From a virus: a stretch of DNA of 64,000 bases. The position numbers and the translations under genes are program-made. How positions within the stretch are numbered: position 1 is the first letter of the stretch; every line of letters begins with the position of its first letter. Below, piece after piece: positions 1 through 64,000 of the stretch. The stretch is from the IMG/VR virus record IMGVR_UViG_3300025413_001414, positions 1 to 64,000 of that record; one strand, given 5' to 3'. The notes under the pieces are model-generated. The model was not told the origin of the DNA, searched no databases, and was given only the letters and a program-made list of their open reading frames with translations.

Positions 1-144
1 TAAAAACATATTAAAACAAGGTTTAAAAATATTGTCTGGTTCAAGGATTGAGTCGGACATTAAACAAAAACAGGTGGAGGCGTTGTCGTTAGATAAGTCT
101 ATGAAACCTGAAACACATTAGTCTTTGGCTAATGTGTAGTTCAT
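1..144 (+). mobile_element. IS200/IS605 element right end / omegaRNA scaffold
   Basis: GAAACACATTAGTCTTTGGCTAATGTGTAGTTCAT (110-144): subterminal hairpin plus TCAT end, same architecture as 2570-2602. Confidence 0.8.
2..121 (+). CDS. tnpB: 3' end of IS200/IS605-family TnpB (runs in from before the window)
   Basis: Frame 2 reads KNILKQGLKILSGSRIESDIKQKQVEALSLDKSMKPETH*, resembling a TnpB tail after the RuvC-III/NAAxNI motif; it overlaps an IS605-type right-end hairpin. Confidence 0.75.
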   Translation, partial: KNILKQGLKILSGSRIESDIKQKQVEALSLDKSMKPETH

Positions 145-338
145 TGGAAAGTAAAAAGGCAAAACAAATGGAGAAAGCCAAAAAGGAACAAGAAGAGAAA
201 GATGACCTTTATAAAAAAATGTTAGGCCAAATTTCAGGTAAATATGATCAGCAAGATAAATATGGTCAGCAAGATTATATTGACTATACAAATGGTATAA
301 GAGGTAAATGGACTCTATCAGATAATAATATAAAGTAA
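145..338 (+). pseudogene. 3' remainder of the gene interrupted by the IS element
   Basis: Open frame ESKKAKQMEKAKKEQEEKDD... begins at the IS right end; the track's start codon lies inside the IS hairpin. Confidence 0.5.
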
Positions 339-341
339 AAT

Positions 342-1066
342 TTATTTCTTTGGTTGCCTTCCATCATATCTTTTTCCATTTTCAAATCTAGATGATTTTC
401 TTATTCCATTATCATGAAGAATACGACTAACTATCATAATAGTTAGTTCTTCTTCCTCTGATATATCTTTAATTGTTTTATTATTTTTAAATTTATTTAT
501 AACAGAATTTATCTTTTCATCACTAAGTGATATTGAATTAGTTAATTTACATCTGCCCCTATCAATTTCAATTCCAGATGATTTTAAAAATCTTGTTATT
601 CTATTTTTAGATATATTATATTTTCTACATATTGCTTTAATTGAAAATTTGTTATCTAAATAATCCTTTTTATATTATCTGCAATCTCATAGTCTATCAA
701 AATATAATTTTTTGGATCAAATCCTTTTGTTGATAACTGCCTTTTTATTATATCATTTTTATTTGGGTTATTTGAGATAGTATCTCCACCATCACCTCCA
801 CTTGATATATTATATCCATTTTTAATGGAATCAAATTTTTTGATATATTGTTTTTCTAACTCATTTAATTTTTCTAAGTTATCGGTCTCCTCTAATATCT
901 CCCATGATATAGAGTCAAATCCATATTTCAATATGGCATATTTCATCTTTGTATTTTTACTTTTATATTTAGAAAAATAGAAATGACTTAATTTTCTGGA
1001 GTCAAAATTAACACTTTTACCTATATAACTTTTTCCATTCGGAAATAATGCCCTATATATTACCAT
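342..1066 (-). pseudogene. GIY-YIG homing endonuclease with C-terminal HTH-like region, frameshifted
   Basis: MVIYRALFPNGKSYIGKS, EKQYI, NGYN motifs; coding continues in another frame after the A-run at ~667-671 (KDYLDNKFSIKAICRKYNIS...QPKK*). Confidence 0.75.
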
Positions 1067-1128
1067 GCTGGTTTATATATTAAAACTTATACATTAAGTA
1101 TAACTATAAATAAAAAATAAATTCTAAA

Positions 1129-2304
1129 ATGGCAGTTAAGTTAATATTAACACAAATAATGAAGAACGAGTCGCATGTTGCTGCTCGAATGCTCAATTCC
1201 ATCAAATCAATAATTGATGGGGTAGTAGTTATTGATACTGGATCAACAGATGATTCCATAAAAATTGTTGAAAATTGGGGCAAAGAAAATGATATAGAAA
1301 CATATGTTGTTGAAAGAGCTTTTGATAATTTTGAAAATTCTAGAAATGCATCCTTTGATAAGGCCCGTGAAGTTTTTTTATCCAAAAACGATGGTAATGT
1401 ATATTACAATTTTTGGCTTGATTTTGATGAACAACTAATTGTTTACCCAACATTTGATAAGCAAAAGCTAGATAAAGACTTATATATGTTCAACACCAGT
1501 ATTGGAGCTATGAAATATACAAGAAATGAACTATGTAGATTAGATAAAGATTTTAAATTTTATGGGCCAGTTCACGAGTTCATTATTTATACTGGACAAG
1601 ACCAAATCACTTCTGGTTTAGCAGTAGGATTAGATGTTGATGTCAGAATGGATGGTGGATCTTGGAAAGCTGATGTTTCGGAAAAATATAAAAATCATGC
1701 TAATATCTTAGAGGATTATATCACTAAGAATAACGACCCAAGATGGGTATTCTATACAGCTCAATCCTGGCATGATGCAGCATCTATTCAAAATAATAGA
1801 GAAGAAAATGAAGAGAGATGGAGAAGGTCTATTAAATATTATCGTCAAAGAGTAGCCAGAAATGATGGATATGAAGAAGAAAGATATTACTCTCAACTAA
1901 GAATAGGATCGATTATGAGAATGATGGAATCTCCTTGGGAAGAAACACATCAAGAATTACTTAAAGCATACTCTCTTGATCCGTTAAGAGGTGAATCAAT
2001 CAAACTTATTGCTGATCACTATTTAATGATGGGTGAATTTAACTTAGCTTACCTTTATACAAAATTTTGTAAAGTTAATTTTCATGGTAAAAACCCATAT
2101 CCAAACAGATTACTTTTCATCGATGAGTCCTTTTACGTATGGAGAATTTTAGAAGTTCATGCCGCAGCTTGTTACTATACAGGAAGAGTTGAAGAAGCTA
2201 AAGCTAATTATAATGAATTGATTGATGTTCTGAAAAAGAATCCTAAAATGTTCTCTCCAGAAGATATTCAAAAAATTAATGCGAATGCACAATTTTTTAA
2301 GTAA
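1129..2304 (+). CDS. GT2-like glycosyltransferase with TPR-like C-terminus
   Basis: IMKNE, IDTGSTD, F..SRN, WLDFDE (DxD), GPVHE, helical C-terminal repeats. Confidence 0.85.
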   Translation: MAVKLILTQIMKNESHVAARMLNSIKSIIDGVVVIDTGSTDDSIKIVENWGKENDIETYVVERAFDNFENSRNASFDKAREVFLSKNDGNVYYNFWLDFDEQLIVYPTFDKQKLDKDLYMFNTSIGAMKYTRNELCRLDKDFKFYGPVHEFIIYTGQDQITSGLAVGLDVDVRMDGGSWKADVSEKYKNHANILEDYITKNNDPRWVFYTAQSWHDAASIQNNREENEERWRRSIKYYRQRVARNDGYEEERYYSQLRIGSIMRMMESPWEETHQELLKAYSLDPLRGESIKLIADHYLMMGEFNLAYLYTKFCKVNFHGKNPYPNRLLFIDESFYVWRILEVHAAACYYTGRVEEAKANYNELIDVLKKNPKMFSPEDIQKINANAQFFK

Positions 2305-2312
2305 TGATTTAT

Positions 2313-2602
2313 ATTGAAAACCAAAGAAAACACAGAAGTCTTTAGCTTCTGTGATGAATTTGGTAATTATTCACTAAATTTACTTAAAGGAAAGAGTCTA
2401 TATTAAATATATAATATGTTAGGATATTAAAAAATTCTAGCATCGGCAGGGACTGTCGATTACAGGCGTGGAGCAAAAATAAGACCTGATTAGCTAACTA
2501 ATTAAAATTGGCAGTCTAACTGAAGGCAAAAGCAATGAAGCATCTAAAAAGAAGGAGCTTGTCTCCCGAAACTTATCGGTCTTTAGCCGATAAGTAGTTC
2601 AT
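2313..2602 (+). mobile_element. Non-autonomous IS200/IS605 derivative (290 bp) retaining LE, omegaRNA region and RE
   Basis: Preceded by TTTAT; LE hairpin ACAGAAG-TCTTTAG-CTTCTGT; tnpB-tail relic (SAGTVDYRRGAKIRP); RE hairpin ACTTATCGG-TCTTTAG-CCGATAAGT then AGTTCAT; second copy at 10764. Confidence 0.85.
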
Positions 2603-2674
2603 TATGAGGAGGAATATAAATCTTATTTAGAATCAGTAAAAAGGCAAAATAAAATTGAGGGTATTATAAATAAA

Positions 2675-2709
2675 GAAAACCACCCGGTCTAAGAGGTGGT
2701 TTTTCTTTT
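2675..2709. terminator. Bidirectional intrinsic terminator
   Basis: AAAACCACC...GGTGGTTTTT hairpin between convergent frames. Confidence 0.65.
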
Positions 2710-2730
2710 GTTATCCTGAGGTAGCAGGCG

Positions 2731-3378
2731 TTATTTTGAAAGTAATTTAATTAAATCTTCTGTTATTCTTGTAATAATCTTTTTACCATCTACAGATATC
2801 ATAGGAATATTGGTTATACAACTATATTTATCATTGCCATCTACTTTAATACGTTCAATCATTTTGCAAATATTTGGGTTATTTGAGTAAATTTTATTAT
2901 AATAAGTTTTTAATTCATTGACAAATTTAGATAAATCTACACCTTTTTTATAGTTATATTTAACCATCTGAAGCTCATTATCTTGACGTTCAACCATTAT
3001 GTACCAAATTGAATTTTTAGAAATTTTTACATTTTCTAAAAAGTTAAAACCTTTAGAAGCTTTAGTTCCTTTTGGTAATTTTGCAACTTTACCATAAAGT
3101 CTAACTTTGTTTTCGTTTTTATTAACTTCAGGCTCTTCTAAACCAGAATTATCTTCCTTATCAAAATCTTGTTGATCTGGTAGGGGTTTCATATATCTAG
3201 TACTAGCATTTTTTGGCTTCTTAGTTGAAGTAATAGGCAAATTTGGATTTCCAGGAATATCCTTATCTTCCATAGGTAGAATCTCTTCAGAAGGTTCTTC
3301 CTTAGGTTTGTTATTAATATCTGAAAACTTTTTAAACGAACTTTTCGTGTTTCCAGTTTCTTCATTCTTCCTAATCAT
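2731..3378 (-). CDS. Hypothetical phage protein
   Basis: 215-aa ORF with upstream TAATATATA motif; FKKFSDI near the N-terminus. Confidence 0.7.
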   Translation of the reverse strand: MIRKNEETGNTKSSFKKFSDINNKPKEEPSEEILPMEDKDIPGNPNLPITSTKKPKNASTRYMKPLPDQQDFDKEDNSGLEEPEVNKNENKVRLYGKVAKLPKGTKASKGFNFLENVKISKNSIWYIMVERQDNELQMVKYNYKKGVDLSKFVNELKTYYNKIYSNNPNICKMIERIKVDGNDKYSCITNIPMISVDGKKIITRITEDLIKLLSK

Positions 3379-3492
3379 AGATGGTTATTTAGATTTGTTT
3401 AATATATATATTAAAAATTATAATTGTTTTTTTAATTTCTATTATATATAAATTTTAAATTCCCGGCATTGTATATTCTTAAAATTTTACGG

Positions 3493-3600
3493 TTAGCGAA
3501 CAAGCACGAAAAGAAGCCAGTCGTTACAGTATCCAAGACTTCTAAAATATTTTATTGTCGGAGCAGATATCTTAATATTTACCTCTTTTGTTATTATCAT
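3493..3600 (-). pseudogene. N-terminal relic of a homing-endonuclease-like gene
   Basis: MIITKEVNIKISAPTIKYFRSLGY resembles the N-termini of the 3894, 47181 and 60275 paralogs; TAATATATA upstream. Confidence 0.55.
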
Positions 3601-3625
3601 TTATACAATTTTTATAGTATATATA

Positions 3626-3880
3626 TTAATTTAAATGTTTGTAATAATATTTGTCTACTATATAATTTTTAAAGTTTTTAATAACATTGTGTTCATCAAA
3701 TAAAATAGCGACTAAAACTTGTAATTGTTGTAAAAATGAATTCATTAAATCATTATTGAAAATATAAGGTGAAAGTGTTTTATTCAATAAATTATTTTCA
3801 TAATCAACATAGTCTTGACCAGAATCATTTCTGTGTTTCATATAGTATAACTCCGGTATTTGTCTTCTTTCGTATAACAT
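3626..3880 (-). CDS. Hypothetical protein, possibly baseplate-associated
   Basis: 84-aa ORF co-oriented with the baseplate gene. Confidence 0.55.
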   Translation of the reverse strand: MLYERRQIPELYYMKHRNDSGQDYVDYENNLLNKTLSPYIFNNDLMNSFLQQLQVLVAILFDEHNVIKNFKNYIVDKYYYKHLN

Positions 3881-3893
3881 ATTTAATTAAATA

Positions 3894-5501
3894 TTAACTT
3901 TGGATTTTGTTTTTATATAAAAATAGTTTGTTACCACTATTATATATTTTTAAATATTTTAATTTTTTAAGTATTTCATTTTCAGTTAGATTTGGATCGT
4001 GACCCATTTTAGTTAAATTTTGCTTTCTCATTGAAAATCTATTTTTCCTATCAAAATTTTTAACATAGAAGTATCCAGGTTTTGTGAATTTTTCAAATTC
4101 AAATCCAAGTTTAATATATAATTTACCAGATGAATAATCATTATTAGAATATGATATAATATTATCAAATTTATAACTAGATATGAAATATTTAAATAGC
4201 TTAGAAGCTCCACCAACTATATTATATCCAATTTTATTACAAAATCTTATTAACTCATAATCACTGTCATTACCATTTTTATTTCCAAGTGATAATCTCT
4301 TTTTTCCAAATGTCATTATAGAAACTAATTCGTCTTTATAGAAGAGTCCAATATTTATTTTAGACACACACCAACCTTGAATGTGATTATTATTGATAAA
4401 ATTTTTAACTAATTTAAAATCCTTTACTTCTTTAATAACACACTTTCTAGCAAAAATTTTATTTGGTGTTTTCCCCAGCTTATTCAATATCATTGATCTA
4501 ACTATTTCATTTTTATTCTTCCAATCATCTTCCCATATCTGAAAAAGATCTATTCCTATTTCAGAACATCTTTTAAATTTATCATAGTGGTAATTCTTAT
4601 CTTTCCAATTTGTAGAATGCCAGTAAACACCATTTAATTCAATTGCTAATTTTTTATCATCTATAAAATAATCTAATTCTAGATTATTTAGAACTTTTCT
4701 ATTTTTGATTTCATATTGAATATTACTTTCATTCAATAAAAATGAAATTTCCTTTTCTGGATAAGATGAGTATATTGGAAAACAAATTGTACATATTACT
4801 TTTTTATTCAAAATTCGTTCCCTTAGAATGTTATTATTTATGACAAAACTATTTCCACAAAAATTACAATCACATATATATCCTTTATTATCATATCCAG
4901 TTATTTTCACTATATAAGAATATTTTTCCTTTATCTGATTTAACGAATCAGATAATCTATTTTTTAATATTTTTTCCCTATCTACTAACTCAAATGGATT
5001 CTCAACTCCATATTTCATCATACAGGTGTTTCTTATCCTTTCTTTTATTTCTTTATTCTTTATAGCAGAATCAACTCCATAAATTTCAATCATTGATTTT
5101 TTAATCTTATCTTTTATTAAATCATTTTTTACTGGGTGCCCTCCATATTTTTTTTTATTAGTTTCTATTATTTTTTTCTTGATCAAGTCCAATTCAAATA
5201 TGTTTTTAACACCATATTTATCTATATTATGATTATTTCTCTTGATGATGGAACACTTTTCAGAGCAACAATATATATCAATCATATCATTTGTATTTAT
5301 TAGATAATTTTCCCATTTTATAGACTTTGTATTGCCGCATATGTCACATCTAACATTTATATAAAAATTTCCCTTTTTAAATGGATAATCAATAGGTGAT
5401 ACTTTTATAAAATCTCCTAATTTTATATCAACTTTTTTAGTTCTCAAATATGATATATTTCTAGTAGAAGCTTTTATACATATCTCATTATCAATTATCA
5501 T
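3894..5501 (-). CDS. Hef-like endonuclease: Zn ribbon + 4 KYG repeats + PD-(D/E)XK + Mom/GNAT-like domain
   Basis: CDIC; KYGV repeats; ELDYF..LAIELNGVYWH, IWEDDW; NHIQG, YELIRFC, GGASKL, ISYS. Confidence 0.75.
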   Translation of the reverse strand: MIIDNEICIKASTRNISYLRTKKVDIKLGDFIKVSPIDYPFKKGNFYINVRCDICGNTKSIKWENYLINTNDMIDIYCCSEKCSIIKRNNHNIDKYGVKNIFELDLIKKKIIETNKKKYGGHPVKNDLIKDKIKKSMIEIYGVDSAIKNKEIKERIRNTCMMKYGVENPFELVDREKILKNRLSDSLNQIKEKYSYIVKITGYDNKGYICDCNFCGNSFVINNNILRERILNKKVICTICFPIYSSYPEKEISFLLNESNIQYEIKNRKVLNNLELDYFIDDKKLAIELNGVYWHSTNWKDKNYHYDKFKRCSEIGIDLFQIWEDDWKNKNEIVRSMILNKLGKTPNKIFARKCVIKEVKDFKLVKNFINNNHIQGWCVSKINIGLFYKDELVSIMTFGKKRLSLGNKNGNDSDYELIRFCNKIGYNIVGGASKLFKYFISSYKFDNIISYSNNDYSSGKLYIKLGFEFEKFTKPGYFYVKNFDRKNRFSMRKQNLTKMGHDPNLTENEILKKLKYLKIYNSGNKLFLYKNKIQS

Positions 5502-7225
5502 TATACGTGATTTTTATTTTTTACATCAATCGTTCCAGTTTTAATAATATTAACAGATTTTAATCCATTGCTTTCAATATCATCACTGTAGTATATATTA
5601 TTTCTATCATACCATCCACCTCTTATAATAGGTAAATCACTTGGGTCAAATATAATATCACCTAAGACTGAATCTATGCCAACAATTTTATTAGGATTAT
5701 ATGTAGTTGATGGTCTTGATATATTTAAAGCATCTTTGGCCGCAAATTGATTTCTTCTATTTTGATCATCCAACATCGATTGTCTGTGATGATCCTCGTT
5801 ATTCTTGGATATAAATGATACATCAACAGACGCTATATCTGTAATGTTAGAAAGATTTGCAACTATTTCACTCTTTGGAATTCTATCTATCTTATTTAAA
5901 TTTAAAAAATATTGTGAGATTGTATCTACAATTTGAGCATTTACATTGTCATCAATTGCATCTGACCAAGTCATTATAAATACATTAATACAATAATAAG
6001 ATAAAGCTGGTGATGAAATTTGATATTTAGTAGTTAAAAGTAAATTACCGCCTGTTTTTAAATACAAATCTATCTTAGAGATTTCATATTTATCTAAACT
6101 AAAAGCTCTTATATCAATAGTAAAATAGTTAGCATTTTGGCTTTTAAATAGAACTATATTTGGTGTAGCAACTATGTAAATTACTCCATTTTGTTGATAA
6201 GCATTAACATGAGAAAATACTCCTAATCTTTTTATAGCATATGCATATTGTTGTGGTAGTCCTAATACAAAATTATTACTAGCAATCGGTAATAATGATT
6301 TAGTGAAGCTAATAGGCTCTTTGTCAGCACCAAAGTTAATATCAGTAAAAATAGAGACATCAAATAAATTAGCTATATCAATAGTATTTCCGAATCCATC
6401 AATTGTAGGATCAACAAATATCCAGTCATTTGGTGTTCTTCTAAATATAGATCCAATAGAGCCATCACTAACTAAGTAATTAACTTGAACCTGTGATGCA
6501 ATTGATGGTATGTAACCAAATCCTGAGTTTCCAAAAATAATATCAATTCCACCATTAAATCCTGTTCTAACAACACATGCCGATTCACCAGGACTCATAT
6601 CATACATTGATTTGTAAATAGTCATTAACTGACCATCAACTAGAACTTCATAATTGAAATTTTCTATATCTTGTTGATTTGATCTAATGGTTGCTTGGAA
6701 AGTTTGATTTTCTGTTCCGTCTCCAGTAAAAGATTGTGATGACCAACCACCTTGTATTATAGGTAAGTATATTTGTGTCGAGTTGGTTACTTTATATGTT
6801 TGTTTATCTGTTCCTAAATTTAGGGAGTATTTTAATCCGTTTGTTTTGTTTTTCAGTAATTGTCTATTCGTAAATGTCAATCTTCCACCTGGGATTGTAG
6901 ATTCTATATCTACACTTGTTTTGATGGAAATTAATAATGTGCCAGTAGCACTTATATTTCTAGTCGGAATGTGACCGGTATAAATGGCTGCGTTTTTAAT
7001 AATTCTTTCATTCACAGAAGCAGTATTTGTGATATCAAATTGTTGTATAGAGTTTTTGAGATATAACATCGATAATTGAAAAAGATTTTCAACTACAGAT
7101 AAAATTTGACCATAAGGAGAACTTGTAGAATATAAAAGATTGGCTTTTGAATATTGATCTTTTAAATATTTTTCTATTTCAGCTTTAATATTAGCAAATG
7201 ATATCTCTGTAAAGGTACTTGCCAT
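5501..7225 (-). CDS. Baseplate wedge subunit (T4 gp6-like)
   Basis: N-terminal SFANIKAEIEKYLK; I.FGNSGFG.IP and V.YLVSDG..G motifs of gp6/baseplate J-like proteins. Confidence 0.7.
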   Translation of the reverse strand: MASTFTEISFANIKAEIEKYLKDQYSKANLLYSTSSPYGQILSVVENLFQLSMLYLKNSIQQFDITNTASVNERIIKNAAIYTGHIPTRNISATGTLLISIKTSVDIESTIPGGRLTFTNRQLLKNKTNGLKYSLNLGTDKQTYKVTNSTQIYLPIIQGGWSSQSFTGDGTENQTFQATIRSNQQDIENFNYEVLVDGQLMTIYKSMYDMSPGESACVVRTGFNGGIDIIFGNSGFGYIPSIASQVQVNYLVSDGSIGSIFRRTPNDWIFVDPTIDGFGNTIDIANLFDVSIFTDINFGADKEPISFTKSLLPIASNNFVLGLPQQYAYAIKRLGVFSHVNAYQQNGVIYIVATPNIVLFKSQNANYFTIDIRAFSLDKYEISKIDLYLKTGGNLLLTTKYQISSPALSYYCINVFIMTWSDAIDDNVNAQIVDTISQYFLNLNKIDRIPKSEIVANLSNITDIASVDVSFISKNNEDHHRQSMLDDQNRRNQFAAKDALNISRPSTTYNPNKIVGIDSVLGDIIFDPSDLPIIRGGWYDRNNIYYSDDIESNGLKSVNIIKTGTIDVKNKNHV

Positions 7226-7334
7226 TTAAAAATAATTTTTTCTTAATGTATATATATTAAAAATTGTAACTCGTATTAAAAAAAAACATCTTTCCACATT
7301 TATATATAGTTATGTAAAAAATTAATCCGAACAG

Positions 7335-8054
7335 ATGGGAAACGATGTGATCACATTATTTGAAAAATATGGTATAAAGGGTGGTTTTGCTGTATTTATT
7401 ATTGTAGCTATCTATATTTTCACAAAAGGTGGTTTATTAAATAAATTAGTTATTTCAATCTCAGAAAAATTTGTTGAGTACTTTATGAAAAAGAAAGTTA
7501 AAGTCATGATTTCTGATGTGACTTTATCTGATATTACTAACCACGATATATTCAATTATATTGATTTCTGGATGTATTCTAGAATACCAACTTTTCAATT
7601 TTCAACTGAATATAGAACCGTTGTTTTTAGAAAATATTTAAGTATTTATCTAAAGAAGCACAAAGAAGATTTACAACAATTTATTAACTCAAAAGCTTTT
7701 ATTAGTATGGATGAGTCAGAATTGTGGAAGAATTTTCTTTCATTAGTCAATAACATTGTATATGATTATGAAAGAGAAATGCTAGATGCGGGCATACCTC
7801 AAATCATTATCTCTAAAATGAAGGCTAAAAATAATGATACGATATCTTTAACTATTGATTTAATTGAAGGTATTTGTAATAGTAAGTTTTATAGTTCAGC
7901 TGATAACTTATTAAAAATTTACTCTATTTTAAATATAATGCTTTCTATTTTAGAAAATACTATACAAAATAGTGAGGCGGTTTGTAACTCGATCAATGGA
8001 CAATTGAAGGGTATGACTTTTACGGACGGTTTGAAAAATTATAAAGAACCTTAA
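7335..8054 (+). CDS. Membrane-anchored hypothetical protein
   Basis: One N-terminal hydrophobic helix (GGFAVFIIVAIYIF) then a soluble domain. Confidence 0.65.
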   Translation: MGNDVITLFEKYGIKGGFAVFIIVAIYIFTKGGLLNKLVISISEKFVEYFMKKKVKVMISDVTLSDITNHDIFNYIDFWMYSRIPTFQFSTEYRTVVFRKYLSIYLKKHKEDLQQFINSKAFISMDESELWKNFLSLVNNIVYDYEREMLDAGIPQIIISKMKAKNNDTISLTIDLIEGICNSKFYSSADNLLKIYSILNIMLSILENTIQNSEAVCNSINGQLKGMTFTDGLKNYKEP

Positions 8055-8578
8055 TTCATTAAATCATAAACCATATCTATTTCAAAATCAGGATCAGTAA
8101 TTCTTAAATCATAATCAGAGAAATTTTTAAAATCTTCTCTATCAGATTTTAATCTTCTGTCAATTGAATCATTATTATCATTTCTTCTGGTGATTCTTTC
8201 TCTTCTTATTTTTTCATCAATATCCAAATAAACAACGAAACACCTTTTTCTATCTTCTACACCTAAAGTGGAAATCTCATGAGGAGTCATAATAAATAAG
8301 TGATTTTTTTCAAAATTATTATTACCAACTGCATAAAACCAGTCGAATTCATTAATTAGAAAGTGTTGATAAGTTTTGATTTGATTTGATTCGAGTAATT
8401 TTTTAAACTTATTATTATCAGTGAATTTATATTCAACTCCTTGCTTTTCTAATTTTCTTTTTGGTCTGGTTGTTATTTTCGGTTCATACTTCAAACCCTT
8501 CTTAATTAGGGCTCTTAATAAATGGTCTTTTCCTGAACCACTCGGCCCACAAATTACCAATTTTTCACTTTTATCCAT
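8051..8578 (-). CDS. gmk: Guanylate kinase
   Basis: GPSGSGKD P-loop, TTRPKR..E..GVEYKF; ATG at 8578 preferred over the track start. Confidence 0.85.
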   Translation of the reverse strand: MDKSEKLVICGPSGSGKDHLLRALIKKGLKYEPKITTRPKRKLEKQGVEYKFTDNNKFKKLLESNQIKTYQHFLINEFDWFYAVGNNNFEKNHLFIMTPHEISTLGVEDRKRCFVVYLDIDEKIRRERITRRNDNNDSIDRRLKSDREDFKNFSDYDLRITDPDFEIDMVYDLMN

Positions 8579-8709
8579 ACTATTATAGTATGACTCCACC
8601 AAAAAAGTTTGAAATTTTAAATAAAATATAAACAATCCACTATTTCAGAATGACATTACAATAGTTTTATATATCTAGTCTCAACAATAAAAAAAAATAA
8701 TCAAAAATC

Positions 8710-10713
8710 ATGGCAAACGTTTTTCAGAAATTCCTAAACTGGTTCAAAACCGAAGAAAAAGAAATAGAACAAGTATTTGTAGGTAAAAGTAAAATTGGTA
8801 GAAAGTACACTTGGAAGCCAGACACACCTGACTTTAGAGATTTAAATTACACCGTAGCTAACACTAAGTTACCAAAGTCAGTAGACTTAACAAGTGGTAA
8901 TCCTAATGTGTATGATCAAGGTCAATTAGGTAGTTGTTTTTCAGGAGAAACAAAAATTCCTTTATTAAATGGTGAAGTAAAAACAATAGAAGAATTATAT
9001 AATGAAGGAGAAGAATTTTGGGTTTTTTCTTTGGATGAAAATGGATCATTAGTTGCAGGTAAAGCAAAATCAAATTTAACAGGAATAGATAAAGAGGTTA
9101 TAGAAGTCACATTAGATAATGGAAGTTCTATAATTTGCACACCAGATCACAAATTTATGATGAGGGATGGGACTTTTAAAAAAGTTAGCGAAATAGATTT
9201 TTCAGAATCATTAATGCCTAATAATTTAAAAATTCATTCTAGTGGATATTATCAATATTTTGATAATTTTACTAATAAATGGACATTTGTACATTCCTCT
9301 ATAAATAAGACATTTAATTCAGAATATAAAAAAATTGTCGAAAATAGAATAATCGATAAAGGAGATAGATTTTTAGTAACACATCATAAAAATTTTAATA
9401 AAATGGATAATACTCCCGAAAATCTAGAATGGATGGGTGAATTGGAACATCAATTATATCACAAAACTACATGGAATGGAACAGAGGCTCAGAGGGATCA
9501 TTCTAGAAAACTAATTAATAAAATGTATGAAAATAATCCAAATTGGAACGAAGGGGCATCTTCAATTGGTGGTAAAAAAACCTGGGAATTAGCCAAAAAT
9601 GATCCAGAAAGAATGGAAAAAATTAATAAGTGGAAAAAAGCTGGTCATTCTGATGAATCAAGAAAAAAAGCTAACATATCTCATAAAAAGAAATTCGAAG
9701 ATCCAGTTTTTATGAATAATTTTAAAAAAATTATGAAAAATAAAACTGATAAATATTTATCATTTGAGGAAAATAGAAATAAGTTATCAGAACTTGGTAG
9801 ACAAAATTTGGGAACAAATACAACTAAAAATATGATAATTAAATGGTCTAGAGAATTATTAGACGAAAAAAAAGAAATAAATGAGGAAAATTGGAATGAA
9901 CTCAAGAAAAAAAGTGAATTAAAAAATTTTTATAATTTTTCCACAATTAAAAAGTTCTTTAGTTCAATAGAAGAAGTAAATGAATTAGCATTAAATTATA
10001 ATCACAAAATTATCAATAAAAGAACTATTAATGAAAAAATTAATGTTTATTGTTTAGAAGTTGAAAAGTATCATAACTTTGCCTTAGAATCTGGTGTATT
10101 TGTGCATAATTGTACTGCTAACTCTCTTTCAGGTGCATTTGATTTTGAAAGAATTAAACAAAAATTAGCACCTATTGGACCATCAAGATTATTCATTTAT
10201 TACAATGAAAGATTAATGGAAGGTTCTGTTAATTCGGATTCCGGAGCTCAAATTAGAGATGGTATCAAAGTTCTTGCTTCTCAAGGAGTTTGTCCTGAAA
10301 CTGAATGGCCTTATAACACTGGTCAATTTAAAGTAAAACCAAATGATAAGTGTTATCAAGATGCTAAATCTAATACTATTAAACAATATCTTAGATTAGA
10401 TAATACAAACCTTACTTTATTGAAAACATGTTTATCCCAAGGATATACCTTTGTATTTGGATTTACAGTTTATGAATCATTTGAAGGTGAGGAAGTAGCA
10501 CAAACTGGTATAGTTCCAATGCCAAGTCCTAATGAACAATGTATGGGTGGTCACGCTGTTTATTGTATGGGATATGATGATAGTAAAAAAGCATTCAAAG
10601 TTAGAAATTCTTGGGGAACTGGCTGGGGTGACGGTGGTAATTTTTGGTTACCATATGAATATATGACCAATCCTAATTTAGCAAGTGATTTCTGGACAAT
10701 TAGATTAGTATAA
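8710..10713 (+). CDS. Papain-like C1 cysteine peptidase containing an intein
   Basis: DQGQLGS|CTAN after splicing; SRLFIYYNER, GGHAV, RNSWG..WGDGG. Confidence 0.92.
   Translation: MANVFQKFLNWFKTEEKEIEQVFVGKSKIGRKYTWKPDTPDFRDLNYTVANTKLPKSVDLTSGNPNVYDQGQLGSCFSGETKIPLLNGEVKTIEELYNEGEEFWVFSLDENGSLVAGKAKSNLTGIDKEVIEVTLDNGSSIICTPDHKFMMRDGTFKKVSEIDFSESLMPNNLKIHSSGYYQYFDNFTNKWTFVHSSINKTFNSEYKKIVENRIIDKGDRFLVTHHKNFNKMDNTPENLEWMGELEHQLYHKTTWNGTEAQRDHSRKLINKMYENNPNWNEGASSIGGKKTWELAKNDPERMEKINKWKKAGHSDESRKKANISHKKKFEDPVFMNNFKKIMKNKTDKYLSFEENRNKLSELGRQNLGTNTTKNMIIKWSRELLDEKKEINEENWNELKKKSELKNFYNFSTIKKFFSSIEEVNELALNYNHKIINKRTINEKINVYCLEVEKYHNFALESGVFVHNCTANSLSGAFDFERIKQKLAPIGPSRLFIYYNERLMEGSVNSDSGAQIRDGIKVLASQGVCPETEWPYNTGQFKVKPNDKCYQDAKSNTIKQYLRLDNTNLTLLKTCLSQGYTFVFGFTVYESFEGEEVAQTGIVPMPSPNEQCMGGHAVYCMGYDDSKKAFKVRNSWGTGWGDGGNFWLPYEYMTNPNLASDFWTIRLV
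8935..10110 (+). mobile_element. Intein (392 aa) with HNH endonuclease
   Basis: Starts CFSGET, block B CTPDHKF, HHKNFNKMDNTPENL (HNH), ends VYCLEV..HNF..GVFVHN|C. Confidence 0.93.
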
Positions 10714-10731
10714 TTATTGTTTTTTAATATT

Positions 10732-10762
10732 AAAGTCTATAAGAAATTATAGACTTTTTTTA
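10732..10762 (+). terminator. Intrinsic terminator
   Basis: AAAGTCTATAA-GAAA-TTATAGACTTTTTTT. Confidence 0.75.
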
Positions 10763-10763
10763 T

Positions 10764-11027
10764 ATTGAAAACCAAAGAAACACAGAAGTCTTTAGCTTCT
10801 GTGAATTTGGTAATTATTCACCAAATTCACTTAAAGGGAAGAGTCTATATTAAATATGTTAGGAAATTAAAAAAATTCTAGCATCGGCAGGGACTGTCGA
10901 TTACAGGCGTGGATCAAAAATAAGACCTGATTAGATAACTAATTAAAATTGGCACACTAACTGAAGGCAAAAGCAATGAAGCATCTAAAAAAGAAGAAGC
11001 TTGTCTCCCGAAACTTATCGGTCTTTA
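10764..11027 (+). mobile_element. Second non-autonomous IS200/IS605 copy with damaged right end
   Basis: Near-identical to 2313-2586, also preceded by TTTAT; diverges after GGTCTTTA. Confidence 0.85.
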
Positions 11028-11089
11028 TTAGAAATAAAAAGATAAGTGATATAACAAAAGGTTAATCCATTATTTTAATATATACCTTT

Positions 11090-11725
11090 ATGAAATGGAT
11101 TAAAGGATATAAAAGTTTTACAGAATCTATTAAATTCGATCTCTCAATTGTTAATATAGATATAAACGAATCTTTAAGTATTTGGTATGATGCTCTTTTG
11201 GATTCTATTGGGGCGGAAGAAGTTGATATCTTTGATACTTTCAAGCTTCCTAAAGACGACTACGTTGATAAATTAGACATAGAATATCTTTCTGATAATA
11301 TTGAATTCATTAATTCTCTATCTAGTATAGGATTAAAAAAAGCTTCGATGCAGAGCTCAGATGATTTTGAAACTTTTGTAAATAAACCCTGTAGATTTAT
11401 GTTTATTTACAATATAGAATCCAATGAACTAGAAAATCCAAATTATTTATTGATACAAAGTTGGAATGATACTTTGAAAAAATGGGATAATAGTAAACTC
11501 TATAAAGTTAATGATGATATCAACAAGTTCTACAATAAGTTAAGCTCTAAAATTATTGAAGTAGAAGATGATGGTGAGAAATACATATACAACACGTCCA
11601 ACAAAGGTAATGAATGGATTCTACAAAACTTAGATGCTGAAAATGATACTTTTAAAAAGTATTTAAGAAAAGAAGATTTTGAAGATCTTTTAAAACAAAG
11701 AAAAGTTAAAATTAGAGTTATTTAA
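11090..11725 (+). CDS. Hypothetical protein with N-terminal capsid-targeting-like motif
   Basis: MKWIKGYKSFTES; TAATATATA upstream. Confidence 0.7.
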   Translation: MKWIKGYKSFTESIKFDLSIVNIDINESLSIWYDALLDSIGAEEVDIFDTFKLPKDDYVDKLDIEYLSDNIEFINSLSSIGLKKASMQSSDDFETFVNKPCRFMFIYNIESNELENPNYLLIQSWNDTLKKWDNSKLYKVNDDINKFYNKLSSKIIEVEDDGEKYIYNTSNKGNEWILQNLDAENDTFKKYLRKEDFEDLLKQRKVKIRVI

Positions 11726-12023
11726 TGAAGCATTTAAAAAGATTTAACGAGTCATTTGATCCAGAAGATTATTTAGACTACCTTTATCTGAAGTTGAAGA
11801 GTCTAATATAATATCTAAATATCAAATAGATAAAGATTTTTATAAAAGATATTAAATGAGATAAACACCCTGTCTTAAAAGAGATACAGGGAATTGGATC
11901 TTATCAAGATAGAATAGGAGTAGTTGAATTTTGGCCACAACAAGAAGATGATGAACCTATCACAATTTCAGAAAGTGACAAGATATATCTACAATATACA
12001 CTATTTAAATATCTTGGAAAATA
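11725..12023 (+). pseudogene. Degenerate small gene with the N-terminal tag
   Basis: MKHLKRFNESFDPEDY... stops early, with coding-like fragments downstream. Confidence 0.45.
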
Positions 12024-12056
12024 AAAATATCCCACTTTTAGGTGGGATATTTTTAT
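12022..12056. terminator. Bidirectional terminator
   Basis: AAAAATATCCCAC-TTTTAG-GTGGGATATTTTT. Confidence 0.75.
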
Positions 12057-12073
12057 TTTATTAATCAGTTAAA

Positions 12074-12349
12074 TTAAACAGTCACATAGTAATCTAACCT
12101 ACCATTAGTCACAACTGTTGAATCAGGAATTGAAACAGTCGCTCCCCTTAAACATAATTGCTCACTTTTTACATTTGTTAAATGTAATTGGCCCTTTATA
12201 CGATTTTTTATATCTGATGCCTGAACATTTGTATCAGTTAATACATCAACCATAAAGGATTTTGTATTGATTACAGTTGGCCTTGATGCAGTAGGGCTGG
12301 TTGGTTGTAACCCCTCAACTTCTTTTGTTATTAATAATGAATATTTCAT
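12074..12349 (-). CDS. Hypothetical protein
   Basis: 91-aa ORF downstream of the large structural-like gene. Confidence 0.6.
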   Translation of the reverse strand: MKYSLLITKEVEGLQPTSPTASRPTVINTKSFMVDVLTDTNVQASDIKNRIKGQLHLTNVKSEQLCLRGATVSIPDSTVVTNGRLDYYVTV

Positions 12350-12376
12350 ATTTTTATTTTTATTTTTTCAGTTAAT

Positions 12377-14827
12377 TTAGTATTGATCCCACCAAAAAGC
12401 ATCATTTACTAGATAATTATATTGACTCGAAGTTGCACTGTAATGTGCAGTTGGTGTGATTAAATTATAAGTATATACACCATTATCAACAGTGCTTATA
12501 AAATACCTATCTCCTGATACAAAATAATCTTCGTAATTACTAGAATTGACACATACACTATTTACTAATCCATCTAGATTATATAAATTTATAGTCCAAT
12601 AATTATTATTGTTTGGATCTTGATAGAAAAATGCAGTATAATTAGTTCCCACACCAATATTATTGCTATCAGCAGGAGGTAACACAATATTACCACTAGT
12701 CGTCGTTGACGTTAAGATATTTATATTTACAGTATTATAACTACCAATCGAAGTTAGTGTATTTGGAGCTAACAATTGAGTAGTATATGATTCATACTCA
12801 TCATTATCATAAGCTCTAGCATAATAAAATACTGGAAGTGACGAAAAAGTAGCATAATTAATACCACTTTTCGCTGTATTATTGTTAAATATAAAGTTTT
12901 CTTGATACAAATATGCTACATAAATCGGTTGACCATTCGAGTGTGATAATCCAAAATGTAAATCTAACTCTCCTGTTAATTGATTATATGAACCAGTGCC
13001 ACCATAATTACTTGTTAGTGAGTTCTGAATAAATTCTGAACCAGTTGGAGATATTGAAATTGAATAATCATATGATTGGAACCCTTCATTACTACCACCA
13101 GTTAATCCAGCAAAGAACCCGTATATAGTTGGTTGAACCCCACCGTAAGTAATCGGTGGAATAAAATGTAAATTATAATTTAATGTATTGGAAGTAGTTC
13201 CAACTCGAAATTCACCATATGCACCGCCGACTTCTGACCAAGTTCTAACATATAATAAATCATAGTAAGGTCTAAAGTTAGCATATTCTGTATCATGTGT
13301 ATCATAATTGGCAATAAAATTACCATTAGCATCATAAATTTTATATCTTTGTAATACTTCAGGATAACTTCCAAGTCTATATTCAATCATTCTCCACTGT
13401 CCAAATGGCTGATATGAAAGATTATCTAAATCAGAAATATTAACATCATCTATATTTATGCTGAAAGTTGAACCATCAGCTTTAATACCTAAAACAGATA
13501 ACTTACCATCTCCATTATCAACAAAGTTAAAAATAGAATTGCTTGTTGGGAAGTTATATAAAGACCCCCTCTCATATCTAGTTCCATAGTCATTTCCCAT
13601 TAACATTATGCTAGCTGTACTTCCATTAGTAAAGTTATAAGTATTGAAATTGTGATCATCAAACTTAGTGATAATATCCAATTTTGTAAGTGTAGTATCT
13701 ATAAGACCTGAATTATTAGTTCCATTACCTAAATAAATTACAACAGATTCCGGATCATATGCTGGTGAACTCGCACCAGCGTAATAAGGATAAAAATCTT
13801 GTGCTACAATCAAACTATTATAATAATCTGGATTATACTCATGTTGTGTAGATGTAAGTTTTATTCCATCAAAATTATAAAAATAATAACTACTATTATC
13901 TGAGTTATACATCGATATCAATATTTTACCAGTTCCATACATATACCAATCACGAGCTGTTATTTCAAGTGATGTTAAATCTTGAGTTACCACTAATACA
14001 CCATCTGAGTTAAAAAAGTTTATAGATTCATAACGTGAGGTATCGTTATTATATGTAGATGTATATACCCAATTACCTGTATAATATATTTCATAATCTT
14101 GTAAAACCACTACAGAAGTATTACTTATATTGTGTATCTCAACATCATTTTTCCCTTTAATAACCCTCCAAGATACATAATCGATATATGAAACACTAAT
14201 TAAAATAGCATTTTCAGTAGTAACACCGTCCCAATTCCATTCAAATGATAGACTAGTTGCTCCTGAATACTTAAGAGTATAAATATTATCTCCATCAAAA
14301 TATGTAATTCCAAATCCATCAGTAGTCGGATATGTATAATATATGATTCTACCATCAACTCCTTGTTTATCATCATAATTAGAAATAAGTAGAGTATCTA
14401 CAAGGGTTCCATTTGCTTGAATGAATAAAGCCGCATAACTATTATTATTAGAATTCTGAAATAAAATATTAAAACCTTTATTTGTAATTACATAATAGTC
14501 AATATAAGACCAGTCAGAAATACTTAATTTAGTGTCTAAAGCTCCTGTCATAGTACCATTGATATCCATAACAAAGTATTCCCAATTAGTCACACCCTGA
14601 CCCCAGAATACTAAATCTTGGCCTGTAGATTCCGGATAGGTTGGGCTTCTTCTAGTTCCACTTCCACCACCGGCTCCTGCTGCTGAGGATGCCGCTGCTG
14701 GTGCAAGTGCGGCTTCATACATCATATTTGATTGATGTAGAAAATATTGTCTAGCCTGCTCTTGAGGTGATAAATTTTTGTATCTTGGTAGGTTTTTAAA
14801 TCTTTCCCAATTTTGTCTATTCCACAT
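12377..14827 (-). CDS. Large beta-rich virion/tail-fibre-like protein
   Basis: 816 aa, N/S/T/Y/G-rich, Ala/Gly linker after a short N-terminal helix. Confidence 0.55.
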   Translation of the reverse strand: MWNRQNWERFKNLPRYKNLSPQEQARQYFLHQSNMMYEAALAPAAASSAAGAGGGSGTRRSPTYPESTGQDLVFWGQGVTNWEYFVMDINGTMTGALDTKLSISDWSYIDYYVITNKGFNILFQNSNNNSYAALFIQANGTLVDTLLISNYDDKQGVDGRIIYYTYPTTDGFGITYFDGDNIYTLKYSGATSLSFEWNWDGVTTENAILISVSYIDYVSWRVIKGKNDVEIHNISNTSVVVLQDYEIYYTGNWVYTSTYNNDTSRYESINFFNSDGVLVVTQDLTSLEITARDWYMYGTGKILISMYNSDNSSYYFYNFDGIKLTSTQHEYNPDYYNSLIVAQDFYPYYAGASSPAYDPESVVIYLGNGTNNSGLIDTTLTKLDIITKFDDHNFNTYNFTNGSTASIMLMGNDYGTRYERGSLYNFPTSNSIFNFVDNGDGKLSVLGIKADGSTFSINIDDVNISDLDNLSYQPFGQWRMIEYRLGSYPEVLQRYKIYDANGNFIANYDTHDTEYANFRPYYDLLYVRTWSEVGGAYGEFRVGTTSNTLNYNLHFIPPITYGGVQPTIYGFFAGLTGGSNEGFQSYDYSISISPTGSEFIQNSLTSNYGGTGSYNQLTGELDLHFGLSHSNGQPIYVAYLYQENFIFNNNTAKSGINYATFSSLPVFYYARAYDNDEYESYTTQLLAPNTLTSIGSYNTVNINILTSTTTSGNIVLPPADSNNIGVGTNYTAFFYQDPNNNNYWTINLYNLDGLVNSVCVNSSNYEDYFVSGDRYFISTVDNGVYTYNLITPTAHYSATSSQYNYLVNDAFWWDQY

Positions 14828-14866
14828 TTTGATTGTTTATTTTTTGCTATATATTAAAATTTCACT

Positions 14867-15490
14867 TTAAAATATTTGGTTTTTAATAAAATTTAAAATC
14901 ATTTGGTCTTTATTACACATTTCATTGTACCACATCCAGACATAGTTACTTTCTATGAATAATGTACCATCTCTATAAGCTTGTATATTCTTTTTAAGAA
15001 GTTCTATATCTGAAGATTCTATATCATATTCAATAGAAAGTTCCTGACATATTTTATAAATACCAATTATATCATTTGAAGAATAAAATTTAGACGCTTC
15101 CACGTAAAGGTTATTTAATCTTTTATTAATAATCTTATCAGTATGTGTTACCTTTGCTATTTCTCGGTACAATTTTTTAATTTTATTTGTTCTATTATCC
15201 TCGATATTATTATCTTCCTCATCGAGGTTCTCAATTTCGGTTCTAGAAGAATCATCTTCTTCATCAGATATTTCTTTTGATTGTGTGTCAATATATGATT
15301 TTAATTTTATGTCGAATTTTTCATTATAAATTGATTTTAATTCTGAATTTTTATTTAATATTTTATCTACGTCTTTTAAAAATTCAGAGTCGGCTTCTCT
15401 AATCAATTCTGATTTATATTCATAATCTGCTTTAACAAATTCATACTCCTTGAGTAATTTATTAATCTCAAGTTTTTTTATATCTAACAT
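14867..15490 (-). CDS. J-domain-like protein (HPD replaced by HTD)
   Basis: IKKLYREIAKVTHTDK resembles DnaJ helix II and the HPD loop. Confidence 0.6.
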   Translation of the reverse strand: MLDIKKLEINKLLKEYEFVKADYEYKSELIREADSEFLKDVDKILNKNSELKSIYNEKFDIKLKSYIDTQSKEISDEEDDSSRTEIENLDEEDNNIEDNRTNKIKKLYREIAKVTHTDKIINKRLNNLYVEASKFYSSNDIIGIYKICQELSIEYDIESSDIELLKKNIQAYRDGTLFIESNYVWMWYNEMCNKDQMILNFIKNQIF

Positions 15491-15546
15491 AAATCTATAT
15501 ATAAAGAAGAATCTTTTTTGAGTCTAATAATTTTATATATACTTTT

Positions 15547-16278
15547 ATGAAACTACATCAATTAACAATCGAAGAATTGGTAGAATTAAGAACTAAAATG
15601 ATTCTTGAAAAAAAATCTACTAAAGAAATTAACCCAATCATTGAGAAAAAGGAAAAAGAATATTCTGATTCATTAATGGAAGATGGTGGAGGTGGTGGCG
15701 GAACTGCTGCTACTGGTGGTCCTGGTGGAGCAGTTGCTAGTGCTTCTGTAGGTTTTGGCGGTGGTGGAGTTGCTATGGGCAATGCAGCTCATGGTGGTAT
15801 GGGTAATGTAACAGCTGCTCAACCATCTACAATGCCAGGTGCTACTATCGGAAGTGCTTGGTCTGGACATGGTGGTACTATTGGCTCAGGTGATGTAGCA
15901 AATCCTTTTCCAGGTGGCGGAAATGTTTATCAAAAATCTCCAGCTATGGATATGGGTAAATCTCATGGTGCTAGAACTGGTAAAAAGAAAAGAGTTAAAA
16001 AATTAGATTTAAAAGCTCTTAAAAATACATTTGCAACAAAACAAGATTTTACTCAAGGATCTGAACATAAATCTAAAATCATGAACTTTAATGATTTTCA
16101 AAAACAAGGAGTAAATAAAGTAACAAAAGTTAAAGAATCTTTAGATAGTGAATATTTAGGTGATTGTGAAAAGTGCGATACTAAAATTTATAGAGAAGAT
16201 TGTTATTCAGGTGAATATCAATGTCCTAATTGCGATCATGCTGGGAAAATATATGAATTAAGAAATTTTAAACCATAA
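15547..16278 (+). CDS. Gly-rich protein with C-terminal Zn ribbon
   Basis: Gly/Ala-rich core; CEKC...CPNC. Confidence 0.65.
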   Translation: MKLHQLTIEELVELRTKMILEKKSTKEINPIIEKKEKEYSDSLMEDGGGGGGTAATGGPGGAVASASVGFGGGGVAMGNAAHGGMGNVTAAQPSTMPGATIGSAWSGHGGTIGSGDVANPFPGGGNVYQKSPAMDMGKSHGARTGKKKRVKKLDLKALKNTFATKQDFTQGSEHKSKIMNFNDFQKQGVNKVTKVKESLDSEYLGDCEKCDTKIYREDCYSGEYQCPNCDHAGKIYELRNFKP

Positions 16279-16279
16279 G

Positions 16280-17686
16280 ATGATTAAAAAATATTTAGAA
16301 TTTTTAAAAGAGGCTAAAGAAGAAAAAAGCTATTACAAACCAACTAATTTAATACAAGAGTTGTGTGTTGGTATGCTTTTAATTAATAACAGTTTCTTAG
16401 ATAATATCTTAGATAAAGGATTAAAAGCTAGATATTCAGAAAATTCACAAGTGTTTTTAACAGATTTAAAAAATCTTTTATTTGCTAAAAATAGATTACA
16501 CTTAGGCAAATTTATAGGTAATGAATGTGTATCTGAAGACGAGCCATCAAAAGTAAATGGTTTATTTGAATCAGTTTCGTTTAATATAGAAGACGATTGG
16601 AATAAACTAGTTAATGCTAGATTAATTGCCAGAAATATTATTGATAAGTTGTTACCAGATGAAAAAGTTACTGAAGACAGAGTTAAACATGTTTTTTGGA
16701 TAGGTCCTAACAAAGATGAAGATCACCAAGAAGACATGGTTGTTGAACTTTCAGATGGTAGACAATATTCTTTTTATTTAAATAAGAACTTATCTTCTTC
16801 TAAAACTGCAAGTTTTAACACATTTGCTGATGATTTAATTGGTAATGAAATTGATAAATTATATGGTCCTGAATATATTGCAAAATGGAATAAACTAGTT
16901 CAACAATGGGTTAGGACTATTTATGATAATGCTAATAAGAATGTTCAAGTACATATCGAAAAATTTATTGATGAAGATAGAATTGATTCTTTAGATTGGT
17001 TTAGATATTTTGAAATTCAACACAGAGACCCAAGATACAAACATCTTGGTGAATATATCAAAGAATTTGATAAAAACATTTTATATTTTTCTGATTTGAT
17101 GTCTGAAATTTGGAAACATCGTGATATGTGTTTCATGGATGTTGAGAGGGTTTATAATGAATGGGAAGAAACTAAAATATTTATTTTAAATTCTAAGATA
17201 TTAGAACATTTATTAACTGAATCATTGACTAAGAATAATATAGATGATATTAAGAAATTAGATGATGGGTTCAAATTAGCAGAAGGCACTGTTAAGATGA
17301 AATTGGTTAAGACTATTGTTGAAAAAATGGGATGCTCTGAAAGATATACTTATTATTTAGGTAATAATGGTAATATATTTAATCAAATTCCTTCTAGAGA
17401 TTTCTTTAGAAGCATCTATAACGATTTAACAGTTAAGTTTGACTATCATGTTAAATTCTTAGTAGAAGAGGAAGAGGAAAATAATGATTTTAATATTAAA
17501 ATATCGGTCTTGTTGGATAATGATGTATTAATTAAGTTTAATATACTGGTTAAATTTGCTGGTGGTGACATTAGTTCCAAGCTAAGCGCTAAATATTTTT
17601 TTCATCTTAGTGATGACTTTAACTATAGGGTATCAAACATAGAAAAGTCTGAATCAGAAAATGAATTATCTACCCAGAAAACCTAG
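16280..17686 (+). CDS. Hypothetical protein with N-terminal tag
   Basis: 468 aa; MIKKYLEFLKE. Confidence 0.7.
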   Translation: MIKKYLEFLKEAKEEKSYYKPTNLIQELCVGMLLINNSFLDNILDKGLKARYSENSQVFLTDLKNLLFAKNRLHLGKFIGNECVSEDEPSKVNGLFESVSFNIEDDWNKLVNARLIARNIIDKLLPDEKVTEDRVKHVFWIGPNKDEDHQEDMVVELSDGRQYSFYLNKNLSSSKTASFNTFADDLIGNEIDKLYGPEYIAKWNKLVQQWVRTIYDNANKNVQVHIEKFIDEDRIDSLDWFRYFEIQHRDPRYKHLGEYIKEFDKNILYFSDLMSEIWKHRDMCFMDVERVYNEWEETKIFILNSKILEHLLTESLTKNNIDDIKKLDDGFKLAEGTVKMKLVKTIVEKMGCSERYTYYLGNNGNIFNQIPSRDFFRSIYNDLTVKFDYHVKFLVEEEEENNDFNIKISVLLDNDVLIKFNILVKFAGGDISSKLSAKYFFHLSDDFNYRVSNIEKSESENELSTQKT

Positions 17687-18524
17687 CTCCCTTTGATATA
17701 TTTTCAAAGGCCCATAACGGTTGAAAATTATTAAAATTATTTAAGTTATAAACTTCCTCTTCTGTTTTTGCCCAACTACTAGGGATTATGTGATCTAAAT
17801 GCCACTCACCATAGTTTTCCCAACACATTCCGTCTATAAATTTATTTTCAATAAAAATGATAAATTCCTTGATTCCACAACCTAATATTTCCTCTGTTCT
17901 TCTGTTTTTATTACATCCATAATTTCTTATGGATGACCTGATTAGAGATTGTAAATTCATTCTTAATTTAAATAATGGATCATTATCTCTTTTATTTTTT
18001 GCCCAATTTCTATGGTATTTACGATGGATTTGAATATTTTCCCTGTATAATTCTCTACTTCTCTCACTTACCTTCTCTTTATTATTTTGATAATAGTTTC
18101 TTTTTTTATTATATTCTATATAATACTCCTTACGTTTATCCTTATTATTTTTCCTATATAATTCTAATTTTTCTCTATTGTTATTACACCATATTTTACT
18201 TCTTTCATTATTTTTTATTCTATCTCTATCTTTATTTTTTTGATAATTTAATATTGAGTGACATTTTTTACAAACTGATAATTTCTTATAAAAGTCGCTA
18301 ACCTCCTTTTCTGTATTGCAATTTTTACAAATTTTATTTGACATCTGTAAATTGCGACATTTCACAGAACATGAATAGATATTATTTTGTTTTTTAATAT
18401 TCTTAATGTATTCCTTATACATCATTTCTTTATGTGTATCACAATAATCACATTTTATCTTAATCTTAATATGACTTCCTGAGCTTAAGTGTTCTACATT
18501 AACTAGTATTGTATTACCGGACAA
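17670..18524 (-). CDS. HNH-type homing endonuclease
   Basis: WENYGEWHLDHIIP...FQPLWAFENISKG; N-terminal Zn ribbons. Confidence 0.8.
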   Translation of the reverse strand: MSGNTILVNVEHLSSGSHIKIKIKCDYCDTHKEMMYKEYIKNIKKQNNIYSCSVKCRNLQMSNKICKNCNTEKEVSDFYKKLSVCKKCHSILNYQKNKDRDRIKNNERSKIWCNNNREKLELYRKNNKDKRKEYYIEYNKKRNYYQNNKEKVSERSRELYRENIQIHRKYHRNWAKNKRDNDPLFKLRMNLQSLIRSSIRNYGCNKNRRTEEILGCGIKEFIIFIENKFIDGMCWENYGEWHLDHIIPSSWAKTEEEVYNLNNFNNFQPLWAFENISKGARFSG

Positions 18525-19099
18525 ACAATCATATCCGAGTTTTCTATAGTGACTTCTGGACTATGGGTAACCCAACTGATATTTCTTTATCAGAATTTAA
18601 TAAATCATGGTTTGCAGTTTGGTGGAATAATAAGTATGGAATAGGAATAGCCCAAAGTGATCCTACCGTTACACAACCACAAGCTTGGAGAATACCTCTT
18701 GTTTATCAATTTCAACAATCAATATTATCACCACAAGTTTGGTCTGACACATGGCATCATATAGCCATCGTAAGAGATCCAACATCACCAGGATATAATG
18801 AGGATCCGAATGTTCCAACTCTTTGGAGATGTTATATTGATGGTCAGCTTATTACAGTTGCTCATGATCCTTATAATTTTAATGGATTATATGGAGTCCA
18901 AAACAATTCAATATTACCAACTACTGGAAAAATTGTAATAGGTAAAGATCCTTCAAATGGGTATATTGAAGGTAATGGCAGATTTAATATTTTAGGTGGA
19001 CCTGGACAAATGTATTATGATGGTTATATAAGCGAATTAAGAGTTAGTGATATAGCAAGATACACAGATAGCTTCACACCACCTACGAATCCTTTTTAA
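18509..19099 (+). CDS. LamG/concanavalin-like domain protein, probably 5'-truncated
   Basis: WHHIAIVR, YIDG, GYISELRVS..ARY...FTPP..PF; no good start and overlaps the HNH gene. Confidence 0.65.
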   Translation: MYYRTNNHIRVFYSDFWTMGNPTDISLSEFNKSWFAVWWNNKYGIGIAQSDPTVTQPQAWRIPLVYQFQQSILSPQVWSDTWHHIAIVRDPTSPGYNEDPNVPTLWRCYIDGQLITVAHDPYNFNGLYGVQNNSILPTTGKIVIGKDPSNGYIEGNGRFNILGGPGQMYYDGYISELRVSDIARYTDSFTPPTNPF

Positions 19100-19128
19100 C
19101 AGAAAAAGATTGTAGTAATATATAACTA

Positions 19129-22032
19129 ATGGCAATTAAATTTTCATTATCACCTGCACCATTATTTTTAGTACCTGATATCAAATCGTTAGTAAAGTTC
19201 TCTAATGGTGATTTAGGCATATCAGATCAAACCAAGTTAAGAACAATTGCCAAAAATGTATCTAATTCTAAATCAGATTCACAATTAGACCAACTTAAAA
19301 ATTTAATGGGATTTACATTAACTGGTGCAAATAGCAGTTATTATAAAAATGGAAAATATCAAATATCAACATCTGACATTAACTTAACACATAATAATGA
19401 TCTATCAGGATTAAAAGCTCTTGAAAAGTCTTTAATACAATCTATATTTGAGAGCCAAAAGCCTTATGCTGAGGTGTTCATACAAACAACTGGAGTCTTA
19501 GTTAAGATAGAAGATATAATTGCTCGTGTTTTATCTGTTGGTGGATCATCCCTCAAACCTTTTTATAATCCAAAAGCTTTAGGATATGGTGGATCAGAAT
19601 TAAATAGTGAGTTATCTAAATTACAATCTTTAAAAAATAAACAAAGAGGACACGGTAACACCCAAAGTGGCATTAATAATAATAAGGTAAAAACAACTGA
19701 TCAACCAAATATTGGTTATGAGTATAAAATTGACTCAATAGTTTATTCAACAGGTGAATATGATCCAACGGTTAAATATAATTATGAATATAGAGATATT
19801 TTAGATGATACTATAAATTTAAGCGATTTAAGTAATAAAGGAGTTGACGTTTTAAATCAAGAAAACAATCAACCAAAACCAAAGATTGTAGTTTTTGGAA
19901 TATTTAATAGTAAAGGACATGTAGTTGATAATGTACCATCTTGGTTAGAAAAAAGTGGCAAGTGGTTTGGACACTTTGATATGGTTACTAATTTTAAGTA
20001 TATTTGGTCTAAGCAAAATTTAGCTGATAAAATATCATTTGGATCACCCGGTAAAGGATGGGTTCAAAAAAAAGATATAATAGGAAATCCGATTGTAGTT
20101 GCTGGGACAGGTAGTGAATTGAATTCAATTGCTAATTATTACAATGATCAAATTCAAAGAAATTTAGATGATCTAAATATAGAGAAACAACAACAAACTA
20201 AAATAAAAAGCCAATTAAATCAAAGTTTAAATTCTGGAACTCAATCAATTTATCAAACTCAATTAGATACAATAATCAGTTCAGGATTTTTACCAACTGT
20301 CCAATTAACAAATGGCAAAAATCCAATTGGAAAATATCCTTTTCTTCCTAAAAATATTGTTTGGTCTGGAACAAGCTCAACAATAGGACTCGGATTAACA
20401 GGATCAACAACACAAGTTTGGATAGACCCTGAAAATGACTATGATATGAAATTGATTCAGATTAAGCCACAATTTGTAATCAAATTTTATGATAGTAAAA
20501 ATAATTTAATTGAAGGTGTGATTGATCCATTATCTATATTGAAACATTTACAAAAAAATCAAGTTGAGGTTATTGTCACTGGTGGCAGTAAATTAGGACA
20601 CACCATGGTTATTAACATAGAGCAGATTGACAATTCTAAATTAAAAGTCAATACACCATATTCAAAGGGATATTACGGATCAAGTACAGATGGTCAAAAA
20701 CAAACTATAGAAGTTTTATACAGATACGCAACAGCTTTGAATGATACTGACCACTATTATATTGTTGAAGGTATTTTATCATCAGAGAATACACAATCAT
20801 TTCCTGTAGTTGATAATGGTATCAGTGTTAATGGTAGTGGATACTATAGATTTCCTAAGGGACCGATTAGCGCAATTGGTGCTTTTATAAGAATGTTAAT
20901 AGATGTTTTTTCAAAATTGTTTCCATCAATTTCACTTTTAGAAAATATACTTGCTAATCCAGCTTCTTTTATTGTTGAAAGTGTTATACTTAAAAAAATT
21001 GGTGATAACAATGGAACTGAGGGTATAAAGTTTGATATTTTTTCAGAAGATTTTCTAAAAGATTTTAACACGATGATTAGTATGGACCCTTCTTTAAGAA
21101 AATCATTTGTAAGTAATTCTAAATTAAAAGATTATGTTTATGTTGGTGAAGATAATAATTACCAATTTCTATTAGATGGAAAGTCAATGGTAAGTTTCCT
21201 ATCTGCTAATTTTGGAATAAGCTTATCAAATTTAACTCCATCACTAATAACAAAAAGCTTACAGGAACAAGGATTAAGTGCATCAGTTCCACCTATGCCT
21301 AATGTCCCACTTGGTGGAATTAAACTACCGGATACACAACCAATATTGGAATTTTTATTAAATTTAGTAACATTCCCGTTAAATATAATTAAAAGCATTA
21401 TTGAATATATAATGAATTTTTTTAAAAAATTAAGCAATCCATTTGAGTTACCAAGTGCTATTGTAGAATTTGTTGGATTCGAGTGGTTATCTAAGTTATT
21501 TAATCCTATTTCGTTATTGGAAATTTTAGATATAAAATTCGATGTAATTAAGTTTGGATATTGGATTGCCGCAATTGATACTTACCCAGATTCGCATTTG
21601 TTTGATTTAAGTGAAATCATATCAATGCCATTTATACCACCTATGTTTAAAGCAACAAAAAAGCAACTATTAGAGTTAGAAAAATCTCCGATGGAGTTTT
21701 TAAAAGCTATAATTTGTCTAATTGCTGATATAATAAATTCTTTTATAGATTTTATATGGAGTCTAATGGGGTTAACTCCTATTTTACCACCACCACATGT
21801 GAATTTATGTAATGATATAAATAAGGCTATAGTTAATAATAAACTTCAAGGTTCGTTTGGGACACAATCATCGATAGAATCTCAACTTAATTCAAATCCA
21901 ACTCAACAGTCATATGAATATTTATATAATATAACTTTATCTGATGGGACAATTTTAACAAATTTAACATATGATCAATTACAAAAATACTTATCAGAAC
22001 ATAGTGATATAGAGTTTGATTTTAATTTCTAA
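19129..22032 (+). CDS. Large putative virion structural protein
   Basis: 967-aa ORF, hydrophobic Pro-rich C-terminal region, TAATATATA upstream. Confidence 0.55.
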   Translation: MAIKFSLSPAPLFLVPDIKSLVKFSNGDLGISDQTKLRTIAKNVSNSKSDSQLDQLKNLMGFTLTGANSSYYKNGKYQISTSDINLTHNNDLSGLKALEKSLIQSIFESQKPYAEVFIQTTGVLVKIEDIIARVLSVGGSSLKPFYNPKALGYGGSELNSELSKLQSLKNKQRGHGNTQSGINNNKVKTTDQPNIGYEYKIDSIVYSTGEYDPTVKYNYEYRDILDDTINLSDLSNKGVDVLNQENNQPKPKIVVFGIFNSKGHVVDNVPSWLEKSGKWFGHFDMVTNFKYIWSKQNLADKISFGSPGKGWVQKKDIIGNPIVVAGTGSELNSIANYYNDQIQRNLDDLNIEKQQQTKIKSQLNQSLNSGTQSIYQTQLDTIISSGFLPTVQLTNGKNPIGKYPFLPKNIVWSGTSSTIGLGLTGSTTQVWIDPENDYDMKLIQIKPQFVIKFYDSKNNLIEGVIDPLSILKHLQKNQVEVIVTGGSKLGHTMVINIEQIDNSKLKVNTPYSKGYYGSSTDGQKQTIEVLYRYATALNDTDHYYIVEGILSSENTQSFPVVDNGISVNGSGYYRFPKGPISAIGAFIRMLIDVFSKLFPSISLLENILANPASFIVESVILKKIGDNNGTEGIKFDIFSEDFLKDFNTMISMDPSLRKSFVSNSKLKDYVYVGEDNNYQFLLDGKSMVSFLSANFGISLSNLTPSLITKSLQEQGLSASVPPMPNVPLGGIKLPDTQPILEFLLNLVTFPLNIIKSIIEYIMNFFKKLSNPFELPSAIVEFVGFEWLSKLFNPISLLEILDIKFDVIKFGYWIAAIDTYPDSHLFDLSEIISMPFIPPMFKATKKQLLELEKSPMEFLKAIICLIADIINSFIDFIWSLMGLTPILPPPHVNLCNDINKAIVNNKLQGSFGTQSSIESQLNSNPTQQSYEYLYNITLSDGTILTNLTYDQLQKYLSEHSDIEFDFNF

Positions 22033-22077
22033 AACTTTCATTTAGATTGAATTTATAATATAAAAAAGATTTTTAAA

Positions 22078-22296
22078 ATGGGAAAAAAAGCGAAAGAGCA
22101 TAGAAAGAAAGTAGCTAAAAGAAATGAGTCTATTAAATTACAGCAAAAAAGAATTAAACAAGCTCAACAGGATTTTTTAATGGAAATGATTGAAAAGGAA
22201 AAATTAGCGGGTAAATTTGATAACAATCCTCAGATGCCGATTCCAGGTGGTTACAAGGGACCAGCAATTGATTTAGGACAAGGACCACAGATTTAA
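22078..22296 (+). CDS. Small basic hypothetical protein
   Basis: MGKKAKEHRKKVAKRN. Confidence 0.65.
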   Translation: MGKKAKEHRKKVAKRNESIKLQQKRIKQAQQDFLMEMIEKEKLAGKFDNNPQMPIPGGYKGPAIDLGQGPQI

Positions 22297-22493
22297 AATG
22301 ATAACATAACAAGTGGTATATTAAATATCTCTGTTATGAAATCTCTTTTGCTATTAACTGAGTAGAATTTAGAAGATATAGAATTAACTTTAGATGTTAA
22401 GTATCCTCTTACTAACTCTTTCTTTTTATAATCGTTTTTATGATTAGCTAAATAACGATTTATAAAAATAATAGCTTCAATTTCCTTTTTCAT
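22293..22493 (-). CDS. Hypothetical protein
   Basis: 66-aa ORF filling the gap between + genes. Confidence 0.5.
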   Translation of the reverse strand: MKKEIEAIIFINRYLANHKNDYKKKELVRGYLTSKVNSISSKFYSVNSKRDFITEIFNIPLVMLSF

Positions 22494-22548
22494 GAAATTA
22501 CATAAAATTTAGAGTTATATATTAAATTTTAAAAATAAAATTTTAATT

Positions 22549-23607
22549 ATGATAGAAAACGTCAATATCAATATAAATAAAGATGATCATTCAATAAATG
22601 ATTATTTATATTGTTTTGCTGAATTCGGTGAAATGCCAAGTAAAATAAAAATTTTCAACAACTATGATATTGATAAATTTATAGAGTTTACTGATAAAAA
22701 TTCAACAACTAAAAATATTTCCAAAGAGTTCATTCCAAGTGGATCCGACTTCATTATTAATGAAAAACATTTTATAAATATAGATGATATATTTATCTCA
22801 TTTGTAGAGTATGATAAAATGTCTGAATCAGGACACATTACAGATATAGTTATCTTCTATAGAATTAGTTCAGAATCAAGTGTTAATTCCTTCTTAGAAT
22901 CAATACACCCATTTTTAATTGATTATGAAAATGTCGGTGTTGAACAAAAATTTAATGTCTTGACTTTAACCCCAGAGGGATTACAACTTGAACCAATTGA
23001 TTTACTAAACGCTGATTATGAAAATATTGAATTATATTTTAACAAAGATGTCATTAAAAAATCTAATAAATTAATAAAGATCATAAGAAAAAAGCACAAG
23101 GGGTTGAGTATCATTCATGGTGAAAGAGGAGTTGGTAAAACAACACTGATTAATCATATGTTATCAAAAATAGATAAACTTAGTATTTTTATACCAGCTA
23201 ATATGATTGATATAATAACTACTAATGAATTTAAAAATTTTATTAGAAAACACAAAAAATCGATTATCATTATAGATGATTGTGAAATATATTTTTCAAA
23301 TAGTTATAGTAAGTCAAATATATTAACTAATAATATTTTACAAATGGTAGATGGTATAACATCTGATATGGACAATCTACACATTATAACAGTTTTAAAC
23401 ACAGATAATATAAATGATGTGGATTCTGTCCTGTTAGAATGTAATAATTTAATAGATGTAATGCTTGTTGATAGATTAATTGATTCAAAGTCAAATGAAT
23501 TATGTGAGTACTTAAAACAAAAAAATAAAATCAAAAATCCAAGGTTAATAGATATACTCAAGAATAAAAAAGAAGATTTTGATATAGTCAAGATTGGATT
23601 TCATTAA
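22549..23607 (+). CDS. AAA+ ATPase
   Basis: GERGVGKT Walker A, IIIIDDCE Walker B, LQMVDG. Confidence 0.8.
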   Translation: MIENVNININKDDHSINDYLYCFAEFGEMPSKIKIFNNYDIDKFIEFTDKNSTTKNISKEFIPSGSDFIINEKHFINIDDIFISFVEYDKMSESGHITDIVIFYRISSESSVNSFLESIHPFLIDYENVGVEQKFNVLTLTPEGLQLEPIDLLNADYENIELYFNKDVIKKSNKLIKIIRKKHKGLSIIHGERGVGKTTLINHMLSKIDKLSIFIPANMIDIITTNEFKNFIRKHKKSIIIIDDCEIYFSNSYSKSNILTNNILQMVDGITSDMDNLHIITVLNTDNINDVDSVLLECNNLIDVMLVDRLIDSKSNELCEYLKQKNKIKNPRLIDILKNKKEDFDIVKIGFH

Positions 23608-23622
23608 ATAAATATATAATTT

Positions 23623-23922
23623 ATGTACAACCTATTTACTGAAAAAGACATATTAGATTATTTAATGACTTCTGATTTCAACGAAGGATTAACAAAAGAG
23701 GAATCAAAGTTTTTACTTTTAAAGTATAGGAATTTTTATAGAAATGCTTATTCAAGATATGAACATTTCAAAAATCTGTCAGAAGATTTAAATAAGGATT
23801 TAGATAAAAAAAATCTTGAATTAGAAAAGTTAAATAAACAATTATCAAAAATTCAAGAGGATTTGGAAAAGGAAAAAAACAGAAAACTAACCTGGAAAGA
23901 AAGATTCAGAGGAAAAAAATGA
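23623..23922 (+). CDS. Coiled-coil hypothetical protein
   Basis: Heptad pattern; operon context. Confidence 0.6.
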   Translation: MYNLFTEKDILDYLMTSDFNEGLTKEESKFLLLKYRNFYRNAYSRYEHFKNLSEDLNKDLDKKNLELEKLNKQLSKIQEDLEKEKNRKLTWKERFRGKK

Positions 23923-24149
23923 ACACACAATTTAATACAGGTCAAGTAGTTTATTATGTTACTGGTGCTACTACAGCAACAGTTCATGATCCAGGATCAA
24001 CTGAAACTCATATAATGTATTTCAATGGTAAAGGTTTAGCTGCTCATTTTGTTAAAAATTATGAAATAATCGATTATCAAGAATATCTATCTAATCAAAG
24101 AGATGATAAAATAAATTCAATCATAAATGAATACAAGAATCTATCCTAA
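23919..24149 (+). CDS. Small protein with C-terminal RxxKI tag
   Basis: ...QRDDKINSII. Confidence 0.6.
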   Translation: MNTQFNTGQVVYYVTGATTATVHDPGSTETHIMYFNGKGLAAHFVKNYEIIDYQEYLSNQRDDKINSIINEYKNLS

Positions 24150-24357
24150 GGAATCATTTGATAAAGCTGTTAGACAATATGAGGTAAGAACTACAATTTG
24201 CCCAAGATGTTATTCAAAGGATCTTAGATTAGTTGATTCTAGATTTGCCTGGGTTAATGATTTTGAATGTATAAAATGTGATCATAAATTTAATAAAGAA
24301 CAATCACTAACTGTTGAATCTCTTAGAAATAAAAAAATTGATGATATATTAAAATGA
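24127..24357 (+). CDS. Zn-ribbon protein with C-terminal tag
   Basis: CPRC..CIKC; LRNKKIDDILK. Confidence 0.65.
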   Translation: MNTRIYPKESFDKAVRQYEVRTTICPRCYSKDLRLVDSRFAWVNDFECIKCDHKFNKEQSLTVESLRNKKIDDILK

Positions 24358-25181
24358 TTTTAAAAAGTCCTTTAAATTATAGTGGTAGTAAAGACAAAAT
24401 TATTACACAACTAATTAAATATTTTCCCAAAAAAGAAGATGTGAATACTTTTTATGATGTGTTTGCAGGTGGTTTATCAGTTACTATCAATACTGACTAC
24501 AACAAATATATTTCTAATGATATTATCAATCCTTTAATAGAGTTTTATGAAATTTTACAAACAGCATCAATAACAGACAAAATAGATTCTGAAATTGAAA
24601 AAATTGTTAGTTTTAAGATTAATAAAGAATCACAAGAGGAATTTCTTAGAGTAAGAGAACGTTTTAATGAAAGTTATGATCCATATTTATTTTTTTCTTT
24701 GGTTTCATCTTGCACTAATAATTTAATGAGATTTAATCAAAAATTTAAATTTAATCAAACATTTGGTAAAAGAACTATAAATGATAACACTATTCAAAAA
24801 TTAAAAGAATATTGTAACGTCTTAAAAAATAAAAATATTCAATTTACTAATCATCATTTTAGTAATTTATTTCAAATACATCCACCTAAACAAGGTGACT
24901 TTATTTATTTGGATCCACCTTATTATCATATAACCTCTGCTGGATATAATGCTTTTTGGAAAAAACAGGATGAAGAATATTTACATCAAATATTAGATTC
25001 ACTTGATAGTAATGGAATTAGATTTGCATTAAGTGGTGTTTCAAAACACAAAGGAAAAGATAATCCATACATGAACAGAATAAATAAATATAAAGTAATT
25101 AAGATTGAACACGATTATGAAAAAGTAGCTAAAAAGAAAGATTTAGGAGAAACGCAAGAGATTTTGGTTATAAATTATTAA
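24354..25181 (+). CDS. D12-class (Dam-like) N6-adenine DNA methyltransferase
   Basis: PLNYSGSK, DVFAGG, YLDPPY, EILVINY. Confidence 0.9.
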   Translation: MILKSPLNYSGSKDKIITQLIKYFPKKEDVNTFYDVFAGGLSVTINTDYNKYISNDIINPLIEFYEILQTASITDKIDSEIEKIVSFKINKESQEEFLRVRERFNESYDPYLFFSLVSSCTNNLMRFNQKFKFNQTFGKRTINDNTIQKLKEYCNVLKNKNIQFTNHHFSNLFQIHPPKQGDFIYLDPPYYHITSAGYNAFWKKQDEEYLHQILDSLDSNGIRFALSGVSKHKGKDNPYMNRINKYKVIKIEHDYEKVAKKKDLGETQEILVINY

Positions 25182-25207
25182 TATATAATAAAAAATAAAT
25201 TACTTTT

Positions 25208-25756
25208 ATGGAAATAAAAAAATATTCAGATTTCACTATAAATGAAGCTAAAGTTAAAAAAGAAGAAATTATCGATAAATTATTAGATTTATTTAAGAAG
25301 AAGCCTCATGTAGAGATGGACAGACTATCAAATGAAAAAGGATTATATTCTTTATCTGGTATGAAGAAATATCTTTCTAATTATACTACTCTTCAAGTAG
25401 ATCAGGCTTTACATGATATTAGAAATGATAAATCTACTGGTTTAAAAGTTATCAGAGTTTTTATTAATGTATGGGATGAGTCTATGCCTTATTATTATAT
25501 GGATTTAACTGAAGCAGAAGCTAAGAAGATTAAATCTGAATATGAAGAGCAAGAAATGAAAAAGAATAAAGAAGAAATAGATAAAACAACTGAACGTAAA
25601 AAGGGTCAAAAAGCAGCAACAGGAGCAAAATTAGCAGCAAAAAAAGAAGAAACTGCAAAGAAAGCAGCGGTAAGAAAAAAGGCAGCTCCTAAGAAAAAAG
25701 CTTCTGGTGAAGGTGTAGAAAGAGCACCAAGAACAAGGAAAAAAACATCTAAATAA
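25208..25756 (+). CDS. Protein with N-terminal tag and Lys/Ala-rich H1-like tail
   Basis: MEIKKYSDFTINE; AKKAAVRKKAAPKKK. Confidence 0.7.
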   Translation: MEIKKYSDFTINEAKVKKEEIIDKLLDLFKKKPHVEMDRLSNEKGLYSLSGMKKYLSNYTTLQVDQALHDIRNDKSTGLKVIRVFINVWDESMPYYYMDLTEAEAKKIKSEYEEQEMKKNKEEIDKTTERKKGQKAATGAKLAAKKEETAKKAAVRKKAAPKKKASGEGVERAPRTRKKTSK

Positions 25757-25761
25757 ATATT

Positions 25762-25785
25762 AAAAACCAGGGAAACCTGGTTTTT
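25762..25785 (+). terminator. Intrinsic terminator
   Basis: AAAAACCAGG-GAAA-CCTGGTTTTT. Confidence 0.7.
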
Positions 25786-25818
25786 GTATATATAACCATA
25801 TAAAAAATAAAAATTTTT

Positions 25819-26034
25819 ATGGATTATTTAGATAAGTATGATGATTTAATCAAGTTATTAACAGAAGAAATTGAGATTGATGGTAAGAAATACCTTTTAA
25901 AAGATGATTTTGAAAAATTTTTTGTAAAAGGAAATAAAACTGCTGGAACAAGAATACGAAAGGTAATGCAAATGTTGAGAAGAACAGCAGAGGATATAAG
26001 AAATAATGTTCAAGATTATAAAAAGTCAATCTAA
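25819..26034 (+). CDS. Histone H1-like (Hc1-family) nucleoid protein
   Basis: FEKFFVKGNKTAGTRIRK..Q.L...A..IR..VQ. Confidence 0.75.
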   Translation: MDYLDKYDDLIKLLTEEIEIDGKKYLLKDDFEKFFVKGNKTAGTRIRKVMQMLRRTAEDIRNNVQDYKKSI

Positions 26035-26104
26035 TTAAAAATCCCTACGGGGATTTTTTAGTTTTAATATTAAATATATAAATAATAAATTAATATATAC
26101 ATTA

Positions 26105-26650
26105 ATGAAAAAATTTAGTAACATATCAAAAGTAGAAGTTGGTCAAGAACCAAAGCCAGTTGAACCTTCAAAACAAGAAGTAGAAATTAATGAATTTAAG
26201 CTTGAAGTTATGAAATTAATAGATGAATTATTAAGCATTCGTTCATATGGAGTAGCTAGACCAGAAATTATGATTCCTACTAAAATTGTAGGTAAGGAAA
26301 TGTTTGTTGAGGCACTTACTGATTTACTTACTAAAAAGTCTAATAAAGCACAAGTAAAGGCATTAGAATCATTAAAATCTACAAATAAAGATTGGAAGTC
26401 AATTGAAGAAAAAATTGAATCAATTGAAAATAATAACTTTGATATTAAAGAGGTTAAAAAAATTAATGATATTATTGAAAAATGGGGAAGTGATGAAAGT
26501 AACTTATCATTTTTTTTAGAATCTTATGTTAATAGATTTGATGTTGAAGAAGCTAAGAATAAATATCAGATAGTGGAGAAGATGAATAAAAATAATGATC
26601 CACTTTTAAATTTGATTTCTGAAAAATTTTTGGAAAGAAGTAAAGTGTAA
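26105..26650 (+). CDS. Hypothetical protein
   Basis: 181 aa; MKKFSNI; TAATATATA upstream. Confidence 0.65.
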   Translation: MKKFSNISKVEVGQEPKPVEPSKQEVEINEFKLEVMKLIDELLSIRSYGVARPEIMIPTKIVGKEMFVEALTDLLTKKSNKAQVKALESLKSTNKDWKSIEEKIESIENNNFDIKEVKKINDIIEKWGSDESNLSFFLESYVNRFDVEEAKNKYQIVEKMNKNNDPLLNLISEKFLERSKV

Positions 26651-26651
26651 T

Positions 26652-26870
26652 TTATCTAAGAATTTTATTAATTAAATCATCTCTTTTTTCGGTTAAAATA
26701 ACAGATTTGTAGTCATTTATAGAAACTAAGTCTTCCTCGTTGAATAGACCTTCATGTAAATTTTCGGTAGCCCAAACACAGTCACACAAACCATCTTCTT
26801 TACATTCCACTACTCTCATTTTATTACCACCAGTATTTTTGATAACTAAATCTCCTGGTTTAAATTTCAT
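26652..26870 (-). CDS. YodC/DUF2158-like small protein with C-terminal tag
   Basis: FKPGDLV...GGNKMRV..CVW; KRDDLINKILR. Confidence 0.65.
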   Translation of the reverse strand: MKFKPGDLVIKNTGGNKMRVVECKEDGLCDCVWATENLHEGLFNEEDLVSINDYKSVILTEKRDDLINKILR

Positions 26871-26920
26871 GATATAAAATAGTTTTTTTTATATATTCAT
26901 TTTGAGTCACTTTCTATATT

Positions 26921-27441
<521 letters not shown>

Positions 27442-27464
<23 letters not shown>

Positions 27465-27669
27465 ATAATTTAATTTTATTTTCTCTTATCATATCTTTAG
27501 TTAAATCAGCTCTTCTATATTGCTCAGCACAATAGTAACATCTGGATCCTTGAAATTGGTAATGAAGACCGAATGTATAAGAACAGTCTTCGCAGTAATG
27601 TAATCCACAAGTATCACAAACCCATTCAGGCTCCACATTCTCGGTATAACAAATATAACAATGTATCAT
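27442..27669 (-). CDS. Cys-rich Zn-finger small protein with C-terminal tag
   Basis: Four CxxC; IRENKIK. Confidence 0.65.
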
Positions 27670-27670
27670 A

Positions 27671-28525
27671 TCAATAATTCATTATTAAAATTTCAGTTGC
27701 CTTAGTTTGTGCTTTACCAGATTTAGCCATTGCAGCTTTATGAAAATCCATTTGCTTCCAAGTATATTCATCTTTTGGAAACCATTCTGATAATTGTGGA
27801 AAATCATAATAACTCAAAGAAAATTTACCCTTAATACTTTTTAGACAATTAGGCAATCTTTCATGATCTTCTCTTGTGAATGAGTGATTAGAATAATATT
27901 TTCCTTCACCAACAATATAGTAAGGAGGATCACAATAAAAATAACTTTTCTCAGAATCATACTTTTTAATAACTTCCTCAAAATCTAAATTTTCAACATC
28001 AGTAATAGCCTGAAACATCTTTTGCCACTTTGGATGTTCTAATTTATTTTTAAATGAAGTAAATTTAGAATGATACTTACCTTTCAAGTCAATGAACTTT
28101 GAGGTTGCTGGATTAGCTCCAGAAAAAACTTGACTCAATACATAAGCATAACCAGCTGCTAAATTGTAATTAGGCTCATCAGGAATTTTAAAATCGGGAC
28201 TAAAAATCTTTGATTGAATTTTATTAAAAGTCTCTCTACATTCAACAGGTGTAGGTGAGATACCTTTTTGTTGAACTGGTAGTTTGTTACAAGCTTCTAA
28301 TAGTTTTTTAGGATTTCTAATACATCTATAAAGATTATAATTTAATGGATTAAAATCATTATAGACAATTGTTTTTAAATTAGGATATTCATCTAACTCC
28401 ATTTTAAAAAATGTCCAGAACATACCACTAAAGCTCTCACAAAAAACTTCAATATCTTTTGGAATATTAGGAATTATTAAATTTGGAGCAATAGTAGATT
28501 TACCCCCGATATAGCTTATACACAT
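27671..28525 (-). CDS. D12-class N6-adenine DNA methyltransferase
   Basis: SYIGGK, ESFSG, VYND, YCDPPY, EILIMNY. Confidence 0.9.
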   Translation of the reverse strand: MCISYIGGKSTIAPNLIIPNIPKDIEVFCESFSGMFWTFFKMELDEYPNLKTIVYNDFNPLNYNLYRCIRNPKKLLEACNKLPVQQKGISPTPVECRETFNKIQSKIFSPDFKIPDEPNYNLAAGYAYVLSQVFSGANPATSKFIDLKGKYHSKFTSFKNKLEHPKWQKMFQAITDVENLDFEEVIKKYDSEKSYFYCDPPYYIVGEGKYYSNHSFTREDHERLPNCLKSIKGKFSLSYYDFPQLSEWFPKDEYTWKQMDFHKAAMAKSGKAQTKATEILIMNY

Positions 28526-28599
28526 AGTTATACATTATTTTATAACTATTATATTTAATTATCTGAAAAAGTTGCATTTCTATAAATTAAAAAAACCTG

Positions 28600-28812
28600 T
28601 TATTTTCTAACAGGTTTTTTCTTATTATTATAAAGTGTATCTGATTTTTTTAACCACATAACATAATCTTGAAATTGATTATGAAGAATTGTGGTATTAT
28701 TCTTTACCTTTTTTACTACGATAGAATCTTTAAAAATTTCAATCGGCACAATTACTTGTGACTTGACTGAGATTGAAAAAAATACTAAAATTATACCTAA
28801 AAATTTTTTCAT
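28600..28812 (-). CDS. Small secreted protein
   Basis: Signal peptide MKKFLGIILVFFSISVKS|Q. Confidence 0.6.
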   Translation of the reverse strand: MKKFLGIILVFFSISVKSQVIVPIEIFKDSIVVKKVKNNTTILHNQFQDYVMWLKKSDTLYNNKKKPVRK

Positions 28813-28813
28813 A

Positions 28814-29395
28814 TTATTTAACTTCTTTTAGTTTATTAATTCTATCTCTAATTTGTGAAGCAATTTCAAACTCCTCATCTTCAACTGCTTTTTCAAGCAT
28901 CTTTTCAAGACTCTCAATAGAGACGGTTTCTTTCTTTCTTTCTCTATGATTCTTTTTATTTTGATCATCAGCGATTTGACCATCATCTGTCATATATATA
29001 CCAGCCATATCTAATACTGATTGAGATGCGTAGATAGGACATTTATAGATAATTGACATTGCAACAGCATCACCAATACCACATTCAATATCATAACTAT
29101 CCATAACATTAGATAATGTGACTCTTGTATAAAATACACCCTCAGTTAAAGAATGTATGTATATCTCATTAATCTCACCACCTAAAGCATCAGTGAAACT
29201 TTTGAATAGATCGTGTGTTGATGGTCTTGGTGATTCAATACCTTCCATTTTTAAAGCGATGTATTGAGCATCATTTGATTTAATAATGATAGGTAGTTTT
29301 CTGTCACCTTTTATTTCAGATAATACCAAAACATAAGATCCAATTTGACTTTGACTATAAGATAGTCCCAATATTTTTAATTTAATTCTCTTCAT
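28814..29395 (-). CDS. Bifunctional nuclease (DUF151) with UVR domain
   Basis: RKLPIII, RPSTHDL, DAVA; C-terminal AVEDEEFEIASQIRDRI. Confidence 0.88.
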   Translation of the reverse strand: MKRIKLKILGLSYSQSQIGSYVLVLSEIKGDRKLPIIIKSNDAQYIALKMEGIESPRPSTHDLFKSFTDALGGEINEIYIHSLTEGVFYTRVTLSNVMDSYDIECGIGDAVAMSIIYKCPIYASQSVLDMAGIYMTDDGQIADDQNKKNHRERKKETVSIESLEKMLEKAVEDEEFEIASQIRDRINKLKEVK

Positions 29396-29404
29396 AAATA
29401 TTTT

Positions 29405-30055
29405 TTAATCTTGTAACAATAAGTCTGCTGCGCTTGTGGCTGCAAATGCGATATTCTTACTAAAAACTCTATATCCCAAGCTTCTCAAGTAAGGAACCAT
29501 TGCTTTATAACTCATATTTGATTTATTTTTAGCATTACCTTTCTTATCAACATGACCTTCGCTTGGATTGTAGTCAACGTGAATATCAACTAATTTGAAA
29601 GGGATTTCTCTTTCAGCTTCAGTTAAACTCAAGTTGTTGATAAAAGAATCCTCATTGTGAGGTAATATATGAGAATATTGACCAGCGCATTTTAAAATAT
29701 GAAACTTATACCTTTTTCTTTCCTTATCACTCAAGTCTTTTCTTTGATAGAATGGCTCTAATCCTTCTTGTAGCATATCAGCAACTGCAAGTGCTAATTC
29801 AGCTTCTCTTTGAAGTCTTTCAAAGTGATCACGAACTTTATGAACGTTTTCTCTAAAGAATATAACGTGAGCACCGTTTCTAATATCAGTGTCATAAAGC
29901 ATAATAGTAACTGCATAGACAGTTTTTCTACGTCGTTGCACAGAATCACAACCTACGCTAATAGTTACATTAGGAGATTTATTGATATACTCTTTAAGAT
30001 ATTCTATTATATCAGGGATAAATTCCCCACCAAACCTTTTAAATTTATTTTTCAT
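29405..30055 (-). CDS. RNase H-like YkuK family protein
   Basis: ISVGCDS, RLQREA, DIHVDYN, AATSAAD. Confidence 0.8.
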   Translation of the reverse strand: MKNKFKRFGGEFIPDIIEYLKEYINKSPNVTISVGCDSVQRRRKTVYAVTIMLYDTDIRNGAHVIFFRENVHKVRDHFERLQREAELALAVADMLQEGLEPFYQRKDLSDKERKRYKFHILKCAGQYSHILPHNEDSFINNLSLTEAEREIPFKLVDIHVDYNPSEGHVDKKGNAKNKSNMSYKAMVPYLRSLGYRVFSKNIAFAATSAADLLLQD

Positions 30056-30290
30056 CGTTTCCTTTTTCTTCTTTATCGTATTCTATTATATTTATTAATA
30101 AAATGCTTTTTTGTGTAATAATAGGTGGTATTACCATAAATCCATCTTCTAACCACATTTCAAATCCATTTTCATCAACATAAAACTTTTTAGAAATATC
30201 AACCATTTCTAAATATTGGTCACTTGTTATATTCATCTTTTCAGAATGAAATTCACCTAGTTCATTTTTGATGACCATTTGGACTATCAT
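30045..30290 (-). CDS. Hypothetical protein
   Basis: 81-aa ORF. Confidence 0.55.
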   Translation of the reverse strand: MIVQMVIKNELGEFHSEKMNITSDQYLEMVDISKKFYVDENGFEMWLEDGFMVIPPIITQKSILLINIIEYDKEEKGNDEK

Positions 30291-30374
30291 AAGTATAAAT
30301 TTTTATTATTATACTTACGATATAGTAAATTGTTTAATTAACAAATTTAAGGAAAAACTTCGTATCAAAAAAAA

Positions 30375-31193
30375 TTATTTATAGAAAAGATGTGAAAAAT
30401 TATCTTTCTCCTCGGTTATAACCCTTGGATAATAAGGATCTGATTCGATATCGTAGATACTCGATTTAATATCTCTACCAAATAGGTCACCGAATGTATT
30501 ATCTTCTTTCATTTGAAAGCATTTATCTATATGATCTTGATTATCGTAAAGATGAACCTCATCATGTGCTGTATTTTTAAATTTGTTCTCAACATTATCT
30601 TTACCAATCCAGCTGAAATGATAACCCATCGATCCTTCCCACGGAATATCCCACCTACCAGCTCTCCATATCTGTGGTTGAAATAGATTTTTCCTTTTTC
30701 CGACAACTGTTCCTTTCCACAAAACATCATTTTGTATTACATTTAAATAATAACAAAACGAACTCATACCAAAACTAAAGTAAGGATATCTATCGGTTAA
30801 ATCATATATCATATCCATAGCAAAGTAGTTAGGAAATTCATCTAAATCACTAATCATTATTATATCTTCATTGTTAGCGTTAAGTAATCCATACATGATG
30901 CCGTTTCTTTGTTGGTTATCTAGAATCATAAATGGACTATTAGGATTATACGAATCACCTTTGTAATTCATATCCATATTACCAAAATTCAAGTTTACTT
31001 GAATATACTCAATCTTGTCTTTTGCCCATTCAAAATCTTGTTGAATTTTGCTAAAATTCCAATCTTTGAGTATACCTCTATGTGTCATATTTGCTTCTAC
31101 TATAACAAATTTATCAACGTAATTCCATAGATGTTTTAATCTAAAATATAGAATATCAGTTTCATTATTGAATGTAAAACAATCGTAAATCAT
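30375..31193 (-). CDS. GT17-family glycosyltransferase
   Basis: IYDCFTFNNE, VDKFVIVEA..TH.G, QRN, ISDLDE, GYHFSW. Confidence 0.85.
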   Translation of the reverse strand: MIYDCFTFNNETDILYFRLKHLWNYVDKFVIVEANMTHRGILKDWNFSKIQQDFEWAKDKIEYIQVNLNFGNMDMNYKGDSYNPNSPFMILDNQQRNGIMYGLLNANNEDIIMISDLDEFPNYFAMDMIYDLTDRYPYFSFGMSSFCYYLNVIQNDVLWKGTVVGKRKNLFQPQIWRAGRWDIPWEGSMGYHFSWIGKDNVENKFKNTAHDEVHLYDNQDHIDKCFQMKEDNTFGDLFGRDIKSSIYDIESDPYYPRVITEEKDNFSHLFYK

Positions 31194-31194
31194 A

Positions 31195-33210
31195 TTAATT
31201 ATATATATCTTTAATTATTTTATCTAATATTTCAAACCTATCATATTGGTGAACAATTGCGTAAACTTCACCACTTTGATTCACTATTTGATTATCTTTA
31301 TTAATCGAGATAAAATTAGTTTGACCTAAAGTAGATATTTCCTTAGTATTATTATAGTGTTCTTTTACTTTATCTGGAAATGCATTTGAATAGTAAATAG
31401 GAATTGCTTGTTCGACTACAAAGGAGTTATCACCAGTATCAAGTGAGGATTTTTCAATAATTAATTGAATAAAGAATTCCAAAAAGGGCATTATTTCGTT
31501 TCTATTACCAGCTATAATACCACCATTTAATATAGGTCTATCTTTAACTTTTTCAAAATATTCATCTCCATAAACTCTTTTGATCCAAGTTGTATTAATC
31601 CAACAATTACCAATTGTGTTATCTTCCATACCAAAATGAACAACTCTTTCTTTAAAATAGTTGAAAGGATTATCTTGAAATATAACATCTCTAGAATCTA
31701 CTAATAATATATTTTCATATTGTAGATAATTATCTAATACTATTTTATAATAGAAAGGTCTTAGATTATTAATTGTATTTAGCTTCAGTTGAATATATTC
31801 TGGCTTAATCAATTGATTAATTATATCTATATTGACTGAGTAATCAATTTGTATAGGTTCATATGATAATACCATCAAAGTTCCTTTAAAATTAACTCTT
31901 TCTAAACTTTTAATAAACGGTCTAATCATTTCTGATGTATAGTTTATAGCAACAGTTAGTATTAAATCTTTTTTCATTTCTTTTTTATATACCCAACATC
32001 CTTGAAAATCTTGAATATCTTTTACATCAAAAGATTCATGAACTGCCTTTGTTACACCTTCTAACCCAATAGGCCCAATTCCACCCGGTGGGACGTAAGG
32101 TCCATAATCATGACCAGCAATAATACCACCAACTTTAACTTTAGGTAACCAATGCTCAATATCTTCTTTAACACTCTCATAGGAGTGGTCTCCATCTATG
32201 AAAACAAAATCTAAGGACTCATCTTCATATAATTTAGATGCTGATACAGAAGTTGATCGTATTGGATTGATAATATACTTAACTGGTTTAATATTCTTTA
32301 GAAACTCAATATATAACCCATCTTTGTTGCTTAATAAAGGTTCAAACCACGGACTATAAGGGTCTCTATGCACATCGGCCCCATCCCAAGTATCAACACA
32401 GTCGAACTGTATCTTTTTTCCTGAGTTATGTATCTCTACAGCCATATAAGCTGAGCTTCTACCTTTCCACGACCCAACCTCTACAAAGTGGCTTCCTTCT
32501 GGAAATTGTTTGACCATACTTGAGTATAGATCAGGGTAGGTAAACCAGTCCTCTCCTAAATTTTGATAAAAGTGTTCCATCTTTTTATTTATGAATAGTA
32601 TATTTTTTTGGTGTAGATTAGTATATGTATTTACTAATTCATCTAATGTCTCTGCCTCTTTAAATCCCAATTCGTCCATGAACTTACAAACCTCATCATA
32701 CAATGGAGAACCCTGATTATAAGGAGTCATAGATACTTCTAATAATATCCCTTTAGCTCTACTACATATATTTCTACCACCTGTTATTATATCTAATTCA
32801 GAACCTTGTGTATCTAACTTTATTAAATCAAATTCCTCGTTTAAGATATCATCTAGTTTGACTCCTTTCTTTTTGATAATATTAATCTTATCATCAGAAT
32901 ACCAATCTGTCAACTCTCTATATATAGAATTACCAGTTGAGATTGGATTATTAGTTGTATAAAAATCATATTCTGAATTATCTTTAGCTAATAAACCTAT
33001 ATAGTAAGAATTGGTAAGTTTTTTGAGGTGTATTTCACATTCTTCTGAAGCTTCTACCGAGAATATGTAGGCATCAGGAAACTGTTCTTTAGCGAAGTAA
33101 TGAAATTGTCCAATATTTGCACCTATATCTAATATTCTATTTGGGTAGAAATACTTTTTGATAGGGGTTAAGTCAGTGCTATCTTCTTTTTTATATTGAC
33201 TAAACTCCAT
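31195..33210 (-). CDS. Fusion: FkbM methyltransferase + class I methyltransferase + GT-A-like domain
   Basis: LDIGANIG/KLDTQGSE; VEVGSWKGRS/FIDGDHSYE/GHDY; LVDSRDVIFQ/NGG/HQYDR. Confidence 0.85.
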   Translation of the reverse strand: MEFSQYKKEDSTDLTPIKKYFYPNRILDIGANIGQFHYFAKEQFPDAYIFSVEASEECEIHLKKLTNSYYIGLLAKDNSEYDFYTTNNPISTGNSIYRELTDWYSDDKINIIKKKGVKLDDILNEEFDLIKLDTQGSELDIITGGRNICSRAKGILLEVSMTPYNQGSPLYDEVCKFMDELGFKEAETLDELVNTYTNLHQKNILFINKKMEHFYQNLGEDWFTYPDLYSSMVKQFPEGSHFVEVGSWKGRSSAYMAVEIHNSGKKIQFDCVDTWDGADVHRDPYSPWFEPLLSNKDGLYIEFLKNIKPVKYIINPIRSTSVSASKLYEDESLDFVFIDGDHSYESVKEDIEHWLPKVKVGGIIAGHDYGPYVPPGGIGPIGLEGVTKAVHESFDVKDIQDFQGCWVYKKEMKKDLILTVAINYTSEMIRPFIKSLERVNFKGTLMVLSYEPIQIDYSVNIDIINQLIKPEYIQLKLNTINNLRPFYYKIVLDNYLQYENILLVDSRDVIFQDNPFNYFKERVVHFGMEDNTIGNCWINTTWIKRVYGDEYFEKVKDRPILNGGIIAGNRNEIMPFLEFFIQLIIEKSSLDTGDNSFVVEQAIPIYYSNAFPDKVKEHYNNTKEISTLGQTNFISINKDNQIVNQSGEVYAIVHQYDRFEILDKIIKDIYN

Positions 33211-33259
33211 TAATTTTTTATTTTTTATATATTTTTCACAAGGACAAGTTTAAATAAAA

Positions 33260-33286
33260 AAAGTTGATACACAAGGTATCAACTTT
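33260..33286 (-). terminator. Intrinsic terminator after the AAA gene
   Basis: AAAGTTGATAC-ACAAG-GTATCAACTTT with U-run on the - strand. Confidence 0.7.
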
Positions 33287-33309
33287 GTAAGGCTTCAACA
33301 AGTAAAGAA

Positions 33310-34443
33310 TTACTTGGTTGGTTTATTGATTCGTTTGATATTAACGAGAACATCTTTGAACGAAATCATAAACTTCTTAATCTTCGGATCTGACACGTCA
33401 GGAACGTTATCGAGAACGTGTAACAGATAAGCCGTCAATTCATCATCACCGACCCTCTTCAAGAACTTGGTAACATTGTCGATTTGTTTATCAGACAATT
33501 TCTTGATATCGTACTCCTTCAATGATTGGATCAATTCAGAGTTTTTATCACGATTATACTTATCCAATTCTTTTACTACAGTGTCGTAACGGTCAATAAT
33601 ATCTTGGATAGTGATATTAATCATTTCTTGACAATATTGTAAGAAACGTTGAGCGCCGTTACCAATGTAAGAGTGTGCGATGTTCTGTAGAACTGGCAAG
33701 AATGCCTTTGGAGACGAATCTTTACCGAAATTGTTACAAATAAAGTCACTCAAGAATGTCCAAGAACGAGGCGTTGCGTAAGCCTTAGTACTTTCAGTTG
33801 GGGCTTGATACAACTTTTCAGGGTAGTTCTTGATGTAGGAAACTACAATCGGGTGAACTTTATCCTTAGCGAAGTTATCAATCCATTCATCAGCACCTAA
33901 AGTATGTGAATAGTGAATCAAACGGTTATTAAGAGCGTTGTCGAATTCTTCAACATCAGTACCATCTTCATCACCAAGGTTACCACTGGACATCATCAAT
34001 ACGGTATCATTGAATTTGAACTCAGTACCGATTTGACGTTCAAGAAGAATTTGAAGAGCCGCGTTACGAACTGGTAGAGAAGCACGATTCAATTCTTCAA
34101 AGTGAATAATCGTAGGTTGTTTGTTAGCCTCAATAGCCCAACGAGGAACTACGAAGTCAAGACATTTAACACCCGAAACATCACTGACACTAGGATAAAG
34201 ACCTACGTCGGTTTCGTCAACCATTGAAAGTCGAATATCCATATATCTAAATCCTATTTTTTCAGCAATTGAACGTGAAATTGCTGATTTTGCAATACCA
34301 GGTTTAGAAGTAATGTAAAGAACACCGGATTTAGGCCACATTACCATGAAGTAAAGACGTTCACGTTCAGTAAGAGCGTTCATCTTGGCCATAAATTCTT
34401 GTGGTAGACCTGCTTTTGTATCTTTGTTTTCTGCCATAATCAT
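33310..34443 (-). CDS. MoxR-like AAA+ ATPase
   Basis: SKPGIAKS (Walker A variant), IHFEELNRA, GN, ALNNR, TPRSW. Confidence 0.85.
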   Translation of the reverse strand: MIMAENKDTKAGLPQEFMAKMNALTERERLYFMVMWPKSGVLYITSKPGIAKSAISRSIAEKIGFRYMDIRLSMVDETDVGLYPSVSDVSGVKCLDFVVPRWAIEANKQPTIIHFEELNRASLPVRNAALQILLERQIGTEFKFNDTVLMMSSGNLGDEDGTDVEEFDNALNNRLIHYSHTLGADEWIDNFAKDKVHPIVVSYIKNYPEKLYQAPTESTKAYATPRSWTFLSDFICNNFGKDSSPKAFLPVLQNIAHSYIGNGAQRFLQYCQEMINITIQDIIDRYDTVVKELDKYNRDKNSELIQSLKEYDIKKLSDKQIDNVTKFLKRVGDDELTAYLLHVLDNVPDVSDPKIKKFMISFKDVLVNIKRINKPTK

Positions 34444-34457
34444 TTGTTTTATTTATA

Positions 34458-34614
34458 CAAATTTACGAATTGTTTTTGAATTAAAAAAATTTATTTTTAC
34501 AATCACATATTCTCTGTAAGAGTTTATTTATACAAATATACGATATATTTCTTAATTACCAAAACTTATTTTTTATAACCAATTCATATTGTTCGTATAT
34601 ATCACACAAATGTA
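34458..34614 (-). promoter_or_regulatory. Three tandem Bacteroidota-type sigma-A promoters
   Basis: TAnnTTTG on - strand at 34458-65, 34533-40, 34607-14; TTTG-like -33 elements upstream of the latter two. Confidence 0.7.
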
Positions 34615-34712
34615 AATCAAATTTCTAAATCCACAAAAAATTTGTTTCCGATAAATAGTTCAACTATCAAAGGGAAGGGAGGGTATTTAATATATAAGTA
34701 GAAATTAATTTT

Positions 34713-36440
34713 ATGCAAAACTATACATTTTTATATAATGATACAAAGTTAGACAAAAACAAACTAAAAGAGGATTGGATTAAGAAAAATGTCCCATCTT
34801 TATACAAAGATGTTATATCATTCTCAAACATGATAAACTTTGAGTATTCCAAATTTTCACAATTATTATATCATTATAAAATAAATAAGACTGAATTGCC
34901 AATATGTGACTATTGCAAAAAAGAAAATAAAAGATTTATTGGATTTGATTATGGATATAAACTAGGATGTAGTAGACATTGTGCAATTTTACTAACAAGA
35001 CCAAAGTCAAATGAAACTAGGAGATTGAACACATTAGAAAAATATGGAGTTGAACACACCACCCAACTAAATTCAGTTAAAGAAAAAATAAAAAAAACCA
35101 ACATTAAAAAGTATGGAGTAGAACATGCTTCACAGAATGAAAATATTAAAAATTCAATTAAAAAAACAAACAATATACGATATGGTACTGATTTGCCTCT
35201 TCAAAATTTACAAATTAAGAATAAAATGATTGATAACTTTATAGAAAAGTATGGTGTCAGTAACCCAATTTTACTAGATTCAGTCAAAAATAAAATTAAA
35301 AAAAATAATTTGAAAAAATATGGATGTGAATGGCACATATCTTCTGATATTATCAAACAAAAAATAAAAAATTCACAATATCTTCATAATTATAAAAATA
35401 TTGTTTCTAATTATGGTAAAATCGATGGATTAAATATAATATCATATGAAAATAATATAGTAAAATTTTATTGTGAAAAGTGTAACAATGAGTTTGAATC
35501 AAATTATGTACATCTTTATAATAGACATATCAGAGATAAATCTAATATTTGTACTATTTGCAATCCACTAAATAACAAAACATCTAATGGACAAAAAGAA
35601 ATTATAAATTTTTTAAAGGAACTAAGAATAAATATTACAGTAAATGATAGAAAAATAATAAATCCATACGAAATAGACATTTATCTAAAAGATTATAATT
35701 TAGGTATTGAGTTTAACGGCATATATTGGCACTCTGAAATAAACAAGGATAATGGCTACCATTATGATAAGTATAATAGATGCACACAAAAAGGTATTGG
35801 ACTAATTCAAATTTGGGAAGATGATTGGACATATAAAAAGGATATAATAAAGTCAGTGATAAAAAGTAGGATAAATAAGAATTCATCAATTGGTGCTAGA
35901 TTATGTATCATAAAAGTAGTTTCAAATGAAGATTCTAAAATTTTTCTAAATGAAAATCATATTCAGGGATGGTGTATTTCAAAATATAGATATGGATTAT
36001 ATTTTGAAAATAATCTAGTTAGTATATTAACAATTTCAAATAGTAGAAAAAATATTACTAAAAATGCAAAAATCGGAGAATATGAAATAGTTAGATTTTG
36101 TAATAAAATTGGAACAAATATCATTGGATCTTTATCAAAACTTTGGAAGTTTTTTGTAAATGAAATAAATCCGGTAAGAGTTATTTCATATTGTGATAAT
36201 GATCTATTTAGTGGTAAATCCTATTATAAAATAGGTATGAAATTAGATAGTATGTCATTTAATTATTGGTGGTGTGATGGTGATAAAAGACAAAATAGAT
36301 GGAATTTCAGAAAAGATAAATTAATAAGTGAAGGATATGATAGAGAAAAAACTGAATCAGAAATAATGATAGAAAGAGGATGGTATAAATGTTATGGATC
36401 TGGTAATAAAAAATTTATTTGGAATAAAGATAATATTTAA
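34713..36440 (+). CDS. Hef-like endonuclease: 5 KYG repeats + PD-(D/E)XK + Mom/GNAT-like
   Basis: EIDIY..LGIEFNGIYWH, IWEDDW, NHIQG, YEIVRFC. Confidence 0.75.
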   Translation: MQNYTFLYNDTKLDKNKLKEDWIKKNVPSLYKDVISFSNMINFEYSKFSQLLYHYKINKTELPICDYCKKENKRFIGFDYGYKLGCSRHCAILLTRPKSNETRRLNTLEKYGVEHTTQLNSVKEKIKKTNIKKYGVEHASQNENIKNSIKKTNNIRYGTDLPLQNLQIKNKMIDNFIEKYGVSNPILLDSVKNKIKKNNLKKYGCEWHISSDIIKQKIKNSQYLHNYKNIVSNYGKIDGLNIISYENNIVKFYCEKCNNEFESNYVHLYNRHIRDKSNICTICNPLNNKTSNGQKEIINFLKELRINITVNDRKIINPYEIDIYLKDYNLGIEFNGIYWHSEINKDNGYHYDKYNRCTQKGIGLIQIWEDDWTYKKDIIKSVIKSRINKNSSIGARLCIIKVVSNEDSKIFLNENHIQGWCISKYRYGLYFENNLVSILTISNSRKNITKNAKIGEYEIVRFCNKIGTNIIGSLSKLWKFFVNEINPVRVISYCDNDLFSGKSYYKIGMKLDSMSFNYWWCDGDKRQNRWNFRKDKLISEGYDREKTESEIMIERGWYKCYGSGNKKFIWNKDNI

Positions 36441-36443
36441 CAT

Positions 36444-36477
36444 AAAAAAAAAGAATCCGATTGGATTCTTTTTTTTA
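36444..36477. terminator. Bidirectional terminator
   Basis: AAAAAAGAATCC-GATT-GGATTCTTTTTT. Confidence 0.75.
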
Positions 36478-36496
36478 TTTCTCCGAAATATTTTTA

Positions 36497-37132
36497 TTAT
36501 CCTTTAATAACTTCTACGTTTTTCACAGCGATTACAGGTTTAACTTCTTCTACAATATTGTAGATTTCCATATCAGCCTCTTGAGAGTAATCCTTCAGCT
36601 TATCGATTGTACCTTTAGCCACACTGAAAGAAACAACGGCTTTAACAATCTTTTCTTTATCATCTTCATCAATTTCATCACAAGCCTCAATCAATTGAGA
36701 AAGAATTTCACCATATTTATCAACCATTTCACTATCAAATGAGAAGCTCGTTTTTTCTTCAACAGCAGCTTCACCGAAGGTTTCAGTCAAATACTTAGCC
36801 CTATCTTCGTTGATAGAAATATACTTATCAGAAGGTACGAACATCATTTGAGCCGTATCCAAACCAGATTTAGCCTCCAACATGATAGAACCTGGATTTT
36901 TGCTGGTTTTATCATATACTTTAGACCACTCAACCTTACCAATTTCTTTTACTTCATCAGAAATCATATCAGCCTCGGCCTTATCACGCTTCATGTTATC
37001 TTGAAGCTCTTGAAGCTTTTGAATTTTATCGAAGAAATCAGCATCTTTCACTTTAACACGAACTTTTTCATCTTTCGCTTTAGTTGTTTTAGCGGGAGCC
37101 GACTTTTTAGCTTTTGCAAATAAATTAGCCAT
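36497..37132 (-). CDS. Hypothetical early protein
   Basis: 211 aa; own TATCTTTG promoter at 37170-77. Confidence 0.7.
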   Translation of the reverse strand: MANLFAKAKKSAPAKTTKAKDEKVRVKVKDADFFDKIQKLQELQDNMKRDKAEADMISDEVKEIGKVEWSKVYDKTSKNPGSIMLEAKSGLDTAQMMFVPSDKYISINEDRAKYLTETFGEAAVEEKTSFSFDSEMVDKYGEILSQLIEACDEIDEDDKEKIVKAVVSFSVAKGTIDKLKDYSQEADMEIYNIVEEVKPVIAVKNVEVIKG

Positions 37133-37211
37133 AATAATAAGTTTTAAGTTTTTTGATTGATTTGTTTCACAAAGATACGAACTTTTTCAGAAACCACCTA
37201 ATTTTTTATTT

Positions 37212-37249
37212 AGAAATGACATGCTAAATACACCATACCCTTCATTTCT
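37212..37249 (-). ncRNA. Hairpin RNA motif copy 3 (own promoter)
   Basis: AGAAAUGA-AGGGUAUGGUGUAUUUAGCAUG-UCAUUUCU; promoter at 37266-73. Confidence 0.55.
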
Positions 37250-37299
37250 CTCGTTCTTTGTTACACAAAGATACGACAAATTTCCGAAACCACCAAATA

Positions 37300-37431
37300 A
37301 AAATTCCCCTCGTATAGAGAGGAATTCTTATACCAAAACAAACAGTTATGAGACTAAAGTGACGTGCCAGATACACTATACCTTTCACTTTGTAAATGAC
37401 GTGCCAGATACACTATACCTTTCATTTACAA
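37300..37431 (-). ncRNA. Small RNA with two tandem copies of an unknown hairpin motif
   Basis: 28-nt direct repeat 37360-87 / 37397-424 with different closing stems; promoter at 37434-41; terminator-like hairpin ~37300-37327. Confidence 0.6.
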
Positions 37432-37472
37432 TACAAAGATACAGCAAGATTTTGTAACCACCAAATTTATTT

Positions 37473-38108
37473 TTATTCAAACCAAGTCACTTTTCCAGTA
37501 AGAATATCATATACAGATCCAACTACTCTTACTTGATTTGTATTTACAAGATTATTAATAACTGGTTTAGAATTTTTGAGACTATCTACATTTGAAGTTA
37601 CATTACATTTGATTGCTTCATAAATAAAATTACTATCAGTCTTTTTAACTTTCTTAGTAGATTGTTGAATTTTCTCAATAAGAACTTGAATATGATTGTC
37701 AAACTTACTATTTGAGTTGACCGCTGCAGTAACCGCACCACAACTAGTATGGCCCATTATAACAATTAGATTAGTATGTAGATTCAAAATAGCATACTCT
37801 ATACTTGATAAGTTATCATCATTTATAACATTGCCAGCAACTCTAATTACAAAAAGTTCTCCAAGACCTTTATTAAATATTATTTCTGGAGAAACTCTTG
37901 AGTCAGCGCAAGTAATAATAACAGCTTTAGGATTTTGACCTTTAGATAAAAAAAGTCTGGTTAACGAATCTCGATTTTTACTGCTAAATAATCCAGAAGT
38001 ATATTCATTATTTCCAGATTTTAACCAAGTTAGAAGTGAATCATTTTTAGATTGTGAGAAACTTAAATTACTAATTAAAAGTAATAAAATAAGGATAAAA
38101 TTTTTCAT
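37473..38108 (-). CDS. Beta-carbonic anhydrase with signal peptide
   Basis: CADSRV, GELFVIRVAGN, GHTSCGAV; MKNFILILLLLISNLSFS|Q. Confidence 0.92.
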   Translation of the reverse strand: MKNFILILLLLISNLSFSQSKNDSLLTWLKSGNNEYTSGLFSSKNRDSLTRLFLSKGQNPKAVIITCADSRVSPEIIFNKGLGELFVIRVAGNVINDDNLSSIEYAILNLHTNLIVIMGHTSCGAVTAAVNSNSKFDNHIQVLIEKIQQSTKKVKKTDSNFIYEAIKCNVTSNVDSLKNSKPVINNLVNTNQVRVVGSVYDILTGKVTWFE

Positions 38109-38109
38109 T

Positions 38110-38304
38110 TTATTTTTTTATATCTTTCGTAAATAAATTTGTTGAGAATTCAAAAAAAGATATAATATGTTCATTAACCTTGTGTTTATTTACCTTACCA
38201 CAGTTAGTACATTTTGATTCCTTTTCCTTTTCTTTAGAAGTATAATTGATTGTGTATTTATGATTGCACCCTTTACAAAGTACAAATTTATCTTTGACTT
38301 TCAT
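38110..38304 (-). CDS. Zn-ribbon small protein
   Basis: CKGC..CTNC. Confidence 0.55.
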   Translation of the reverse strand: MKVKDKFVLCKGCNHKYTINYTSKEKEKESKCTNCGKVNKHKVNEHIISFFEFSTNLFTKDIKK

Positions 38305-38788
38305 TAAAATATTCTAATATTTTATCCCAATTTTCATAAGGAGGTTTGCCATATTGTAATTGGGTTCCTTTGAATCCTGGCCAAGGCATATCATCAATTA
38401 AATAATCTCCTATTAATAAATCTTTATTGGGTGATATAATTAACTTCTGACAAAATTTTAAATCAAAATGTTTTTCAATCCAAAGTCTTTTCTCTGTATA
38501 ACAAAGTGGATTCATATAGGATGGTCTAGTTAAAATATAAACATCAAAAGATTTTCTTAATTTATTTACTGCATCAATAGCCCCTTCCAAAGGTTCTAAT
38601 TGTAGAAAAAATCCTTCTTTAGATTGTGGGTATTTTATATCTGGATGTAATTCACGCATTTCATGATAATGTGATAAATAATCACAAATGGTATCGTCCA
38701 TATCAATATATACTATCTCTTTCCCCTTTAACTCATTATCATCAATAGGTGAATAAACATTGGTCTCAAATCTTTTTAAGTATTTCAT
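38288..38788 (-). CDS. 5'(3')-deoxyribonucleotidase (NT5C, HAD fold) with N-terminal tag
   Basis: YIDMDDTICD, EKRLWI, GDYLIDD; MKYLKRFE. Confidence 0.88.
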   Translation of the reverse strand: MKYLKRFETNVYSPIDDNELKGKEIVYIDMDDTICDYLSHYHEMRELHPDIKYPQSKEGFFLQLEPLEGAIDAVNKLRKSFDVYILTRPSYMNPLCYTEKRLWIEKHFDLKFCQKLIISPNKDLLIGDYLIDDMPWPGFKGTQLQYGKPPYENWDKILEYFNESQR

Positions 38789-38815
38789 ATTAATATATAT
38801 TAATATATATTAATA
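38789..38815. promoter_or_regulatory. Near-palindromic bidirectional TAATATATA promoter-like element
   Basis: ATTAATATATATTAATATATATTAAT between divergent tagged genes. Confidence 0.55.
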
Positions 38816-38824
38816 CAAAATTAC

Positions 38825-39286
38825 ATGAGACATATAAAAAAATTTGAATCTTTCTCAAGTGAAAGAGTTGGTGATGAACTAGTAACATATATTGACAATA
38901 TTTTTTATGGCTATGATAAATTTGAAAGTTTATTATCAAATGGTGAGATAGAAGAGATAACTGATGCTGAAGTTGAACGAATTAAATATTTAATTGATTT
39001 AGAAGAACCTTCACCGATAAAAAAGTATGAAATTGGCAAAAGATTTAGATCTGATAATTTTAAATCCTGTGTAAGTTTTGATATGAATTTTGGTCGTAAA
39101 AATGGAACCGGGTATATTATATTCTATAAATTTAAAGATGAATGGTGGTTAGTTGAATTATGCACAAATGAAAATGCGACATCCAGATCGCGCAATAGAA
39201 GAGCATACAAAGCTTGGTTATTAGACAGTATGGATGGTATAGAAAAATGGGCAGATACAGAACTTGAAAAAGTTTTAGAAGTATAA
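38825..39286 (+). CDS. Hypothetical protein with N-terminal tag
   Basis: MRHIKKFESF. Confidence 0.7.
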   Translation: MRHIKKFESFSSERVGDELVTYIDNIFYGYDKFESLLSNGEIEEITDAEVERIKYLIDLEEPSPIKKYEIGKRFRSDNFKSCVSFDMNFGRKNGTGYIIFYKFKDEWWLVELCTNENATSRSRNRRAYKAWLLDSMDGIEKWADTELEKVLEV

Positions 39287-39291
39287 TTTAC

Positions 39292-39468
39292 ATGGAAACA
39301 TATTCATTTTTTTACAACGGCAAATGGTATCAAGTTGGTGACTTTATCAGAATGGGTTTATTTAGAAGTGCTTGGGAAATAATACACATAATTGACGGTG
39401 GATCCACTGTAATAACAAGAAACGGAAAATATAAAAAAATAGAAGGTAAGGTTAGAATATCAGATTAA
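39292..39468 (+). CDS. Small hypothetical protein (58 aa, not in track)
   Basis: METYSFFYNGKWYQVGDFIRMG...RISD*. Confidence 0.5.
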   Translation: METYSFFYNGKWYQVGDFIRMGLFRSAWEIIHIIDGGSTVITRNGKYKKIEGKVRISD

Positions 39469-40056
39469 ATAATATTGCTTATTTTCTTTGTTATATCCAA
39501 CGACTCCACTTTTGTATAGTTCAAAAATAATTTTTTCAGCTTTTGCGTGGCAGTTATTATGTTCTTGCACTGTACATATATCCAAATTTAATAAATTATT
39601 ATTTGATTTATCTCCATCTATATGATGAACAACTTCCCCCTTTTCAAGTGGTCTTCCAATTTTCTCTTGCATTAAAAAGATATGCTCTCTTATTCTTCCT
39701 CCATATACAGAAGAAGTTGATTTATTCAAATATTTATAATCTGATCCTACATATATACAAACATATCCATTACTATCAATAATTTTTGATCCAATGAGAT
39801 GATCATGCTTATTTGGATTCTTTTTATTATAAGATTTGGTAGCTAAACTAAAAACATTTCCGCAATTTCCACAAAAATGCTCGTAATTATTATTAGCTCT
39901 TTTTGGTGAAAAATTATCAGATGTTCTTTCAAATAGAGAATAACAATTATCACATTTTAATTTATATGTTTTCCTTTTTCTTTTCTTTTTAAATAATTTA
40001 CCAGCAATTGATTTAAATTCAAATTCGGATTCTATATAATATATATCTATTATCAT
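39460..40056 (-). CDS. HNH homing endonuclease
   Basis: REH...IGRPL..GEVVHHIDGDKSNNNLLNL....EH...H. Confidence 0.88.
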   Translation of the reverse strand: MIIDIYYIESEFEFKSIAGKLFKKKRKRKTYKLKCDNCYSLFERTSDNFSPKRANNNYEHFCGNCGNVFSLATKSYNKKNPNKHDHLIGSKIIDSNGYVCIYVGSDYKYLNKSTSSVYGGRIREHIFLMQEKIGRPLEKGEVVHHIDGDKSNNNLLNLDICTVQEHNNCHAKAEKIIFELYKSGVVGYNKENKQYYLI

Positions 40057-40121
40057 AACTTTTTATTTTTATATATTAAAAACAAAAAGTCAAAAATTTC
40101 AAAAAAACAAAGTTTTTGTCT

Positions 40122-40457
40122 TTACATTGAAAATGAATTTCCGCATCCACAAACACGAGAAGCTTGTGGATTGATCCATTCAAAACCTCTACCATTTAAC
40201 CCATCAGAGTAATTTAATTCGGTTCCCCACAAATATAATAAAGATTTTTTATCAACTAAAACTTTAAGCCCGCCATCAACATCAAAAACTTCATCAACTC
40301 CTTCCTGAATTTTATCATCAAAATCCATGGTATAGCTCAAGCCACTGCAGCCCCCACCCTTCACTCCGACTCTGAGGTGGTGTGTATCTGGTGTGATTCC
40401 TTCTTTCATCATTAATTCTATGATATGTTCTAAAGCTTGATTTGTAACGGTTATCAT
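40122..40457 (-). CDS. iscA: A-type Fe-S cluster carrier (IscA/HesB)
   Basis: LRVGVKGGGCSGLSY, NPQA..CGCGNSF. Confidence 0.93.
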   Translation of the reverse strand: MITVTNQALEHIIELMMKEGITPDTHHLRVGVKGGGCSGLSYTMDFDDKIQEGVDEVFDVDGGLKVLVDKKSLLYLWGTELNYSDGLNGRGFEWINPQASRVCGCGNSFSM

Positions 40458-40768
40458 AATATTTGATTTAATTTTTGTTCTCTAATATATGATTGATATT
40501 TACTAACTGTATCATTACAATACTTTGAGGTAAATTTCATATCATATTTTATAATATATTTATAATTCTTTTGCTTTTTAAAGAAGCTGTCGTAAAAGTG
40601 TCTCTCTAATTCTTCGATTAATTCACAATTATAAAAAATAAAATGTCTTTCAGAGTGCTTAGAATATTTTATAATTTGTGGAATATCTATTTTTTCATTG
40701 ACAATTATATGCAACAATCCACCATCAAATGTCACATTTACTATCACTATTTCATTTTTAAAACTCAT
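40454..40768 (-). CDS. Small protein with C-terminal tag
   Basis: IREQKLNQIL*. Confidence 0.6.
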   Translation of the reverse strand: MSFKNEIVIVNVTFDGGLLHIIVNEKIDIPQIIKYSKHSERHFIFYNCELIEELERHFYDSFFKKQKNYKYIIKYDMKFTSKYCNDTVSKYQSYIREQKLNQIL

Positions 40769-40770
40769 AA

Positions 40771-41067
40771 CTAATAATCATAGTCGTCATCATCTTCTTG
40801 ATCTTCATCTTCTTCGTCATCATCCTCAGAATAGAACTCCTCATAATCAGGATAATCGATAGCATCATTGTCCTTGAAAAAAAGAATTAAGTCTTTTATT
40901 TCTTTAATATTTAAGCCTACATTTTTGATTTTTATCATTTTGTCATCTTCTTCTAAGATTGTATATTCTATCTTAGAGTCATTTTGTAAATCGTCTAATT
41001 TATCAAATACAACACTTCTATCTTGTGATTCATCTAAGCTATAATATTTGCAAAGTTTCATAAGCAA
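40771..41067 (-). CDS. Hypothetical protein with acidic tail
   Basis: D/E-rich C-terminus. Confidence 0.6.
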   Translation of the reverse strand: MLMKLCKYYSLDESQDRSVVFDKLDDLQNDSKIEYTILEEDDKMIKIKNVGLNIKEIKDLILFFKDNDAIDYPDYEEFYSEDDDEEDEDQEDDDDYDY

Positions 41068-41070
41068 TTT

Positions 41071-41805
41071 TTATTTTTTCAATTTTCTATATATTAAAGT
41101 ATTGGATAAAATTTGTTTATCACTTGAATCTTCCCATTTAGCAGATATCATTAAATTATCACCAATTAAACTAACTGTATAATATCTATTTTTACCAATT
41201 CTGAAAGTGGCATAGTTGTCTTCTATCTTGATAGGTTCAACATCATCATTTTGATTACCATCAAAATTAGTTAGTGTTTTTACAAAATCAAAAGTTTCAT
41301 TTTTTTTGTAGTATTCATTTTTTAAAAGTTTTAAGAATGGATCAACTTCTGGTAAGACTTGATTTTTTCTAACACCAAATACATCTTTCCATTTCATCGC
41401 TATGGTTATGTGAAAATCCTGCTCAGAAAGTCCGTATTTTTTCCTGACTTCTTGTAATTCTTCGGATTTTACTACCACAAAATAAGCACGATTGCCATTT
41501 TTTTCAGCAGTTCCCAAACCAATTAAATTTACATTAAATTCCATACTGAATATATGTTCCAGACTATTTACAAATTTATCTATACCTACTTCTTTGCAAA
41601 GTCTATTATACTCCATAACATTTATCACGGTAATATGATACTTTCCATGATCTCTATTTTTTTGAATATTTATATATTCCTCATATTCATCATTTAAAAT
41701 ATTTTTAAGCTTTTCTAAATATGTGGCTACCATTTCTGGATAAATATTTACACCAATATAATTATTACCTATTGTATCGGTAATATAGGATAGTCTAGTA
41801 TTCAT
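41071..41805 (-). CDS. 2H phosphoesterase (RNA-repair type)
   Basis: Two HxT motifs: YHITV and FHITI. Confidence 0.8.
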   Translation of the reverse strand: MNTRLSYITDTIGNNYIGVNIYPEMVATYLEKLKNILNDEYEEYINIQKNRDHGKYHITVINVMEYNRLCKEVGIDKFVNSLEHIFSMEFNVNLIGLGTAEKNGNRAYFVVVKSEELQEVRKKYGLSEQDFHITIAMKWKDVFGVRKNQVLPEVDPFLKLLKNEYYKKNETFDFVKTLTNFDGNQNDDVEPIKIEDNYATFRIGKNRYYTVSLIGDNLMISAKWEDSSDKQILSNTLIYRKLKK

Positions 41806-41848
41806 AATCTATATATAGTTATTTTTTATTTAAAAAGATAATACAAAA

Positions 41849-41962
41849 ATAATACCATTATCAAGTGCTAAGACAGAAGAAGAGATAGTAAAATTGAACC
41901 ATTATACGAATCTTCAACCACTATGTGGTAAAATAAATAGAGATATCAAAAAGGAAAAATAG
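41849..41962 (+). pseudogene. C-terminal relic of an HNH endonuclease
   Basis: IIPLSSAKTEEEIVKLNHYTNLQPL matches the end of ORF 17670-18524. Confidence 0.7.
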
Positions 41963-41967
41963 TAAAG

Positions 41968-43143
41968 TCATATAATTTCTTTAAATTTTTCAATTTCTAA
42001 TCTCTTTATTTCCTTACCTAATTCAGCACCTTTGAATCCTTGTTTCATTAACTCTTCAGCTGAAACAGATGGTTTGTATTTTATAAAAGCCAAATGAGTT
42101 GCATCATTTATTTGATTTATTTTATACCAATCTAAGATAACTTCATCACTAACTCTCGCAACTGTTCTCTTTTTATACATTTCTGTAACATCATCTACTT
42201 TAAAATCTAAAAGAGATATCAAGAAAACTATCCTTCTAGCCATATCCACTTCAATTTTACAATCTTGAACTAACTTATCTAATATATTTTTGTTTTCTTT
42301 TAACAAATTAGCTAAGTAAACTTCTAAATATTTAGAATCTCTGATATCAGTATTGATTTTAAAGCCAGGTAGAATTTCTTCCCATAATCCGAATTTAGTC
42401 AATAGATTTAAATATTCTGAAAAATCTTTGGCTTGTTTGAAAGCTTTTTTAAGCTCATCCCAAATTCTCTCTTGTGATACATCATCTTTTGGACTTATAC
42501 CTCTTAATCTATTATCTTTTCTTATGGCTTGATCCGTTTTAGAATCAATCTTACCACCAGTTCTTGTGGCAAACCTCAAAATTCTAAGGATTCTTAGACG
42601 ATCTTCTATAAATCTCTTATTAGCATCACCTACTGCTCTAACTATACCATTTTTTATATCATCAACACCACCAACTAAATCAACTATCTGTTTGTTTTTA
42701 ATGTCATAGAATAGAGCATTCATAGTCAGGTCTCTTCTATTACAATCATCTTCAATAGTTACATCACCACCTACTTCAACTTTTTTTTCATCGCCTTTCG
42801 TATCTCTACCACCAGAAATATCCCTTCTATAAGAAGCAATTTCATAACCGCCTGGTTCATCTTTTGTATAGACTCTTAATACACCAAAATTTTTACCTTG
42901 TTCATCAGAAATATTGAATTCTTTTAATATTTCTTTTGATTCATTAGGAAGAGCATTTGTTACCAAATCATAATCTTTTGGTTCTATACCTTGTATGAAA
43001 TCTCTAACTGCACCACCGACTAAAAAGATGTCTTTACCTGCTTTAATATAAGCATTTGATATGTCTATAATATCATTTGGTAGAGGAATTTCTGTTGAGA
43101 TTTTATTCTCATTTATAAATTGTCTATATCTTTTAATTTTCAT
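41968..43143 (-). CDS. cca: Class II tRNA nucleotidyltransferase (CCA-adding-like) with N-terminal tag
   Basis: [35 protein letters not shown]; [12 protein letters not shown]. Confidence 0.88.
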
Positions 43144-43611
43144 TTTGGTTCATTTTTTTCTTTCTTTCTATCCAAGCAAGTTTCATTTTTAACTTGTGTT
43201 CTTCTGATTTTGGTTTACCTTTTCTTATCTCTGATAGCTTCTTTTTTGTTTCTTCGAATAACTTTTTACCTTTTTTTGATTGAGATAATTTCATTTTTGC
43301 TTCTTCTTACATAGGAATTCCCTTATTCCAAGATTTTGTTCCTTTTTTAGTTTTGGAAATTTTGTCTTTTGTGTTGTTTGAGTGCTTCTTACCATAAAAA
43401 CTATTTTTTTACCTAACTTTGATTCTGATTTCTTTTTCCTAGTATCTTCTGGTTCTATCCTACCTGTCAATGCTTTAGATATTTTACTTTTTGTTTCTTC
43501 TGAAAGAGTGTCGACATATTTTGGATGATTTTGTCCTGCAGATGTTGATCCTATGTAGAATTTAGGTAATTTATCACCACTATAAGTAACTAAGTATGTA
43601 ACATATTTCAT
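43133..43611 (-). pseudogene. Degenerate GIY-YIG/NUMOD3 endonuclease
   Basis: YVTY...FYIGSTS then directly NUMOD3-like SEETKSKIS repeats; core apparently deleted and frameshifted. Confidence 0.7.
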
Positions 43612-43624
43612 ATGTAAATATAAA

Positions 43625-43863
43625 TTAAAATTTTAATATATATAAATTAATTAGTTCTAAAACTTCATCTGGAGTAGCATCAGTGCATAAGTCAAAATCC
43701 TTTGGTCTCTCATTATTTAGAAAGTCTCTAACCGCACCACCTACTACAAACAATTTTTTATGATGTTGTTTGAACAATTGATGTAAATCTTTAACAGATT
43801 GTGTAATAATATTCCACATATCACTTTTACTTTCTAAAAATTCATTGTATTTAGTATTATCAT
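43625..43863 (-). pseudogene. N-terminal fragment of a second nucleotidyltransferase
   Basis: [24 protein letters not shown] then stops; ATG at 43863 is one base out of frame with TKYNEFLES. Confidence 0.8.
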
Positions 43864-43952
43864 CTTGCAAATGTAGTCAAAATTTTAATATATATGGACA
43901 AAGAAGATCAGGTCGTGGATATTTTAATGGTGTAAAAACTAATATATAAGTA

Positions 43953-44195
43953 ATGAGACATATAAAACTATTTGAGGATTTTAAACAAAAAAATATCACA
44001 ACTGATGATATAATTGAATGTATAAATAATGGTGGAGTTTTATATGCAACTATTATTAAAAATTTTCCAGATAATGATCCAGAAATACCATTAAATCCAG
44101 TAAGTGTGGATAATGAAGGAACAGTAACGGTAGAATTAGATGGGAAAAACTATGAGGTTGAATTAAGACATGTAGATAAAATAGAGTGGAGATAA
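43953..44195 (+). CDS. Small protein with N-terminal tag
   Basis: MRHIKLFEDF; TAATATATA upstream. Confidence 0.7.
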   Translation: MRHIKLFEDFKQKNITTDDIIECINNGGVLYATIIKNFPDNDPEIPLNPVSVDNEGTVTVELDGKNYEVELRHVDKIEWR

Positions 44196-44217
44196 TAATA
44201 AAAATAATAAATTAAAT

Positions 44218-44565
44218 ATGGAACTTTTAACTAAATCTGGTGGTTCAGTTGAGCTTGTTGTAAGTAAATCGAGTTTAATTGGAACGAGATTAATATTAAA
44301 TATAGACCAAAGTGCTAACATCAAAAATGGTGAAGGTGAGGCAGCAATTGCTTTAACCTCGGATGAATGTAAAGAATTGATAGCTGGTCTAAATGAATTT
44401 ATTAGATTATTAGAAGGTCAGGATTACGTGCTTACTGCAAAAAGTGTAGTTGATTTAATAGCTCAACCTGAAGTACAAGAAGTTATGAAAAAGTTAGAAG
44501 ATGAAGGTAAGATTAAAAAATTAGAAATAAAAGAAGTACCATTAAGCGCTAGATTAATGAGATAA
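44218..44565 (+). CDS. Hypothetical protein
   Basis: 115-aa ORF. Confidence 0.6.
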   Translation: MELLTKSGGSVELVVSKSSLIGTRLILNIDQSANIKNGEGEAAIALTSDECKELIAGLNEFIRLLEGQDYVLTAKSVVDLIAQPEVQEVMKKLEDEGKIKKLEIKEVPLSARLMR

Positions 44566-44568
44566 CTG

Positions 44569-45261
44569 TTAAATTAATATTTTTTCAATCTTTTCATTCC
44601 TTAACTCAGCCATATCTATATCCCAATCACGTAAATAAGAGTGAGGTAGATGATCCCTAAATGATGGTATGAGTTTAGTCCAACGCTCATCTAAAGATGA
44701 ATATTCAAATCTTGCATTAAAGATAAATGAATGATATGGTATCTCAAAATCTTTATAAAAATCATCTAAGAAATTAACAAACTCTTCCAATATTTTTTGT
44801 TCTGAATCATAGTTTTCATTTTCATCATCAACCAATCCCAATTGACTATTTGGAGTATAAAAAGTTACTTCATCACGAACATCATCTAAGACATGTGAAT
44901 TACCAAAAGGTCTTTTATAACACATCATAATTGCATTATCTTTATAATCATCAAAGTCAAGGTATAAAAAACGAAGTAATCCCATATGATAATCCTTGAT
45001 ATTATGTTTATCTAAAGTGGATTGAGAGGGTTTACCTATCATACTAATGAACTGCATGCAAACAAATAAACGAGAGAGTTCTTCTATGTCTTTAATATGC
45101 GGATTATCTGATAGCTTCCAAACAAGTTGAGGACTATAATAGCTTGATTCTGATTTGCTAGAGACCAAACTATTTATCTTCTCAATATCACTATCTGTAA
45201 TAGAGAATTTTTGGTCTTTGACCAGTCCGTAATTTCCGTAAAAATAAGCTGAATTATACAT
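44569..45261 (-). CDS. Hypothetical protein with C-terminal tag
   Basis: LRNEKIEKILI*. Confidence 0.65.
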   Translation of the reverse strand: MYNSAYFYGNYGLVKDQKFSITDSDIEKINSLVSSKSESSYYSPQLVWKLSDNPHIKDIEELSRLFVCMQFISMIGKPSQSTLDKHNIKDYHMGLLRFLYLDFDDYKDNAIMMCYKRPFGNSHVLDDVRDEVTFYTPNSQLGLVDDENENYDSEQKILEEFVNFLDDFYKDFEIPYHSFIFNARFEYSSLDERWTKLIPSFRDHLPHSYLRDWDIDMAELRNEKIEKILI

Positions 45262-45275
45262 AAATTTTATTTAAA

Positions 45276-45470
45276 AACAACAGCCCCGTTACGGTAGTAA
45301 TCAGAGGTCCGGTCTTGTCGAAAGATAATTAGTCTTCCCCAGGTTAACCTGACTAAATCTGTTTAGACATCAGTGTAACGACTGACCAAAGTGAGTTTCA
45401 CTACCTACAAAGCTTTAAAACGGAGTATGAATCCCGTTGCATCATTGTTGTCCTACAGATAACTGTTGTT
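45276..45470 (-). ncRNA. Unassigned structured RNA (~195 nt)
   Basis: GC-richer intergenic island; terminal stem AACAACAGUU/GGCUGUUGUU; GGUAGUGA/UUACUACC; several internal hairpins; TATATTTG promoter immediately upstream (45475-82). Confidence 0.65.
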
Positions 45471-45498
45471 ATCACAAATATACAAAATTAAATGAAAT

Positions 45499-45529
45499 AA
45501 AAAAATAGGAACCGAAGTTCCTATTTTTT
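45499..45529 (-). terminator. Intrinsic terminator after the VWA gene
   Basis: AAAAAATAGGAAC-CGAA-GTTCCTATTTTT (UUCG loop on the - strand). Confidence 0.8.
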
Positions 45530-47048
45530 ACTTATCATCATTTTCCAAAACAATCTGTTTTACTTTACCATTTGAACGAGCGATTGGAACTTTAGTACCA
45601 ACAGATATCATCAAGACATTACCTTTAACTTTTGACAAATCAAGTGAGTCAGTATAACCATCTGTTAACAGAATTGTTGCGTATTGGTTGAAGTGTTCTA
45701 CTACATAGTCAAATCCAGTTTGCATTATTGTACCTCCAAGTCCGCGAATTGGAACTTTATCCAATCCTTTCTTATTCTTGATATTTTTAACCCATTTGAT
45801 TTCAGTATCACTTTCAATCAAATTGATTTCAATATCGTTACGATATACATAAGAAAGAACTCTTTCAAAAGTGCCAGATCCACCCATACTTCCTGATGTA
45901 TCAAGAATAACGTTAATCTTTGTTTTAATCTTACGGTTACCTTTCAAACCAGGCACTTGACGACGATTAGGTTTAACAATAGTCTTTTGTTTTTTAGTAC
46001 CAAAGATTTCATTAGCGATTGAACGCTTGATATGTTTCAAATAATCTTTCCTTTTCTTACGAAGCTTATTCAAAGTCTGTTCGATGTTTCCTACTTGAAG
46101 GCCACGAGCCTGTAATCTTTCCATCACATCTTTTACCATAGACTCTCTCATTTCCTCCGGAATTTCATCACCCATGTGGACGTCCATGTATTGACCTTGA
46201 GTATTCTCCATGTTGTCAAAGATTTGATCCAATGACCAAGTATCAATAGTTCCTTTGTCATTTTTCGGATCTTTACCATAAGGGCCATAAGAAGATTTAC
46301 CTTGAGAATCTTTACCATCTTGACCACCACTTCCACCACAATCTGGACAAGGTTCGCCTTTACCATGTTGATGACCTTGACCATTTTGATTCTGACCATT
46401 CTGATCTTGTTGACCATCTTGACCACTCTGACCTTGACCATCTTGTGGCTGAGCTTCACCTTGATCTTGTTGAGGTTGACCTTGTTGATTCTTTTGACCC
46501 TCTTGTTTTTGACCAGTACCGTTACAAGTCTTACACTGGCCGTTTTTCTTTTGTTTCTTTTTGTGCTCGTCTTGTTTATCACGAAGCCACTCATAAACTT
46601 CTTCAAAGATTAATTTACCAGTATATTCTTTAGGAATAAACAAAGCCATGTTCTTACCATTTTCATCCTTAGGAATTTCAATGAAAGAATTTGGAATATC
46701 TTCCCAGATGATATGATTGATAATCATATCTTGAGCGATATTAGAAAGTTGATGGTCGTATTGACCAGTAATAGTACGTTTAGGGTGATTCCACAAAAGG
46801 TGGAAATCTTCGTGTAGAGTAATGAAGTTAACCTCTTTTTGAGACATCTTCTCCAAGAACTCTGAATTGTAATAGAATTGCATACCCTTTGCAGTCATAT
46901 TTACACCACAAGTAGGTACTGCTTTATTATTTTCGTGGAAGTTAATGAAAAGATTGAACGTTCCATAATATGGTAGGTTCACTTTTGTATCAATCAACAT
47001 AATCTGTATAGATTCCATTAATTTCTCGTGAATGTTCTTTAATTGCAT
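45528..47048 (-). CDS. DUF2201-type metallopeptidase + VWA protein (MoxR partner)
   Basis: LHEDFH (HExxH), NIAQD..IN; DTSGS, GGT, LTDGY MIDAS motifs; promoter at 47072-79. Confidence 0.87.
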   Translation of the reverse strand: MQLKNIHEKLMESIQIMLIDTKVNLPYYGTFNLFINFHENNKAVPTCGVNMTAKGMQFYYNSEFLEKMSQKEVNFITLHEDFHLLWNHPKRTITGQYDHQLSNIAQDMIINHIIWEDIPNSFIEIPKDENGKNMALFIPKEYTGKLIFEEVYEWLRDKQDEHKKKQKKNGQCKTCNGTGQKQEGQKNQQGQPQQDQGEAQPQDGQGQSGQDGQQDQNGQNQNGQGHQHGKGEPCPDCGGSGGQDGKDSQGKSSYGPYGKDPKNDKGTIDTWSLDQIFDNMENTQGQYMDVHMGDEIPEEMRESMVKDVMERLQARGLQVGNIEQTLNKLRKKRKDYLKHIKRSIANEIFGTKKQKTIVKPNRRQVPGLKGNRKIKTKINVILDTSGSMGGSGTFERVLSYVYRNDIEINLIESDTEIKWVKNIKNKKGLDKVPIRGLGGTIMQTGFDYVVEHFNQYATILLTDGYTDSLDLSKVKGNVLMISVGTKVPIARSNGKVKQIVLENDDK

Positions 47049-47180
47049 ACGGTATATATTATTTATTTATACAAAGATACAAAATATTTATGAAACTAAA
47101 AAATATTTTACTTAAAAGTCAACTTTACATATTAGGGATAATGTAATTATCCATATATAGATATAAACAAAGTTAATAAA

Positions 47181-49016
47181 ATGGTATTAGATAAAAAAAT
47201 AAAAGTTAAAATAAACAAAAAAAATATTTCACATTATATTCAATTTTATCCATCAATAAAATTAAAGGATATTATTGAGGTTGATGTTGAGAATCATTTA
47301 ATGAAAGGAAGTAATCAAAAAATAAACGTCCAATGTGATATCTGTGGAATTGCTAGGTTTATAAATTTCCAATCATATAATATTAATTTAAATTCTTGCC
47401 CGGAATATCCAATTTATACTTGTGATAAATGTTCTCATATTAAAATAAAAGAGTATAATAAGAAAAAATATGGCGTAGAATATTATTCAAAAACTAAGGA
47501 ATATTCAGAAAAGTTTAAGAGTACAATGATTGAAAAATATGGAGTAGAATATGCTTTACAAAGTGATGAATTAAAAAAAAGGCAAATAAATAATAATTTA
47601 GAAAAATATGGTAAAAAAAATGTTTTTCAAGTTGATAAAATTAAAGATAAAATTAAAGAGTATAATAAGGAGAAATATGGTGTAGAACATTATTCAAAAA
47701 CTAAGGAATATTCAGAAAAGTTTAAGAACATAATGATTGAAAAACATGGGGTTGAAAGTCCACTTCAAGGTGGGAGTGTCTCAAGAGAAAAGGCTAAAAA
47801 TACGATGTTAAATAAATATGGAGTTGATGTATATGCAAAAAGTAGTGAATTTTTAGAAAAGGTTAAAATAACCAATATGAAAAAATATGGAGTTGAGTGG
47901 ATAATGAAATCAGATATTTTTAAAGACAAAAGCAAAAAATCTATTAAAAATAGATATGGTGTTGATAATATAGCTAAATACGAGAAGCATAGAAAGGATT
48001 TTAAAATATCTAACGATCCAAATTATATAAAATATGTAAACGAAGGCATATCGCTATTAAAATGTAACAAAGGACATGAATTTGAGATACCATCACATAT
48101 CTATTATAATAGAAGTAAATATAAAATAAATTTATGTACAATGTGTAATCCAGTTGGCGAAAGTTCATCTATAAAGGAAAACGAACTATTTGATTTTATA
48201 TGCAATAACTATAGAGGAGAAATAATAAATTCATATAGGGATAAAAAGGAAATTGATATTTATTTACCAGAATTAAAATTAGGATTTGAATTTAATGGAT
48301 TATTCTGGCATTCAGAATTATATAAGGAAAAAAACTATCACTTAGATAAAACAATTTTATTTAAGGACAAAGGTATAAGCTTATTTCATGTATGGGAGGA
48401 TGATTGGATGTATAAACAGGATATAGTTAAATCGATGATTTTAAACAAATTAGGTGAAACTCCTAGTAGAATATTTGCTAGAAAATGTGAAATTAAAGAA
48501 GTTACTGATAGTAAATTAGTTAGATATTTCCTAAATAAAAATCATATTCAAGGATTTGTTGGATCAAAAATAAAATTAGGGTTATATTATAATGACGAAT
48601 TAGTTAGCTTAATGACATTCGGTAATTTACGAAGATCTTTAGGCCAAAAAAGCAGTGAAGGATCATATGAATTATTAAGATTCTGCAACAAATTAAATAC
48701 CAATGTTATTGGTGGTGCTTCTAAATTACTCAAATATTTTTTAAAATTTAATAATGTCAGGGAAATTATTAGTTATAGTGATTTAAGTAGATCTAATGGT
48801 AATATGTATCAACAATTAGGATTTAAATTACAACATAATTCTAATCCTAATTATTATTACATTATTGGTGGTATTAGAAAACATAGATTTGGATTTAGAA
48901 AAGATGAATTAGTTAAGGATGGATTTGATCCGAATAAAACTGAAATTCAAATAATGAATGAAAGAGGTTATTATAGGATTTTTGATTGTGGAATGCAAAA
49001 ATGGGTATTAAATTAG
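47181..49016 (+). CDS. Hef-like endonuclease: 8 KYG repeats + PD-(D/E)XK + Mom/GNAT-like
   Basis: EIDIYLPELKLGFEFNGLFWH, VWEDDW, NHIQG, YELLRFC, GGASKL. Confidence 0.78.
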   Translation: MVLDKKIKVKINKKNISHYIQFYPSIKLKDIIEVDVENHLMKGSNQKINVQCDICGIARFINFQSYNINLNSCPEYPIYTCDKCSHIKIKEYNKKKYGVEYYSKTKEYSEKFKSTMIEKYGVEYALQSDELKKRQINNNLEKYGKKNVFQVDKIKDKIKEYNKEKYGVEHYSKTKEYSEKFKNIMIEKHGVESPLQGGSVSREKAKNTMLNKYGVDVYAKSSEFLEKVKITNMKKYGVEWIMKSDIFKDKSKKSIKNRYGVDNIAKYEKHRKDFKISNDPNYIKYVNEGISLLKCNKGHEFEIPSHIYYNRSKYKINLCTMCNPVGESSSIKENELFDFICNNYRGEIINSYRDKKEIDIYLPELKLGFEFNGLFWHSELYKEKNYHLDKTILFKDKGISLFHVWEDDWMYKQDIVKSMILNKLGETPSRIFARKCEIKEVTDSKLVRYFLNKNHIQGFVGSKIKLGLYYNDELVSLMTFGNLRRSLGQKSSEGSYELLRFCNKLNTNVIGGASKLLKYFLKFNNVREIISYSDLSRSNGNMYQQLGFKLQHNSNPNYYYIIGGIRKHRFGFRKDELVKDGFDPNKTEIQIMNERGYYRIFDCGMQKWVLN

Positions 49017-49043
49017 ACTTGAATTTACAATTCAATAATCCAG

Positions 49044-49403
49044 TCAAGCCCAGCCTGAATCCAACGTTTCATTTTCCACTACTGATTTAGCCGATATGAA
49101 ATCATTATTTTTTAAATATGACTTGATTTTATCTAAATTTTGAGGAGTAATCCATTTTATAAATATTGTTGAATTACGATGTGAATTATAACGACTACGA
49201 AGGTCGAAACTTGTAATTTTACTAATTAAATTTTCCAAGCCTTCGGTGGTTTCCCAATCACTACAAACATTATAACCCTCTAAACCTAAATCATCATAGA
49301 TACCAAGAATTAATATGTAATTTTTATGAAATTCAACTTGCTCAGGGGTTCTTAATAGAACTGAAATTGAAATATCTCTCTTGATTGGAGTTAGTGTATC
49401 CAT
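49044..49403 (-). CDS. Hypothetical protein, probably leaderless
   Basis: ATG 4 nt downstream of TATCTTTG (49408-15). Confidence 0.6.
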   Translation of the reverse strand: MDTLTPIKRDISISVLLRTPEQVEFHKNYILILGIYDDLGLEGYNVCSDWETTEGLENLISKITSFDLRSRYNSHRNSTIFIKWITPQNLDKIKSYLKNNDFISAKSVVENETLDSGWA

Positions 49404-49415
49404 CTCACAAAGATA

Positions 49416-49982
49416 CTAAACTTTTTTGAAACCACCAAATTCAATAATCCAGTAGTTCCAACCTATCATAATCATCGAGTGTATTGTTTCTGATATAGCC
49501 ATACCATGAAAAAATTTAATAACTGATAGAGGTAATAACACCATCACTATTGAAAATATTAAATTAGTTTTCCAAACTCTTAATGGAATTTTGTTGTAGT
49601 TAAAATGTGCAAAAAGAAAAATAGCTAGTGGATATCCAAAAAAATAATACACAGCTAATATATTGTGTATGTAATATCTCATACTAAATAATCCAACTAA
49701 AAAAAGAGAAGCGTTGAGTGATATGAAAAATAAAATAATCAATTTTTTAAATACAAGATTATTAAAAGAATTTATATAAGTATAGACATTATACATCATT
49801 GATATTGATAGTATAATAAGTGAAGCATTCCATATCCAAGGATGACTTGATTTTGTTCCCCAATATGAAAGTTGTATATCTGTAAATTTAAAATTAGCAG
49901 TAAAGAAAAAGTATAAAAATATAGCAAAGAATACCACAGTAGAAAATACTACTTGCAACATTCTAATTTTTTTGAGGTACAT
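49416..49982 (-). CDS. Multi-pass membrane protein (DUF998-like)
   Basis: About six TM helices, LSYWG, IHNILA..YF. Confidence 0.65.
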   Translation of the reverse strand: MYLKKIRMLQVVFSTVVFFAIFLYFFFTANFKFTDIQLSYWGTKSSHPWIWNASLIILSISMMYNVYTYINSFNNLVFKKLIILFFISLNASLFLVGLFSMRYYIHNILAVYYFFGYPLAIFLFAHFNYNKIPLRVWKTNLIFSIVMVLLPLSVIKFFHGMAISETIHSMIMIGWNYWIIEFGGFKKV

Positions 49983-49998
49983 TAATTCCTTATTTTAA

Positions 49999-50613
49999 TT
50001 ATAATTTAATTTTAATAGTGTTACCAGAAAATGAAATATATTCAATTCCTAGGTTTTTTACTTCTGCTTCTAAATTGAATTTATCAACCATACTCAATCC
50101 ATTATTTTTATAAACAATAGATTTTTCAGGCTTGTCACCTTCAAGAGAATACTTAGATTCTTCTATTAATTTTTCTTCAATTTGAAATCTTTTGAAAATA
50201 CCCTCAAGCTTCTTTTCTAATTCTTCTTTTTCTTCATCAGTTGCTGCAGATTCATTAATTAATTCAAAAAGTGAATCTAATCTTTCAAAGTATTCGCTTT
50301 CCATCATTTTCTTGGTAAGAATCTCATGAATATCATTTGCAACATTATCAATTAAAGATACTCTTTCAATTTTATCAGAATTTTCATTTAAAGGATTGGT
50401 AAGGTAATTCCACTTAACAAAATTACCATTCAAGTCCTTTTTAGAAATTTCTACTTTAACAGTAGCTTCTTTTTTCTCACCAAGATACTGAACATAGTCA
50501 GTAGCATTGATTTCGAAATAAAAATCTCCTTTTCTATTCTTTTCGGAAATTTCAACCTGACTGAAAAGATTTTTTAAATTAAAATCTATTTTGTTGATGT
50601 TTTCTTTAATCAT
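49999..50613 (-). CDS. Hypothetical protein
   Basis: 204 aa. Confidence 0.65.
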   Translation of the reverse strand: MIKENINKIDFNLKNLFSQVEISEKNRKGDFYFEINATDYVQYLGEKKEATVKVEISKKDLNGNFVKWNYLTNPLNENSDKIERVSLIDNVANDIHEILTKKMMESEYFERLDSLFELINESAATDEEKEELEKKLEGIFKRFQIEEKLIEESKYSLEGDKPEKSIVYKNNGLSMVDKFNLEAEVKNLGIEYISFSGNTIKIKL

Positions 50614-50617
50614 ATAA

Positions 50618-50932
50618 TTATAACATTTTTTTTAATTCATTAACAACCCAATCATACTGCCCATCACTTAGTTCATCACCTACTTCTAATATAATATCTT
50701 CCATAAACTCTGCTTTATAGTCTTTATCATTAGTAGTAATAAAATCATTTATCATACCATTTAAATCCGCACTACCAAATGATCCTAGAAAGGTTATAAC
50801 ATCACTTTCCTGACTCACATCATCATTATCATCGTAGTTTTCTTTGATATACATATCAAATTTAGTAATAATACTTTCTTTGTATAGTGGAAGCCCAGCA
50901 TGTTTTGTTTTCTTCTTTTTTGCCATGTACAT
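50618..50932 (-). CDS. Hypothetical protein with internal tag-like motif
   Basis: KESIITKFDMYIKEN. Confidence 0.6.
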   Translation of the reverse strand: MYMAKKKKTKHAGLPLYKESIITKFDMYIKENYDDNDDVSQESDVITFLGSFGSADLNGMINDFITTNDKDYKAEFMEDIILEVGDELSDGQYDWVVNELKKML

Positions 50933-50966
50933 ATATATAAAAAAAGTGAAATCATAATTTCACTTT

Positions 50967-51557
50967 TTATATTATAATAACCGATTCTAATTCTGTTCTT
51001 TTTTTTGATTCTAATGAATTCATTCTTTTATCAAGTTCCCTATCAAATAGCATAGACATTTCATCAGCATACTTTTGAGGTATAAAAACTTGATAGTATA
51101 AAATTCTTTTTGGGGTATCCATAACAGTTAAGTTAATATCAGTTCTATTTTTAAGAATCATAAGTAATGTTCCTTTCTGAATAAATCTTGTATAGGTTAA
51201 AAGATTTGAATTAAGAAAAGTAGTAGGATCTTTCAAAAGTGTATTCCACGATTGAATTGACTTTTGTTGCATTGAGTTTATCTCAACTTTATCATCATAA
51301 ACTTTAGTTTCAAGTTTAGAAAAAATTGAATTCAATTTTGATAAATTTCTTAGTAGAAAAAATTTAAAGATTAAAGGTGTCTTGAACTTCAATTTATAAA
51401 TCACAAATAACAACACTGAGTAAGCAAGAAAGTAATAACCAAGTGGTATCATATACCAATCTTTATCACCTGCTCGAAATGTGTGCTCAACTCCAGATGT
51501 TATAAAAGATAGGATACTGGAAATTATAACAATAAGTAAGAATAAAACTATATACAT
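50967..51557 (-). CDS. Membrane protein
   Basis: Two N-terminal TM helices. Confidence 0.6.
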   Translation of the reverse strand: MYIVLFLLIVIISSILSFITSGVEHTFRAGDKDWYMIPLGYYFLAYSVLLFVIYKLKFKTPLIFKFFLLRNLSKLNSIFSKLETKVYDDKVEINSMQQKSIQSWNTLLKDPTTFLNSNLLTYTRFIQKGTLLMILKNRTDINLTVMDTPKRILYYQVFIPQKYADEMSMLFDRELDKRMNSLESKKRTELESVIII

Positions 51558-51566
51558 AAATTAAAT

Positions 51567-52907
51567 TTATTTTGATTTCTCAACAAGCTTTTTGTCAAGG
51601 TTTTCTTGGTTTTGTTTTTCAGCTGCCTCATTTTTATCATCACTACCATACATAGCAAAGTAAGAATTACTACCAGCCATTTTATCAAATTCAGGGTCTT
51701 GTGAAAATCCTTTCTTAATCATCTTATCAACGATTTCATGCCAAGTCATTTCACCAAGATACATTAACTTCTTGTCAATTATAACAACATCCACATCTTG
51801 ATTCTTTTCTTCAATCAAGGATATACCAATATCTGAAAGTGTTTTCTTGATATCATCAGATAAAGACCAATAATCAGTAACTTCTGTTATAACATCATCG
51901 ACCTTTTGACCTAGTTTAATATGATATTCTCCTTGTTCAAAAAGTTTCATAAAAGCTTCAGCATTAATACTTTTTACTTTAGAAACTTTTTCCTTAATTA
52001 AATTAGCGATATCTTCTTCCAAAACGACTTTCTCATTAAGCCTTTCTGAAACATGAAAAAAATATCCATTAGTTTCTTCATTGGGTTTCAAAGAATCAAT
52101 TCTTGATTCTAAAACTCTAATATCAGTTGTAGCATCAGAAATCTTTTTCTCAGCAGAAAACTTTTCATATTCAAATCTTTTCAATTCAGATTTTTGATGT
52201 TCAAGTTTCTTTTGCAATTCTTGAAATTTTTCTTCTTTCATCTTTTTGAAAGATTCTTCCAACATAGATTTAGAACTATTTTCACCTTCAAATTCTTTTT
52301 TAGTCCCTTCATTTTTTTCAGTCTTATCCAATGATTTTTCTTCATATGAATTAATAGACATAATCATAGATTGTGCTTCTTCTGAGGCATCAGAATCATC
52401 ATCAAATAGTGAAAGCAAATCATCTAACTTAGAATTTTGTTCATCAGACATTTCCACTTCATCATCAAAGATTGAGGCTAGTTTTGAGATAGGAGTTGTA
52501 TAGTCAACAGATAGATAAAGATTAATTGTCTTATCTAAGACTTTAGTAACACTTTTGAATGGCAAATCTGTAATTACCATCTTCTTATTGAAAGAAGTAA
52601 TTGTTTTCTCACAAATAACATCTAAAAGACGTTCTCTTTGTTCAGCAGTAGTTTTATCTGTATCTACTTCTTCAAAGTTGACAGTTCCTTCATCACAGAT
52701 AGTTAGTTTAAAAGTAATATTATCCGAATCTATACCGGCTAGATACTTACCTTCGATAAAAGCTTCATTAGCAATGAAATGAATGTTTCCTTTCATACCA
52801 AGAAATTCAATAAATTTTTCTTGAGGTTTAAAAGTGCCGATTACTTTTTCCTTTACAGTTTCTTGATTTTCTTGTTCGATGTTATCTAAAATGTCTTGCA
52901 TATACAA
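51567..52907 (-). CDS. Acidic coiled-coil hypothetical protein
   Basis: 446 aa; TATTTTTG promoter at 52915-22. Confidence 0.65.
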   Translation of the reverse strand: MYMQDILDNIEQENQETVKEKVIGTFKPQEKFIEFLGMKGNIHFIANEAFIEGKYLAGIDSDNITFKLTICDEGTVNFEEVDTDKTTAEQRERLLDVICEKTITSFNKKMVITDLPFKSVTKVLDKTINLYLSVDYTTPISKLASIFDDEVEMSDEQNSKLDDLLSLFDDDSDASEEAQSMIMSINSYEEKSLDKTEKNEGTKKEFEGENSSKSMLEESFKKMKEEKFQELQKKLEHQKSELKRFEYEKFSAEKKISDATTDIRVLESRIDSLKPNEETNGYFFHVSERLNEKVVLEEDIANLIKEKVSKVKSINAEAFMKLFEQGEYHIKLGQKVDDVITEVTDYWSLSDDIKKTLSDIGISLIEEKNQDVDVVIIDKKLMYLGEMTWHEIVDKMIKKGFSQDPEFDKMAGSNSYFAMYGSDDKNEAAEKQNQENLDKKLVEKSK

Positions 52908-52927
52908 TTTTTTACAAAAATACGTAA

Positions 52928-53341
52928 TTATTTTGAGTTATCCAACAAATTTTCAATACCGATTTCTCTTCGTTTGATTTTTGCTTCTTCGTCGGTAAGT
53001 GGATCAGGTAATTTTTGACCAAAAGTATCTACTAACTTTGAGACATTTATATATTTATCACTTATACTTATTAGATCAAGTAAATCTGGATCAGTAGTGG
53101 TTACCACATCTACATCTTCATACAAATCTGGAAGCGAATTATAAATCAATTCTAATTCTTTTGTAAATTCGGAAAAGTTTTCTATTACAATTGTATCATC
53201 CTCACTAAAATTATCAATAGATAAAATTAATAACAGTAATAATTCTTTTCGAGTAAGGTTTTTAATTTTTTCGGATTGCTTAGTTACATTGAAATTTAAA
53301 TAAATTTCTTTAAATAAGTCACTAACAGTTAAATTTTCCAT
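52928..53341 (-). CDS. Hypothetical protein with C-terminal tag
   Basis: RREIGIENLL. Confidence 0.6.
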   Translation of the reverse strand: MENLTVSDLFKEIYLNFNVTKQSEKIKNLTRKELLLLLILSIDNFSEDDTIVIENFSEFTKELELIYNSLPDLYEDVDVVTTTDPDLLDLISISDKYINVSKLVDTFGQKLPDPLTDEEAKIKRREIGIENLLDNSK

Positions 53342-53625
53342 TATTCTTCTAATAGTTTTGATAAAACGTATTCACGGTATTCTTGAGCCCCAACAGATCC
53401 AAGTGAATAGGCTCGTCTGAAAAAAACCTCAAATATATTTTCATTACCAATTTCTTTAGCAGCAATAGCACGATTGATACATTTATATTCATCGGTGATT
53501 AGACTTGCTTGCTTTTGTGCTAAGTGTCTTTCCGTATCAACATTTCCATCTGACTTGGAAATAATATCTCTAACACGCTTATAGTTTTTTTCAAATTCTG
53601 ATTTTGATTGACCACGTATCGGCAT
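53341..53625 (-). CDS. Hypothetical protein
   Basis: 94 aa; ends YREYVLSKLLEE. Confidence 0.6.
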   Translation of the reverse strand: MPIRGQSKSEFEKNYKRVRDIISKSDGNVDTERHLAQKQASLITDEYKCINRAIAAKEIGNENIFEVFFRRAYSLGSVGAQEYREYVLSKLLEE

Positions 53626-53636
53626 AAATATTATAG

Positions 53637-54095
53637 TTAATTTTTTTCAAATAAAGAATTAATAATCTCATTTCTAATAACATCCTGATGTATGAAGTAA
53701 TCCTCAAAGAAATGGACTGTAGTATCGAAATGATGAGATCCATACAATTCTTCTACTTCTAACTTTGTTAAATAACAAAAAAAGTGATTTACCGAATCTT
53801 GATCTAAGATATTATAAAAAGGTATTTCTACCTTTCTCCTATAAATATCTTTGTCGGATACTCTCTTATTAATTCTCTGTAAATCTTGTATTTCTTCTTC
53901 TGTTAATTTTTTACCAATGTAAGGCTTAGTCAGATTTAAAAAAGATTTTAATTCATACATATATTTTTTATAATCGGTGATAACTTCAACTTTTTTATCG
54001 ACTATTTCAGTCACATTATACCAATCATCTTGTTCAAAAAAGATGCCCCAATGTGCATCATATGTCTTTATACATTTTACTTTCATATTATTCAA
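53637..54095 (-). CDS. Hypothetical protein with C-terminal tag
   Basis: MKVKCIK...IRNEIINSLF. Confidence 0.6.
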   Translation of the reverse strand: MNNMKVKCIKTYDAHWGIFFEQDDWYNVTEIVDKKVEVITDYKKYMYELKSFLNLTKPYIGKKLTEEEIQDLQRINKRVSDKDIYRRKVEIPFYNILDQDSVNHFFCYLTKLEVEELYGSHHFDTTVHFFEDYFIHQDVIRNEIINSLFEKN

Positions 54096-54471
54096 AGTCA
54101 GCTATTGGTATTTCTTTAGCCAAATCAGACCTGGTTTTTTTAGGTTTAGGCTTATAAACCATATTTAAGGCACTATATTTTATATCTTCATTTTGAACCA
54201 CTTTACTTGATTTTAAAATATCTTGTAGTATTTTAGGATCCGGATTTTTATGAAGATACAAGGCTATATCTAATATCATATTTTGAGTATCCTTATGTCG
54301 TATTTTATCAATCTCATATCCATATTTATTAGAAAGATAGGTTACGAATCCATATGGCAAAGTATTATTACCTGATTCTATATTCTGAATAATAAGTCTA
54401 TGATAGTCTATATTCATCACCAATTCTCTTGGGACTACTATAGACAAATCTTTTTGTATAAGTTCCATCAT
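54088..54471 (-). CDS. Hypothetical protein
   Basis: 127 aa. Confidence 0.55.
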   Translation of the reverse strand: MMELIQKDLSIVVPRELVMNIDYHRLIIQNIESGNNTLPYGFVTYLSNKYGYEIDKIRHKDTQNMILDIALYLHKNPDPKILQDILKSSKVVQNEDIKYSALNMVYKPKPKKTRSDLAKEIPIADFE

Positions 54472-54488
54472 ATTTTATATTTAATATT

Positions 54489-54711
54489 ATAGTGACGATT
54501 ATACCCGCGGTTCTGTTTTATTCTATCATTTATCTCACCTTTCGGTGGCCTATTAAGGCTGCCTCAACCCGACTATCGTTGGGAAACCGACACCCTAAGT
54601 CTGTATGAGTTGCTACTTCTTTGGTCTAACGACTGATTAGGTCTTCCAAATTAGGTTTTGTAGCCGCGAAGTTCCTCTAGCATTTGCCAGCGATAGATCA
54701 TCCATCACTAT
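54489..54711 (-). ncRNA. rnpB: RNase P RNA, minimal (catalytic domain only)
   Basis: GAGGAACU-U-CGCGG / ACAGAACCGCGGGU (P4 with bulged U); P1 10 bp, P2 7 bp, P3; P5 CUAC/GUAG-CAA; P6 AAACC/GGUUU; P15 with GGU; P18 CACC-GAAA-GGUG; AGAUAAAUGA. Confidence 0.9.
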
Positions 54712-55175
54712 GTTAATATTTCTAAATTCAATTCTCTTTTAAACTTTTGTTTATACTCACCAATAAATTCCTCTAAAAGTGGGTGAATATGTGGATATAT
54801 TTCTTCACGAATATTATCAACATCACCAATATACTCTTTGAATAATTTTAAAATTCTATTAGGTGTATTTGGTATAATATTAATTAAACATAAATAGTTT
54901 AAAACCCTTTCTTTTTTAGGATCTAATTTTTTACCACTTTTATTCCATGTGTCCATCCATTCCAATTTTAAAGACATTGCTTTAAAATCAGTAACAACTA
55001 CACTCTGCCACCAATCAGAAAATTCATTATCCCTAATCACTGGATCAAATCCAATCATCTTGGTATATTTTTCCCATATATAATCAATATTGGATCGTAA
55101 GACATATGTATCATTACAAGCCTTATGAAACATTATTGAAAATGTTAATAAGTTATCTACCTGGTCATTATTCAT
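54708..55175 (-). CDS. Hypothetical protein with C-terminal tag, probably leaderless
   Basis: KRELNLEILT*; TATATTTG at 55180-87 just upstream of the ATG. Confidence 0.6.
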   Translation of the reverse strand: MNNDQVDNLLTFSIMFHKACNDTYVLRSNIDYIWEKYTKMIGFDPVIRDNEFSDWWQSVVVTDFKAMSLKLEWMDTWNKSGKKLDPKKERVLNYLCLINIIPNTPNRILKLFKEYIGDVDNIREEIYPHIHPLLEEFIGEYKQKFKRELNLEILT

Positions 55176-55256
55176 ATTACAAATATACGATAAATTTAAG
55201 AAAAAAGAAAAAACAAAATCTTTAAAATTAAATATATAGATAAAATTATTTTTGAT

Positions 55257-56117
55257 ATGAATAGAAAATGGCTTATATTTTTGGTATCTCTTGCAGCAAT
55301 TACAATTGCTGGAACTGCTGCCTATTTTTCAGTTACAGGTCTTGGTGTATTATTTGCTGGTGCTTCTGTGTCAGTTATGATTATGGCTGGTTCATTAGAG
55401 TTTGCTAAACTTGTTACTGCTACATACTTAAAACAATCTTGGAAAACAATAAAAGGTATTAATAAATGGTATTTAACAATTGCTGTTGCTATTTTAATGT
55501 TAATTACATCTGCGGGTATCTTTGGTTATTTATCAAATGCCTTCCAACAACAAAATTTGAAATTAGACCAAGTTCAGCGAGAAATCTCTGTCTGGGACAC
55601 AAAGATTAAAACTAATAATGATCAAATTACATTCTTAAATACACAACTTACTAATTTACAACAAAATCAGGGTAAGTTATTGGAAAATGGTAAAGTTAAT
55701 AATCGTTTATTATCATCAGTTGATAATAGGGATAAACAAACAGCTAAGATATCCGATAAAATATCATCTTTACAAGATTCAATTGTATCCTACAATAATC
55801 AAATCAATGAAATCAAAAACAAAAACATCGACATTGAAAAAGAAGTTGGTGGATTTAGATTCGTAGCTGAGGCTTTTAATGTTCCATTAAAAACAGTTGT
55901 TAAATTTTTCATAATTTTAATTGTAGTAGTTTTTGACCCATTAGCTATCGCACTTGTAATTGCTTTTAACGAGTTAACTTTACAAGGTAAAAAAGATGAA
56001 GAAGAAACTAAAACTGAACTACCACAAGTTGAGACTCCTAAAGTAGAACAGGAAATATCAACACCAACCGTTGAAACTACTGAATCTGATGATTCTGATT
56101 TAAAAAAAAAGTCTTAG
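55257..56117 (+). CDS. Membrane protein with coiled coil (short isoform)
   Basis: Three N-terminal TMs (LEFAKLV, TSAGIFGYLS), coiled coil, TM (VFDPLAIALVIA). Confidence 0.75.
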   Translation: MNRKWLIFLVSLAAITIAGTAAYFSVTGLGVLFAGASVSVMIMAGSLEFAKLVTATYLKQSWKTIKGINKWYLTIAVAILMLITSAGIFGYLSNAFQQQNLKLDQVQREISVWDTKIKTNNDQITFLNTQLTNLQQNQGKLLENGKVNNRLLSSVDNRDKQTAKISDKISSLQDSIVSYNNQINEIKNKNIDIEKEVGGFRFVAEAFNVPLKTVVKFFIILIVVVFDPLAIALVIAFNELTLQGKKDEEETKTELPQVETPKVEQEISTPTVETTESDDSDLKKKS

Positions 56118-56995
56118 AGGATAAGGAAGAGTACCTTAAAAACTTAGAAAACCAATTAGAATCAAAATTAAAAGAAGTTGAAACTGTTAAAAATGAATAT
56201 GCTTCTAAGTTAAAAGAACTAGAAGATAATAAGTTAAATTTCAACTCTACTTCACAAAAACATCTTCAAGATTTAGAAAGTCAAAAAAATGAATACTCTT
56301 CTAAATTGAAAGAATTAGAGTCATTAAAATCAATTAATGAATCACAACTACAAGATTTAGAAAATCAAAAGTCTGAATTTGATTCTAAATTAAATGATTT
56401 AGCAAAACAAAAATCTGAAATAACTTCTAAATTAAATGAATTAGAAAGTCAGAAATCAAGTAGTGATGCTTTACAATTGGAATTAAACAATGCTAAATCT
56501 GAATATACTTCTAAATTAAATGAATTAGAATCATTAAAATCTGAATATACTTCTAAATTAAATGAATTGGAATTAGATAAAACTAATTACAATAACAAAT
56601 TTATTGAATTACAAAATCTTAAAAATGAATATGATTCTAAATTGAAATCTTTAGAAAATAGACAAAATGGCTTAGACAATGAAGTAGAAGAAAAAAGAAG
56701 AGATTTAGAATTAAAATATAAATCTAAATTAAAAGAGATTGAAAAGACTTATCAAGATAAGATAAAGAATATGGAAGAAGATTTTGAATCTAAAATTGAA
56801 CAATTACAAGAATCTTATAAGGATAAAATGTCTGACTTAATCGATACAAATAATTCTAAAGTTGATAAAGAAAATTTAAATAATATTAAAGAAATGTTAG
56901 TTAGCACACATGGATCACTACCATATTATCAAAATAGAATGGATGCTCTTAAAAGAAGAATTGAAGAAGTAATTGAGCAGATAGAAAGTCTGTAA
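56099..56995 (+). CDS. -1 frame coiled-coil extension (EYxSKLxELE repeats)
   Basis: Frame opens at the slippery run TTTAAAAAAAAAG, has no ATG until 56771, and repeats precede the track's TTG start. Confidence 0.65.
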   Translation, partial: FKKKVLEDKEEYLKNLENQLESKLKEVETVKNEYASKLKELEDNKLNFNSTSQKHLQDLESQKNEYSSKLKELESLKSINESQLQDLENQKSEFDSKLNDLAKQKSEITSKLNELESQKSSSDALQLELNNAKSEYTSKLNELESLKSEYTSKLNELELDKTNYNNKFIELQNLKNEYDSKLKSLENRQNGLDNEVEEKRRDLELKYKSKLKEIEKTYQDKIKNMEEDFESKIEQLQESYKDKMSDLIDTNNSKVDKENLNNIKEMLVSTHGSLPYYQNRMDALKRRIEEVIEQIESL

Positions 56996-57015
56996 TTAAT
57001 TTTAATATATAGTGT

Positions 57016-57750
57016 ATGTCTTTATCTAATTACAAAAAAACTCTTATTTATTTAAAAAAGAAGAAAAGAATTCTTTTCCTAACCACATCTACCAGATGGA
57101 ATGATGAGGTTCCTAAATCATCATCTTTAGCCTATTCACTAAAAGAAGAATTAGGAAATGATAAAGTCACCATTATTGATGTTTCTAAATTAAAAATCTA
57201 TCCGTGTGAAGGCAATGTTTCACAAATGAGTAATGGTAATCATTGCGGAACCAAAGAAGCTGTTTTAAAAGACAAACAAAAAAATCCATCAGGTAATCAC
57301 AGGTGTTGGTGCTCTATCAACAATGAAGATGATGAATTGTGGAAAATATCAAAAGAATTGTTAGAGTCGGATTGTGTAGTTTTCTTTGGGTCAATTCGTT
57401 GGGGTAAAATGAATGCTATGTATGCTAAATTAATTGAAAGATTAACTTGGTTAGAAAATAGACACACTACTCTTGGAGAATCCAATATTATAAAGAATAT
57501 AGATTGTGGTATAATATCAGTTGGCCACAACTGGAATGGTAAAGAAGCAATTGAATTGGAAAAGAAAATTTTAACATTTTTTGGGTTTAATGTTCCTAAT
57601 GAATTATCATGGTCTTATCAGTGGACCGAAGATTATAAAGATGAGTCACAAGCTGGGTATAAACAAGATCCTAAGGATTTTGAAAAAGAATTTAGCTTTA
57701 TTCAATTAATTAGAGAGAGTATTATAAAATTCAAAGATTTTATAAAATGA
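57016..57750 (+). CDS. Flavodoxin-like / NADPH-dependent FMN reductase family protein
   Basis: ILFLTTSTR, IYPCEG...C...CWC, D.VVFFGSIRWG, LIERL. Confidence 0.75.
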   Translation: MSLSNYKKTLIYLKKKKRILFLTTSTRWNDEVPKSSSLAYSLKEELGNDKVTIIDVSKLKIYPCEGNVSQMSNGNHCGTKEAVLKDKQKNPSGNHRCWCSINNEDDELWKISKELLESDCVVFFGSIRWGKMNAMYAKLIERLTWLENRHTTLGESNIIKNIDCGIISVGHNWNGKEAIELEKKILTFFGFNVPNELSWSYQWTEDYKDESQAGYKQDPKDFEKEFSFIQLIRESIIKFKDFIK

Positions 57751-57908
57751 GATAAAGCACATCAACAATTAAAAGATACAATATTATTTTAATTTGGACT
57801 GTAGGAGGAATGTGCTTAAAGAAATAAACCGGCAGTTTAAATCTTTGAAGGGTTTGATTAAACGCTATTCGTGATCCACTCTAAATAAACCTTGTTGTGA
57901 AACATATC

Positions 57909-58196
57909 TCATATATCAAAATCTTGAAATCCTTGTAATTTATCCCTTAACCTAAGGAGTGTAAACATTTGATTTTTAGATAAGTGTTTAAATTTTTTAT
58001 TGGATTTAATAAACATAAGATCATGAACTCTCTTTTGTGAAAATTTAGCAATATAATCTTTGAATCTACTACTCATATTATTAGTTTGAAATATCTTTCC
58101 ATTAAGTGAGGAAATGATTTCAAGAAACTCTTTCTTTTCAAAAATCCAAGTTCGAATTTTGTTATCAATAAAGTTATTTATTACACTAGCTTTCAT
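57909..58196 (-). CDS. Hypothetical protein
   Basis: 95 aa. Confidence 0.5.
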   Translation of the reverse strand: MKASVINNFIDNKIRTWIFEKKEFLEIISSLNGKIFQTNNMSSRFKDYIAKFSQKRVHDLMFIKSNKKFKHLSKNQMFTLLRLRDKLQGFQDFDI

Positions 58197-58197
58197 T

Positions 58198-58752
58198 TTA
58201 AAATCTTCGTTTATTTGATAAATAAATTAGTCCACCCATTAGAGCACCACCCACATGTCCAAAATGAGACACATTATCATGTGAATTGAATCCACTGATT
58301 ACCTCAATTAAAAATAGACCACCAATAATATACTTAGCTTTAATAGGAGCAGGTAGGAACATAAAATACATTGACTGATTTGGATACATCAAAGTAAATA
58401 TAACCATAATACCCCAGATGGAACCAGAAGCCCCAACTAAAGGATTACTACTCCCTACCATATAAAGATGAAGGGCTGCTCCAGCAATGCCACAAAGTAA
58501 ATAGTAAATCCACATTTTTCGACCACCATAAATTTCCTCAACAGAAGGTCCAAAAGATAGTAATACTAACATATTGAAAATAATATGTAAAAAACCACCA
58601 TGTATGAATTGGTAAGTGATAAACTGAAATCCTAAATCGGGATTATTCAAAGAAAATAATCCATACATTAGATTTGGTAGCAATAGTGTCAATAAAAAGG
58701 CTACTACATTAATGTAGAAAATACTTTTAACGGTAGGTGTAGATTGGAACAT
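58198..58752 (-). CDS. Rhomboid intramembrane serine protease
   Basis: FIHGGFLHIIFNM, VGASG, SHFGHVGG. Confidence 0.92.
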   Translation of the reverse strand: MFQSTPTVKSIFYINVVAFLLTLLLPNLMYGLFSLNNPDLGFQFITYQFIHGGFLHIIFNMLVLLSFGPSVEEIYGGRKMWIYYLLCGIAGAALHLYMVGSSNPLVGASGSIWGIMVIFTLMYPNQSMYFMFLPAPIKAKYIIGGLFLIEVISGFNSHDNVSHFGHVGGALMGGLIYLSNKRRF

Positions 58753-58844
58753 ATATTTAATTTAATTTAATATTTTATTTAATATTTTATTTAATTTTTT
58801 ATCTCTAATAATTTGTGCAGTTATATCTCTACAAAGATAAGAAA

Positions 58845-60188
58845 TTATTTTAACTTCTTTTTTAATATTGATAAATCTTCTAAATACATATTTTTAGAAT
58901 CAATTTTACTAAGAGCATCCATTTCTTCTTTCTTAATCTTAAAATCTTCTTTTAATTTTTCAAACATTTCTTTTGTTAAAGACCAGATTGGCATTCTCAA
59001 TAAGTAGTCGAAACTATCATCAATTTTATCCAAGCCTAAAGCATCAATATCTTTTATAAGTTTATCCTTTGGAACATTTTTTACCTCTAACTTACCATCT
59101 AAAATAGCTTTAATAAATCTTGCTCTATTAGATAATATTTTTAATTCATGGTTTAACTTATCTAAAAGATATTGTTTTCTTTTATCATAATAAGTTAACC
59201 TGAAATTAACAAAGTAGATAAATATATCTTCAATAGAATCAAATATTTTTAACTTACTATTTTCATCCAAAGTAGAGTAGATTTCAGTTTCATATTCTTC
59301 TAATTTAAGAAGTTTTATTAGCTTTTCCTCATCATACTTAGCTAACTGGTCTCGTGTAAATTTAATGGTATAATCTATATTATCCTTACAATTATCATCA
59401 TAAGAGATAATAACCTTCTTTTCAATTAAGTCATCTAAGATTGATTCGTATTTTTCGAAAGTCATTGATGGTGGTAATTCTGTTATCTTAACTGTTGATG
59501 TATTAACAACTTGAGGCTTTCCTCTGATTATCCATCTTTTTTTATTTTCTTCATCTTGAATATAATCACCATTGAAGAAAGGATTATAGGGTTTAACTTG
59601 AGATATCTTTTTACCTTTTAATAAATTTTCACAAGCTGTAATTGCATCAATTGGATTTCTGTTTAATATATTAGAAGAAAATCCAACTGCGATACCAGAT
59701 GAACCGTTAATTAATACTGTTGGTATAATAGGTAGGAAAAATCTTGGTTCAATTTCTTCTCCTTCTTCTTCTTTATAATCTAGTAATTCAAAGTCTTTAT
59801 AAAGTAGTCTAAAGTTATTATTTAATTTGGTTCCAATATATCTTGGAGCACCTGGTTCAGGTGATCTCAAGGACCCGAATTGACCATCTTCTTCAAGAAG
59901 TGGCATATTGTTTTTGAATTTTTGAGCCATGTTAATAATAGCAGATTCAAGACTTGTGTTACCATGATGATAATAACAATCAGAAGCTACTTTTCCAGCT
60001 AATTGAAATATTTTTAATGGTTTTTCGTTACCCGTTTTCCAAACAGAGTTACTAACGTGAATAATCTTTCTTTGTGAAGGTTTAAGACCATCTATAACAG
60101 ATGGTATGGCTCTATTTTCAATAACATATAATGAAAATTCTTTGTATTCACTTGATAAAAATTCTGTAATTGTTTTTTCTGAATTCAT
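58845..60188 (-). CDS. Type IIA topoisomerase cleavage subunit (T4 gp52/GyrA-like)
   Basis: RAIPSVIDGLKPSQRK, YHHG, GQFGS, APRYI (catalytic Tyr), LINGSSGIAVG; ATG at 60188 preferred. Confidence 0.92.
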   Translation of the reverse strand: MNSEKTITEFLSSEYKEFSLYVIENRAIPSVIDGLKPSQRKIIHVSNSVWKTGNEKPLKIFQLAGKVASDCYYHHGNTSLESAIINMAQKFKNNMPLLEEDGQFGSLRSPEPGAPRYIGTKLNNNFRLLYKDFELLDYKEEEGEEIEPRFFLPIIPTVLINGSSGIAVGFSSNILNRNPIDAITACENLLKGKKISQVKPYNPFFNGDYIQDEENKKRWIIRGKPQVVNTSTVKITELPPSMTFEKYESILDDLIEKKVIISYDDNCKDNIDYTIKFTRDQLAKYDEEKLIKLLKLEEYETEIYSTLDENSKLKIFDSIEDIFIYFVNFRLTYYDKRKQYLLDKLNHELKILSNRARFIKAILDGKLEVKNVPKDKLIKDIDALGLDKIDDSFDYLLRMPIWSLTKEMFEKLKEDFKIKKEEMDALSKIDSKNMYLEDLSILKKKLK

Positions 60189-60274
60189 AATGTATATATA
60201 ATAATATTTATTTTTTGTTTTAAAACAGGTATACAATCAGTGATCGAATGGCTTAAAATTTAATATATATATTT

Positions 60275-62104
60275 ATGATAGTAAATGAAAAAATAAGTAT
60301 AAATGTTAATCCAAATTCTAGAATTTATTACAATTCGATTGGATATAGATGTTCTAATTTTGAGAAAATAGAAATTAGAACAATTGATCTACCAAATGGG
60401 TCTAATATTAAAATATTGGTCAGGTGTGATGTTTGTTTTATTGATCAAACAACTAAGTACAATAAATACTTGAAAAACACAAGGAATAATACTATTCTAT
60501 ACACCTGCAAAAAATGTTCTTTTATAAAAAATAAAAAAACAAAATTAGAAAAATACGGAAATGAAAATTATCAGAATACAGAAAAAATAAAGAAGACAAA
60601 ATTAGAAAAATACGGAGACGAAAACTATACAAATAGAATAAAAGCGAAAAATACATGTATAGAAAAATATGGAGTTGATAATGTATCAAAGTTTGATGAT
60701 ATAAAGTTAACTAAAAAGAAAACAAATATTGATAATTGGGGAGTTGATAATGTTTTTAAATCTGAAGAAATTAAGAGTAAAATATCAGAATCGGTTAGAA
60801 TTAAATATGGATCAGATAATTATGTTACATCAGATGATTGTAAAAATAAGTATAAAATATTCTGTGAGGAATTAGGTGTTAGTCATTATTCACAGTCTAA
60901 AGAATTTAAAGATAAATTTGAGGAAACATGTTTAGTAAGCTGGGGATATAAGACGAATTTATTAAATAATGATATAAAAAATAAGATAAAGGAGACCAAT
61001 CTTATAAAGTATGGATTTGAGTATCATATGAAAAATGCAAAATATTCAGAATTAACATCAAAAAGAATAACAGAGGGCAGAAATGATTATTATAAAGTAT
61101 TAGGATATGAATTGATAAATTATGATTTTAATAAAAAGGAATATCTACTTAAAAGTATTTCATGTGGTCATGAATTTAAAATAAATCATGATTTATTTAG
61201 AAGTAGGATAAAATATAACAACAGTTCTTGTTTGATATGCTATCCAAAAGATGGGTTAACATCAATAAAAGAATTAGAGCTTGGTAACTTTATTAAAGAA
61301 ATATCAAATAATATTATATTAAACTCAAGAGACTTGATTGATGGTAAGGAAATAGATATTTATTTACCAGATCATAAGATAGGAATAGAATTTAATGGAT
61401 TATACTGGCATTCGGATGAATTTAAAGATAAATATTATCATTATAATAAAACAAAATCCTGTTTAGAAAATGGAATATCCTTAATTCATATATGGGAGGA
61501 TGACTGGTTAAATAAAAAAGATATAGTTAAATCAATAATTAAAAACAGATTAGGAATAATTGATAATAGAATATATGCCAGAAAATGTAAAATTGAAATT
61601 GTTACAAACTCAATTAGTAATAAGTTTTTAGACGAAAATCACATTCAAGGTGGGACAAATGCTTCTGTTTGTATTTCATTAAAATATGAAAATGAAATAG
61701 TATCTATAATGACATTTGGTAAAAGAAGAATAAACTCTAAATTGAACCTGGAACTTGTTAGATTTTGTAATAAGAAAAATACATCAGTCATCGGATCGGC
61801 TTCTAAATTATTCAAACACTTTATTGAAAATAACGAATACGATAAAATAACATCATATTCAGATTTGTCCATTTTTAATGGAGATTTATATGAAAGTCTT
61901 GGATTCAAAAATGACGGCGAAACATCTTTAAATTACTATTGGAGCGATTTAAAAAGAAGATATCATAGATTTAATTTTAACAAAAAGAGACTAATAAAAA
62001 TAGGATATGATCCAAATAAGACCGAAGATGAAATTATGAAGAGCATTGGATATATTAAAATATGGTCTTGTGGTCAGGTAAGGTGGATTTTTAATAAGAT
62101 ATAA
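60275..62104 (+). CDS. Hef-like endonuclease: 8 KYG-type repeats + PD-(D/E)XK + Mom/GNAT-like
   Basis: EIDIYLPDHKIGIEFNGLYWH, IWEDDW, NHIQG, ELVRFC, SASKL. Confidence 0.78.
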   Translation: MIVNEKISINVNPNSRIYYNSIGYRCSNFEKIEIRTIDLPNGSNIKILVRCDVCFIDQTTKYNKYLKNTRNNTILYTCKKCSFIKNKKTKLEKYGNENYQNTEKIKKTKLEKYGDENYTNRIKAKNTCIEKYGVDNVSKFDDIKLTKKKTNIDNWGVDNVFKSEEIKSKISESVRIKYGSDNYVTSDDCKNKYKIFCEELGVSHYSQSKEFKDKFEETCLVSWGYKTNLLNNDIKNKIKETNLIKYGFEYHMKNAKYSELTSKRITEGRNDYYKVLGYELINYDFNKKEYLLKSISCGHEFKINHDLFRSRIKYNNSSCLICYPKDGLTSIKELELGNFIKEISNNIILNSRDLIDGKEIDIYLPDHKIGIEFNGLYWHSDEFKDKYYHYNKTKSCLENGISLIHIWEDDWLNKKDIVKSIIKNRLGIIDNRIYARKCKIEIVTNSISNKFLDENHIQGGTNASVCISLKYENEIVSIMTFGKRRINSKLNLELVRFCNKKNTSVIGSASKLFKHFIENNEYDKITSYSDLSIFNGDLYESLGFKNDGETSLNYYWSDLKRRYHRFNFNKKRLIKIGYDPNKTEDEIMKSIGYIKIWSCGQVRWIFNKI

Positions 62105-62218
62105 TTGTTTTTTTACTATTAGAGCACAGTTTAAAATAATCTTTAAAAATTTTTATTAGAGACAAAAAAATTGAAATGTTATTAAGTTAGGATTTAGAAA
62201 TTACAAATTTAAAATTTT

Positions 62219-62344
62219 CTATTCTGTTCTTTTTTTGTTTTGCTTCATTATTTTGTTATTTTTAATTGAGTAAATTCTACCAAAATTTGATATTTGATAT
62301 TCACCATCATATCCTAATATATCTACCCATATTTCTTTTTCCAT
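62219..62344 (-). pseudogene. NUMOD4 endonuclease relic
   Basis: MEKEIWVDILGYDGEYQISNFGRIYS...*. Confidence 0.75.
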
Positions 62345-62384
62345 AAACAAATCTATTATTTATAATATATATTGAAAATTAAAA

Positions 62385-62540
62385 ATGTCAAAAAGGACAG
62401 AAAAATACACACAATATGAGGATTTTAAATTTATATTAGAAACCAAAATGTTAAATAAATCTAAGATAATAGAGAGCTTAATTAAAAAATGGATTAAAGA
62501 AAATAAATTAAATGATGAAAAAAATAGAAGATCAGTATAA
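62385..62540 (+). CDS. Small putative DNA-binding (RHH-like) protein, 51 aa
   Basis: LNKSKIIESLIKKWIKE; overlaps the topoisomerase start; TAATATATA upstream. Confidence 0.4.
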   Translation: MSKRTEKYTQYEDFKFILETKMLNKSKIIESLIKKWIKENKLNDEKNRRSV

Positions 62541-64000
62541 AGTTTTAGATCAAATTTCACACGTATTGTTGAGGCCACAAACATATGTTGGATCAAATAA
62601 GCCACACACCGAATCAAAATGGATAATAGAAAATGATAAAATGATTCAAAGAGAAATCACATATGTACCATCTTTTATTAAAATATTTGATGAGGTTGTC
62701 ACAAATGCAATTGATGAGGCAAAAAGGAATAAAAATTTAAATAGAATTGATATAAAAATTGATTTAAAATCAAATCAAATATCAATAAAAGACAACGGAG
62801 GAATAGCCTGTGTTATACACAAGGAACAAAAAAAATATGTTCCGGAAGTCATATTTGGAATCTTAATGTCGGGATCCAATTATGATGATTCTGAAAAGAG
62901 AGATGTTGCTGGAATGAATGGATTGGGAGCTAAACTGACTAATATTTTCTCCACCGAATTTTCAGTTTCTACTTGTGATGGTAAAAATAGTTTTAAACAA
63001 ACTTTTACTGAAAATATGAGAAAGAGAACCAAACCTATTATTATAACATCCAATAAAAACCATACAGAAATATCATACATACCTGATTTGGAAAAATTTG
63101 GTCTCACCAATATTGATGAGGATAATTTTAAAATGTTAGAAAAAAGGGTTTATGATGTCGCAGCTTGTAACTCTAAATTAAAAATATATTTTAATGATAA
63201 ATTAATATCTATAAAATCCTTTGAAGATTATATCAAGTTATACACTGATACTTATTTTTATGAATCAAAAAAAGATAAATCTTGGTCTATTGGTATAGCT
63301 CCATCAGATAGTGGATTTAAACAAATTAGTTTTGCTAACTCAACTGATACATATGATGGTGGAACACATTTAGATTATGTTTTAAATCAAATAATTTCAT
63401 CCATGAGAGCTTTCTTTAATAAGAAATACAAGGTTGATATTAAACCATCTGAGTTAAAGAACCATATGTTTGTGTTTTTGGATTCAACTATTGTTAATCC
63501 AAGCTTTTCATCACAAACAAAGGAAAAATTAATAACAGAGGTTAAAGATTTCGGATCCACATTTGAAATAAGTGATAAATTAATAAACTCTATTTTGAAA
63601 TCTGAGATAGTTCAATCTGTTTTAGACTGGATTGAACAAAAGAAAAATGCTGATGAGAATAGAGCTGCTAGAGAATTAAATAAAAACTTAGCTAAAATCA
63701 AAGTTGATAAACTAATTGATGCGAAAGGTAAGGATAGATGGAAATGTAGTCTAGCATTATTTGAGGGGGATTGTCTACACGAAGACACTCTTGTTAGAGT
63801 GATAAGAGATGGTGATATAGTAGACACTAAAATAAAAAATGCGACAACAGAAGATTTAGTTATAACACACAATAATTCAATATCAAATATTTATTCTATT
63901 ACAAAAAAGATAAAGAAAAAAGTTACAATTAAGACAAAAGAAGGTGAAGTAATATGTAGCCAAGATCACAAGTGGTTTATATATGATAAAGAAAAAAATG
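62512..64000 (+). CDS. Type IIA topoisomerase ATPase/TOPRIM subunit (gp39/GyrB-like), partial, intein-containing
   Basis: HVLLRPQTYVGS, FDEVVTNAIDE, DNGG, GMNGLGAKLTNIFS, GGTH, FSSQTKEKL, KLIDA, LFEGD. Confidence 0.93.
   Translation, partial: MMKKIEDQYKVLDQISHVLLRPQTYVGSNKPHTESKWIIENDKMIQREITYVPSFIKIFDEVVTNAIDEAKRNKNLNRIDIKIDLKSNQISIKDNGGIACVIHKEQKKYVPEVIFGILMSGSNYDDSEKRDVAGMNGLGAKLTNIFSTEFSVSTCDGKNSFKQTFTENMRKRTKPIIITSNKNHTEISYIPDLEKFGLTNIDEDNFKMLEKRVYDVAACNSKLKIYFNDKLISIKSFEDYIKLYTDTYFYESKKDKSWSIGIAPSDSGFKQISFANSTDTYDGGTHLDYVLNQIISSMRAFFNKKYKVDIKPSELKNHMFVFLDSTIVNPSFSSQTKEKLITEVKDFGSTFEISDKLINSILKSEIVQSVLDWIEQKKNADENRAARELNKNLAKIKVDKLIDAKGKDRWKCSLALFEGDCLHEDTLVRVIRDGDIVDTKIKNATTEDLVITHNNSISNIYSITKKIKKKVTIKTKEGEVICSQDHKWFIYDKEKN
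63772..64000 (+). mobile_element. Intein N-terminus inside the TOPRIM EGD|S motif (runs off the window)
   Basis: EGD followed by CLHEDTLV and block B CSQDHKW instead of SA. Confidence 0.88.

Follow-up and report, generated by a model that had tools for sequence, protein, structure and literature searches.

Many small, unrelated proteins of a huge phage end in a common C-terminal tag, which is real and occurs far above chance. The tag was analysed in a window of 64,000 nt, the whole stretch of DNA under study, which is part of a 78.7 kb fragment with 27% GC that extends beyond the window as 64001-78698. The source is an uncultured huge Bacteroidetes phage of the 'Mahaphage' type, with relatives of 634-642 kb. 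The core of the tag reads φ-R-[DNE]-x-K-[IL]-[NDE]-x-[IL]-[LIF]. The extended tag of 10-16 residues reads (K/L)-(S/Q)-x-φ-R-[DNE]-x-K-[IL]-[NDE]-x-[IL]-[LIF]-[NDK] and is followed by 0-8 residues. In 11-12 of 108 genes the core was found at most 8 residues from the stop, whereas composition-matched shuffles predicted 0.1-0.5 such cases. No description of this C-terminal tag was found in the published literature. On balance, we favour the reading of the tag as a portable docking label that is recognised by one conserved partner and recruits small accessory proteins.

The enrichment on this contig was tested with the pattern R..[KLIN][IL]..[IL][ILF], which matched 11 times at the C-terminus, once in the interior and never at the N-terminus. 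With the same pattern, shuffling of the whole proteins gave 0.10 C-terminal matches and shuffling of the last 18 residues gave 0.21. A tag HMM was then trained on the tags of the relatives only and used with a threshold of at least 6 bits. It found 11 matches on this contig, 11 of 11 at most 8 residues from the protein end, compared to 0.5 matches in shuffled proteomes and 0 in the reversed proteome. Five further tag matches were found in the fragment beyond the window, which served as a held-out test. The first-pass annotation had proposed the motif from ten peptides on unrelated proteins. Its enrichment at the C-termini was borne out (11 against 0.1-0.5 expected), nine of the ten peptides sit at the true ORF C-termini of their genes, the bodies are mutually unrelated and none of these proteins carries the N-terminal tag described below.

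At 27% GC, and with motif residues that have AT-rich codons, the motif might be a by-product of composition, or else a DNA or translation signal at the gene ends. However, the shuffles, the reversed proteomes, AT-rich control phages and cellular genomes all gave close to zero matches. The codons beneath the motif vary, with Arg written in five codons, and selection therefore targets the peptide rather than the DNA. Codon usage within the tag is that of the genome, and tags also precede convergent genes, the next gene being convergent after two of the tagged genes; both observations speak against a gene-end signal. The flanks downstream of the tagged genes are unrelated to one another. The composition or gene-end reading is refuted by these controls and was given practically no weight.

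The tags and tag-like ends in the window are listed in Table 1. In the gene for the YodC-like protein, the tag was kept in 31 of 31 aligned homologues with R63 invariant, and in the gene for the 230 aa protein it was kept in 27 of 27 homologues with R221 invariant. The fold of the latter was compared with the PDB without a match. The Zn-ribbon body gave a weak match to Zn_ribbon_8, under the Pfam cut-off. Homologues of gene 53637-54095 have variant endings of the RDKKLKELG type. For the two degenerate tags, a 43%-identical homologue of gene 27442-27669 in L065 ends with a tandem double tag, and a 26%-identical homologue of gene 54708-55175 in L089 ends with RRDNNLTLLL at the stop. A homologue search with gene 52928-53341 found none. 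The product of gene 31195-33210 is a 671 aa FkbM-type methyltransferase/glycosyltransferase, and since proteins of more than 250 aa are almost never tagged, its tag-like end is possibly due to chance. The tenth peptide of the first-pass annotation, KRQNKIEGII, had been assigned to the end of a 'restored' ORF at 2304. This was wrong since all three frames are stopped between 2304 and 2600; the stretch at 2639 is a remnant or a tiny ORF and not the end of ORF 1129-2304.

Table 1. Tags and tag-like ends in the window. All peptides given run to the stop codon.
Gene	Strand	Tag position	C-terminal peptide	Product	HMM match	Grading
23919-24149	+	24099..24149	QRDDKINSIINEYKNLS	76 aa	14.3 bits, 6 residues from end; pattern match	strong
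24127-24357	+	24325..24357	LRNKKIDDILK	76 aa, Zn-ribbon body	17.5 bits	strong
26652-26870	-	26652..26684	KRDDLINKILR	72 aa, YodC-like beta-barrel	9.9 bits	strong
27442-27669	-	27442..27486	15 aa	75 aa	7.7 bits	degenerate, supported by tagged homologue
40454-40768	-	40454..40483	IREQKLNQIL	104 aa	16.8 bits, at extreme protein end	strong
44569-45261	-	44569..44601	LRNEKIEKILI	230 aa	9.3 bits	strong
53637-54095	-	53637..53675	IRNEIINSLFEKN	152 aa	7.1 bits	strong
54708-55175	-	54708..54737	KRELNLEILT (variant)	155 aa	under threshold	degenerate, supported by tagged homologue
52928-53341	-	52928..52969	RREIGIENLLDNSK	137 aa	<4 bits	weak or unsupported; unconfirmed candidate of the first-pass annotation
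31195-33210	-	31195..31239	DRFEILDKIIKDIYN		<4 bits; loose pattern match only	weak or unsupported; new candidate
	+	2639..2692	KRQNKIEGIINKENHPV (holds KRQNKIEGII)	open stretch of ~33 codons		tag-like remnant

The tag is restricted to one clade of huge phages. It is present on about 9% of the genes in two complete relatives and was also found in more than 100 IMG/VR huge-phage fragments. Counted per genome, 37 of 421 genes carried it in LR745206 (1-295 kb), 6 of 62 in L001 and 8-10 of 73 in LR756502. Control phages of equal AT content (phage G, CP220 and LR756500) gave 0 tag matches in 175 genes. Exact matches to the pattern were at ORF ends in 51 of 86 cases in IMG/VR and in 2 of 120 in cellular genomes (p = 1.7e-22), the latter control being searched with AT-rich codons (AGA for Arg), by which the motif of GC-richer hosts would be missed.

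The tag was retained in homologues at 26-63% identity. When tagged homologue pairs of 26-45% identity were compared, the tag or a variant of it was retained in 11 of 11, and in untagged pairs gains of the tag were seen in 0 of 64. The consensus did not drift between divergent genomes. In LR745206, 11 good copies of the tag are interior, compared to 37 terminal ones, and a free C-terminal end is therefore not strictly required.

The 247 tagged proteins fall into 164 families that are unrelated by BLAST. The carriers are small, soluble and mostly orphan proteins; about 6 of 121 tagged-family representatives had any Pfam match, and one tagged body is Tad2-like. The tag is found on 15-16% of the proteins below 120 aa, but on only 1 of 167 above 250 aa. 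These properties bear on the possibility that the tag is a sliding-clamp-binding tail, like those of the T4 gp45 clients or the PIP box. That many clients bind the clamp through a C-terminal tail is well established, and the tag has the spacing of the PIP box, [DNE]2-x-x-[IL]5-x-x-[IL]8-[LIF]9. However, the nearly untagged proteins above 250 aa are the size class of the replication enzymes, and Pfam replication domains were found in 0 of the 121 tagged families. In addition, DNA polymerase is the canonical clamp client, and in LR745206 it ends with VVMDIFGGFK at the stop, a T4/RB69-like hydrophobic aromatic tail instead of the tag. A clamp-binding function is hardly credible.

Counted from the arginine as position 1, the information content of the tag peaks at positions -4, -3, 1, 2, 4, 5, 6, 8 and 9, and positions 3 and 7 are free. 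In the logo (n=54), 48 of 54 tags have D/E/N at position 2; I/L occupies position 8 and L/I/F position 9, where F is seen in 8 of 54. The conserved residues fall on one face of a predicted amphipathic helix. With AF2, a terminal helix was predicted in two unrelated tagged bodies. In the YodC-like protein, it spans residues 51-71, past the barrel, and has a pLDDT of 63-72 compared to 84-92 in the barrel, although the helix is near-invariant. In the 230 aa protein, it spans residues 217-229 with a pLDDT of about 83, and it may be packed against the body. One conserved helical face and portability over the 164 unrelated families are the features of a generic docking short linear motif.

A helix of this kind could also act without an external reader, by tag-tag pairing or as a stabilising C-terminal cap. 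The limitation of the tag to small proteins and the fairly confident helix of the 230 aa model are consistent with this, as are the double-tag and repeated body-plus-tag proteins (P0065, L065 and L005:39587-40294). The spacing from R1 to D/E6 is the i-to-i+5 spacing of coiled-coil g-e' pairs. However, the hydrophobic patch covers about two turns and is cut off from the upstream hydrophobic residues by the polar T-E-K-R-D-D in the YodC-like alignment, and is therefore too short for a stable coiled coil. Self-interfaces could diverge over more than 160 families, yet the consensus is uniform, including the polar rim and the Arg, and a cap leaves the restriction to one clade unexplained. We consider self-association or capping unlikely.

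Since the conservation is at the peptide level and on one helical face, helices were predicted by AF2, the tag is retained in homologues and the consensus shows no drift, a docking helix remains our preferred reading. The first-pass annotation had likewise suggested an amphipathic docking helix that addresses unrelated small proteins to a common partner, and this part is the best-supported explanation. The helix face would present a small hydrophobic patch (I5, I8 and L9) with a rim of the invariant Arg, a Lys and two acidic/amide residues. This face would insert into a groove on one conserved putative reader protein. Through the tag, the products of about 1/10 of the phage genes would, in the infection, be brought to one and the same partner or be handled by it. 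Docking may lead to co-localisation, to hand-over to an AAA+ machine or to timed removal. The tagged products are small, soluble and mostly orphan accessory proteins, and their genes favour operons with promoters of the host-σA type (non-late). We infer that a single external reader imposes the constraint on the tag. Because the consensus is undrifted between divergent genomes, we lean towards a hub that evolves slowly, which may be a protein of the host or a core protein of the phage.

One such machine would be an AAA+ protease or unfoldase, to which the tag, as a degron or adaptor tether, would deliver the small proteins or whatever targets their bodies bind. In the manner of ssrA-type tags or the ClpX-binding SspB tail, it could serve the timed removal of early proteins or the induced degradation of host factors. 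This would be a special case of the docking model. The terminal and modular position of the tag on many unrelated small proteins with a non-late bias is in line with it, and an undrifting consensus is expected of a conserved host machine. However, in known C-terminal degrons the end must be free, and here the helix is trailed by 0-8 variable residues and also occurs in interior copies. Neither ssrA nor the SspB tail shares the helical form and the conserved acidic residues of the motif, and host C-termini with the motif were not found in a search that was biased to AT-rich codons. A degron or tether is thus an improbable explanation.

The promoters of the tagged genes were then considered. In flavobacteria, the σA -7 box is TAnnTTTG (PMC9723704), and the late motif was confirmed ahead of the genes for the portal and the major capsid protein. 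With promoter classes assigned from motifs, the ratio of σA-type to late-type operons was 12:11 for the C-tagged genes and 56:179 for the other genes (p = 0.006), a skew that weakens to p = 0.05 when the genes of this contig are joined to those of LR745206. About 30% of the C-tagged genes are in late-type operons. A second tag, N-terminal and similar to the T4 CTS, marks small genes within the head module, and its ratio was 0:15. In LR745206, 15 of 19 N-tagged genes are directly behind a late motif and 0 behind a σA-type motif. No gene was found that carries both tags. The C-terminal tag is distinct from the late CTS-like N-terminal tag. We infer that its carriers act early, in host takeover or anti-defence.

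These results bear on whether the tag is a second packaging signal by which proteins are loaded into the head and injected, like the T4 internal proteins or encapsulin cargo. The phages of this clade have T4-type Gp23 capsid and portal proteins, huge capsids could accommodate cargo, a Tad2-like body is among the tagged ones and a part of the tagged genes is in late-type operons. The packaged internal proteins of T4 are defence proteins (PMC3012670). However, since the separate CTS-like tag already marks the late head-module genes and the C-tagged genes are shifted to non-late operons, targeting to a capsid or compartment is disfavoured and seems quite improbable to us; a phage compartment was among the possible partners listed by the first-pass annotation.

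The first-pass annotation had also named the MoxR/VWA machine as a possible reader, here a phage MoxR-type AAA+ ATPase with its DUF2201 VWA/metallopeptidase partner. Both genes are within the window (33310-34443 and 45528-47048), with the DUF2201 gene a short way upstream of gene 44569-45261, which is tagged. Acidic residues are bound by VWA MIDAS sites, and the two conserved acidic positions of the tag could suit them. However, DUF2201_N is equally present in the tag-negative phage G and LR756500, and in LR745206 a long distance separates the DUF2201 gene (511 kb) from the homologue of 44569-45261 (328 kb). This partner is not supported and is very unlikely to be the reader.

Returning to the docking label, a bolder model, to which we give limited credence, is that huge Bacteroidetes phages use two orthogonal address labels across their proteome. 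The N-terminal CTS-like tag would send late proteins to the head, and the C-terminal Arg-helix would send small proteins of host takeover or anti-defence, a rapidly evolving arsenal that makes up about 10% of the proteome, to one conserved hub. The hub would be a hijacked host machine, with the variable bodies as interchangeable adaptors that bring targets, or an organising centre built by the phage. Small orphans without a handle make up most of the gene content of huge phages, and the tag, shared by about 1/10 of the genes, defines a functional class without homology. It provides a single bait peptide for the hub on which the tagged proteins would converge, and marks a candidate host-takeover or anti-defence set, in which a Tad2-like body is already present. 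A reader that belongs to the host would point to a central vulnerability of Bacteroidetes cells that is exploited by phages; one encoded by the phage would be a new organising device of giant virocells. A portable tag of 10 residues with a dedicated reader would, if true, also be useful as a tool.

Among known systems, the T4 CTS is similar in that a short conserved terminal peptide is the sole common element of diverse small phage accessory or defence proteins with one destination, in phages with T4-type heads (PMC3012670). However, the CTS is N-terminal and on late head-associated proteins, whereas this tag was within 8 residues of the C-terminus in 11 of 11 HMM matches, never N-terminal, and its genes are depleted from operons with late promoter motifs (12:11 against 56:179). 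Its sequence is unrelated, and the phages seem to own a separate CTS-like N-terminal tag on late genes. When compared to the prohead-protease site of the CTS, (L/I)-x-E, the tag has L/I/V at -4 in 33% and E at -2 in 22%.

The ssrA tag and the SspB tail, which binds the ClpX N-domain, are short C-terminal peptides read by one hub machine, and like them this tag is portable and on unrelated proteins. Unlike them, it is helical with an invariant Arg and conserved acidic positions, a free carboxyl end is not needed, and a fixed distance to the carboxylate is absent, with 0-8 variable residues after L9. Clamp-binding tails (T4/RB69 gp45 clients, PIP box, bacterial beta-clamp motif) plug a hydrophobic pocket and share with the tag the principle of one short terminal motif on many clients and a similar hydrophobic spacing. 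However, the carriers here are small orphans and not replication enzymes, the polymerase of the clade ends in a different tail, and the tag lacks the Gln and the aromatic pair of the PIP box and is not of the beta-clamp QL[SD]LF type. From the coiled-coil trimerisation motif R-h-x-x-h-E the tag differs in the residue after the Arg, which is D/E/N in 48 of 54 and not hydrophobic as in that motif, and in the polar stretch before the YodC-like tag, where the motif calls for an unbroken heptad pattern of at least 2-3 heptads.

The eukaryotic ΦxxΦΦ and LxxLL motifs and the encapsulation peptides of bacterial microcompartments and encapsulins are groove-docking helices. They resemble the tag as amphipathic helices of two to three turns on unrelated bodies, with a hydrophobic patch and a charged rim. 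They differ in sequence and in setting, which is here a bacteriophage with no compartment known, and the cargo peptides also differ in their carriers, which here are small orphans with almost no Pfam enzymes. The phage capsid was the only HK97-type or Gp23-type shell found, and it is served by the other, N-terminal tag. In the poxvirus ankyrin proteins, a C-terminal PRANC/F-box-like module plugs variable bodies into one host machine. As in our phages, where the link to the host is a conjecture, a viral family has variable target-binding bodies that share a C-terminal element. However, the PRANC module is a folded domain, and the bodies that bear it are related to one another as ankyrin proteins, whereas here a peptide of about 10 residues is shared by unrelated bodies.

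The first-pass annotation had proposed that about ten small proteins of the window, otherwise unrelated, share a short C-terminal tag, and nine of the ten peptides that it listed were confirmed at real ORF ends. The tenth, KRQNKIEGII (nt 2639), had been read as the C-terminus of a restored gene. There, the open stretch is only ~33 codons long, and none of the three frames is free of stops between 2304 and 2600. The peptide therefore belongs to a remnant or tiny ORF and does not end a restored protein. The region 2305-2730 (~430 bp) has stops in all plus frames, a tag-like remnant at nt 2639-2692 and no tRNA; it may represent either a small gene in decay or a non-coding RNA.

For the counts, 108 genes were called mechanically and searched with the loose pattern R..[KLIN][IL]..[IL][ILF]. 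The pattern matched 11 C-termini, one interior position and no N-terminus, whereas 0.10 C-terminal matches were expected from whole-protein shuffles and 0.21 when only the last 18 residues were shuffled. To avoid circularity, an HMM was built from the tags of the relatives only and applied with a threshold of at least 6 bits. It detected 11 proteins of the contig, all with the tag at most 8 residues from the end, against a background of 0.5 hits for each shuffled proteome and none in the reversed one. Since the motif had been defined on the window, the part of the contig beyond it served as a held-out test, and tagged genes were found there as well (see table).

The codons vary beneath the constant tag peptide: isoleucine is encoded by ATA, ATT or ATC, leucine by TTA, CTT or TTG, and arginine by five codons. 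Codon usage in the tag matches that of the genome, with only a marginal A/T skew, and the sequences 3' of the stop codons of tagged genes are unrelated to each other. Two of the tagged genes have a convergent neighbour behind them, which excludes a signal for downstream translation; together with the varying codons and the unrelated flanks, this rules out a DNA-level or translation-coupling signal.

The window covers the first 64 kb of one contig, which has 78,698 bp and 27% GC. The contig encodes topoisomerase II subunits, two Dam methylases, a CCA-adding or poly(A) polymerase, four DUF7487 nucleases, a MoxR-like AAA+ protein, a DUF2201 VWA/metallopeptidase and an intein-bearing papain-like protease. 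In the latter, the intein (Intein_splicing and Hint matches) interrupts a papain-family cysteine protease at 8710-10713 (+). No relatives of the contig's proteins were found outside large IMG/VR contigs and the records of uncultured huge phages of 634-642 kb (LR745206.1 and LR756502.1), and the contig is best read as a piece of a huge phage. By Al-Shayeb et al. 2020 (PMC7162821), the 634-642 kb genomes are assigned to the 'Mahaphage' clade with predicted Bacteroidetes hosts.

Over 295 kb of LR745206, the tag stands at the end of 37 of the 421 genes and at the start of none, with 11 interior matches. A further 40.7 kb (locus L001) has 6 tagged genes out of 62, and 50 kb of LR756502 has 8-10 out of 73. 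When the consensus pattern was back-translated and searched against IMG/VR, 113 stretches were found; 51 of 86 matches lay terminally in an ORF of 35 or more codons, the stop following within 9 codons, and the loci contained 132 C-terminal tags among 1,462 genes. The same pattern in 185,579 prokaryotic species, each represented by one genome, gave 120 matches, only 2 of them C-terminal (viral versus cellular placement, p = 1.7e-22). None of 175 genes was tagged in the equally AT-rich controls Bacillus phage G, Campylobacter phage CP220 and 50 kb of the 462 kb phage LR756500, and the pattern counts over whole records (4, 1, 0, 0, 0) were consistent with these gene-level controls. A composition artefact is ruled out by the shuffles, the reversed proteomes, the AT-rich control phages and the cellular genomes. 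Since these controls lack the tag and the small tag-positive IMG/VR contigs were all linear fragments (10/10, CheckV completeness 6-17%), the tag was confined to huge phages in the sample examined. In INPHARED, the tagged families matched only uncultured huge-phage records and no cultured phage. In a library-wide profile search for single tags, only three matches passed, namely two translations of tandem DNA repeats and one genuine double-tag protein. The two translations, the library entries P0063 (907 aa) and P0064 (433 aa), are predicted 'proteins' made of perfect ~57-residue repeats (…TRGQNIKQILYY…), which imitate multi-copy tag matches in such searches.

Coordinates of tagged genes beyond the window, promoter motifs and genes with the N-terminal motif (N-tag)
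Feature	Sequence	Position (strand where given)	Remark
C-terminally tagged gene	contig, beyond window	65292-65639	
C-terminally tagged gene	contig, beyond window	66971-67501	
C-terminally tagged gene	contig, beyond window	69446-69841	
C-terminally tagged gene	contig, beyond window	70843-71394	
C-terminally tagged gene	contig, beyond window	74491-74694	
AATATATA motif upstream of genes	window	12377-14827(-), 19129, 34713, 47181, 58845-60236(-)	examples
AATATATA motif upstream of genes	LR745206	193127, 200752	portal, major capsid
N-tag genes	window	11090, 16280, 25208, 38788(-), 38825, 43143(-), 43953	gene starts
N-tag genes	LR745206	202508, 204294	head module

That the bodies of the tagged proteins differ, as had been stated, was borne out: 247 tag-bearing proteins fall into 164 families unrelated by BLAST. 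Only ~6 of 121 family representatives had any Pfam match (FkbM-type methyltransferase, Tad2-like domain, DUF7336, Zn ribbon and weak others). The tag is found on 15-16% of proteins shorter than 120 aa but on only 1 of 167 proteins longer than 250 aa. Compared with size-matched untagged proteins, the carriers showed no difference in charge, CxxC content or TM-like or signal-like segments, and clustering of tagged genes beyond the bias towards small-gene regions was not significant (p = 0.19). The most widespread tagged family, of 72-77 aa, ends with RDxKIDDIFD(D/E)LD(F) and includes LR745206.1 129552-129785 (-) and 15 relatives (e.g. at the huge-phage loci L024, L027 and L032).

When homologues of 26-45% identity were paired and one member was tagged, the partner had the tag or a recognisable variant in 11 of 11 cases, whereas a tag was gained in none of 64 untagged pairs. 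On these comparisons, tag status is evolutionarily stable. Within families, the mean column identity was 0.65-0.73 in the tag, 0.61-0.65 in the body and 0.53-0.56 in the preceding 30 residues. The tag consensus was the same across four genome groups (p = 0.12-0.77), with orthologous bodies at 26-45% identity.

The logo of 54 instances reads φ(-1) R1 [D/E/N]2 x3 K4 [I/L]5 [N/D/E]6 x7 [I/L]8 [L/I/F]9 [N/D/K]10, and the protein ends 0-7 residues after L9. Information is also present at positions that the pattern leaves free (2, 6, 10, -3 and -4). On a helical projection (100 degrees per residue), the informative positions fall on a single contiguous face, with positions 3 and 7 opposite, which matches an amphipathic helix with a single conserved face including a charged rim. 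AF2 predicted for the YodC-like protein (32-sequence alignment) a beta-barrel at 1-50 (pLDDT 84-92), after which comes one helix at 51-71 (63-72), although R63, D65 and I67 in it vary little or not at all. For the 230 aa protein at 44569-45261 (-), whose LR745206 homologue (44% identical) retains the tag, the model from 27 sequences is a confident fold (pLDDT 89, pTM 0.89) with the tag as its last element, helix 217-229. A Foldseek search of this model against the PDB gave no match at E <= 0.001, and the predicted structure may represent a new fold. Some proteins carry two tags, in tandem or as two body-plus-tag repeats (L065:475-726 (+), P0065 and L005:39587-40294 (+)), with the tandem RDYKIDYIL-RNEKIKNILK ending the L065 protein. 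Elsewhere, e.g. in L041, L080 and L006:22830-24440, a good copy lies inside the protein, with a further domain after it.

A membrane-binding helix is ruled out on sequence by the conserved acidic residues, the lack of an aromatic or cationic face and the soluble-looking carriers. The main non-docking rivals are self-association of the helix or a stabilising cap; against both, the hydrophobic patch is short and the polar rim uniform. One external partner gripping the helix would explain the data best, since more than 160 unrelated bodies share a single constraint, which is uniform across divergent genomes, confined to one helical face and includes an invariant arginine. A degron or protease tether would be a special case of such docking.

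In both genomes, the motif (T)AATATATA(A) is 15-18-fold enriched in the intergenic DNA upstream of genes, at a distance of 11-40 nt from the start codon. In the complete relatives LR745206 and LR756502, AATATATA(A) stands before the T4-type genes for portal and major capsid protein, and because of this position the motif is probably a late promoter. A separate N-tag, M-K/R-x-I-K-x-F/Y-E-x-F, occurs on a different gene set from the C-terminal tag. It resembles the capsid targeting sequence (CTS) of phage T4 and is probably a head-targeting signal of that type. The existence and role of the T4 sequence are described in PMC3012670. In LR745206, the late motif immediately precedes 15 of the 19 N-tag genes and TAnnTTTG precedes none; several of these genes are interspersed in the portal/major-capsid (head) module. 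TAnnTTTG, the flavobacterial σA -7 box (PMC9723704), heads other operons than the AATATATA motif.

The C-tagged genes are mostly operon-internal. At the operon level, their ratio of σA-type to late-type motifs was 12:11, versus 56:179 for other genes (p = 0.006, weakening to p = 0.05 once the contig's own genes were pooled) and 0:15 for N-tagged genes (p = 0.0008). These splits set the C-tagged genes apart from the probably head-targeted set and suggest a shift to non-late expression, which is, judged from motifs alone, statistical and not absolute. Packaging into the head is disfavoured, both by this promoter bias and by the existence of a separate CTS-like N-tag.

As the partner, the MoxR/VWA machine named in the first pass has no specific support, since DUF2201 is present in tag-positive and tag-negative phages alike and co-occurrence fails. 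The sliding clamp was rejected as well: large proteins lack the tag, and the C-terminal piece of the LR745206 DNA polymerase ends with ...VVMDIFGGFK, which is not the tag and which we take to be a T4/RB69-type clamp-binding tail. This family-B polymerase is seemingly in two pieces ~100 kb apart (LR745206.1 130568-131992 (-) and 232803-234344 (+)), an arrangement also seen in LR756502. The RDxKIDDIFD-family gene adjoins a polymerase piece, and beyond its tag it has an acidic, aromatic tail with a loose likeness to that of the polymerase.

No description of the label, its carriers or its clade was found in literature searches or by looking up terms in huge-phage papers. A short terminal label that is placed on unrelated proteins and recognised by one reader is an established principle, with precedents in the T4 CTS, degrons, clamp-binding tails and cargo-loading peptides.

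Follow-up and report, generated by a model that had tools for sequence, protein, structure and literature searches.

Four Hef-type homing endonuclease genes with a DUF7487 repeat arm and a Mom-like domain at intergenic sites of a huge phage

The 64,000-nucleotide window analysed here, positions 1 to 64,000 of the virus record IMGVR_UViG_3300025413_001414, contains four genes whose products appear to join tandem repeats, a nuclease and a domain resembling the DNA-modifying enzyme Mom of phage Mu. Why would one phage carry four such proteins, and what do the repeats and the Mom-like domain contribute to them? An initial annotation of the sequence proposed a reprogrammable DNA-recognition array on a homing nuclease that may also modify or protect its own DNA. 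According to our analysis, the four have diverged from one another and all belong to a very common type of selfish gene in phages, that of the Hef-type homing endonuclease; they are of a known kind and represent no new system. Very probably they are free-standing genes of the Vsr-like EDxHD family that invade intergenic sites in this huge, AT-rich phage, and we infer for their products cleavage, DNA binding by the repeat arm and any DNA modification.

All four open reading frames are intact, encode 535-611 residues and share one layout: a Cys4 zinc ribbon, KYG repeats, a second zinc finger, a Vsr-like EDxHD nuclease and a GNAT domain. P0001 (3894..5501, minus strand, 535 residues) encodes an N-terminal zinc ribbon (5259-5501), four KYG units (4986-5258), a linker and zinc finger (4758-4985), the Vsr-like nuclease (4473-4757) and the Mom-like GNAT domain (3897-4472). 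P0002 (34713..36440, plus strand, 575 residues) has a different type of N-terminus, followed by five KYG units (35001-35345), a CxxC...CxxC zinc finger, the nuclease (35586-35876) and the Mom-like GNAT domain (35877-36437). In P0003 (47181..49016, plus strand, 611 residues), a β-rich N-terminal domain with a Cys4 ribbon (47181-47426) precedes eight KYG units (47427-47981), a CHCC zinc finger (47982-48170), the EDxHD nuclease (48171-48455) and the Mom-like GNAT domain (48456-49013). P0004 (60275..62104, plus strand, 609 residues) has eight units, six clear and two degenerate (60512-61036), then the nuclease (61265-61555) and the Mom-like GNAT domain (61556-62101). The initial annotation had called these four paralogues, and they are: with P0003 as query against the six frames of the whole 78.7-kb record, the other copies were found at E 1e-90 to 1e-104 with 41-46% identity, and that search found no copies beyond the four.

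The family is well populated. All four proteins match PHROG 3339/559, ‘homing endonuclease’, over their full length (E 1e-76 to 1e-125), with nearly the entire phrog_3339 profile covered at E 1e-107 to 1e-125; an NCBIfam search of the proteins gave nothing useful. More than 5,764 homologues were found at E<=1e-10, and relatives occur in 431 phage records, many of them annotated as ‘Hef-like homing endonuclease’. Hef of the T-even phage U5 and the Hef-like genes of Campylobacter phages CP30A, CP81 and Los1, of PA5oct, of AR9 and of T4-like phages of Dickeya and Acinetobacter share the same nuclease and C-terminal core, with 31-55% identity over residues about 320-610. Like the four genes here, the Hef-like genes are free-standing between conserved genes and present in several copies per genome. 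Many T4-like Hefs consist of the core only, whereas the four copies add the zinc ribbon, the repeat arm and the second zinc finger. The Mom-like GNAT domain belongs to the ancestral Hef core. Taken as they stand, the four genes are a matter of routine annotation, being selfish nuclease genes and markers of recombination hot spots in huge phages.

The genomic context agrees with the initial annotation. Three stand head-to-head with conserved genes, for which the initial annotation had named an AAA, a VWA and a topoisomerase gene. P0002 diverges from a MoxR-like AAA ATPase gene (33310..34443, minus strand) across a 269-nt spacer, and P0003 from a DUF2201 metallopeptidase/VWA-like gene (45528..47048, minus strand) across a 132-nt spacer. 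P0004 sits between divergent topoisomerase II genes, with the A-subunit (gp52/ParC-like) gene (58845..60236, minus strand) on one flank and the B-subunit (GyrB-like) gene (62512..63999, plus strand) on the other. Only 38 nt separate the P0004 start from the start of the A-subunit gene, which counts against the homing reading as far as the expression signals of P0004 are concerned. The start of P0001 overlaps the stop of an upstream gene (5501-7225). The initial annotation took this neighbour for a baseplate gene; the gene is present, but it has no Pfam or PHROG match, and its proximity to baseplate J/gp6-like clusters, seen by a language-model look-alike search only, makes the baseplate identity a lead only.

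Comparison with related huge phages showed that each of the four sites is occupied in some of them and empty in the rest, the pattern to be expected of mobile genes. L080 and L082 have an empty P0001 site, where L081 carries a Hef of 39% identity. At the P0002 site, the flanking genes abut without an endonuclease gene in five relatives (L083, L085, L087, L097 and L098), and a Hef lies in the same place and orientation in three others (L086, L089 and L090). L065 and L067 are occupied at the P0003 site by the VWA gene; L064, the closest relative, is empty there. The gyrB-like and topoA-like genes that flank P0004 abut directly in L008, L016, L031, L046 and L047, and L036 carries a 59%-identical orthologue in the same place. 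Hefs at the same site are 35-59% identical, as against 66-91% for the flanking genes. The occupied and empty alleles do not define the target sites, because their flanking regions have diverged too far (about 70% identity at the protein level).

Family membership, domain folds, conserved residues and the state of the sites are shown by this analysis, and for the spread of the genes we propose the following. When the carrier and a related phage with an empty site infect the same cell, the protein would bind DNA at or near that site, probably through its basic N-terminal arm (the zinc ribbon, the array of 23-residue helix-turn units and the second zinc finger) and the Mom-like domain. The Vsr-like domain would cut the empty-site DNA, and recombinational repair off the carrier genome would transfer a copy of the gene, flanks included, to the genome that was cut. 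The length of the arm may shift through duplication or conversion of blocks of units, and each unit keeps its own residues immediately past the KYG turn and where the next helix begins.

The nuclease domain is strongly conserved. In an alignment of 118 family members, in which conservation was scored, the conserved nuclease residues are E357, D359, E370, N372, H377, E406 and D407. E357, D359, N372, H377 and D407 are invariant (118/118) and found in all four copies, where they form a composite EDxHD motif. The zinc ligand positions C52/C55/C81/C84 and C295/H299/C319/C322 are conserved as well. The family profile matches I-Bth0305I (PDB 3r3p), the prototype of EDxHD or Vsr-like enzymes, at E 3.3e-4 across the catalytic core (positions 348-416), with matching E/D/N/H/D residues; Pfam MTES_1575 and TIGR00632 Vsr match only below their cut-offs. 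I-Bth0305I differs from the four copies in being encoded by an intron, in binding DNA by means of NUMOD/HTH elements and in lacking a GNAT domain (PMC3239194). Hef-type enzymes were placed in the EDxHD family by Taylor et al. (2011; PMC3239194), and cleavage of nrdB by the U5 hef product is mentioned in a passage of PMC2988022 that cites it. The homing-type nuclease seen in the initial annotation is thus borne out by the PHROG matches, the 3r3p profile match and the occupied and empty sites, with cleavage as the predicted activity. Decay is known for many phage homing endonuclease genes, and the paralogues are old, as their 41-46% identity indicates. The copies could be decayed or domesticated DNA-binding proteins that no longer cut or move. 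We consider this very improbable, since the four reading frames are intact and none of them has lost a nuclease or zinc ligand position that the family conserves.

The repeat arm corresponds to DUF7487 (Pfam PF24308), which scores 56-107 bits in all four copies, above the gathering cut-off of 27. The repeat period is 23 residues, or 69 nt by TRF. A repeat HMM found 4, 5, 8 and 6 clear units in P0001 to P0004, and two degenerate units of P0004 (ELG and SWG) are visible by eye, which reproduces the counts of 4, 5, 8 and 8 given in the initial annotation. In the predicted model of the arm (pLDDT 92), each regular unit consists of a long helix, the KYG turn and a one-turn helix. The arm carries a net charge of +10 to +19. 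The module also occurs on a SegE-like GIY-YIG domain (P0236), on Vsr/DUF559 nucleases without Mom (P0200 and P0185) and in short forms of roughly 282 residues. Its presence on GIY-YIG and Vsr-only nucleases suggests a shuffled module that probably binds DNA, and we predict that the DUF7487 arm is a portable DNA-binding module. Thousands of phage genes contain the arm, and the same holds for the Mom-like domain. Our literature search returned no mention of DUF7487. When the array alone was searched against Pfam at E<=10, DUF7487 was the sole match, and an atlas search gave no other named family; a NUMOD3-like relationship of the KYG units was considered and dropped on these results. In the per-domain Foldseek searches that the initial annotation had proposed, the model of the N-terminal half matched nothing in the PDB at E<=0.001. 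A VIA-wide comparison gave a best Z of 3.4, mostly to single long helices, and no TALE, PUF, HEAT or HhH match. These searches thus gave no analogue that would back DNA binding by the arm, and the missing structural match is no proof of a new fold.

Does the arm read DNA unit by unit? The initial annotation compared it with TAL effectors and described hypervariable residues after a fixed frame. For P0003 it listed VEYY, VEYA, KKNV, VEHY, VESP, VDVY, VEWI and VDNI, and these strings are correct. The residues do differ between units; they are not uniquely hypervariable. After KYG, V is 71% and E/D 80% conserved, and the three positions that follow V-E/D have entropies of 2.5-2.8 bits, compared with 2.7-3.2 at helix positions 1-5, 7 and 9. 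A TALE-like reader, in which each 23-residue unit would recognise one base or a short DNA step through its post-KYG residues and in which arrays would be rewritable, can draw on several features. The two systems share tandem helical units of fixed period and variable number in a DNA-targeting protein. Unit by unit, the residues after KYG-V are 70-78% conserved in close homologues, compared with 38-42% at helix positions 1, 5, 9, 12 and 13. The post-KYG residues form a small number of recurring classes (NPF, YYS, HPS, HYS, YFS and YAL), and paralogues at different sites carry different arrays. Block conversion inside an array also occurs: in P0003 (47441..47772, plus strand), the 125 nt at 47441-47565 have an 86%-identical second copy at 47648-47772, an offset of 207 nt or three units, and units 4-5 resemble units 1-2. 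In the homologues P0006-P0009, units 4-5 are unlike units 1-2 and the unit number is still 8, suggesting conversion within the P0003 array. However, units within one protein share a mean identity of only 30-36% (0.30-0.36) over 23 residues, whereas TAL effectors have near-identical units of 34 residues with a two-residue variable site that has no counterpart in the KYG arrays, and the searches with the model of the N-terminal half gave no structural match to them. The unit number differs even between relatives at the same site, 8 versus 6 and 5 by the VWA gene and 5 versus 3 by the AAA gene. Moreover, core Hefs of T4-like phages in the same family have no arm at all (they match only over residues about 320-610), which means that specificity cannot depend on the arm alone. 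A TALE-like code is therefore improbable, and the analysis lends no support to that part of the initial annotation. The arm of the homing endonucleases may read DNA in a looser, unit-specific way. In a more far-reaching version, to which we give only a slim chance, the DUF7487 array would be an undescribed modular DNA-reading scaffold. Each 23-residue unit would present its own residues, those following the KYG turn and those opening the next helix, to successive target steps, natural block duplication and conversion would retarget Hef, GIY-YIG and Vsr-only nucleases, and the Mom-like domain would add an aminoacyl-tRNA-dependent mark. Should a unit-by-unit reading of DNA prove true, the arm would offer a new and compact scaffold for targeting.

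The C-terminal domain is, in its predicted structure, a Mom-type GNAT, in line with the initial annotation. Its top Foldseek match is Mu Mom (8bv8; E 4.6e-8), and VIA comparison with this structure gave Z 13.2 and an rmsd of 3.3 over 155 aligned residues, the longest alignment among the GNAT matches and of any PDB chain, with 17% identity. The Pfam Mom profile (PF25680) matches the P0003 domain with 25.4 bits (E 1.3e-5), below the gathering threshold of 27.1; it does not match P0001, P0002 or P0004, and some homologues carry a precomputed PF25680 match. A profile-profile comparison of the family with the Mom family gave E 3.3e-4, and hhalign against the single Mu Mom sequence gave a weak match (E 0.084). 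H455, R500, S514, D534 and Y543 correspond to Mom H58, R111, S124, D149 and Y159, residues of known functional weight (PMC13219725), and are conserved in 112-118 of 118 members. Conservation extends to the GGASKL loop and to the motifs NHIQG and RFCN, which suggests a maintained ligand pocket. The family does not conserve equivalents of the essential Mom R151 (S/D536), of Y59 (I456) or of W48, and in P0001 an N stands in place of the D149 equivalent; the domain may thus have lost or altered the chemistry of Mom.

Mu Mom is a stand-alone, Gly-tRNA-dependent modifier of adenine N6 (PMC13219725), and here the domain is fused to a nuclease. The same Mom-family GNAT and restriction-fold nuclease are joined in the Mom-REase fusions of group 2 jumbo phages (Iyer, Anantharaman, Krishnan, Burroughs and Aravind, 2021; PMC7824862), which were read as restriction plus protection. 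By extension, the Mom-like domain would modify adenines of the phage’s own DNA and the nuclease would attack unmodified DNA of the host or of superinfecting phages, a weapon similar to restriction-modification and partly compatible with homing. The five active-site residues, including the R111 and S124 equivalents, that are invariant or nearly so and the apparent pocket agree with such a role; the missing R151 equivalent does not. Genes placed between conserved genes, occupied or empty among relatives and in several diverged copies per genome follow a homing pattern, not that of one defence gene. For general restriction, one would not expect four distinct arms that read sequence, and a fused modifier would be unable to distinguish its own genome from a co-infecting one. 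Combined cutting and protection by one polypeptide thus appears rather unlikely, though less so than a TALE-like code.

Within a homing endonuclease, the Mom-like domain may be an active acyl- or aminoacyl-transferase on DNA; equally plausibly, it mainly binds DNA or recognises bases with its pocket retained, and some other role is distinctly less likely. Its chemistry is now testable, since Gly-tRNA was identified as the Mom donor in 2026, and an active domain would tie homing endonucleases to DNA hypermodification. The placement of Hef in the EDxHD family (2011) and the Mom-nuclease fusion with the idea of cutting and protecting in jumbo phages (2021) are already published; the repeat arm and the empty or occupied sites are not described in PMC7824862, and our literature search found no match for Hef with Mom in phage or for a Mom GNAT with a homing endonuclease. 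New here are the occupied or empty status of all four sites, the Mom residues kept and lost, and the occurrence of the repeat arm on other nuclease types. The alignment with 8bv8 covers residues 37-220 of that chain, in which the helical insertion of Mom (175-209) lies between the last strands; in our model, residues 569-594 form three short helices that lie between strands.

The four genes P0001 (3894-5501, minus strand), P0002 (34713-36440, plus), P0003 (47181-49016, plus) and P0004 (60275-62104, plus) belong to a known and very common gene type, the Hef-type homing endonucleases. They are intact and, as the initial annotation proposed, paralogous, P0003 being 41-46% identical to the other three (E 1e-90 to 1e-104). 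No other copies were found in the 78.7-kb IMG/VR virus record, whose first 64 kb make up the window. The CheckV completeness of the record is 16%, suggesting a genome of ~0.5 Mb, and the window GC content is 25-30%. All four proteins are covered over their whole length by PHROG 3339 ‘homing endonuclease’ (E 1e-107 to 1e-125), and PHROG 559 matches them too. Relatives were located by tblastn in 431 phage records, many of them annotated ‘Hef-like homing endonuclease’, with 10-11 matching places per genome in Campylobacter phages; the best match, 45% identical over the full length, is in a 642-kb uncultured phage. At E<=1e-10, the protein database yields more than 5,764 relatives, of which many come from contigs of 560-770 kb. 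Compared with the solved catalytic domain of I-Bth0305I (3r3p), the family profile scored E 3.3e-4, and ‘bacteriophage Hef type homing endonucleases’ have been assigned to the Vsr-like EDxHD family (Taylor et al., 2011; PMC3239194). PMC2988022 cites work attributing nrdB cleavage to the Hef endonuclease of phage U5.

Related loci were retrieved via each flanking gene and their genes located by tblastn. The topoisomerase site, which holds P0004, is empty in L008, L016, L031, L046 and L047, where 30-240 nt separate the adjoining, divergent gyrB-like and topoA-like genes. L036 carries a P0004 orthologue (59% identical) in the equivalent place and orientation, and L058 a Hef in a different orientation. 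The AAA site, which holds P0002, is occupied by a Hef in L086, L089 and L090. In L083, L085, L087, L097 and L098, the genes on either side lie directly next to each other; L083 is the closest relative (AAA 91% identical). At the VWA site, which holds P0003 next to the VWA gene, L065 and L067 carry a Hef, and the closest relative, L064, has in its place a translation elongation factor-like gene (L064:3818-5788, plus; 656 aa, phrog_6880, E 2.5e-127). The P0001 site is empty in L080 and L082; the Hef in L081 is only 39% identical, with flanks 66-76% identical. Such a pattern is characteristic of homing endonuclease genes that are free-standing and undergo turnover or repeated invasion. Together with the PHROG 3339/559 and 3r3p matches, it supports the earlier assignment of the four proteins as homing nucleases.

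Just 38 nt (60237-60274) lie between the start codons of P0004 and of its divergent neighbor, the topoisomerase A-subunit gene, so that hardly any space is left for two promoters. In seven related phage contigs (L050-L056; e.g. L050:4350-7113), the gene for the topoisomerase II A-subunit is split into two pieces that encode residues 1-94 and 83/93-463 and lie ~1.4 kb apart, which suggests an intron, intein or inserted gene at the break. The VWA-flank protein (45528-47048, minus) has DUF2201 metallopeptidase and VWA-like domains in Pfam and no HNH domain there, and its PHROG 1314 label ‘HNH endonuclease’ therefore looks wrong. Two genes away from P0002, a 671-aa protein (31195-33210, minus) combines an FkbM-type and a Methyltransf_24 methyltransferase domain with a weak glycosyltransferase-like tail.

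Five parts can be defined from an alignment of 118 family members: an N-terminal region, the repeat array, a second zinc finger, the nuclease core and a ~185-residue C-terminal domain. A Cys4 ribbon in the N-terminal region (C52, C55, C81, C84) is invariant, as are E357, D359, E370, N372, H377, H387, E406 and D407 in the nuclease core and H455, Q457, G458, R500, C502, G540 and Y543 in the C-terminal domain, which also contains a GGASKL loop. P0003 and P0004 have a second zinc finger of the CHCC type, P0001 and P0002 one of the C4 type. The P0002 N-terminal region (34713-35000, plus) is of a different, helical type (KFSQLLYHY...), common to the AAA-site Hefs of L086 and L089 and absent from P0001, P0003 and P0004; insertion site and type of N-terminal region seem to be linked.

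AlphaFold2 modeled P0003 with high confidence (pLDDT 91.2 overall, 92.0 across the N-terminal half). Among the PDB matches of the model, Foldseek ranks Mu Mom first (8bv8, E 4.6e-8), ahead of many GNAT acetyltransferases. In VIA-align, GNATs scored Z 13-14.6 over ~130 residues, and Mom gave the longest alignment, 155 residues at Z 13.2 (model 433-611, chain 37-220). The Pfam Mom model scored 25.4 bits on P0003, slightly below its cut-off of 27.1, and did not match P0001, P0002 or P0004; P0001 is matched by PHROG 1384 ‘Mom-like’ (E 2e-6). Profile-profile comparison with the Mom family gave E 3.3e-4 over 141 columns. The by-eye recognition of a Mom-type GNAT domain in the initial annotation was correct. 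In that profile-profile alignment, Mom H58, R111, S124, D149 and Y159 correspond to H455 (118/118 members), R500 (118/118), S514 (116/118), D534 (112/118; N in P0001) and Y543 (118/118). Y59, the essential R151 and W48 of Mom are replaced by I, S/D and K. The roles of the Mom residues, and Gly-tRNA as the Mom donor, are described in PMC13219725. Iyer et al. (2021; PMC7824862) already present a Mom-nuclease fusion and the idea of self-protection by DNA modification.

The repeat counts of 4, 5, 8 and 8 in P0001 to P0004 and the 23-aa period noted initially were reproduced, with DUF7487 matches in Pfam (E 1e-15 to 1e-30). In the P0003 model, each unit is a ~15-residue helix, a K-Y-G-V turn and a one-turn helix. 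Arrays have net charges of +10 to +19. The further proposal that the units form a programmable, TALE-like array is not supported. Within a protein, units share just 30-36% identity. Across 1,277 units, the entropy of the three residues after KYG-V-E (2.5-2.8 bits) is not above that of helix positions 1-5, 7 and 9, and N, Y or H occupies position 19 in 82% of them. Unit number varies among Hefs of the same site, 8 versus 6 and 5 at the VWA site and 5 versus 3 at the AAA site, and core Hefs of T4-like phages are wholly without the repeat arm. Foldseek against the PDB and a VIA-wide search with the N-terminal-half model found no structural analogue of the arm. Some observations favor a unit-specific role, and a looser form of the proposal may hold. 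Among the five closest P0003 homologues, residues after the turn are conserved between corresponding units (0.70-0.78 identity), and helix positions 1, 5, 9, 12 and 13 drift (0.38-0.42). At least 60 of the 124 related proteins have Y[YF]S, [YH]xx, NPF and HPS, in this order, in their first four units, and P0004 and its L036 orthologue both have 8 units with mostly similar residues.

The DUF7487 module is shared with a SegE-like GIY-YIG enzyme (P0236) and with Vsr/DUF559 nucleases that lack the Mom domain (P0200, P0185), and short forms of ~282 aa exist as well. The array therefore behaves as a portable, putative DNA-binding module, by analogy to NUMOD modules; a Pfam search with the array alone found no sequence link to NUMOD. 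Within the P0003 array, a 125-nt internal copy (86% identity) lies three units apart. Since units 4-5 differ in the close homologues P0006-P0009 while the unit number is equal, this copy looks like conversion within the array. Between P0003 and P0006-P0009, the N-terminal half, comprising zinc ribbon and repeats, is more conserved (58-77% identity) than the Mom-like domain (50-54%), the opposite of the pattern among P0001-P0004, which hints at mosaic recombination between the two parts.

What the first reader, a model, noticed from the sequence alone, without database searches (positions are those of the whole stretch)
37212..37441. Three copies of an undescribed hairpin RNA motif expressed from dedicated early promoters
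Seen on the - strand: stem-UGA-ARGGUAURGUGUAUYURGCAYG-UCA-stem three times. The 22-nt core is identical in two copies (period 37 nt) while the closing stems all differ yet pair perfectly (UUGUAAAUGA/UCAUUUACAA, AAAGUGA/UCACUUU, AGAAAUGA/UCAUUUCU). Two copies lie between a TATCTTTG promoter and a terminator-like hairpin, and the third has its own promoter. Each copy also begins a reading frame (M/V)KG(I/M)VYLA(R/C)H with several synonymous differences and the start codon buried in the stem. Inference: early decoy RNAs that titrate a host protein (anti-defence mimics of type III antitoxin or crRNA repeats, or of a translational operator), or stem-gated micropeptides. I do not recognise the family.
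Basis: partly seen in the sequence, partly recalled or inferred. Interest (0 to 1): 0.85.

Follow-up and report, generated by a model that had tools for sequence, protein, structure and literature searches.

The report
Conserved promoter-proximal hairpin RNA in lake jumbo phages
A large freshwater phage of Bacteroidota carries three copies of a short, strongly conserved hairpin element right behind strong host-type promoters; a related lake phage puts the same element in front of tRNA-like genes and of the promoter stack of its giant GOLLD RNA, so it is a real, undescribed RNA leader/small-RNA module whose function is still unknown.

Summary
Three copies of TGA-ARGGTATRGTGTATYTRGCAYG-TCA lie on the minus strand (0 expected by chance). 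Each is closed by a different stem. Two sit between a Bacteroidota-type promoter and an intrinsic terminator; the third has its own promoter.

The window is part of a 78.7 kb fragment of a huge phage. One metagenome scan found the same element three more times in a related lake phage. Each copy starts 8 nt after the -7 box; two precede tRNA-like genes and one precedes the last promoter before a GOLLD RNA.

Between the two phages the motif is 91% identical. The promoter spacer is 55% identical and the 3' flank 40%, so the motif is under selection.

A two-helix structure is supported by compensatory changes and by strand-specific G.U pairs. The embedded mini-ORF uses rare codons, has a paired start codon and has no fixed stop.

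There was no Rfam match. The motif was not found in nine related jumbo-phage records, in 151 Bacteroidia genomes, or by strict pattern in 185,579 species genomes.

Best reading: a noncoding 5'-terminal leader and small-RNA hairpin that presents a conserved loop to an unknown factor. The decoy, antitoxin and CRISPR-mimic ideas are untested or unsupported. No transcript data could be obtained. The scan noted this same stretch once before from an overlapping window.

The parts
37434..37462 (-). Promoter P1, GGTGGTT-N13-GTATCTTTG (Bacteroidota -33 TTTG / -7 TAnnTTTG type). Predicted start is G at about 37429.
   Evidence: 4 copies, 0 expected. Consensus and the -12..-5 position of the -7 box from PMC6847099 and PMC9723704.
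37390..37431 (-). Hairpin copy 1: 10-bp complementarity, of which 8 bp lie in the predicted transcript, closing the 22-nt core AAGGUAUAGUGUAUCUGGCACG.
   Evidence: -11.3 kcal/mol.
37356..37391 (-). Hairpin copy 2: identical 28-nt core, 7-bp stem AAAGUGA/UCACUUU with an A-U to G-C double change.
37295..37325 (-). Intrinsic terminator (G+C-rich stem, UAUAC loop, U-rich tail). It ends the P1 transcript and the upstream carbonic-anhydrase operon.
37266..37294 (-). Promoter P2 (same extended consensus).
37212..37249 (-). Hairpin copy 3: 8-bp stem, core with 5 transitions relative to copies 1 and 2. No terminator follows; the transcript would run into P3 and the next gene.
   Evidence: -9.9 kcal/mol, z -2.3.
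37170..37198 (-). Promoter P3, the proximal promoter of the 211-aa gene. Its leader is unstructured and A-rich.
   Evidence: Analogous gene-proximal leaders in relatives are unstructured.
36497..37132 (-). Downstream gene: a 211-aa protein of unknown function, conserved in many large phages (1447 homologues). Several relatives also place an extra promoter plus a structured RNA upstream of it.
37473..38108 (-). Upstream gene: beta-carbonic-anhydrase-like protein. Its stop codon lies 10 nt before P1, so hairpins 1 and 2 also lie in its 3' UTR.
   Evidence: PF00484, E 2.6e-41.

Best explanation
The element is a noncoding RNA module built into strong host sigma-A-type promoter cassettes of a small clade of freshwater Bacteroidota jumbo phages.

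Anatomy: transcription is predicted to start 4 nt before the AUG. The closing stem (6-10 bp) therefore begins at +1 to +3 in four of five promoter-proximal copies, which makes it a 5'-terminal hairpin. Inside it the core forms a G.U-rich 6-bp helix (RGGUAU/GUAUYU) with an RGU triloop, and leaves a conserved asymmetric bulge NGCAYG.

Proposed mechanism (inferred, not shown): the stem sequesters the 5' end of the primary transcript. The invariant inner hairpin and bulge are bound by a protein, either host transcription or RNA-processing machinery or a phage factor. The module thus marks or protects transcripts made from these promoters.

In the related phage it leads tRNA-like precursors, from which RNase P would release it, and lies in the promoter stack in front of GOLLD. 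In this phage one copy leads the long mRNA of the 211-aa gene. Two tandem copies form a stand-alone, terminated RNA of about 130 nt that would bind the same factor in trans.
For: - Reality and selection: 3 copies against 0 expected. Three further copies occur in an independent lake-phage lineage (45-51 bits). The motif is 91% identical between lineages, against 55% for the promoter spacer, 61% for the initial transcribed bases and 40% for the 3' flank.
- RNA structure: 87% of cells are paired against 32-53% for slid controls. Three outer-stem pairs carry double changes, one of them with U-A, A-U, G-C and C-G. The inner helix is paired in 6 of 6 copies with only one-sided changes.
- Strand: three of the six inner pairs are G.U, so the fold exists only on the strand read from the promoters (sequence).
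- Position: in 4 of 5 promoter-proximal copies the motif's ATG begins 8 nt after the -7 box; in the fifth a 12-nt insert precedes it. With the -7 box at -12..-5 (PMC9723704), the stem starts at the 5' end.
- Context: leader of tRNA-like genes and of a promoter-plus-GOLLD unit.
- Upstream tandem promoters in these phages generally give structured RNAs (-7 to -18 kcal/mol), whereas gene-proximal promoters give unstructured leaders.
- Against coding: GC is 45% against 27.7% for the genome. Rare codons are used (GTG 7%, CTG 1%, CTC 2%, CGT 11%).
- No Rfam match, even at E<=1.
Against: - No transcript evidence of any kind.
- Only five distinct sequences from two lineages, and the homologues were found with a pattern that fixed most core positions, so the variation seen is biased.
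- The hairpin is thermodynamically weak in two relatives (-5.4 and -3.8 kcal/mol). With downstream sequence included, their minimum-energy folds use other pairings.
- Every variable core position is also a synonymous or conservative codon change, so a translated mini-ORF fits the same data.
- No binding partner is identified.
- Copy 3 sits 12 nt from the predicted 5' end and copy 2 is internal, so 5'-terminal placement is not universal.
- A cis-acting leader does not by itself explain the stand-alone terminated unit in this phage.
Confidence: 0.45

Rival explanations
1. Translated mini-ORF. The element encodes a peptide of at least 10 residues, MKG(I/M)VYLA(R/C)H(L/F), made from near-leaderless transcripts. 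Either the peptide or the act of translating it (a minigene or ribosome-stalling effect) is the function, and the stem gates the start codon.
For: - The frame is open in all six copies.
- Variation falls at AAR, AUR, YUN (CUG, UUA, CUU, CUC, all Leu), CAY and UUN, with no second-position change.
- The start context has A at -3 and -6, which is favourable in Flavobacterium (PMC6847099).
- The same promoter type drives an exactly leaderless ORF at 49403.
- The A-U to G-C change in copy 2 keeps a start codon (GUG) and His (CAC).
Against: - Rare codons at invariant positions; the codon choice of copy 1 is about 10 times worse than random synonymous choice.
- The start codon is paired, and the predicted leader is 4 nt, neither leaderless nor a normal initiation region. 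Structure around the start lowers translation in this phylum (PMC6847099).
- Stops fall at random (11, 11, 17, 17, 23 and 48 codons). One frame runs into a tRNA-like gene and another through a terminator and a promoter.
- Outer-stem covariation beyond the frame is not explained.
- The syntenic leader of the closest IMG/VR relative reads AUG AGG UAG.
Confidence: 0.22
2. Trans-acting decoy or sponge RNA. The hairpins titrate a host protein, for example as a mimic of a type III antitoxin repeat, a CRISPR repeat or a translational operator.
For: - In this phage two identical copies form a promoter-to-terminator unit of about 130 nt, which is the architecture of multi-site sponge RNAs.
- The 37-nt period is in the range of type III antitoxin repeats (own knowledge).
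- The phage carries a CCA-adding enzyme and a 2H phosphoesterase nearby. In the reading of an earlier scan note, not tested here, these form a tRNA-repair module that suggests pressure from RNA-targeting defences.
Against: - Not found in host-type genomes: 0 hits by strict pattern in 185,579 species genomes, and only chance-level hits (at most 29 bits) in 151 Bacteroidia genomes.
- No Rfam hit to ToxI-type or any other family.
- No toxN or cas gene beside any copy.
- In the related phage all three copies are single, lack their own terminator and are leaders of other RNAs.
Confidence: 0.15
3. Processive antitermination signal (nut/put or rrn-leader type). The nascent hairpin, alone or with Nus-type factors, makes RNA polymerase resistant to termination. 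Long untranslated RNAs (tRNA-like genes, GOLLD) are then completed, and the terminator at 37325-37295 is read through.
For: - Promoter-proximal position in every transcription unit.
- A terminator lies directly downstream of copies 1 and 2.
- In the related phage it leads untranslated RNA genes, one with a boxA-like word GTTCTTAA 3 nt after the hairpin.
- Earlier scan notes describe hairpin-plus-boxA leaders before phage GOLLD. These are leads only.
Against: - No boxA-like word on the motif strand near any of the three copies in this window.
- One tRNA-like leader (L115) has the motif but no boxA, and other tRNA-like genes have boxA without the motif.
- No similarity to known nut or put RNAs.
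- In L117 the motif lies upstream of yet another promoter.
Confidence: 0.12
4. DNA-level element (an operator for a repressor at +3 to +36), or a selfish or duplicated promoter cassette with no function of its own.
For: It overlaps the initially transcribed region, where repressors often bind. It is flanked by an inverted repeat, and the module is repeated within genomes.
Against: - The symmetric A-U to G-C change and four different pair types at one stem position make sense for pairing, not for half-site recognition.
- The inner palindrome holds only with G.U pairs, so it is strand-specific.
- The spacer and flanks have diverged to 40-60% identity while the core stays at 91%, which excludes recent copying as the cause of similarity.
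- Copy 2 and copy 3 are displaced by 37 and 12 nt from the promoter.
Confidence: 0.06

Closest known systems
Lambdoid nut boxB hairpins and HK022 put RNAs (promoter-proximal antitermination RNAs)
   Same: Short hairpins that lie downstream of phage early promoters, occur in several copies per genome, and have a conserved loop and a tolerant stem (own knowledge of these systems).
   Different: No sequence or Rfam similarity. The loop is 22 nt with an inner helix rather than a pentaloop. No boxA lies next to the copies in this window. No N-like partner is identified, and read-through is untested.
rrn-type leaders (tandem promoters, hairpin, boxA) reported by earlier scan notes before phage GOLLD RNA
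   Same: Stacked host-type promoters, each followed by a hairpin, in front of untranslated RNA genes. In the related phage the motif lies in such a stack before GOLLD (RF02032, 287 bits). BoxA-like words GTTCTTAA and GTTCTTTACA precede GOLLD and tRNA-like genes.
   Different: The motif is a specific 34-nt conserved sequence, not a generic hairpin. It occurs without boxA, and in this window it precedes a protein gene and forms a terminated small RNA.
5'-terminal stabiliser hairpins of bacterial and phage mRNAs (for example the ompA 5' UTR)
   Same: A stem that begins within 0-3 nt of the predicted 5' end of the primary transcript.
   Different: Stabiliser hairpins need no conserved loop, whereas here the loop is the most conserved part. 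Copy 2 and copy 3 are not 5'-terminal.
Multi-hairpin protein-sponge small RNAs, phage RNA anti-CRISPRs (solitary repeat units) and pseudo-ToxI
   Same: Repeated identical hairpin units in one small transcript with its own promoter and terminator (copies 1 and 2).
   Different: No matching host repeat or antitoxin was found. Relatives have single copies used as leaders, and no cas or toxN context is present.
Lambda bar minigenes and regulatory leader peptides
   Same: A very short ORF behind a strong phage promoter.
   Different: Ten conserved codons rather than two. Codons are rare, the start is paired and the stops are variable. No downstream coding gene is coupled to it in the related phage.

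Membership tests
Any Rfam family (release 15) | Match to a covariance model at or near the gathering score | tested here: not met
   0 hits in the whole window at gathering thresholds. At E<=1 in 30000-52000 the only hit is unrelated (sR52, 22 bits) and lies elsewhere.
Type III toxin-antitoxin antitoxin RNA (ToxI-like) | Array of tandem direct repeats of about 34-45 nt | tested here: not met
   Only two tandem copies, with a 28-nt identical core and a 9-nt different linker. Relatives carry single copies.
Type III toxin-antitoxin antitoxin RNA (ToxI-like) | Adjacent toxN/abiQ-type endoribonuclease gene, or sequence match to a host antitoxin repeat | tested here: not met
   The neighbours are a carbonic anhydrase and a 211-aa unknown protein. 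No genome match was found.
Phage solitary CRISPR repeat / RNA anti-CRISPR | Sequence and structure match to a CRISPR repeat of a (host) genome | tested here: not met
   The strict core pattern gave 0 matches in 185,579 species genomes. The covariance model gave only chance-level hits in 151 Bacteroidia genomes. More divergent repeats are not excluded.
nut/put-type antitermination RNA | Promoter-proximal hairpin upstream of terminators in the same transcription unit | tested here: met
   Copies 1 and 2 lie between P1 and the terminator at 37325-37295.
nut/put-type antitermination RNA | Associated boxA (nut, rrn), or demonstrated read-through | tested here: inconclusive
   No boxA-like word beside the copies in the window. 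A boxA-like GTTCTTAA follows one related copy. Read-through cannot be tested with these tools.
Protein-coding micro-gene | Conserved frame with substitution pattern, codon usage and stop typical of coding sequence | tested here: inconclusive
   The frame is open and the changes are mostly synonymous. Against this, codons are rare, stops are random, the start is paired, and the search was biased.
Structured noncoding RNA (generic) | Covariation supporting a common secondary structure, strand specificity, conservation above the flanks | tested here: met
   The caveat is that only six sequences are available.
Structured noncoding RNA (generic) | Evidence of transcription | not testable with these tools

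The most novel reading that the evidence does not exclude
The element is a new class of phage promoter-proximal RNA signal. Its conserved inner hairpin and NGCAYG bulge would recruit host transcription or processing machinery (or a phage factor) to transcripts from rrn-like promoter cassettes, licensing high-level, termination-resistant synthesis of phage stable RNAs (GOLLD, tRNA-like scaffolds). The stand-alone two-hairpin RNA of this phage would act as its trans-acting competitor or regulator.
Probability: 0.2. Interest if true: 0.75.

Novelty: new variant of a known kind. Interest (0 to 1): 0.5.

Why it matters
Jumbo phages of freshwater Bacteroidota devote tandem host-type promoters to untranslated RNAs such as GOLLD, whose biological role is still unknown. 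A sequence-specific leader element that this phage places before an mRNA and in a stand-alone small RNA, and that a related phage places before tRNA-like genes and in its GOLLD promoter stack, gives a concrete handle. It could be used as bait to find the factor that handles these transcripts. It could also be tested in Flavobacterium reporters for effects on stability, processing or termination.

If instead it is translated, it would be an unusual hairpin-gated mini-ORF in a phylum that lacks Shine-Dalgarno initiation. Either way the family is narrow (two lineages so far), so the finding is of moderate rather than broad interest.

Tried and rejected
- An exact core pattern in IMG/VR gave 93 hits. 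All lacked the flanking stems and were chance.
- A back-translated peptide pattern in IMG/VR gave 0 hits. The same kind of pattern in five jumbo-phage records gave one hit, antisense inside a LAGLIDADG-like gene, taken as chance.
- Covariance models R1 and R2 found nothing credible in nine related jumbo-phage records or in 34 loci around homologues of the 211-aa gene. The best hit, 25 bits, lies inside a homing-endonuclease gene.
- blastn of the module against GenBank phages returned only promoter-like similarity to Flavobacterium, Bacteroides and Prevotella phages.
- Antisense targets: the loop has a 9-nt complement at the 5' end of the leaderless ORF at 49400-49392, but about 12 such 9-mers are expected by chance. 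Duplex energies against the related phage were no better than for shuffled loops.
- A remnant of a GIY-YIG endonuclease N-terminus was considered, because the peptide resembles MKYVTYLVTY of a decayed gene at 43611. It was rejected because there is no nucleotide similarity and all six copies end at the same point under selection.
- A crude hairpin scan upstream of the 34 homologues was uninformative in AT-rich DNA.

Full report
**What the window is.** The window is the first 64 kb of a 78.7 kb IMG/VR virus record that CheckV rates 16% complete, so it is a fragment of a phage of several hundred kb.
- GC content is 27.7%.
- Genes around the finding are phage-like: homing endonucleases, a CCA-adding enzyme, a 2H phosphoesterase, methyltransferases and an ATPase.
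- Promoter-like sites have the Bacteroidota form, -33 TTTG and -7 TAnnTTTG (consensus as cited in PMC6847099).
- The module's only similarity to GenBank phages is promoter-like similarity to Flavobacterium, Bacteroides and Prevotella phages.

**The observation.** On the minus strand, TGA-ARGGTATRGTGTATYTRGCAYG-TCA occurs three times with none expected.
- Copies 1 and 2 are identical over 28 nt and lie 37 nt apart.
- Each copy is closed by a different perfect stem.
- An extended promoter, GGTGGTT-N13-GTATCTTTG, occurs four times in the window with none expected. Three of the four bracket the hairpins.
- The order is: carbonic-anhydrase gene, P1, hairpin 1, hairpin 2, intrinsic terminator, P2, hairpin 3, P3, 211-aa gene.

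**Relatives.** The core pattern gave only chance hits in IMG/VR and none in one genome for each of 185,579 prokaryote species. It also returned true homologues from two other lake metagenomes: L114 and L117 on one 19 kb contig, and L115 and L118, which overlap end to end.
- This second phage lineage has three copies.
- Each follows a TTTGGTG...TTATCTTTG promoter, with the ATG 8 nt after the -7 box.
- In L114 and L115 the element is followed, after 8-25 nt, by a tRNA-like gene.
- In L117 and L118 it is followed by another promoter and then a GOLLD RNA (RF02032, 287 bits).

**Selection.** Between the two lineages, identity varies sharply along the module:

| Region | Identity |
|---|---|
| Promoter boxes | 100% |
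| Promoter spacer | 55% |
| Initially transcribed bases | 61% |
| 34-nt motif | 91% |
| 3' flank | 40% |

The similarity is therefore maintained by selection and is not due to recent copying.

**RNA or peptide.**

A common structure fits all six copies. It has an outer stem, a one-base bulge, an inner 6-bp helix RGGUAU/GUAUYU with an RGU triloop, and a 3' bulge NGCAYG.
- 87% of cells are paired, against 32-53% when partners are slid.
- One outer pair shows U-A, A-U, G-C and C-G in four copies. Another switches A-U to G-C in copy 2.
- The inner helix is paired in all copies, and half of its pairs are G.U. It therefore exists only on the strand read from the promoters, which argues against a double-stranded DNA site.

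The caveats are real.
- There are only six sequences.
- Stems are weak in L114 and L115 (-5.4 and -3.8 kcal/mol).
- The homologues were found with a pattern that fixed most core positions.

Every variable position is also a synonymous or conservative change in the frame (M/V)KG(I/M)VYLA(R/C)H(L/F). For example, Leu is CUG, UUA, CUU or CUC. Translation therefore cannot be excluded. Several points count against it:
- The motif is GC-rich (45%) and uses codons that are rare in this phage: GTG 7%, CTG 1%, CTC 2%, CGT 11%.
- With the -7 box at -12..-5 (PMC9723704), the AUG has a 4-nt leader and is paired. Initiation in this phylum depends on unstructured start regions (PMC6847099).
- The frames end at random (11 to 48 codons). 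One runs into a tRNA-like gene and another through a terminator and a promoter.
- The fourth promoter of the window gives an exactly leaderless ORF at 49403. The phage can therefore make leaderless mRNAs, but it does not do so here.

**Context in relatives of the 211-aa gene.** This gene has 1447 homologues, no Pfam family and no PDB relative.
- In LR745206, LR756502 and two IMG/VR records it is also preceded by an extra promoter plus a structured RNA, but with unrelated sequences.
- Across the loci read, upstream tandem promoters give structured first 60 nt (-7 to -18 kcal/mol), while gene-proximal promoters give unstructured leaders.
- The motif is thus one specific, conserved member of a general habit of these phages: promoter plus 5' hairpin RNA.
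- Covariance models found it in none of nine related jumbo-phage records, nor in 151 sampled Bacteroidia genomes.

**Interpretation.** The best-supported reading (about 45%) is a noncoding 5'-terminal leader and small-RNA hairpin whose conserved inner hairpin and bulge are bound by an unidentified factor. That it acts on its own transcript (protection, processing or termination resistance) is inferred from position and context only.

| Rival | Confidence |
|---|---|
| Hairpin-gated mini-ORF | about 0.22 |
| Antitermination signal as a specific mechanism | about 0.12 |
| DNA operator or functionless cassette | about 0.06 |

- The decoy reading is favoured by the terminated two-copy unit here. 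It is disfavoured by the leader-only copies in the relative and by the lack of any host look-alike.
- For the antitermination reading, earlier scan notes on other genomes describe hairpin-plus-boxA leaders before phage GOLLD. I saw boxA-like words near some related copies but none beside the copies in this window.

**Limits.** No expression data could be obtained.

Noticed in passing
L114:2140-2447, L114:2798-2916, L115:1524-1618 (-), L115:1019-1125 (-): The related lake phage carries several tRNA-like genes with a constant 5' part GCCTTGTTCGTCTAGCGG and a constant 3' part ...GGTTCGAATCC...ACAAGGTA. They are interrupted in the D-loop by unrelated inserts of 26, 39, 51 and 240 nt. With the insert removed, ARAGORN draws a cloverleaf with covarying anticodon stems, an unusual 6-nt anticodon loop CUUUCA and no encoded CCA. 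They look like tRNA scaffolds that display variable RNA inserts.
   Followed up: partly
L117:2424-2829 and L118:2332-2737: A full match to GOLLD RNA (RF02032, 287 bits) lies behind three stacked promoters. The last promoter is followed by a boxA-like AAGTTCTTAAAA. No GOLLD match is present in the 78.7 kb held for this phage.
   Followed up: partly
window 49408-49436 (-) and ORF 49044-49403 (-): A fourth copy of the extended promoter lies here. With the -7 box at -12..-5, the A of the ATG at 49403 is +1, so the 119-aa ORF would be translated from an exactly leaderless mRNA. The loop of hairpins 1 and 2 has a 9-nt complement to codons 2-4 of this ORF, at chance level.
   Followed up: partly
L101:2840-2900, L102:2835-2905, L104:2885-2935, L119:3816-3925: Homologues of the 211-aa gene in other huge phages also have an extra upstream promoter followed by a hairpin with a large loop, but with unrelated sequences.
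   Followed up: partly
window 37473-38108 (-): A phage-encoded beta-carbonic-anhydrase-like protein (PF00484, E 2.6e-41). The nearest genome hit found was 44% identical, in a Chitinophagaceae MAG.
   Followed up: no
window 43291-43611 (-): A 106-aa frame starting MKYVTYLVTYSGDKLPKFYIGSTS looks like a decayed GIY-YIG homing endonuclease. It lies between a full (41968-43143) and a truncated (43625-43870) CCA-adding enzyme gene.
   Followed up: no
L115:1715-1800 (-) and L117:1781-1830: Other promoter-plus-hairpin units stand next to the motif in the related phage. One has a 9-bp stem AUAAAUGCG/CGCAUUUAU around a 35-nt loop. Another is a short hairpin followed by a U-rich tract, so it looks like a promoter running straight into a terminator-like site.
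   Followed up: no

What the first reader, a model, noticed from the sequence alone, without database searches (positions are those of the whole stretch)
45276..45482. Unassigned ~195-nt structured RNA with a cloverleaf-like head
Seen: starts right after a TATATTTG promoter and downstream of a terminator. It has a 10-bp end-to-end stem, hairpin AACGG(G)A-UUCAUAC-UCCGUU, helices GGUAGUGA/UUACUACC and GGUC/GACC, then three hairpins (CAGU/ACUG, CUAAA/UUUAG, CAGG-UUAA-CCUG). It shares UCAGUCGUUA with the stub replacing the RNase P S-domain. Inference: a tRNA-mimic, Y-RNA-like or 6S-like RNA; more speculatively a trans partner or substrate of the minimal RNase P.
Basis: partly seen in the sequence, partly recalled or inferred. 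Interest (0 to 1): 0.7.

Follow-up and report, generated by a model that had tools for sequence, protein, structure and literature searches.

The report
Orphan structured RNA leader in phage
A roughly 200-base, unusually GC-rich non-coding stretch in a large uncultured phage of Bacteroidota sits behind a host-type promoter and folds into a branched structure, but it matches no known RNA family, has no relatives I could find, and is most simply the structured front end of the transcript of the next gene.

Summary
The sequence features are real. On the minus strand, a bidirectional terminator (45529-45500) is followed by a TATATTTG promoter (45482-45475) and about 198 nt of ORF-free RNA (45470-45273). 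A 230-aa gene (P0001) starts 11 nt after that.

For a structured RNA:
- GC is 41%, against a 28% genome mean and 30% in the adjacent ORF.
- The fold gives -53.6 kcal/mol, z -2.3, and the sense strand is more stable than the antisense.
- The promoter closely resembles real promoters in Chitinophagaceae, the likely host family.

- Nothing supports a tRNA-mimic, Y-RNA or 6S reading: Rfam gives no hit at E<=10, ARAGORN finds nothing, and the record has no Ro/TROVE gene.
- The RNase P link does not hold. The shared 10-mer is at chance level and is not conserved in relatives. Two related phages carry the mini RNase P without this RNA.

The RNA and P0001 lie in a 1.05-kb block that the closest relative lacks. 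P0001 homologues elsewhere have a small ORF upstream, not this RNA. No homologue was found, so covariation cannot be tested, and expression could not be checked.

Best reading: an orphan structured 5' leader of an accessory early-gene cassette, possibly released as a stable RNA. Modest interest.

The parts
45500..45529 (.). Bidirectional intrinsic terminator (13-bp stem, UUCG loop, T-runs on both strands). It ends the upstream DUF2201/VWA gene (45528-47048, minus). On the plus strand it would also end transcripts from the convergent genes.
   Evidence: I3; sequence
45475..45507 (-). Host-type (Bacteroidota) promoter. The -7 element TATATTTG is at 45482-45475, preceded by TTTTTTTATTTCATTTAATTTTG. 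The expected start is about 45470.
   Evidence: It shares 24 of 31 positions with the promoter of the DUF2201 gene at 47079. 53 of 401 Chitinophagaceae genomes have 80-100% matches to this stretch. Two orthologous matches (L181, L183) lie 14 nt before a protein start codon. The transcription start itself is inferred, not shown.
45273..45470 (-). Structured RNA domain of about 198 nt (41% GC), with no ORF of 25 aa or more.
45458..45473 (-). Perfect 6-bp inverted repeat GATAAC-AACA-GTTATC right at the expected transcription start.
   Evidence: MFE of the 213-nt stretch; sequence. Function inferred.
45419..45438 (-). Hairpin AACGGG-AUUCAUAC-UCCGUU (RNA nt 33-52).
   Evidence: present in the MFE, centroid and all listed suboptimal folds
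45293..45405 (-). Core domain. Helix GGUAGUGA (45405-45398) pairs with UUACUACC (45300-45293). A 7x7 internal loop and helix UUUGGUC/GACC follow. These close a multibranch head with hairpins CUAAA-CAGA-UUUAG, CAGG-UUAA-CCUG and GAAGA-CUAAUUA-UCUUU.
45273..45290 (-). 3' strand AACGGGGCUGUUGUUUUU. It can close the domain in two registers: with AACAACAGUU (45470-45461, -50.2 kcal/mol) or with GGACAACA (45454-45447, -53.6 kcal/mol). It ends in a U5 run with no local terminator hairpin.
45262..45272 (-). A/U-only spacer (AAAUAAAAUUU) before the ATG. It stays unpaired in the fold that includes the start codon. An in-frame TAA lies 12 nt upstream of the ATG.
   Evidence: 215-nt fold
44569..45261 (-). 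P0001, a 230-aa acidic protein (pI 4.76) of a conserved phage family with the invariant motif KRPFGN (consensus KRPFGNSHV). It has no known family or fold and ends in the RxxKIxxIL tail.
44483..45533 (-). A 1.05-kb block (terminator, promoter, RNA, P0001 and a new C-terminus for the convergent 115-aa ORF). In the closest relative G001 about 100 bp stand in its place.
45376..45385 (-). 10-mer UCAGUCGUUA, shared with the mini RNase P stub at 54627-54636.
   Evidence: Real, but chance-level and not conserved in the G001 and G004 stubs.

Best explanation
The stretch is the structured 5' part of an early transcript made by the host RNA polymerase from a Bacteroidota-type promoter.

Transcription would start near 45470, run through a roughly 198-nt GC-rich branched RNA domain, and continue into the 230-aa acidic gene P0001. 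There is no local terminator hairpin, and the A/U-rich start-codon region is left unpaired.

RNA and gene lie together in an accessory block of about 1.05 kb that the nearest relative lacks. I read the RNA as a cis-acting leader that stabilises, insulates or tunes expression of P0001. It may be cut off as a stable by-product, as the mini RNase P RNA of this phage must also be released from between two ORFs.

Shown: the anatomy, the composition, the promoter likeness and the presence/absence of the block.

Inferred: transcription, the fold in vivo, and any regulatory effect.
For: - Layout: terminator, then promoter, then the ORF-free stretch, then the ATG, all on one strand.
- The promoter resembles the promoter of the neighbouring gene and genuine Chitinophagaceae promoters.
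- The TAnnTTTG motif usually lies 4-50 nt before a start codon in this genome; here it lies 213 nt before one, so the extra RNA is an exception.
- P0001 has no other promoter-like motif, and the upstream terminator isolates it.
- The leader is 41% GC, P0001 30%, the genome 28%. GC-enriched long intergenic regions in AT-rich genomes are enriched for structured RNAs (PMC2704228).
- z is -2.29, and the sense strand folds better than the antisense.
- The start codon stays unpaired.
- RNA and P0001 lie together in the block absent from G001.
- The mini RNase P RNA likewise abuts its flanking ORFs with no terminator of its own.
Against: - No homologue was found, so there is no covariation support. 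Searches covered G001-G005, 43 related loci, 151 Chitinophagaceae genomes, the INPHARED phage collection and IMG/VR 15-mer scans.
- P0001 homologues in about 25 other loci have an overlapping ORF of about 100 aa or a short AT-rich gap upstream, not a structured leader. The RNA is therefore not a conserved regulator of this gene family.
- Stability is unremarkable once GC is regressed out.
- Expression could not be tested.
- The U5 run after the closing helix leaves room for a discrete RNA.
Confidence: 0.4

Rival explanations
1. It is an independent, stable, trans-acting small RNA of about 195 nt. It is made early from its own host-type promoter and ends at the U5 run or is cut out by processing. 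It would act on a host or phage factor as a decoy, sponge or anti-defence RNA. P0001 would be expressed by read-through.
For: It has its own promoter directly after a terminator. A closing helix brings the 5' and 3' ends together immediately before a U5 run. It shows a GC-rich compact fold. The phage has other small-RNA loci behind the same promoter type and an RNase P RNA. P0001 homologues elsewhere do without it, so it need not serve that gene.
Against: There is no local terminator hairpin, only a long-range helix before the U run. No homologue, known family or partner protein was found. Expression was not tested.
Confidence: 0.25
2. It is not a functional RNA. It is a non-coding spacer or recombination scar brought in with the P0001 block, or a DNA-level protein-binding site. 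Its GC content reflects foreign origin, and its fold is what 41% GC gives by chance.
For: It is an orphan with no conservation anywhere. The region is a rearrangement hotspot: every relative has different genes after the DUF2201 gene, and there is a truncated 680-aa gene plus a CCA-enzyme fragment with an HNH gene nearby. The record carries another GC-rich foreign piece at 75.7-76.2 kb. The GC-regressed MFE is not an outlier. The antisense z of -1.87 is not far from the sense z.
Against: P0001 in the same block is 30% GC, so the GC rise is confined to the ORF-free part. Other ORF-free gaps are mostly 20-30% GC. No match was found in 401 (DNA) or 151 (model) genomes of the likely host family beyond the promoter. 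The promoter needs something to transcribe, and 213 nt is far beyond the usual distance. The sense strand is 7 kcal/mol more stable than the antisense.
Confidence: 0.25
3. It is an RNA partner of P0001, in a type III toxin-antitoxin-like layout of promoter, RNA, U-run and protein gene. Here an RNA would take the place that a small upstream protein has in other phages.
For: The layout resembles ToxIN-type operons. The RNA and gene lie together in the block absent from G001. In relatives a translationally coupled ORF of about 100 aa, from several unrelated families, occupies the RNA's position.
Against: There are no tandem repeats, which define type III antitoxins. P0001 is acidic (pI 4.76), has no nuclease-like fold and matches no defence or TA family. 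The upstream ORFs in relatives look like ordinary members of a set of small proteins that share a C-terminal tail, not dedicated partners.
Confidence: 0.05
4. It is a trans partner (a detached specificity domain) or a substrate of the phage's S-domain-less RNase P RNA.
For: An exact shared 10-mer lies on the same strand. The topology loosely recalls an S-domain: two stacked helices closing a junction with three hairpins. The same record holds a CCA-adding enzyme gene and the mini RNase P.
Against: Rfam RF00010 gives no local match to this RNA even at E<=10. The 10-mer is at chance level and is not conserved in the G001 and G004 stubs. There is no better-than-chance complementarity. G001 and G004 have the ribozyme but not this RNA. 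The RNA has no CCA and no acceptor/T-arm mimic.
Confidence: 0.03

Closest known systems
Long structured 5' leaders and cis-regulatory RNAs of bacterial and phage genes (riboswitch- or attenuator-type leaders; e.g. the phage-associated leader motifs in Rfam)
   Same: Position between the promoter and the start codon. GC-rich multi-helix fold in an AT-rich genome. Alternative pairings for the 3' strand. U-run at the end.
   Different: No Rfam leader or riboswitch matches. There is no local terminator/antiterminator pair. The RNA is not conserved upstream of homologous genes. No ligand or effector can be proposed.
Bacterial 6S RNA (Rfam RF00013)
   Same: Length of about 190 nt, with 5' and 3' ends paired. 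An early abundant RNA would make sense for a phage.
   Different: The fold is branched and has only a 7x7 internal loop instead of the large central bubble flanked by long helices. No Rfam hit at E<=10.
Bacterial Y RNA (YrlA) with Ro60/Rsr
   Different: No Rfam hit. No canonical T-loop. No TROVE/Ro60 gene in the 78.7-kb record. The neighbouring VWA protein is DUF2201, not Ro.
Specificity (S) domain of type A RNase P RNA (RF00010)
   Same: Size of about 150-190 nt. Stacked helices lead to a junction with three hairpins. The same phage's RNase P lacks its S-domain.
   Different: No local match to RF00010. The conserved S-domain sequence blocks, as I recall them, are not evident. Relatives keep the mini ribozyme without this RNA.
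Type III toxin-antitoxin loci (ToxIN-like)
   Same: The order promoter, non-coding RNA, U-run, protein gene, lying in a block that the nearest relative lacks.
   Different: The antitoxin RNAs are tandem repeats, and none are present here. P0001 is not a ToxN-like nuclease by family or fold search.

Membership tests
tRNA / tRNA-like element | Cloverleaf with a 7-bp acceptor stem and D, anticodon and T arms; T-loop UUCRANN; 3' CCA or discriminator | tested here: not met
   ARAGORN finds nothing in the window or the whole record. No Rfam tRNA match at E<=10. Head loops are 4-8 nt. The one 7-nt loop is UUCAUAC, with U where A58 would be. The RNA contains no CCA (sequence).
tmRNA | tRNA-like domain from paired ends with a T-arm and CCA, plus a tag reading frame | tested here: not met
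   ARAGORN in tmRNA mode finds nothing. No Rfam hit.
6S RNA (RF00013) | Covariance-model match; long rod with a large central bubble | tested here: not met
   No hit at E<=10. The MFE is branched, and its largest internal loop is 7x7 nt.
Y RNA / YrlA | Covariance-model match and a Ro-binding stem | tested here: not met
   No Rfam hit at E<=10.
Y RNA / YrlA | Companion Ro60 (TROVE) gene | tested here: inconclusive
   PF05731 was not found in the 78.7-kb record. The record is a fragment (CheckV 16%), and the host could supply Ro.
RNase P RNA type A, S-domain (RF00010) | Local match to model positions of about 73-213, including the conserved J11/12 and CR II/III blocks | tested here: not met
   cmscan with permissive filters on 208 nt and on 551 nt lists no RF00010 match at E<=10. 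The same tool scores the mini ribozyme at 44.6 bits.
RNase P RNA partner (co-occurrence) | Present wherever the S-domain-less ribozyme is present | tested here: not met
   G001 and G004 have the ribozyme. A direct cmsearch of their complete records with model R1 gives nothing above 8.6 bits. Caveats: G001 is 86% and G004 52% complete, and R1 is a single-sequence model.
Known riboswitch / T-box / leader families | Match to any Rfam cis-regulatory model | tested here: not met
   No hits at gathering threshold in the 64-kb window. No hits at E<=10 on the element.
Type III antitoxin RNA | Tandem direct repeats of about 34-36 nt upstream of the toxin gene | tested here: not met
   TRF and the repeat finder report none.
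Generic structured ncRNA (any new family) | Compensatory base changes across homologues | not testable with these tools
Generic structured ncRNA (any new family) | Transcribed as a defined RNA | not testable with these tools

The most novel reading that the evidence does not exclude
The stretch is the founding member of a new class of phage early non-coding RNA. It would be a stable ~195-nt branched RNA made by the host polymerase in the first minutes of infection. It would lie with an acidic early protein in an accessory block that close relatives lack, and act in trans on a host factor, for example as a decoy against a defence or RNA-processing system.
Probability: 0.15. Interest if true: 0.6.

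Novelty: new member of a known kind. Interest (0 to 1): 0.3.

Why it matters
If it is real, this large phage of freshwater Chitinophagaceae carries at least three kinds of non-coding RNA. These are a cut-down RNase P, small hairpin RNAs, and this branched RNA, all expressed from host-type promoters. That would make the phage a good system for studying RNA-based takeover in Bacteroidota, where long leaders and sRNAs are poorly understood.

In itself, an orphan structured leader with no relatives and no expression data does not change any open question. The practical outcomes are a negative result for the RNase P, tRNA, Y-RNA and 6S ideas, and a clear list of what would settle the matter.

Tried and rejected
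Homologue searches, all negative:
- blastn (distant mode) against 50,697 phage records.
- nhmmer and blastn against loci around DUF2201 homologues and around 43 P0001-family loci from IMG/VR and JGI metagenomes.
- BLAST and model R1 on five related jumbo-phage records. That tool's loose first pass also missed the known RNase P in the own genome, so I fetched the whole of G001 and G004 and ran cmsearch directly.
- Two 15-mer scans of IMG/VR gave only chance matches in unrelated contexts.
- A conserved RNase P block found only G001 and G004, so there are no further close relatives in IMG/VR.
- Model R1 on 151 and DNA on 401 Chitinophagaceae genomes matched only the promoter.
- The scan's own earlier findings hold no look-alike in other genomes.

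Coding readings rejected:
- No ORF above 24 aa lies in the gap.
- Reading TAG as a sense codon gives only a 63-aa plus-strand ORF overlapping the gap and none on the RNA strand, and the standard code already gives 94% coding in the window.
- The small proteins upstream of P0001 homologues show no tblastn similarity to the gap, so it is not their decayed remnant.

Other points:
- An 11-bp direct repeat (AGATAACTGTT at 44560-44570 and 45457-45467) brackets the RNA plus P0001. It does not coincide with the homology breakpoints against G001 (44482 and 45533), and a repeat of that length is not rare by chance in 1.3 kb. I do not call it a target-site duplication.
- A box C/D-like reading (AUGAUGC near the 5' end, CUGA near the 3' end) was considered and dropped. 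The boxes are not juxtaposed by the terminal stem, and the family is not bacterial.
- P0001 function: Pfam, PHROGs, NCBIfam, PADLOC and the ESM Atlas gave nothing. A confident AlphaFold model (pLDDT 89) has no Foldseek match, and the best VIA-align Z is 4.4.

Full report
**What the window is.** It is the first 64 kb of a 78.7-kb IMG/VR virus record. GC is about 28%. Under the standard code, ORFs of 100 aa or more cover about 94% of it. ARAGORN finds no tRNA in the whole record, and Rfam finds nothing at gathering threshold.

The nearest relatives in IMG/VR are jumbo phages of 130-280 kb. The promoter type is TAnnTTTG. A gene fragment near the record's end is 97% identical in protein to one from a Parafilimonas genome bin. 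Both point to Chitinophagaceae (Bacteroidota) as the host family.

**The observation.** The element reads on the minus strand.
- The DUF2201/VWA gene (47048-45528) ends in a strong UUCG-loop terminator at 45529-45500.
- TATATTTG lies at 45482-45475.
- About 198 nt follow (45470-45273) with no ORF longer than 24 aa.
- An 11-nt A/U spacer comes next, then the ATG (45261) of a 230-aa gene, P0001.

It also has a UUUGGUC/GACC helix and a multibranch head with small hairpins.

The shared 10-mer with the RNase P stub is exact.

**Is it more than chance?**
- Folding z is -2.29 (5 of 200 shuffles) for the sense strand and -1.87 for the antisense. The bona fide mini RNase P RNA of the same genome scores only -0.64. 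Folding energy therefore neither proves nor disproves anything here.
- In a genome-wide regression of MFE on GC, the region is not an outlier.
- Composition is the stronger signal. The 198 nt are 41% GC, against 30% for P0001 next to it and 28% for the genome. The best 180-nt window, at 42.8%, is in the top 1.6%.
- Among 27 ORF-free gaps of 150 nt or more, only five are GC-rich. One of those is the RNase P RNA.
- In AT-rich genomes, long GC-enriched intergenic regions are enriched for structured RNAs (PMC2704228).

**The promoter is credible.**
- The 31 nt ending in TATATTTG share 24 positions with the promoter of the neighbouring DUF2201 gene, whose motif lies 23 nt before its ATG.
- A DNA search of 401 Chitinophagaceae genomes matched this promoter stretch, and little else, in 53 genomes.
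- The best matches read, for example, TTTTTTGATTTCATTTAAATCTGTATATTTG. Two orthologous ones (L181, L183) lie 14 nt before a protein start codon.
- In this phage the motif normally lies 4-50 nt before an ATG. Here it lies 213 nt before one. The extra RNA is therefore an exception that needs a reason.

**Known families.**
- Rfam with permissive filters gives no match at E<=10 on either strand of the element. On the wider 551 nt it gives only weak matches (E 0.04 and above), far below each family's gathering score. The top three, shown as alignments, rest largely on the terminator.
- The same tool recovers the mini RNase P at 54487-54709 with 44.6 bits, E 1.3e-12, with the S-domain missing.
- There is no tRNA or tmRNA, no TROVE gene and no tandem repeats.
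- The tRNA-mimic, Y-RNA, 6S and type III antitoxin readings each fail a defining feature. An S-domain reading also fails the only test available.

**The RNase P link.**
- A local alignment of the two RNAs finds only the 13-nt stretch around the 10-mer, and 56 of 1000 shuffles score as well. The best antisense match, 8 nt, is matched or beaten in 695 of 1000 shuffles.
- G001 and G004 carry orthologous mini RNase P RNAs at 87% and 76% identity. In their stubs the 10-mer reads TAAGTCGTTA and CCAATCGTTT, so it is not conserved.
- A covariance model built from the element (R1) and run directly over the complete G001 and G004 records finds nothing above 8.6 bits.
- The ribozyme therefore exists without this RNA, within the limits of 86% and 52% record completeness and a single-sequence model.

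**Context.** Synteny with G001 is informative.
- There, the DUF2201 gene is followed at once by a bidirectional terminator and two convergent genes of 110 and 680 aa. These are homologous to the window's 115-aa and 80-aa ORFs.
- Homology to G001 stops at 45534 and resumes at 44482.
- The window therefore has an extra 1.05 kb: its own terminator, the promoter, the RNA, P0001 and a new C-terminus for the convergent ORF.
- Each of the other relatives has different genes at this point, so it is a variable spot.

P0001 belongs to a conserved phage family: 28 homologues with the invariant motif KRPFGN (consensus KRPFGNSHV).
- It is acidic, pI 4.76.
- It models confidently (pLDDT 89).
- It matches no family or solved fold.

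In about 25 other loci the homologue is preceded by an overlapping ORF of about 100 aa, from several unrelated families, or by a short AT-rich gap. It is never preceded by a GC-rich structured stretch. No sequence or model match to the RNA occurs there.

**Reading.** The simplest account is a structured 5' leader of an accessory early-gene cassette.
- The promoter has nothing else to drive.
- P0001 has no other promoter.
- No local terminator hairpin separates the RNA from the gene.
- The start codon stays single-stranded.

A discrete stable RNA is not excluded. The closing helix sits directly before a U5 run, and the phage's RNase P RNA likewise lies between ORFs without a terminator of its own. 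A functionless spacer of foreign origin also remains possible, because nothing is conserved. I put these three at about 0.4, 0.25 and 0.25, with small weights on the antitoxin-like and RNase P ideas.

**Limits.** No homologue means no covariation test. Expression could not be examined. Those two gaps define the next steps.

Noticed in passing
window 41968-43870 (minus strand): CCA-adding enzyme region looks rearranged. A full 391-aa gene with the PolyA_pol head and RNA-binding domains lies at 41968-43143. Upstream of it are a 106-aa HNH/homing-endonuclease-like ORF (43291-43611) and an 81-aa ORF (43625-43870) that matches only the first 36 positions of the PolyA_pol head domain. This could be a duplicated N-terminal fragment left by endonuclease-mediated rearrangement, or a split gene.
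   Followed up: partly
G000 75698-76159 (L058:11698-12159, plus strand) and the surrounding 75.6-76.5 kb: A segment of up to 59% GC (180-nt window) encodes a 153-aa C-terminal fragment of a 2-oxoacid:ferredoxin oxidoreductase-like protein (my reading of the sequence; not checked against any family). It is 97% identical in protein to a Parafilimonas (Chitinophagaceae) genome bin and 75-84% identical to many other Chitinophagaceae. This is either recent capture of host DNA or a chimeric assembly join. It is a host clue, and a warning about the record's right end.
   Followed up: partly
window 43953-44195 (plus) versus L002:5941-7983: The 80-aa ORF is 71% identical to a 79-aa stretch of a 680-aa protein of the relative G001. 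The gene appears truncated in this phage, next to the CCA fragment and HNH genes.
   Followed up: partly
loci L010, L011, L021, L022, L026, L027, L037, L038, L040, L041 (ORFs just upstream of P0001 homologues): Unrelated small proteins upstream of P0001 homologues, and P0001 itself, end in the same tail: R-x-x-[KR]-[IL]-x-x-[IL]-[LI], e.g. RERRINQILD, RDNKLEKILKK, LRNEKIEKILI. The tail is therefore shared across many phages, not only this one.
   Followed up: partly
window 37120-37500 (minus strand): Promoters of the form TTTGGTGGTT-N-TATCTTTG are followed within a few nucleotides by short hairpins with a common core (AATGAAAGGTATAGTGTATCTGGCACGTCATT). This looks like a separate small-RNA locus. 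It has no sequence relation to the RNA studied here.
   Followed up: no
G004 17323-17549 (minus strand; L198): A GC-rich gap in the relative G004 contains a tRNA-like gene, with a T-arm GGGGTTCGAGTCCCC and acceptor-like ends. Relatives therefore seem to carry tRNA genes, although this 78.7-kb record has none. I did not run ARAGORN on it.
   Followed up: no
window 44218-45529, both strands: The convergent plus-strand genes (43953-44565) have no terminator of their own before 45500-45529. Their transcripts should therefore run antisense across P0001 and the RNA. That gives scope for sense/antisense interference over the whole cassette.
   Followed up: no
G001 1-1175 and 184549-185258: Both ends of the relative G001 have ORF-free stretches with up to 50-54% GC in a 29% GC genome. 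These could be host-like or foreign DNA, or special terminal regions.
   Followed up: no
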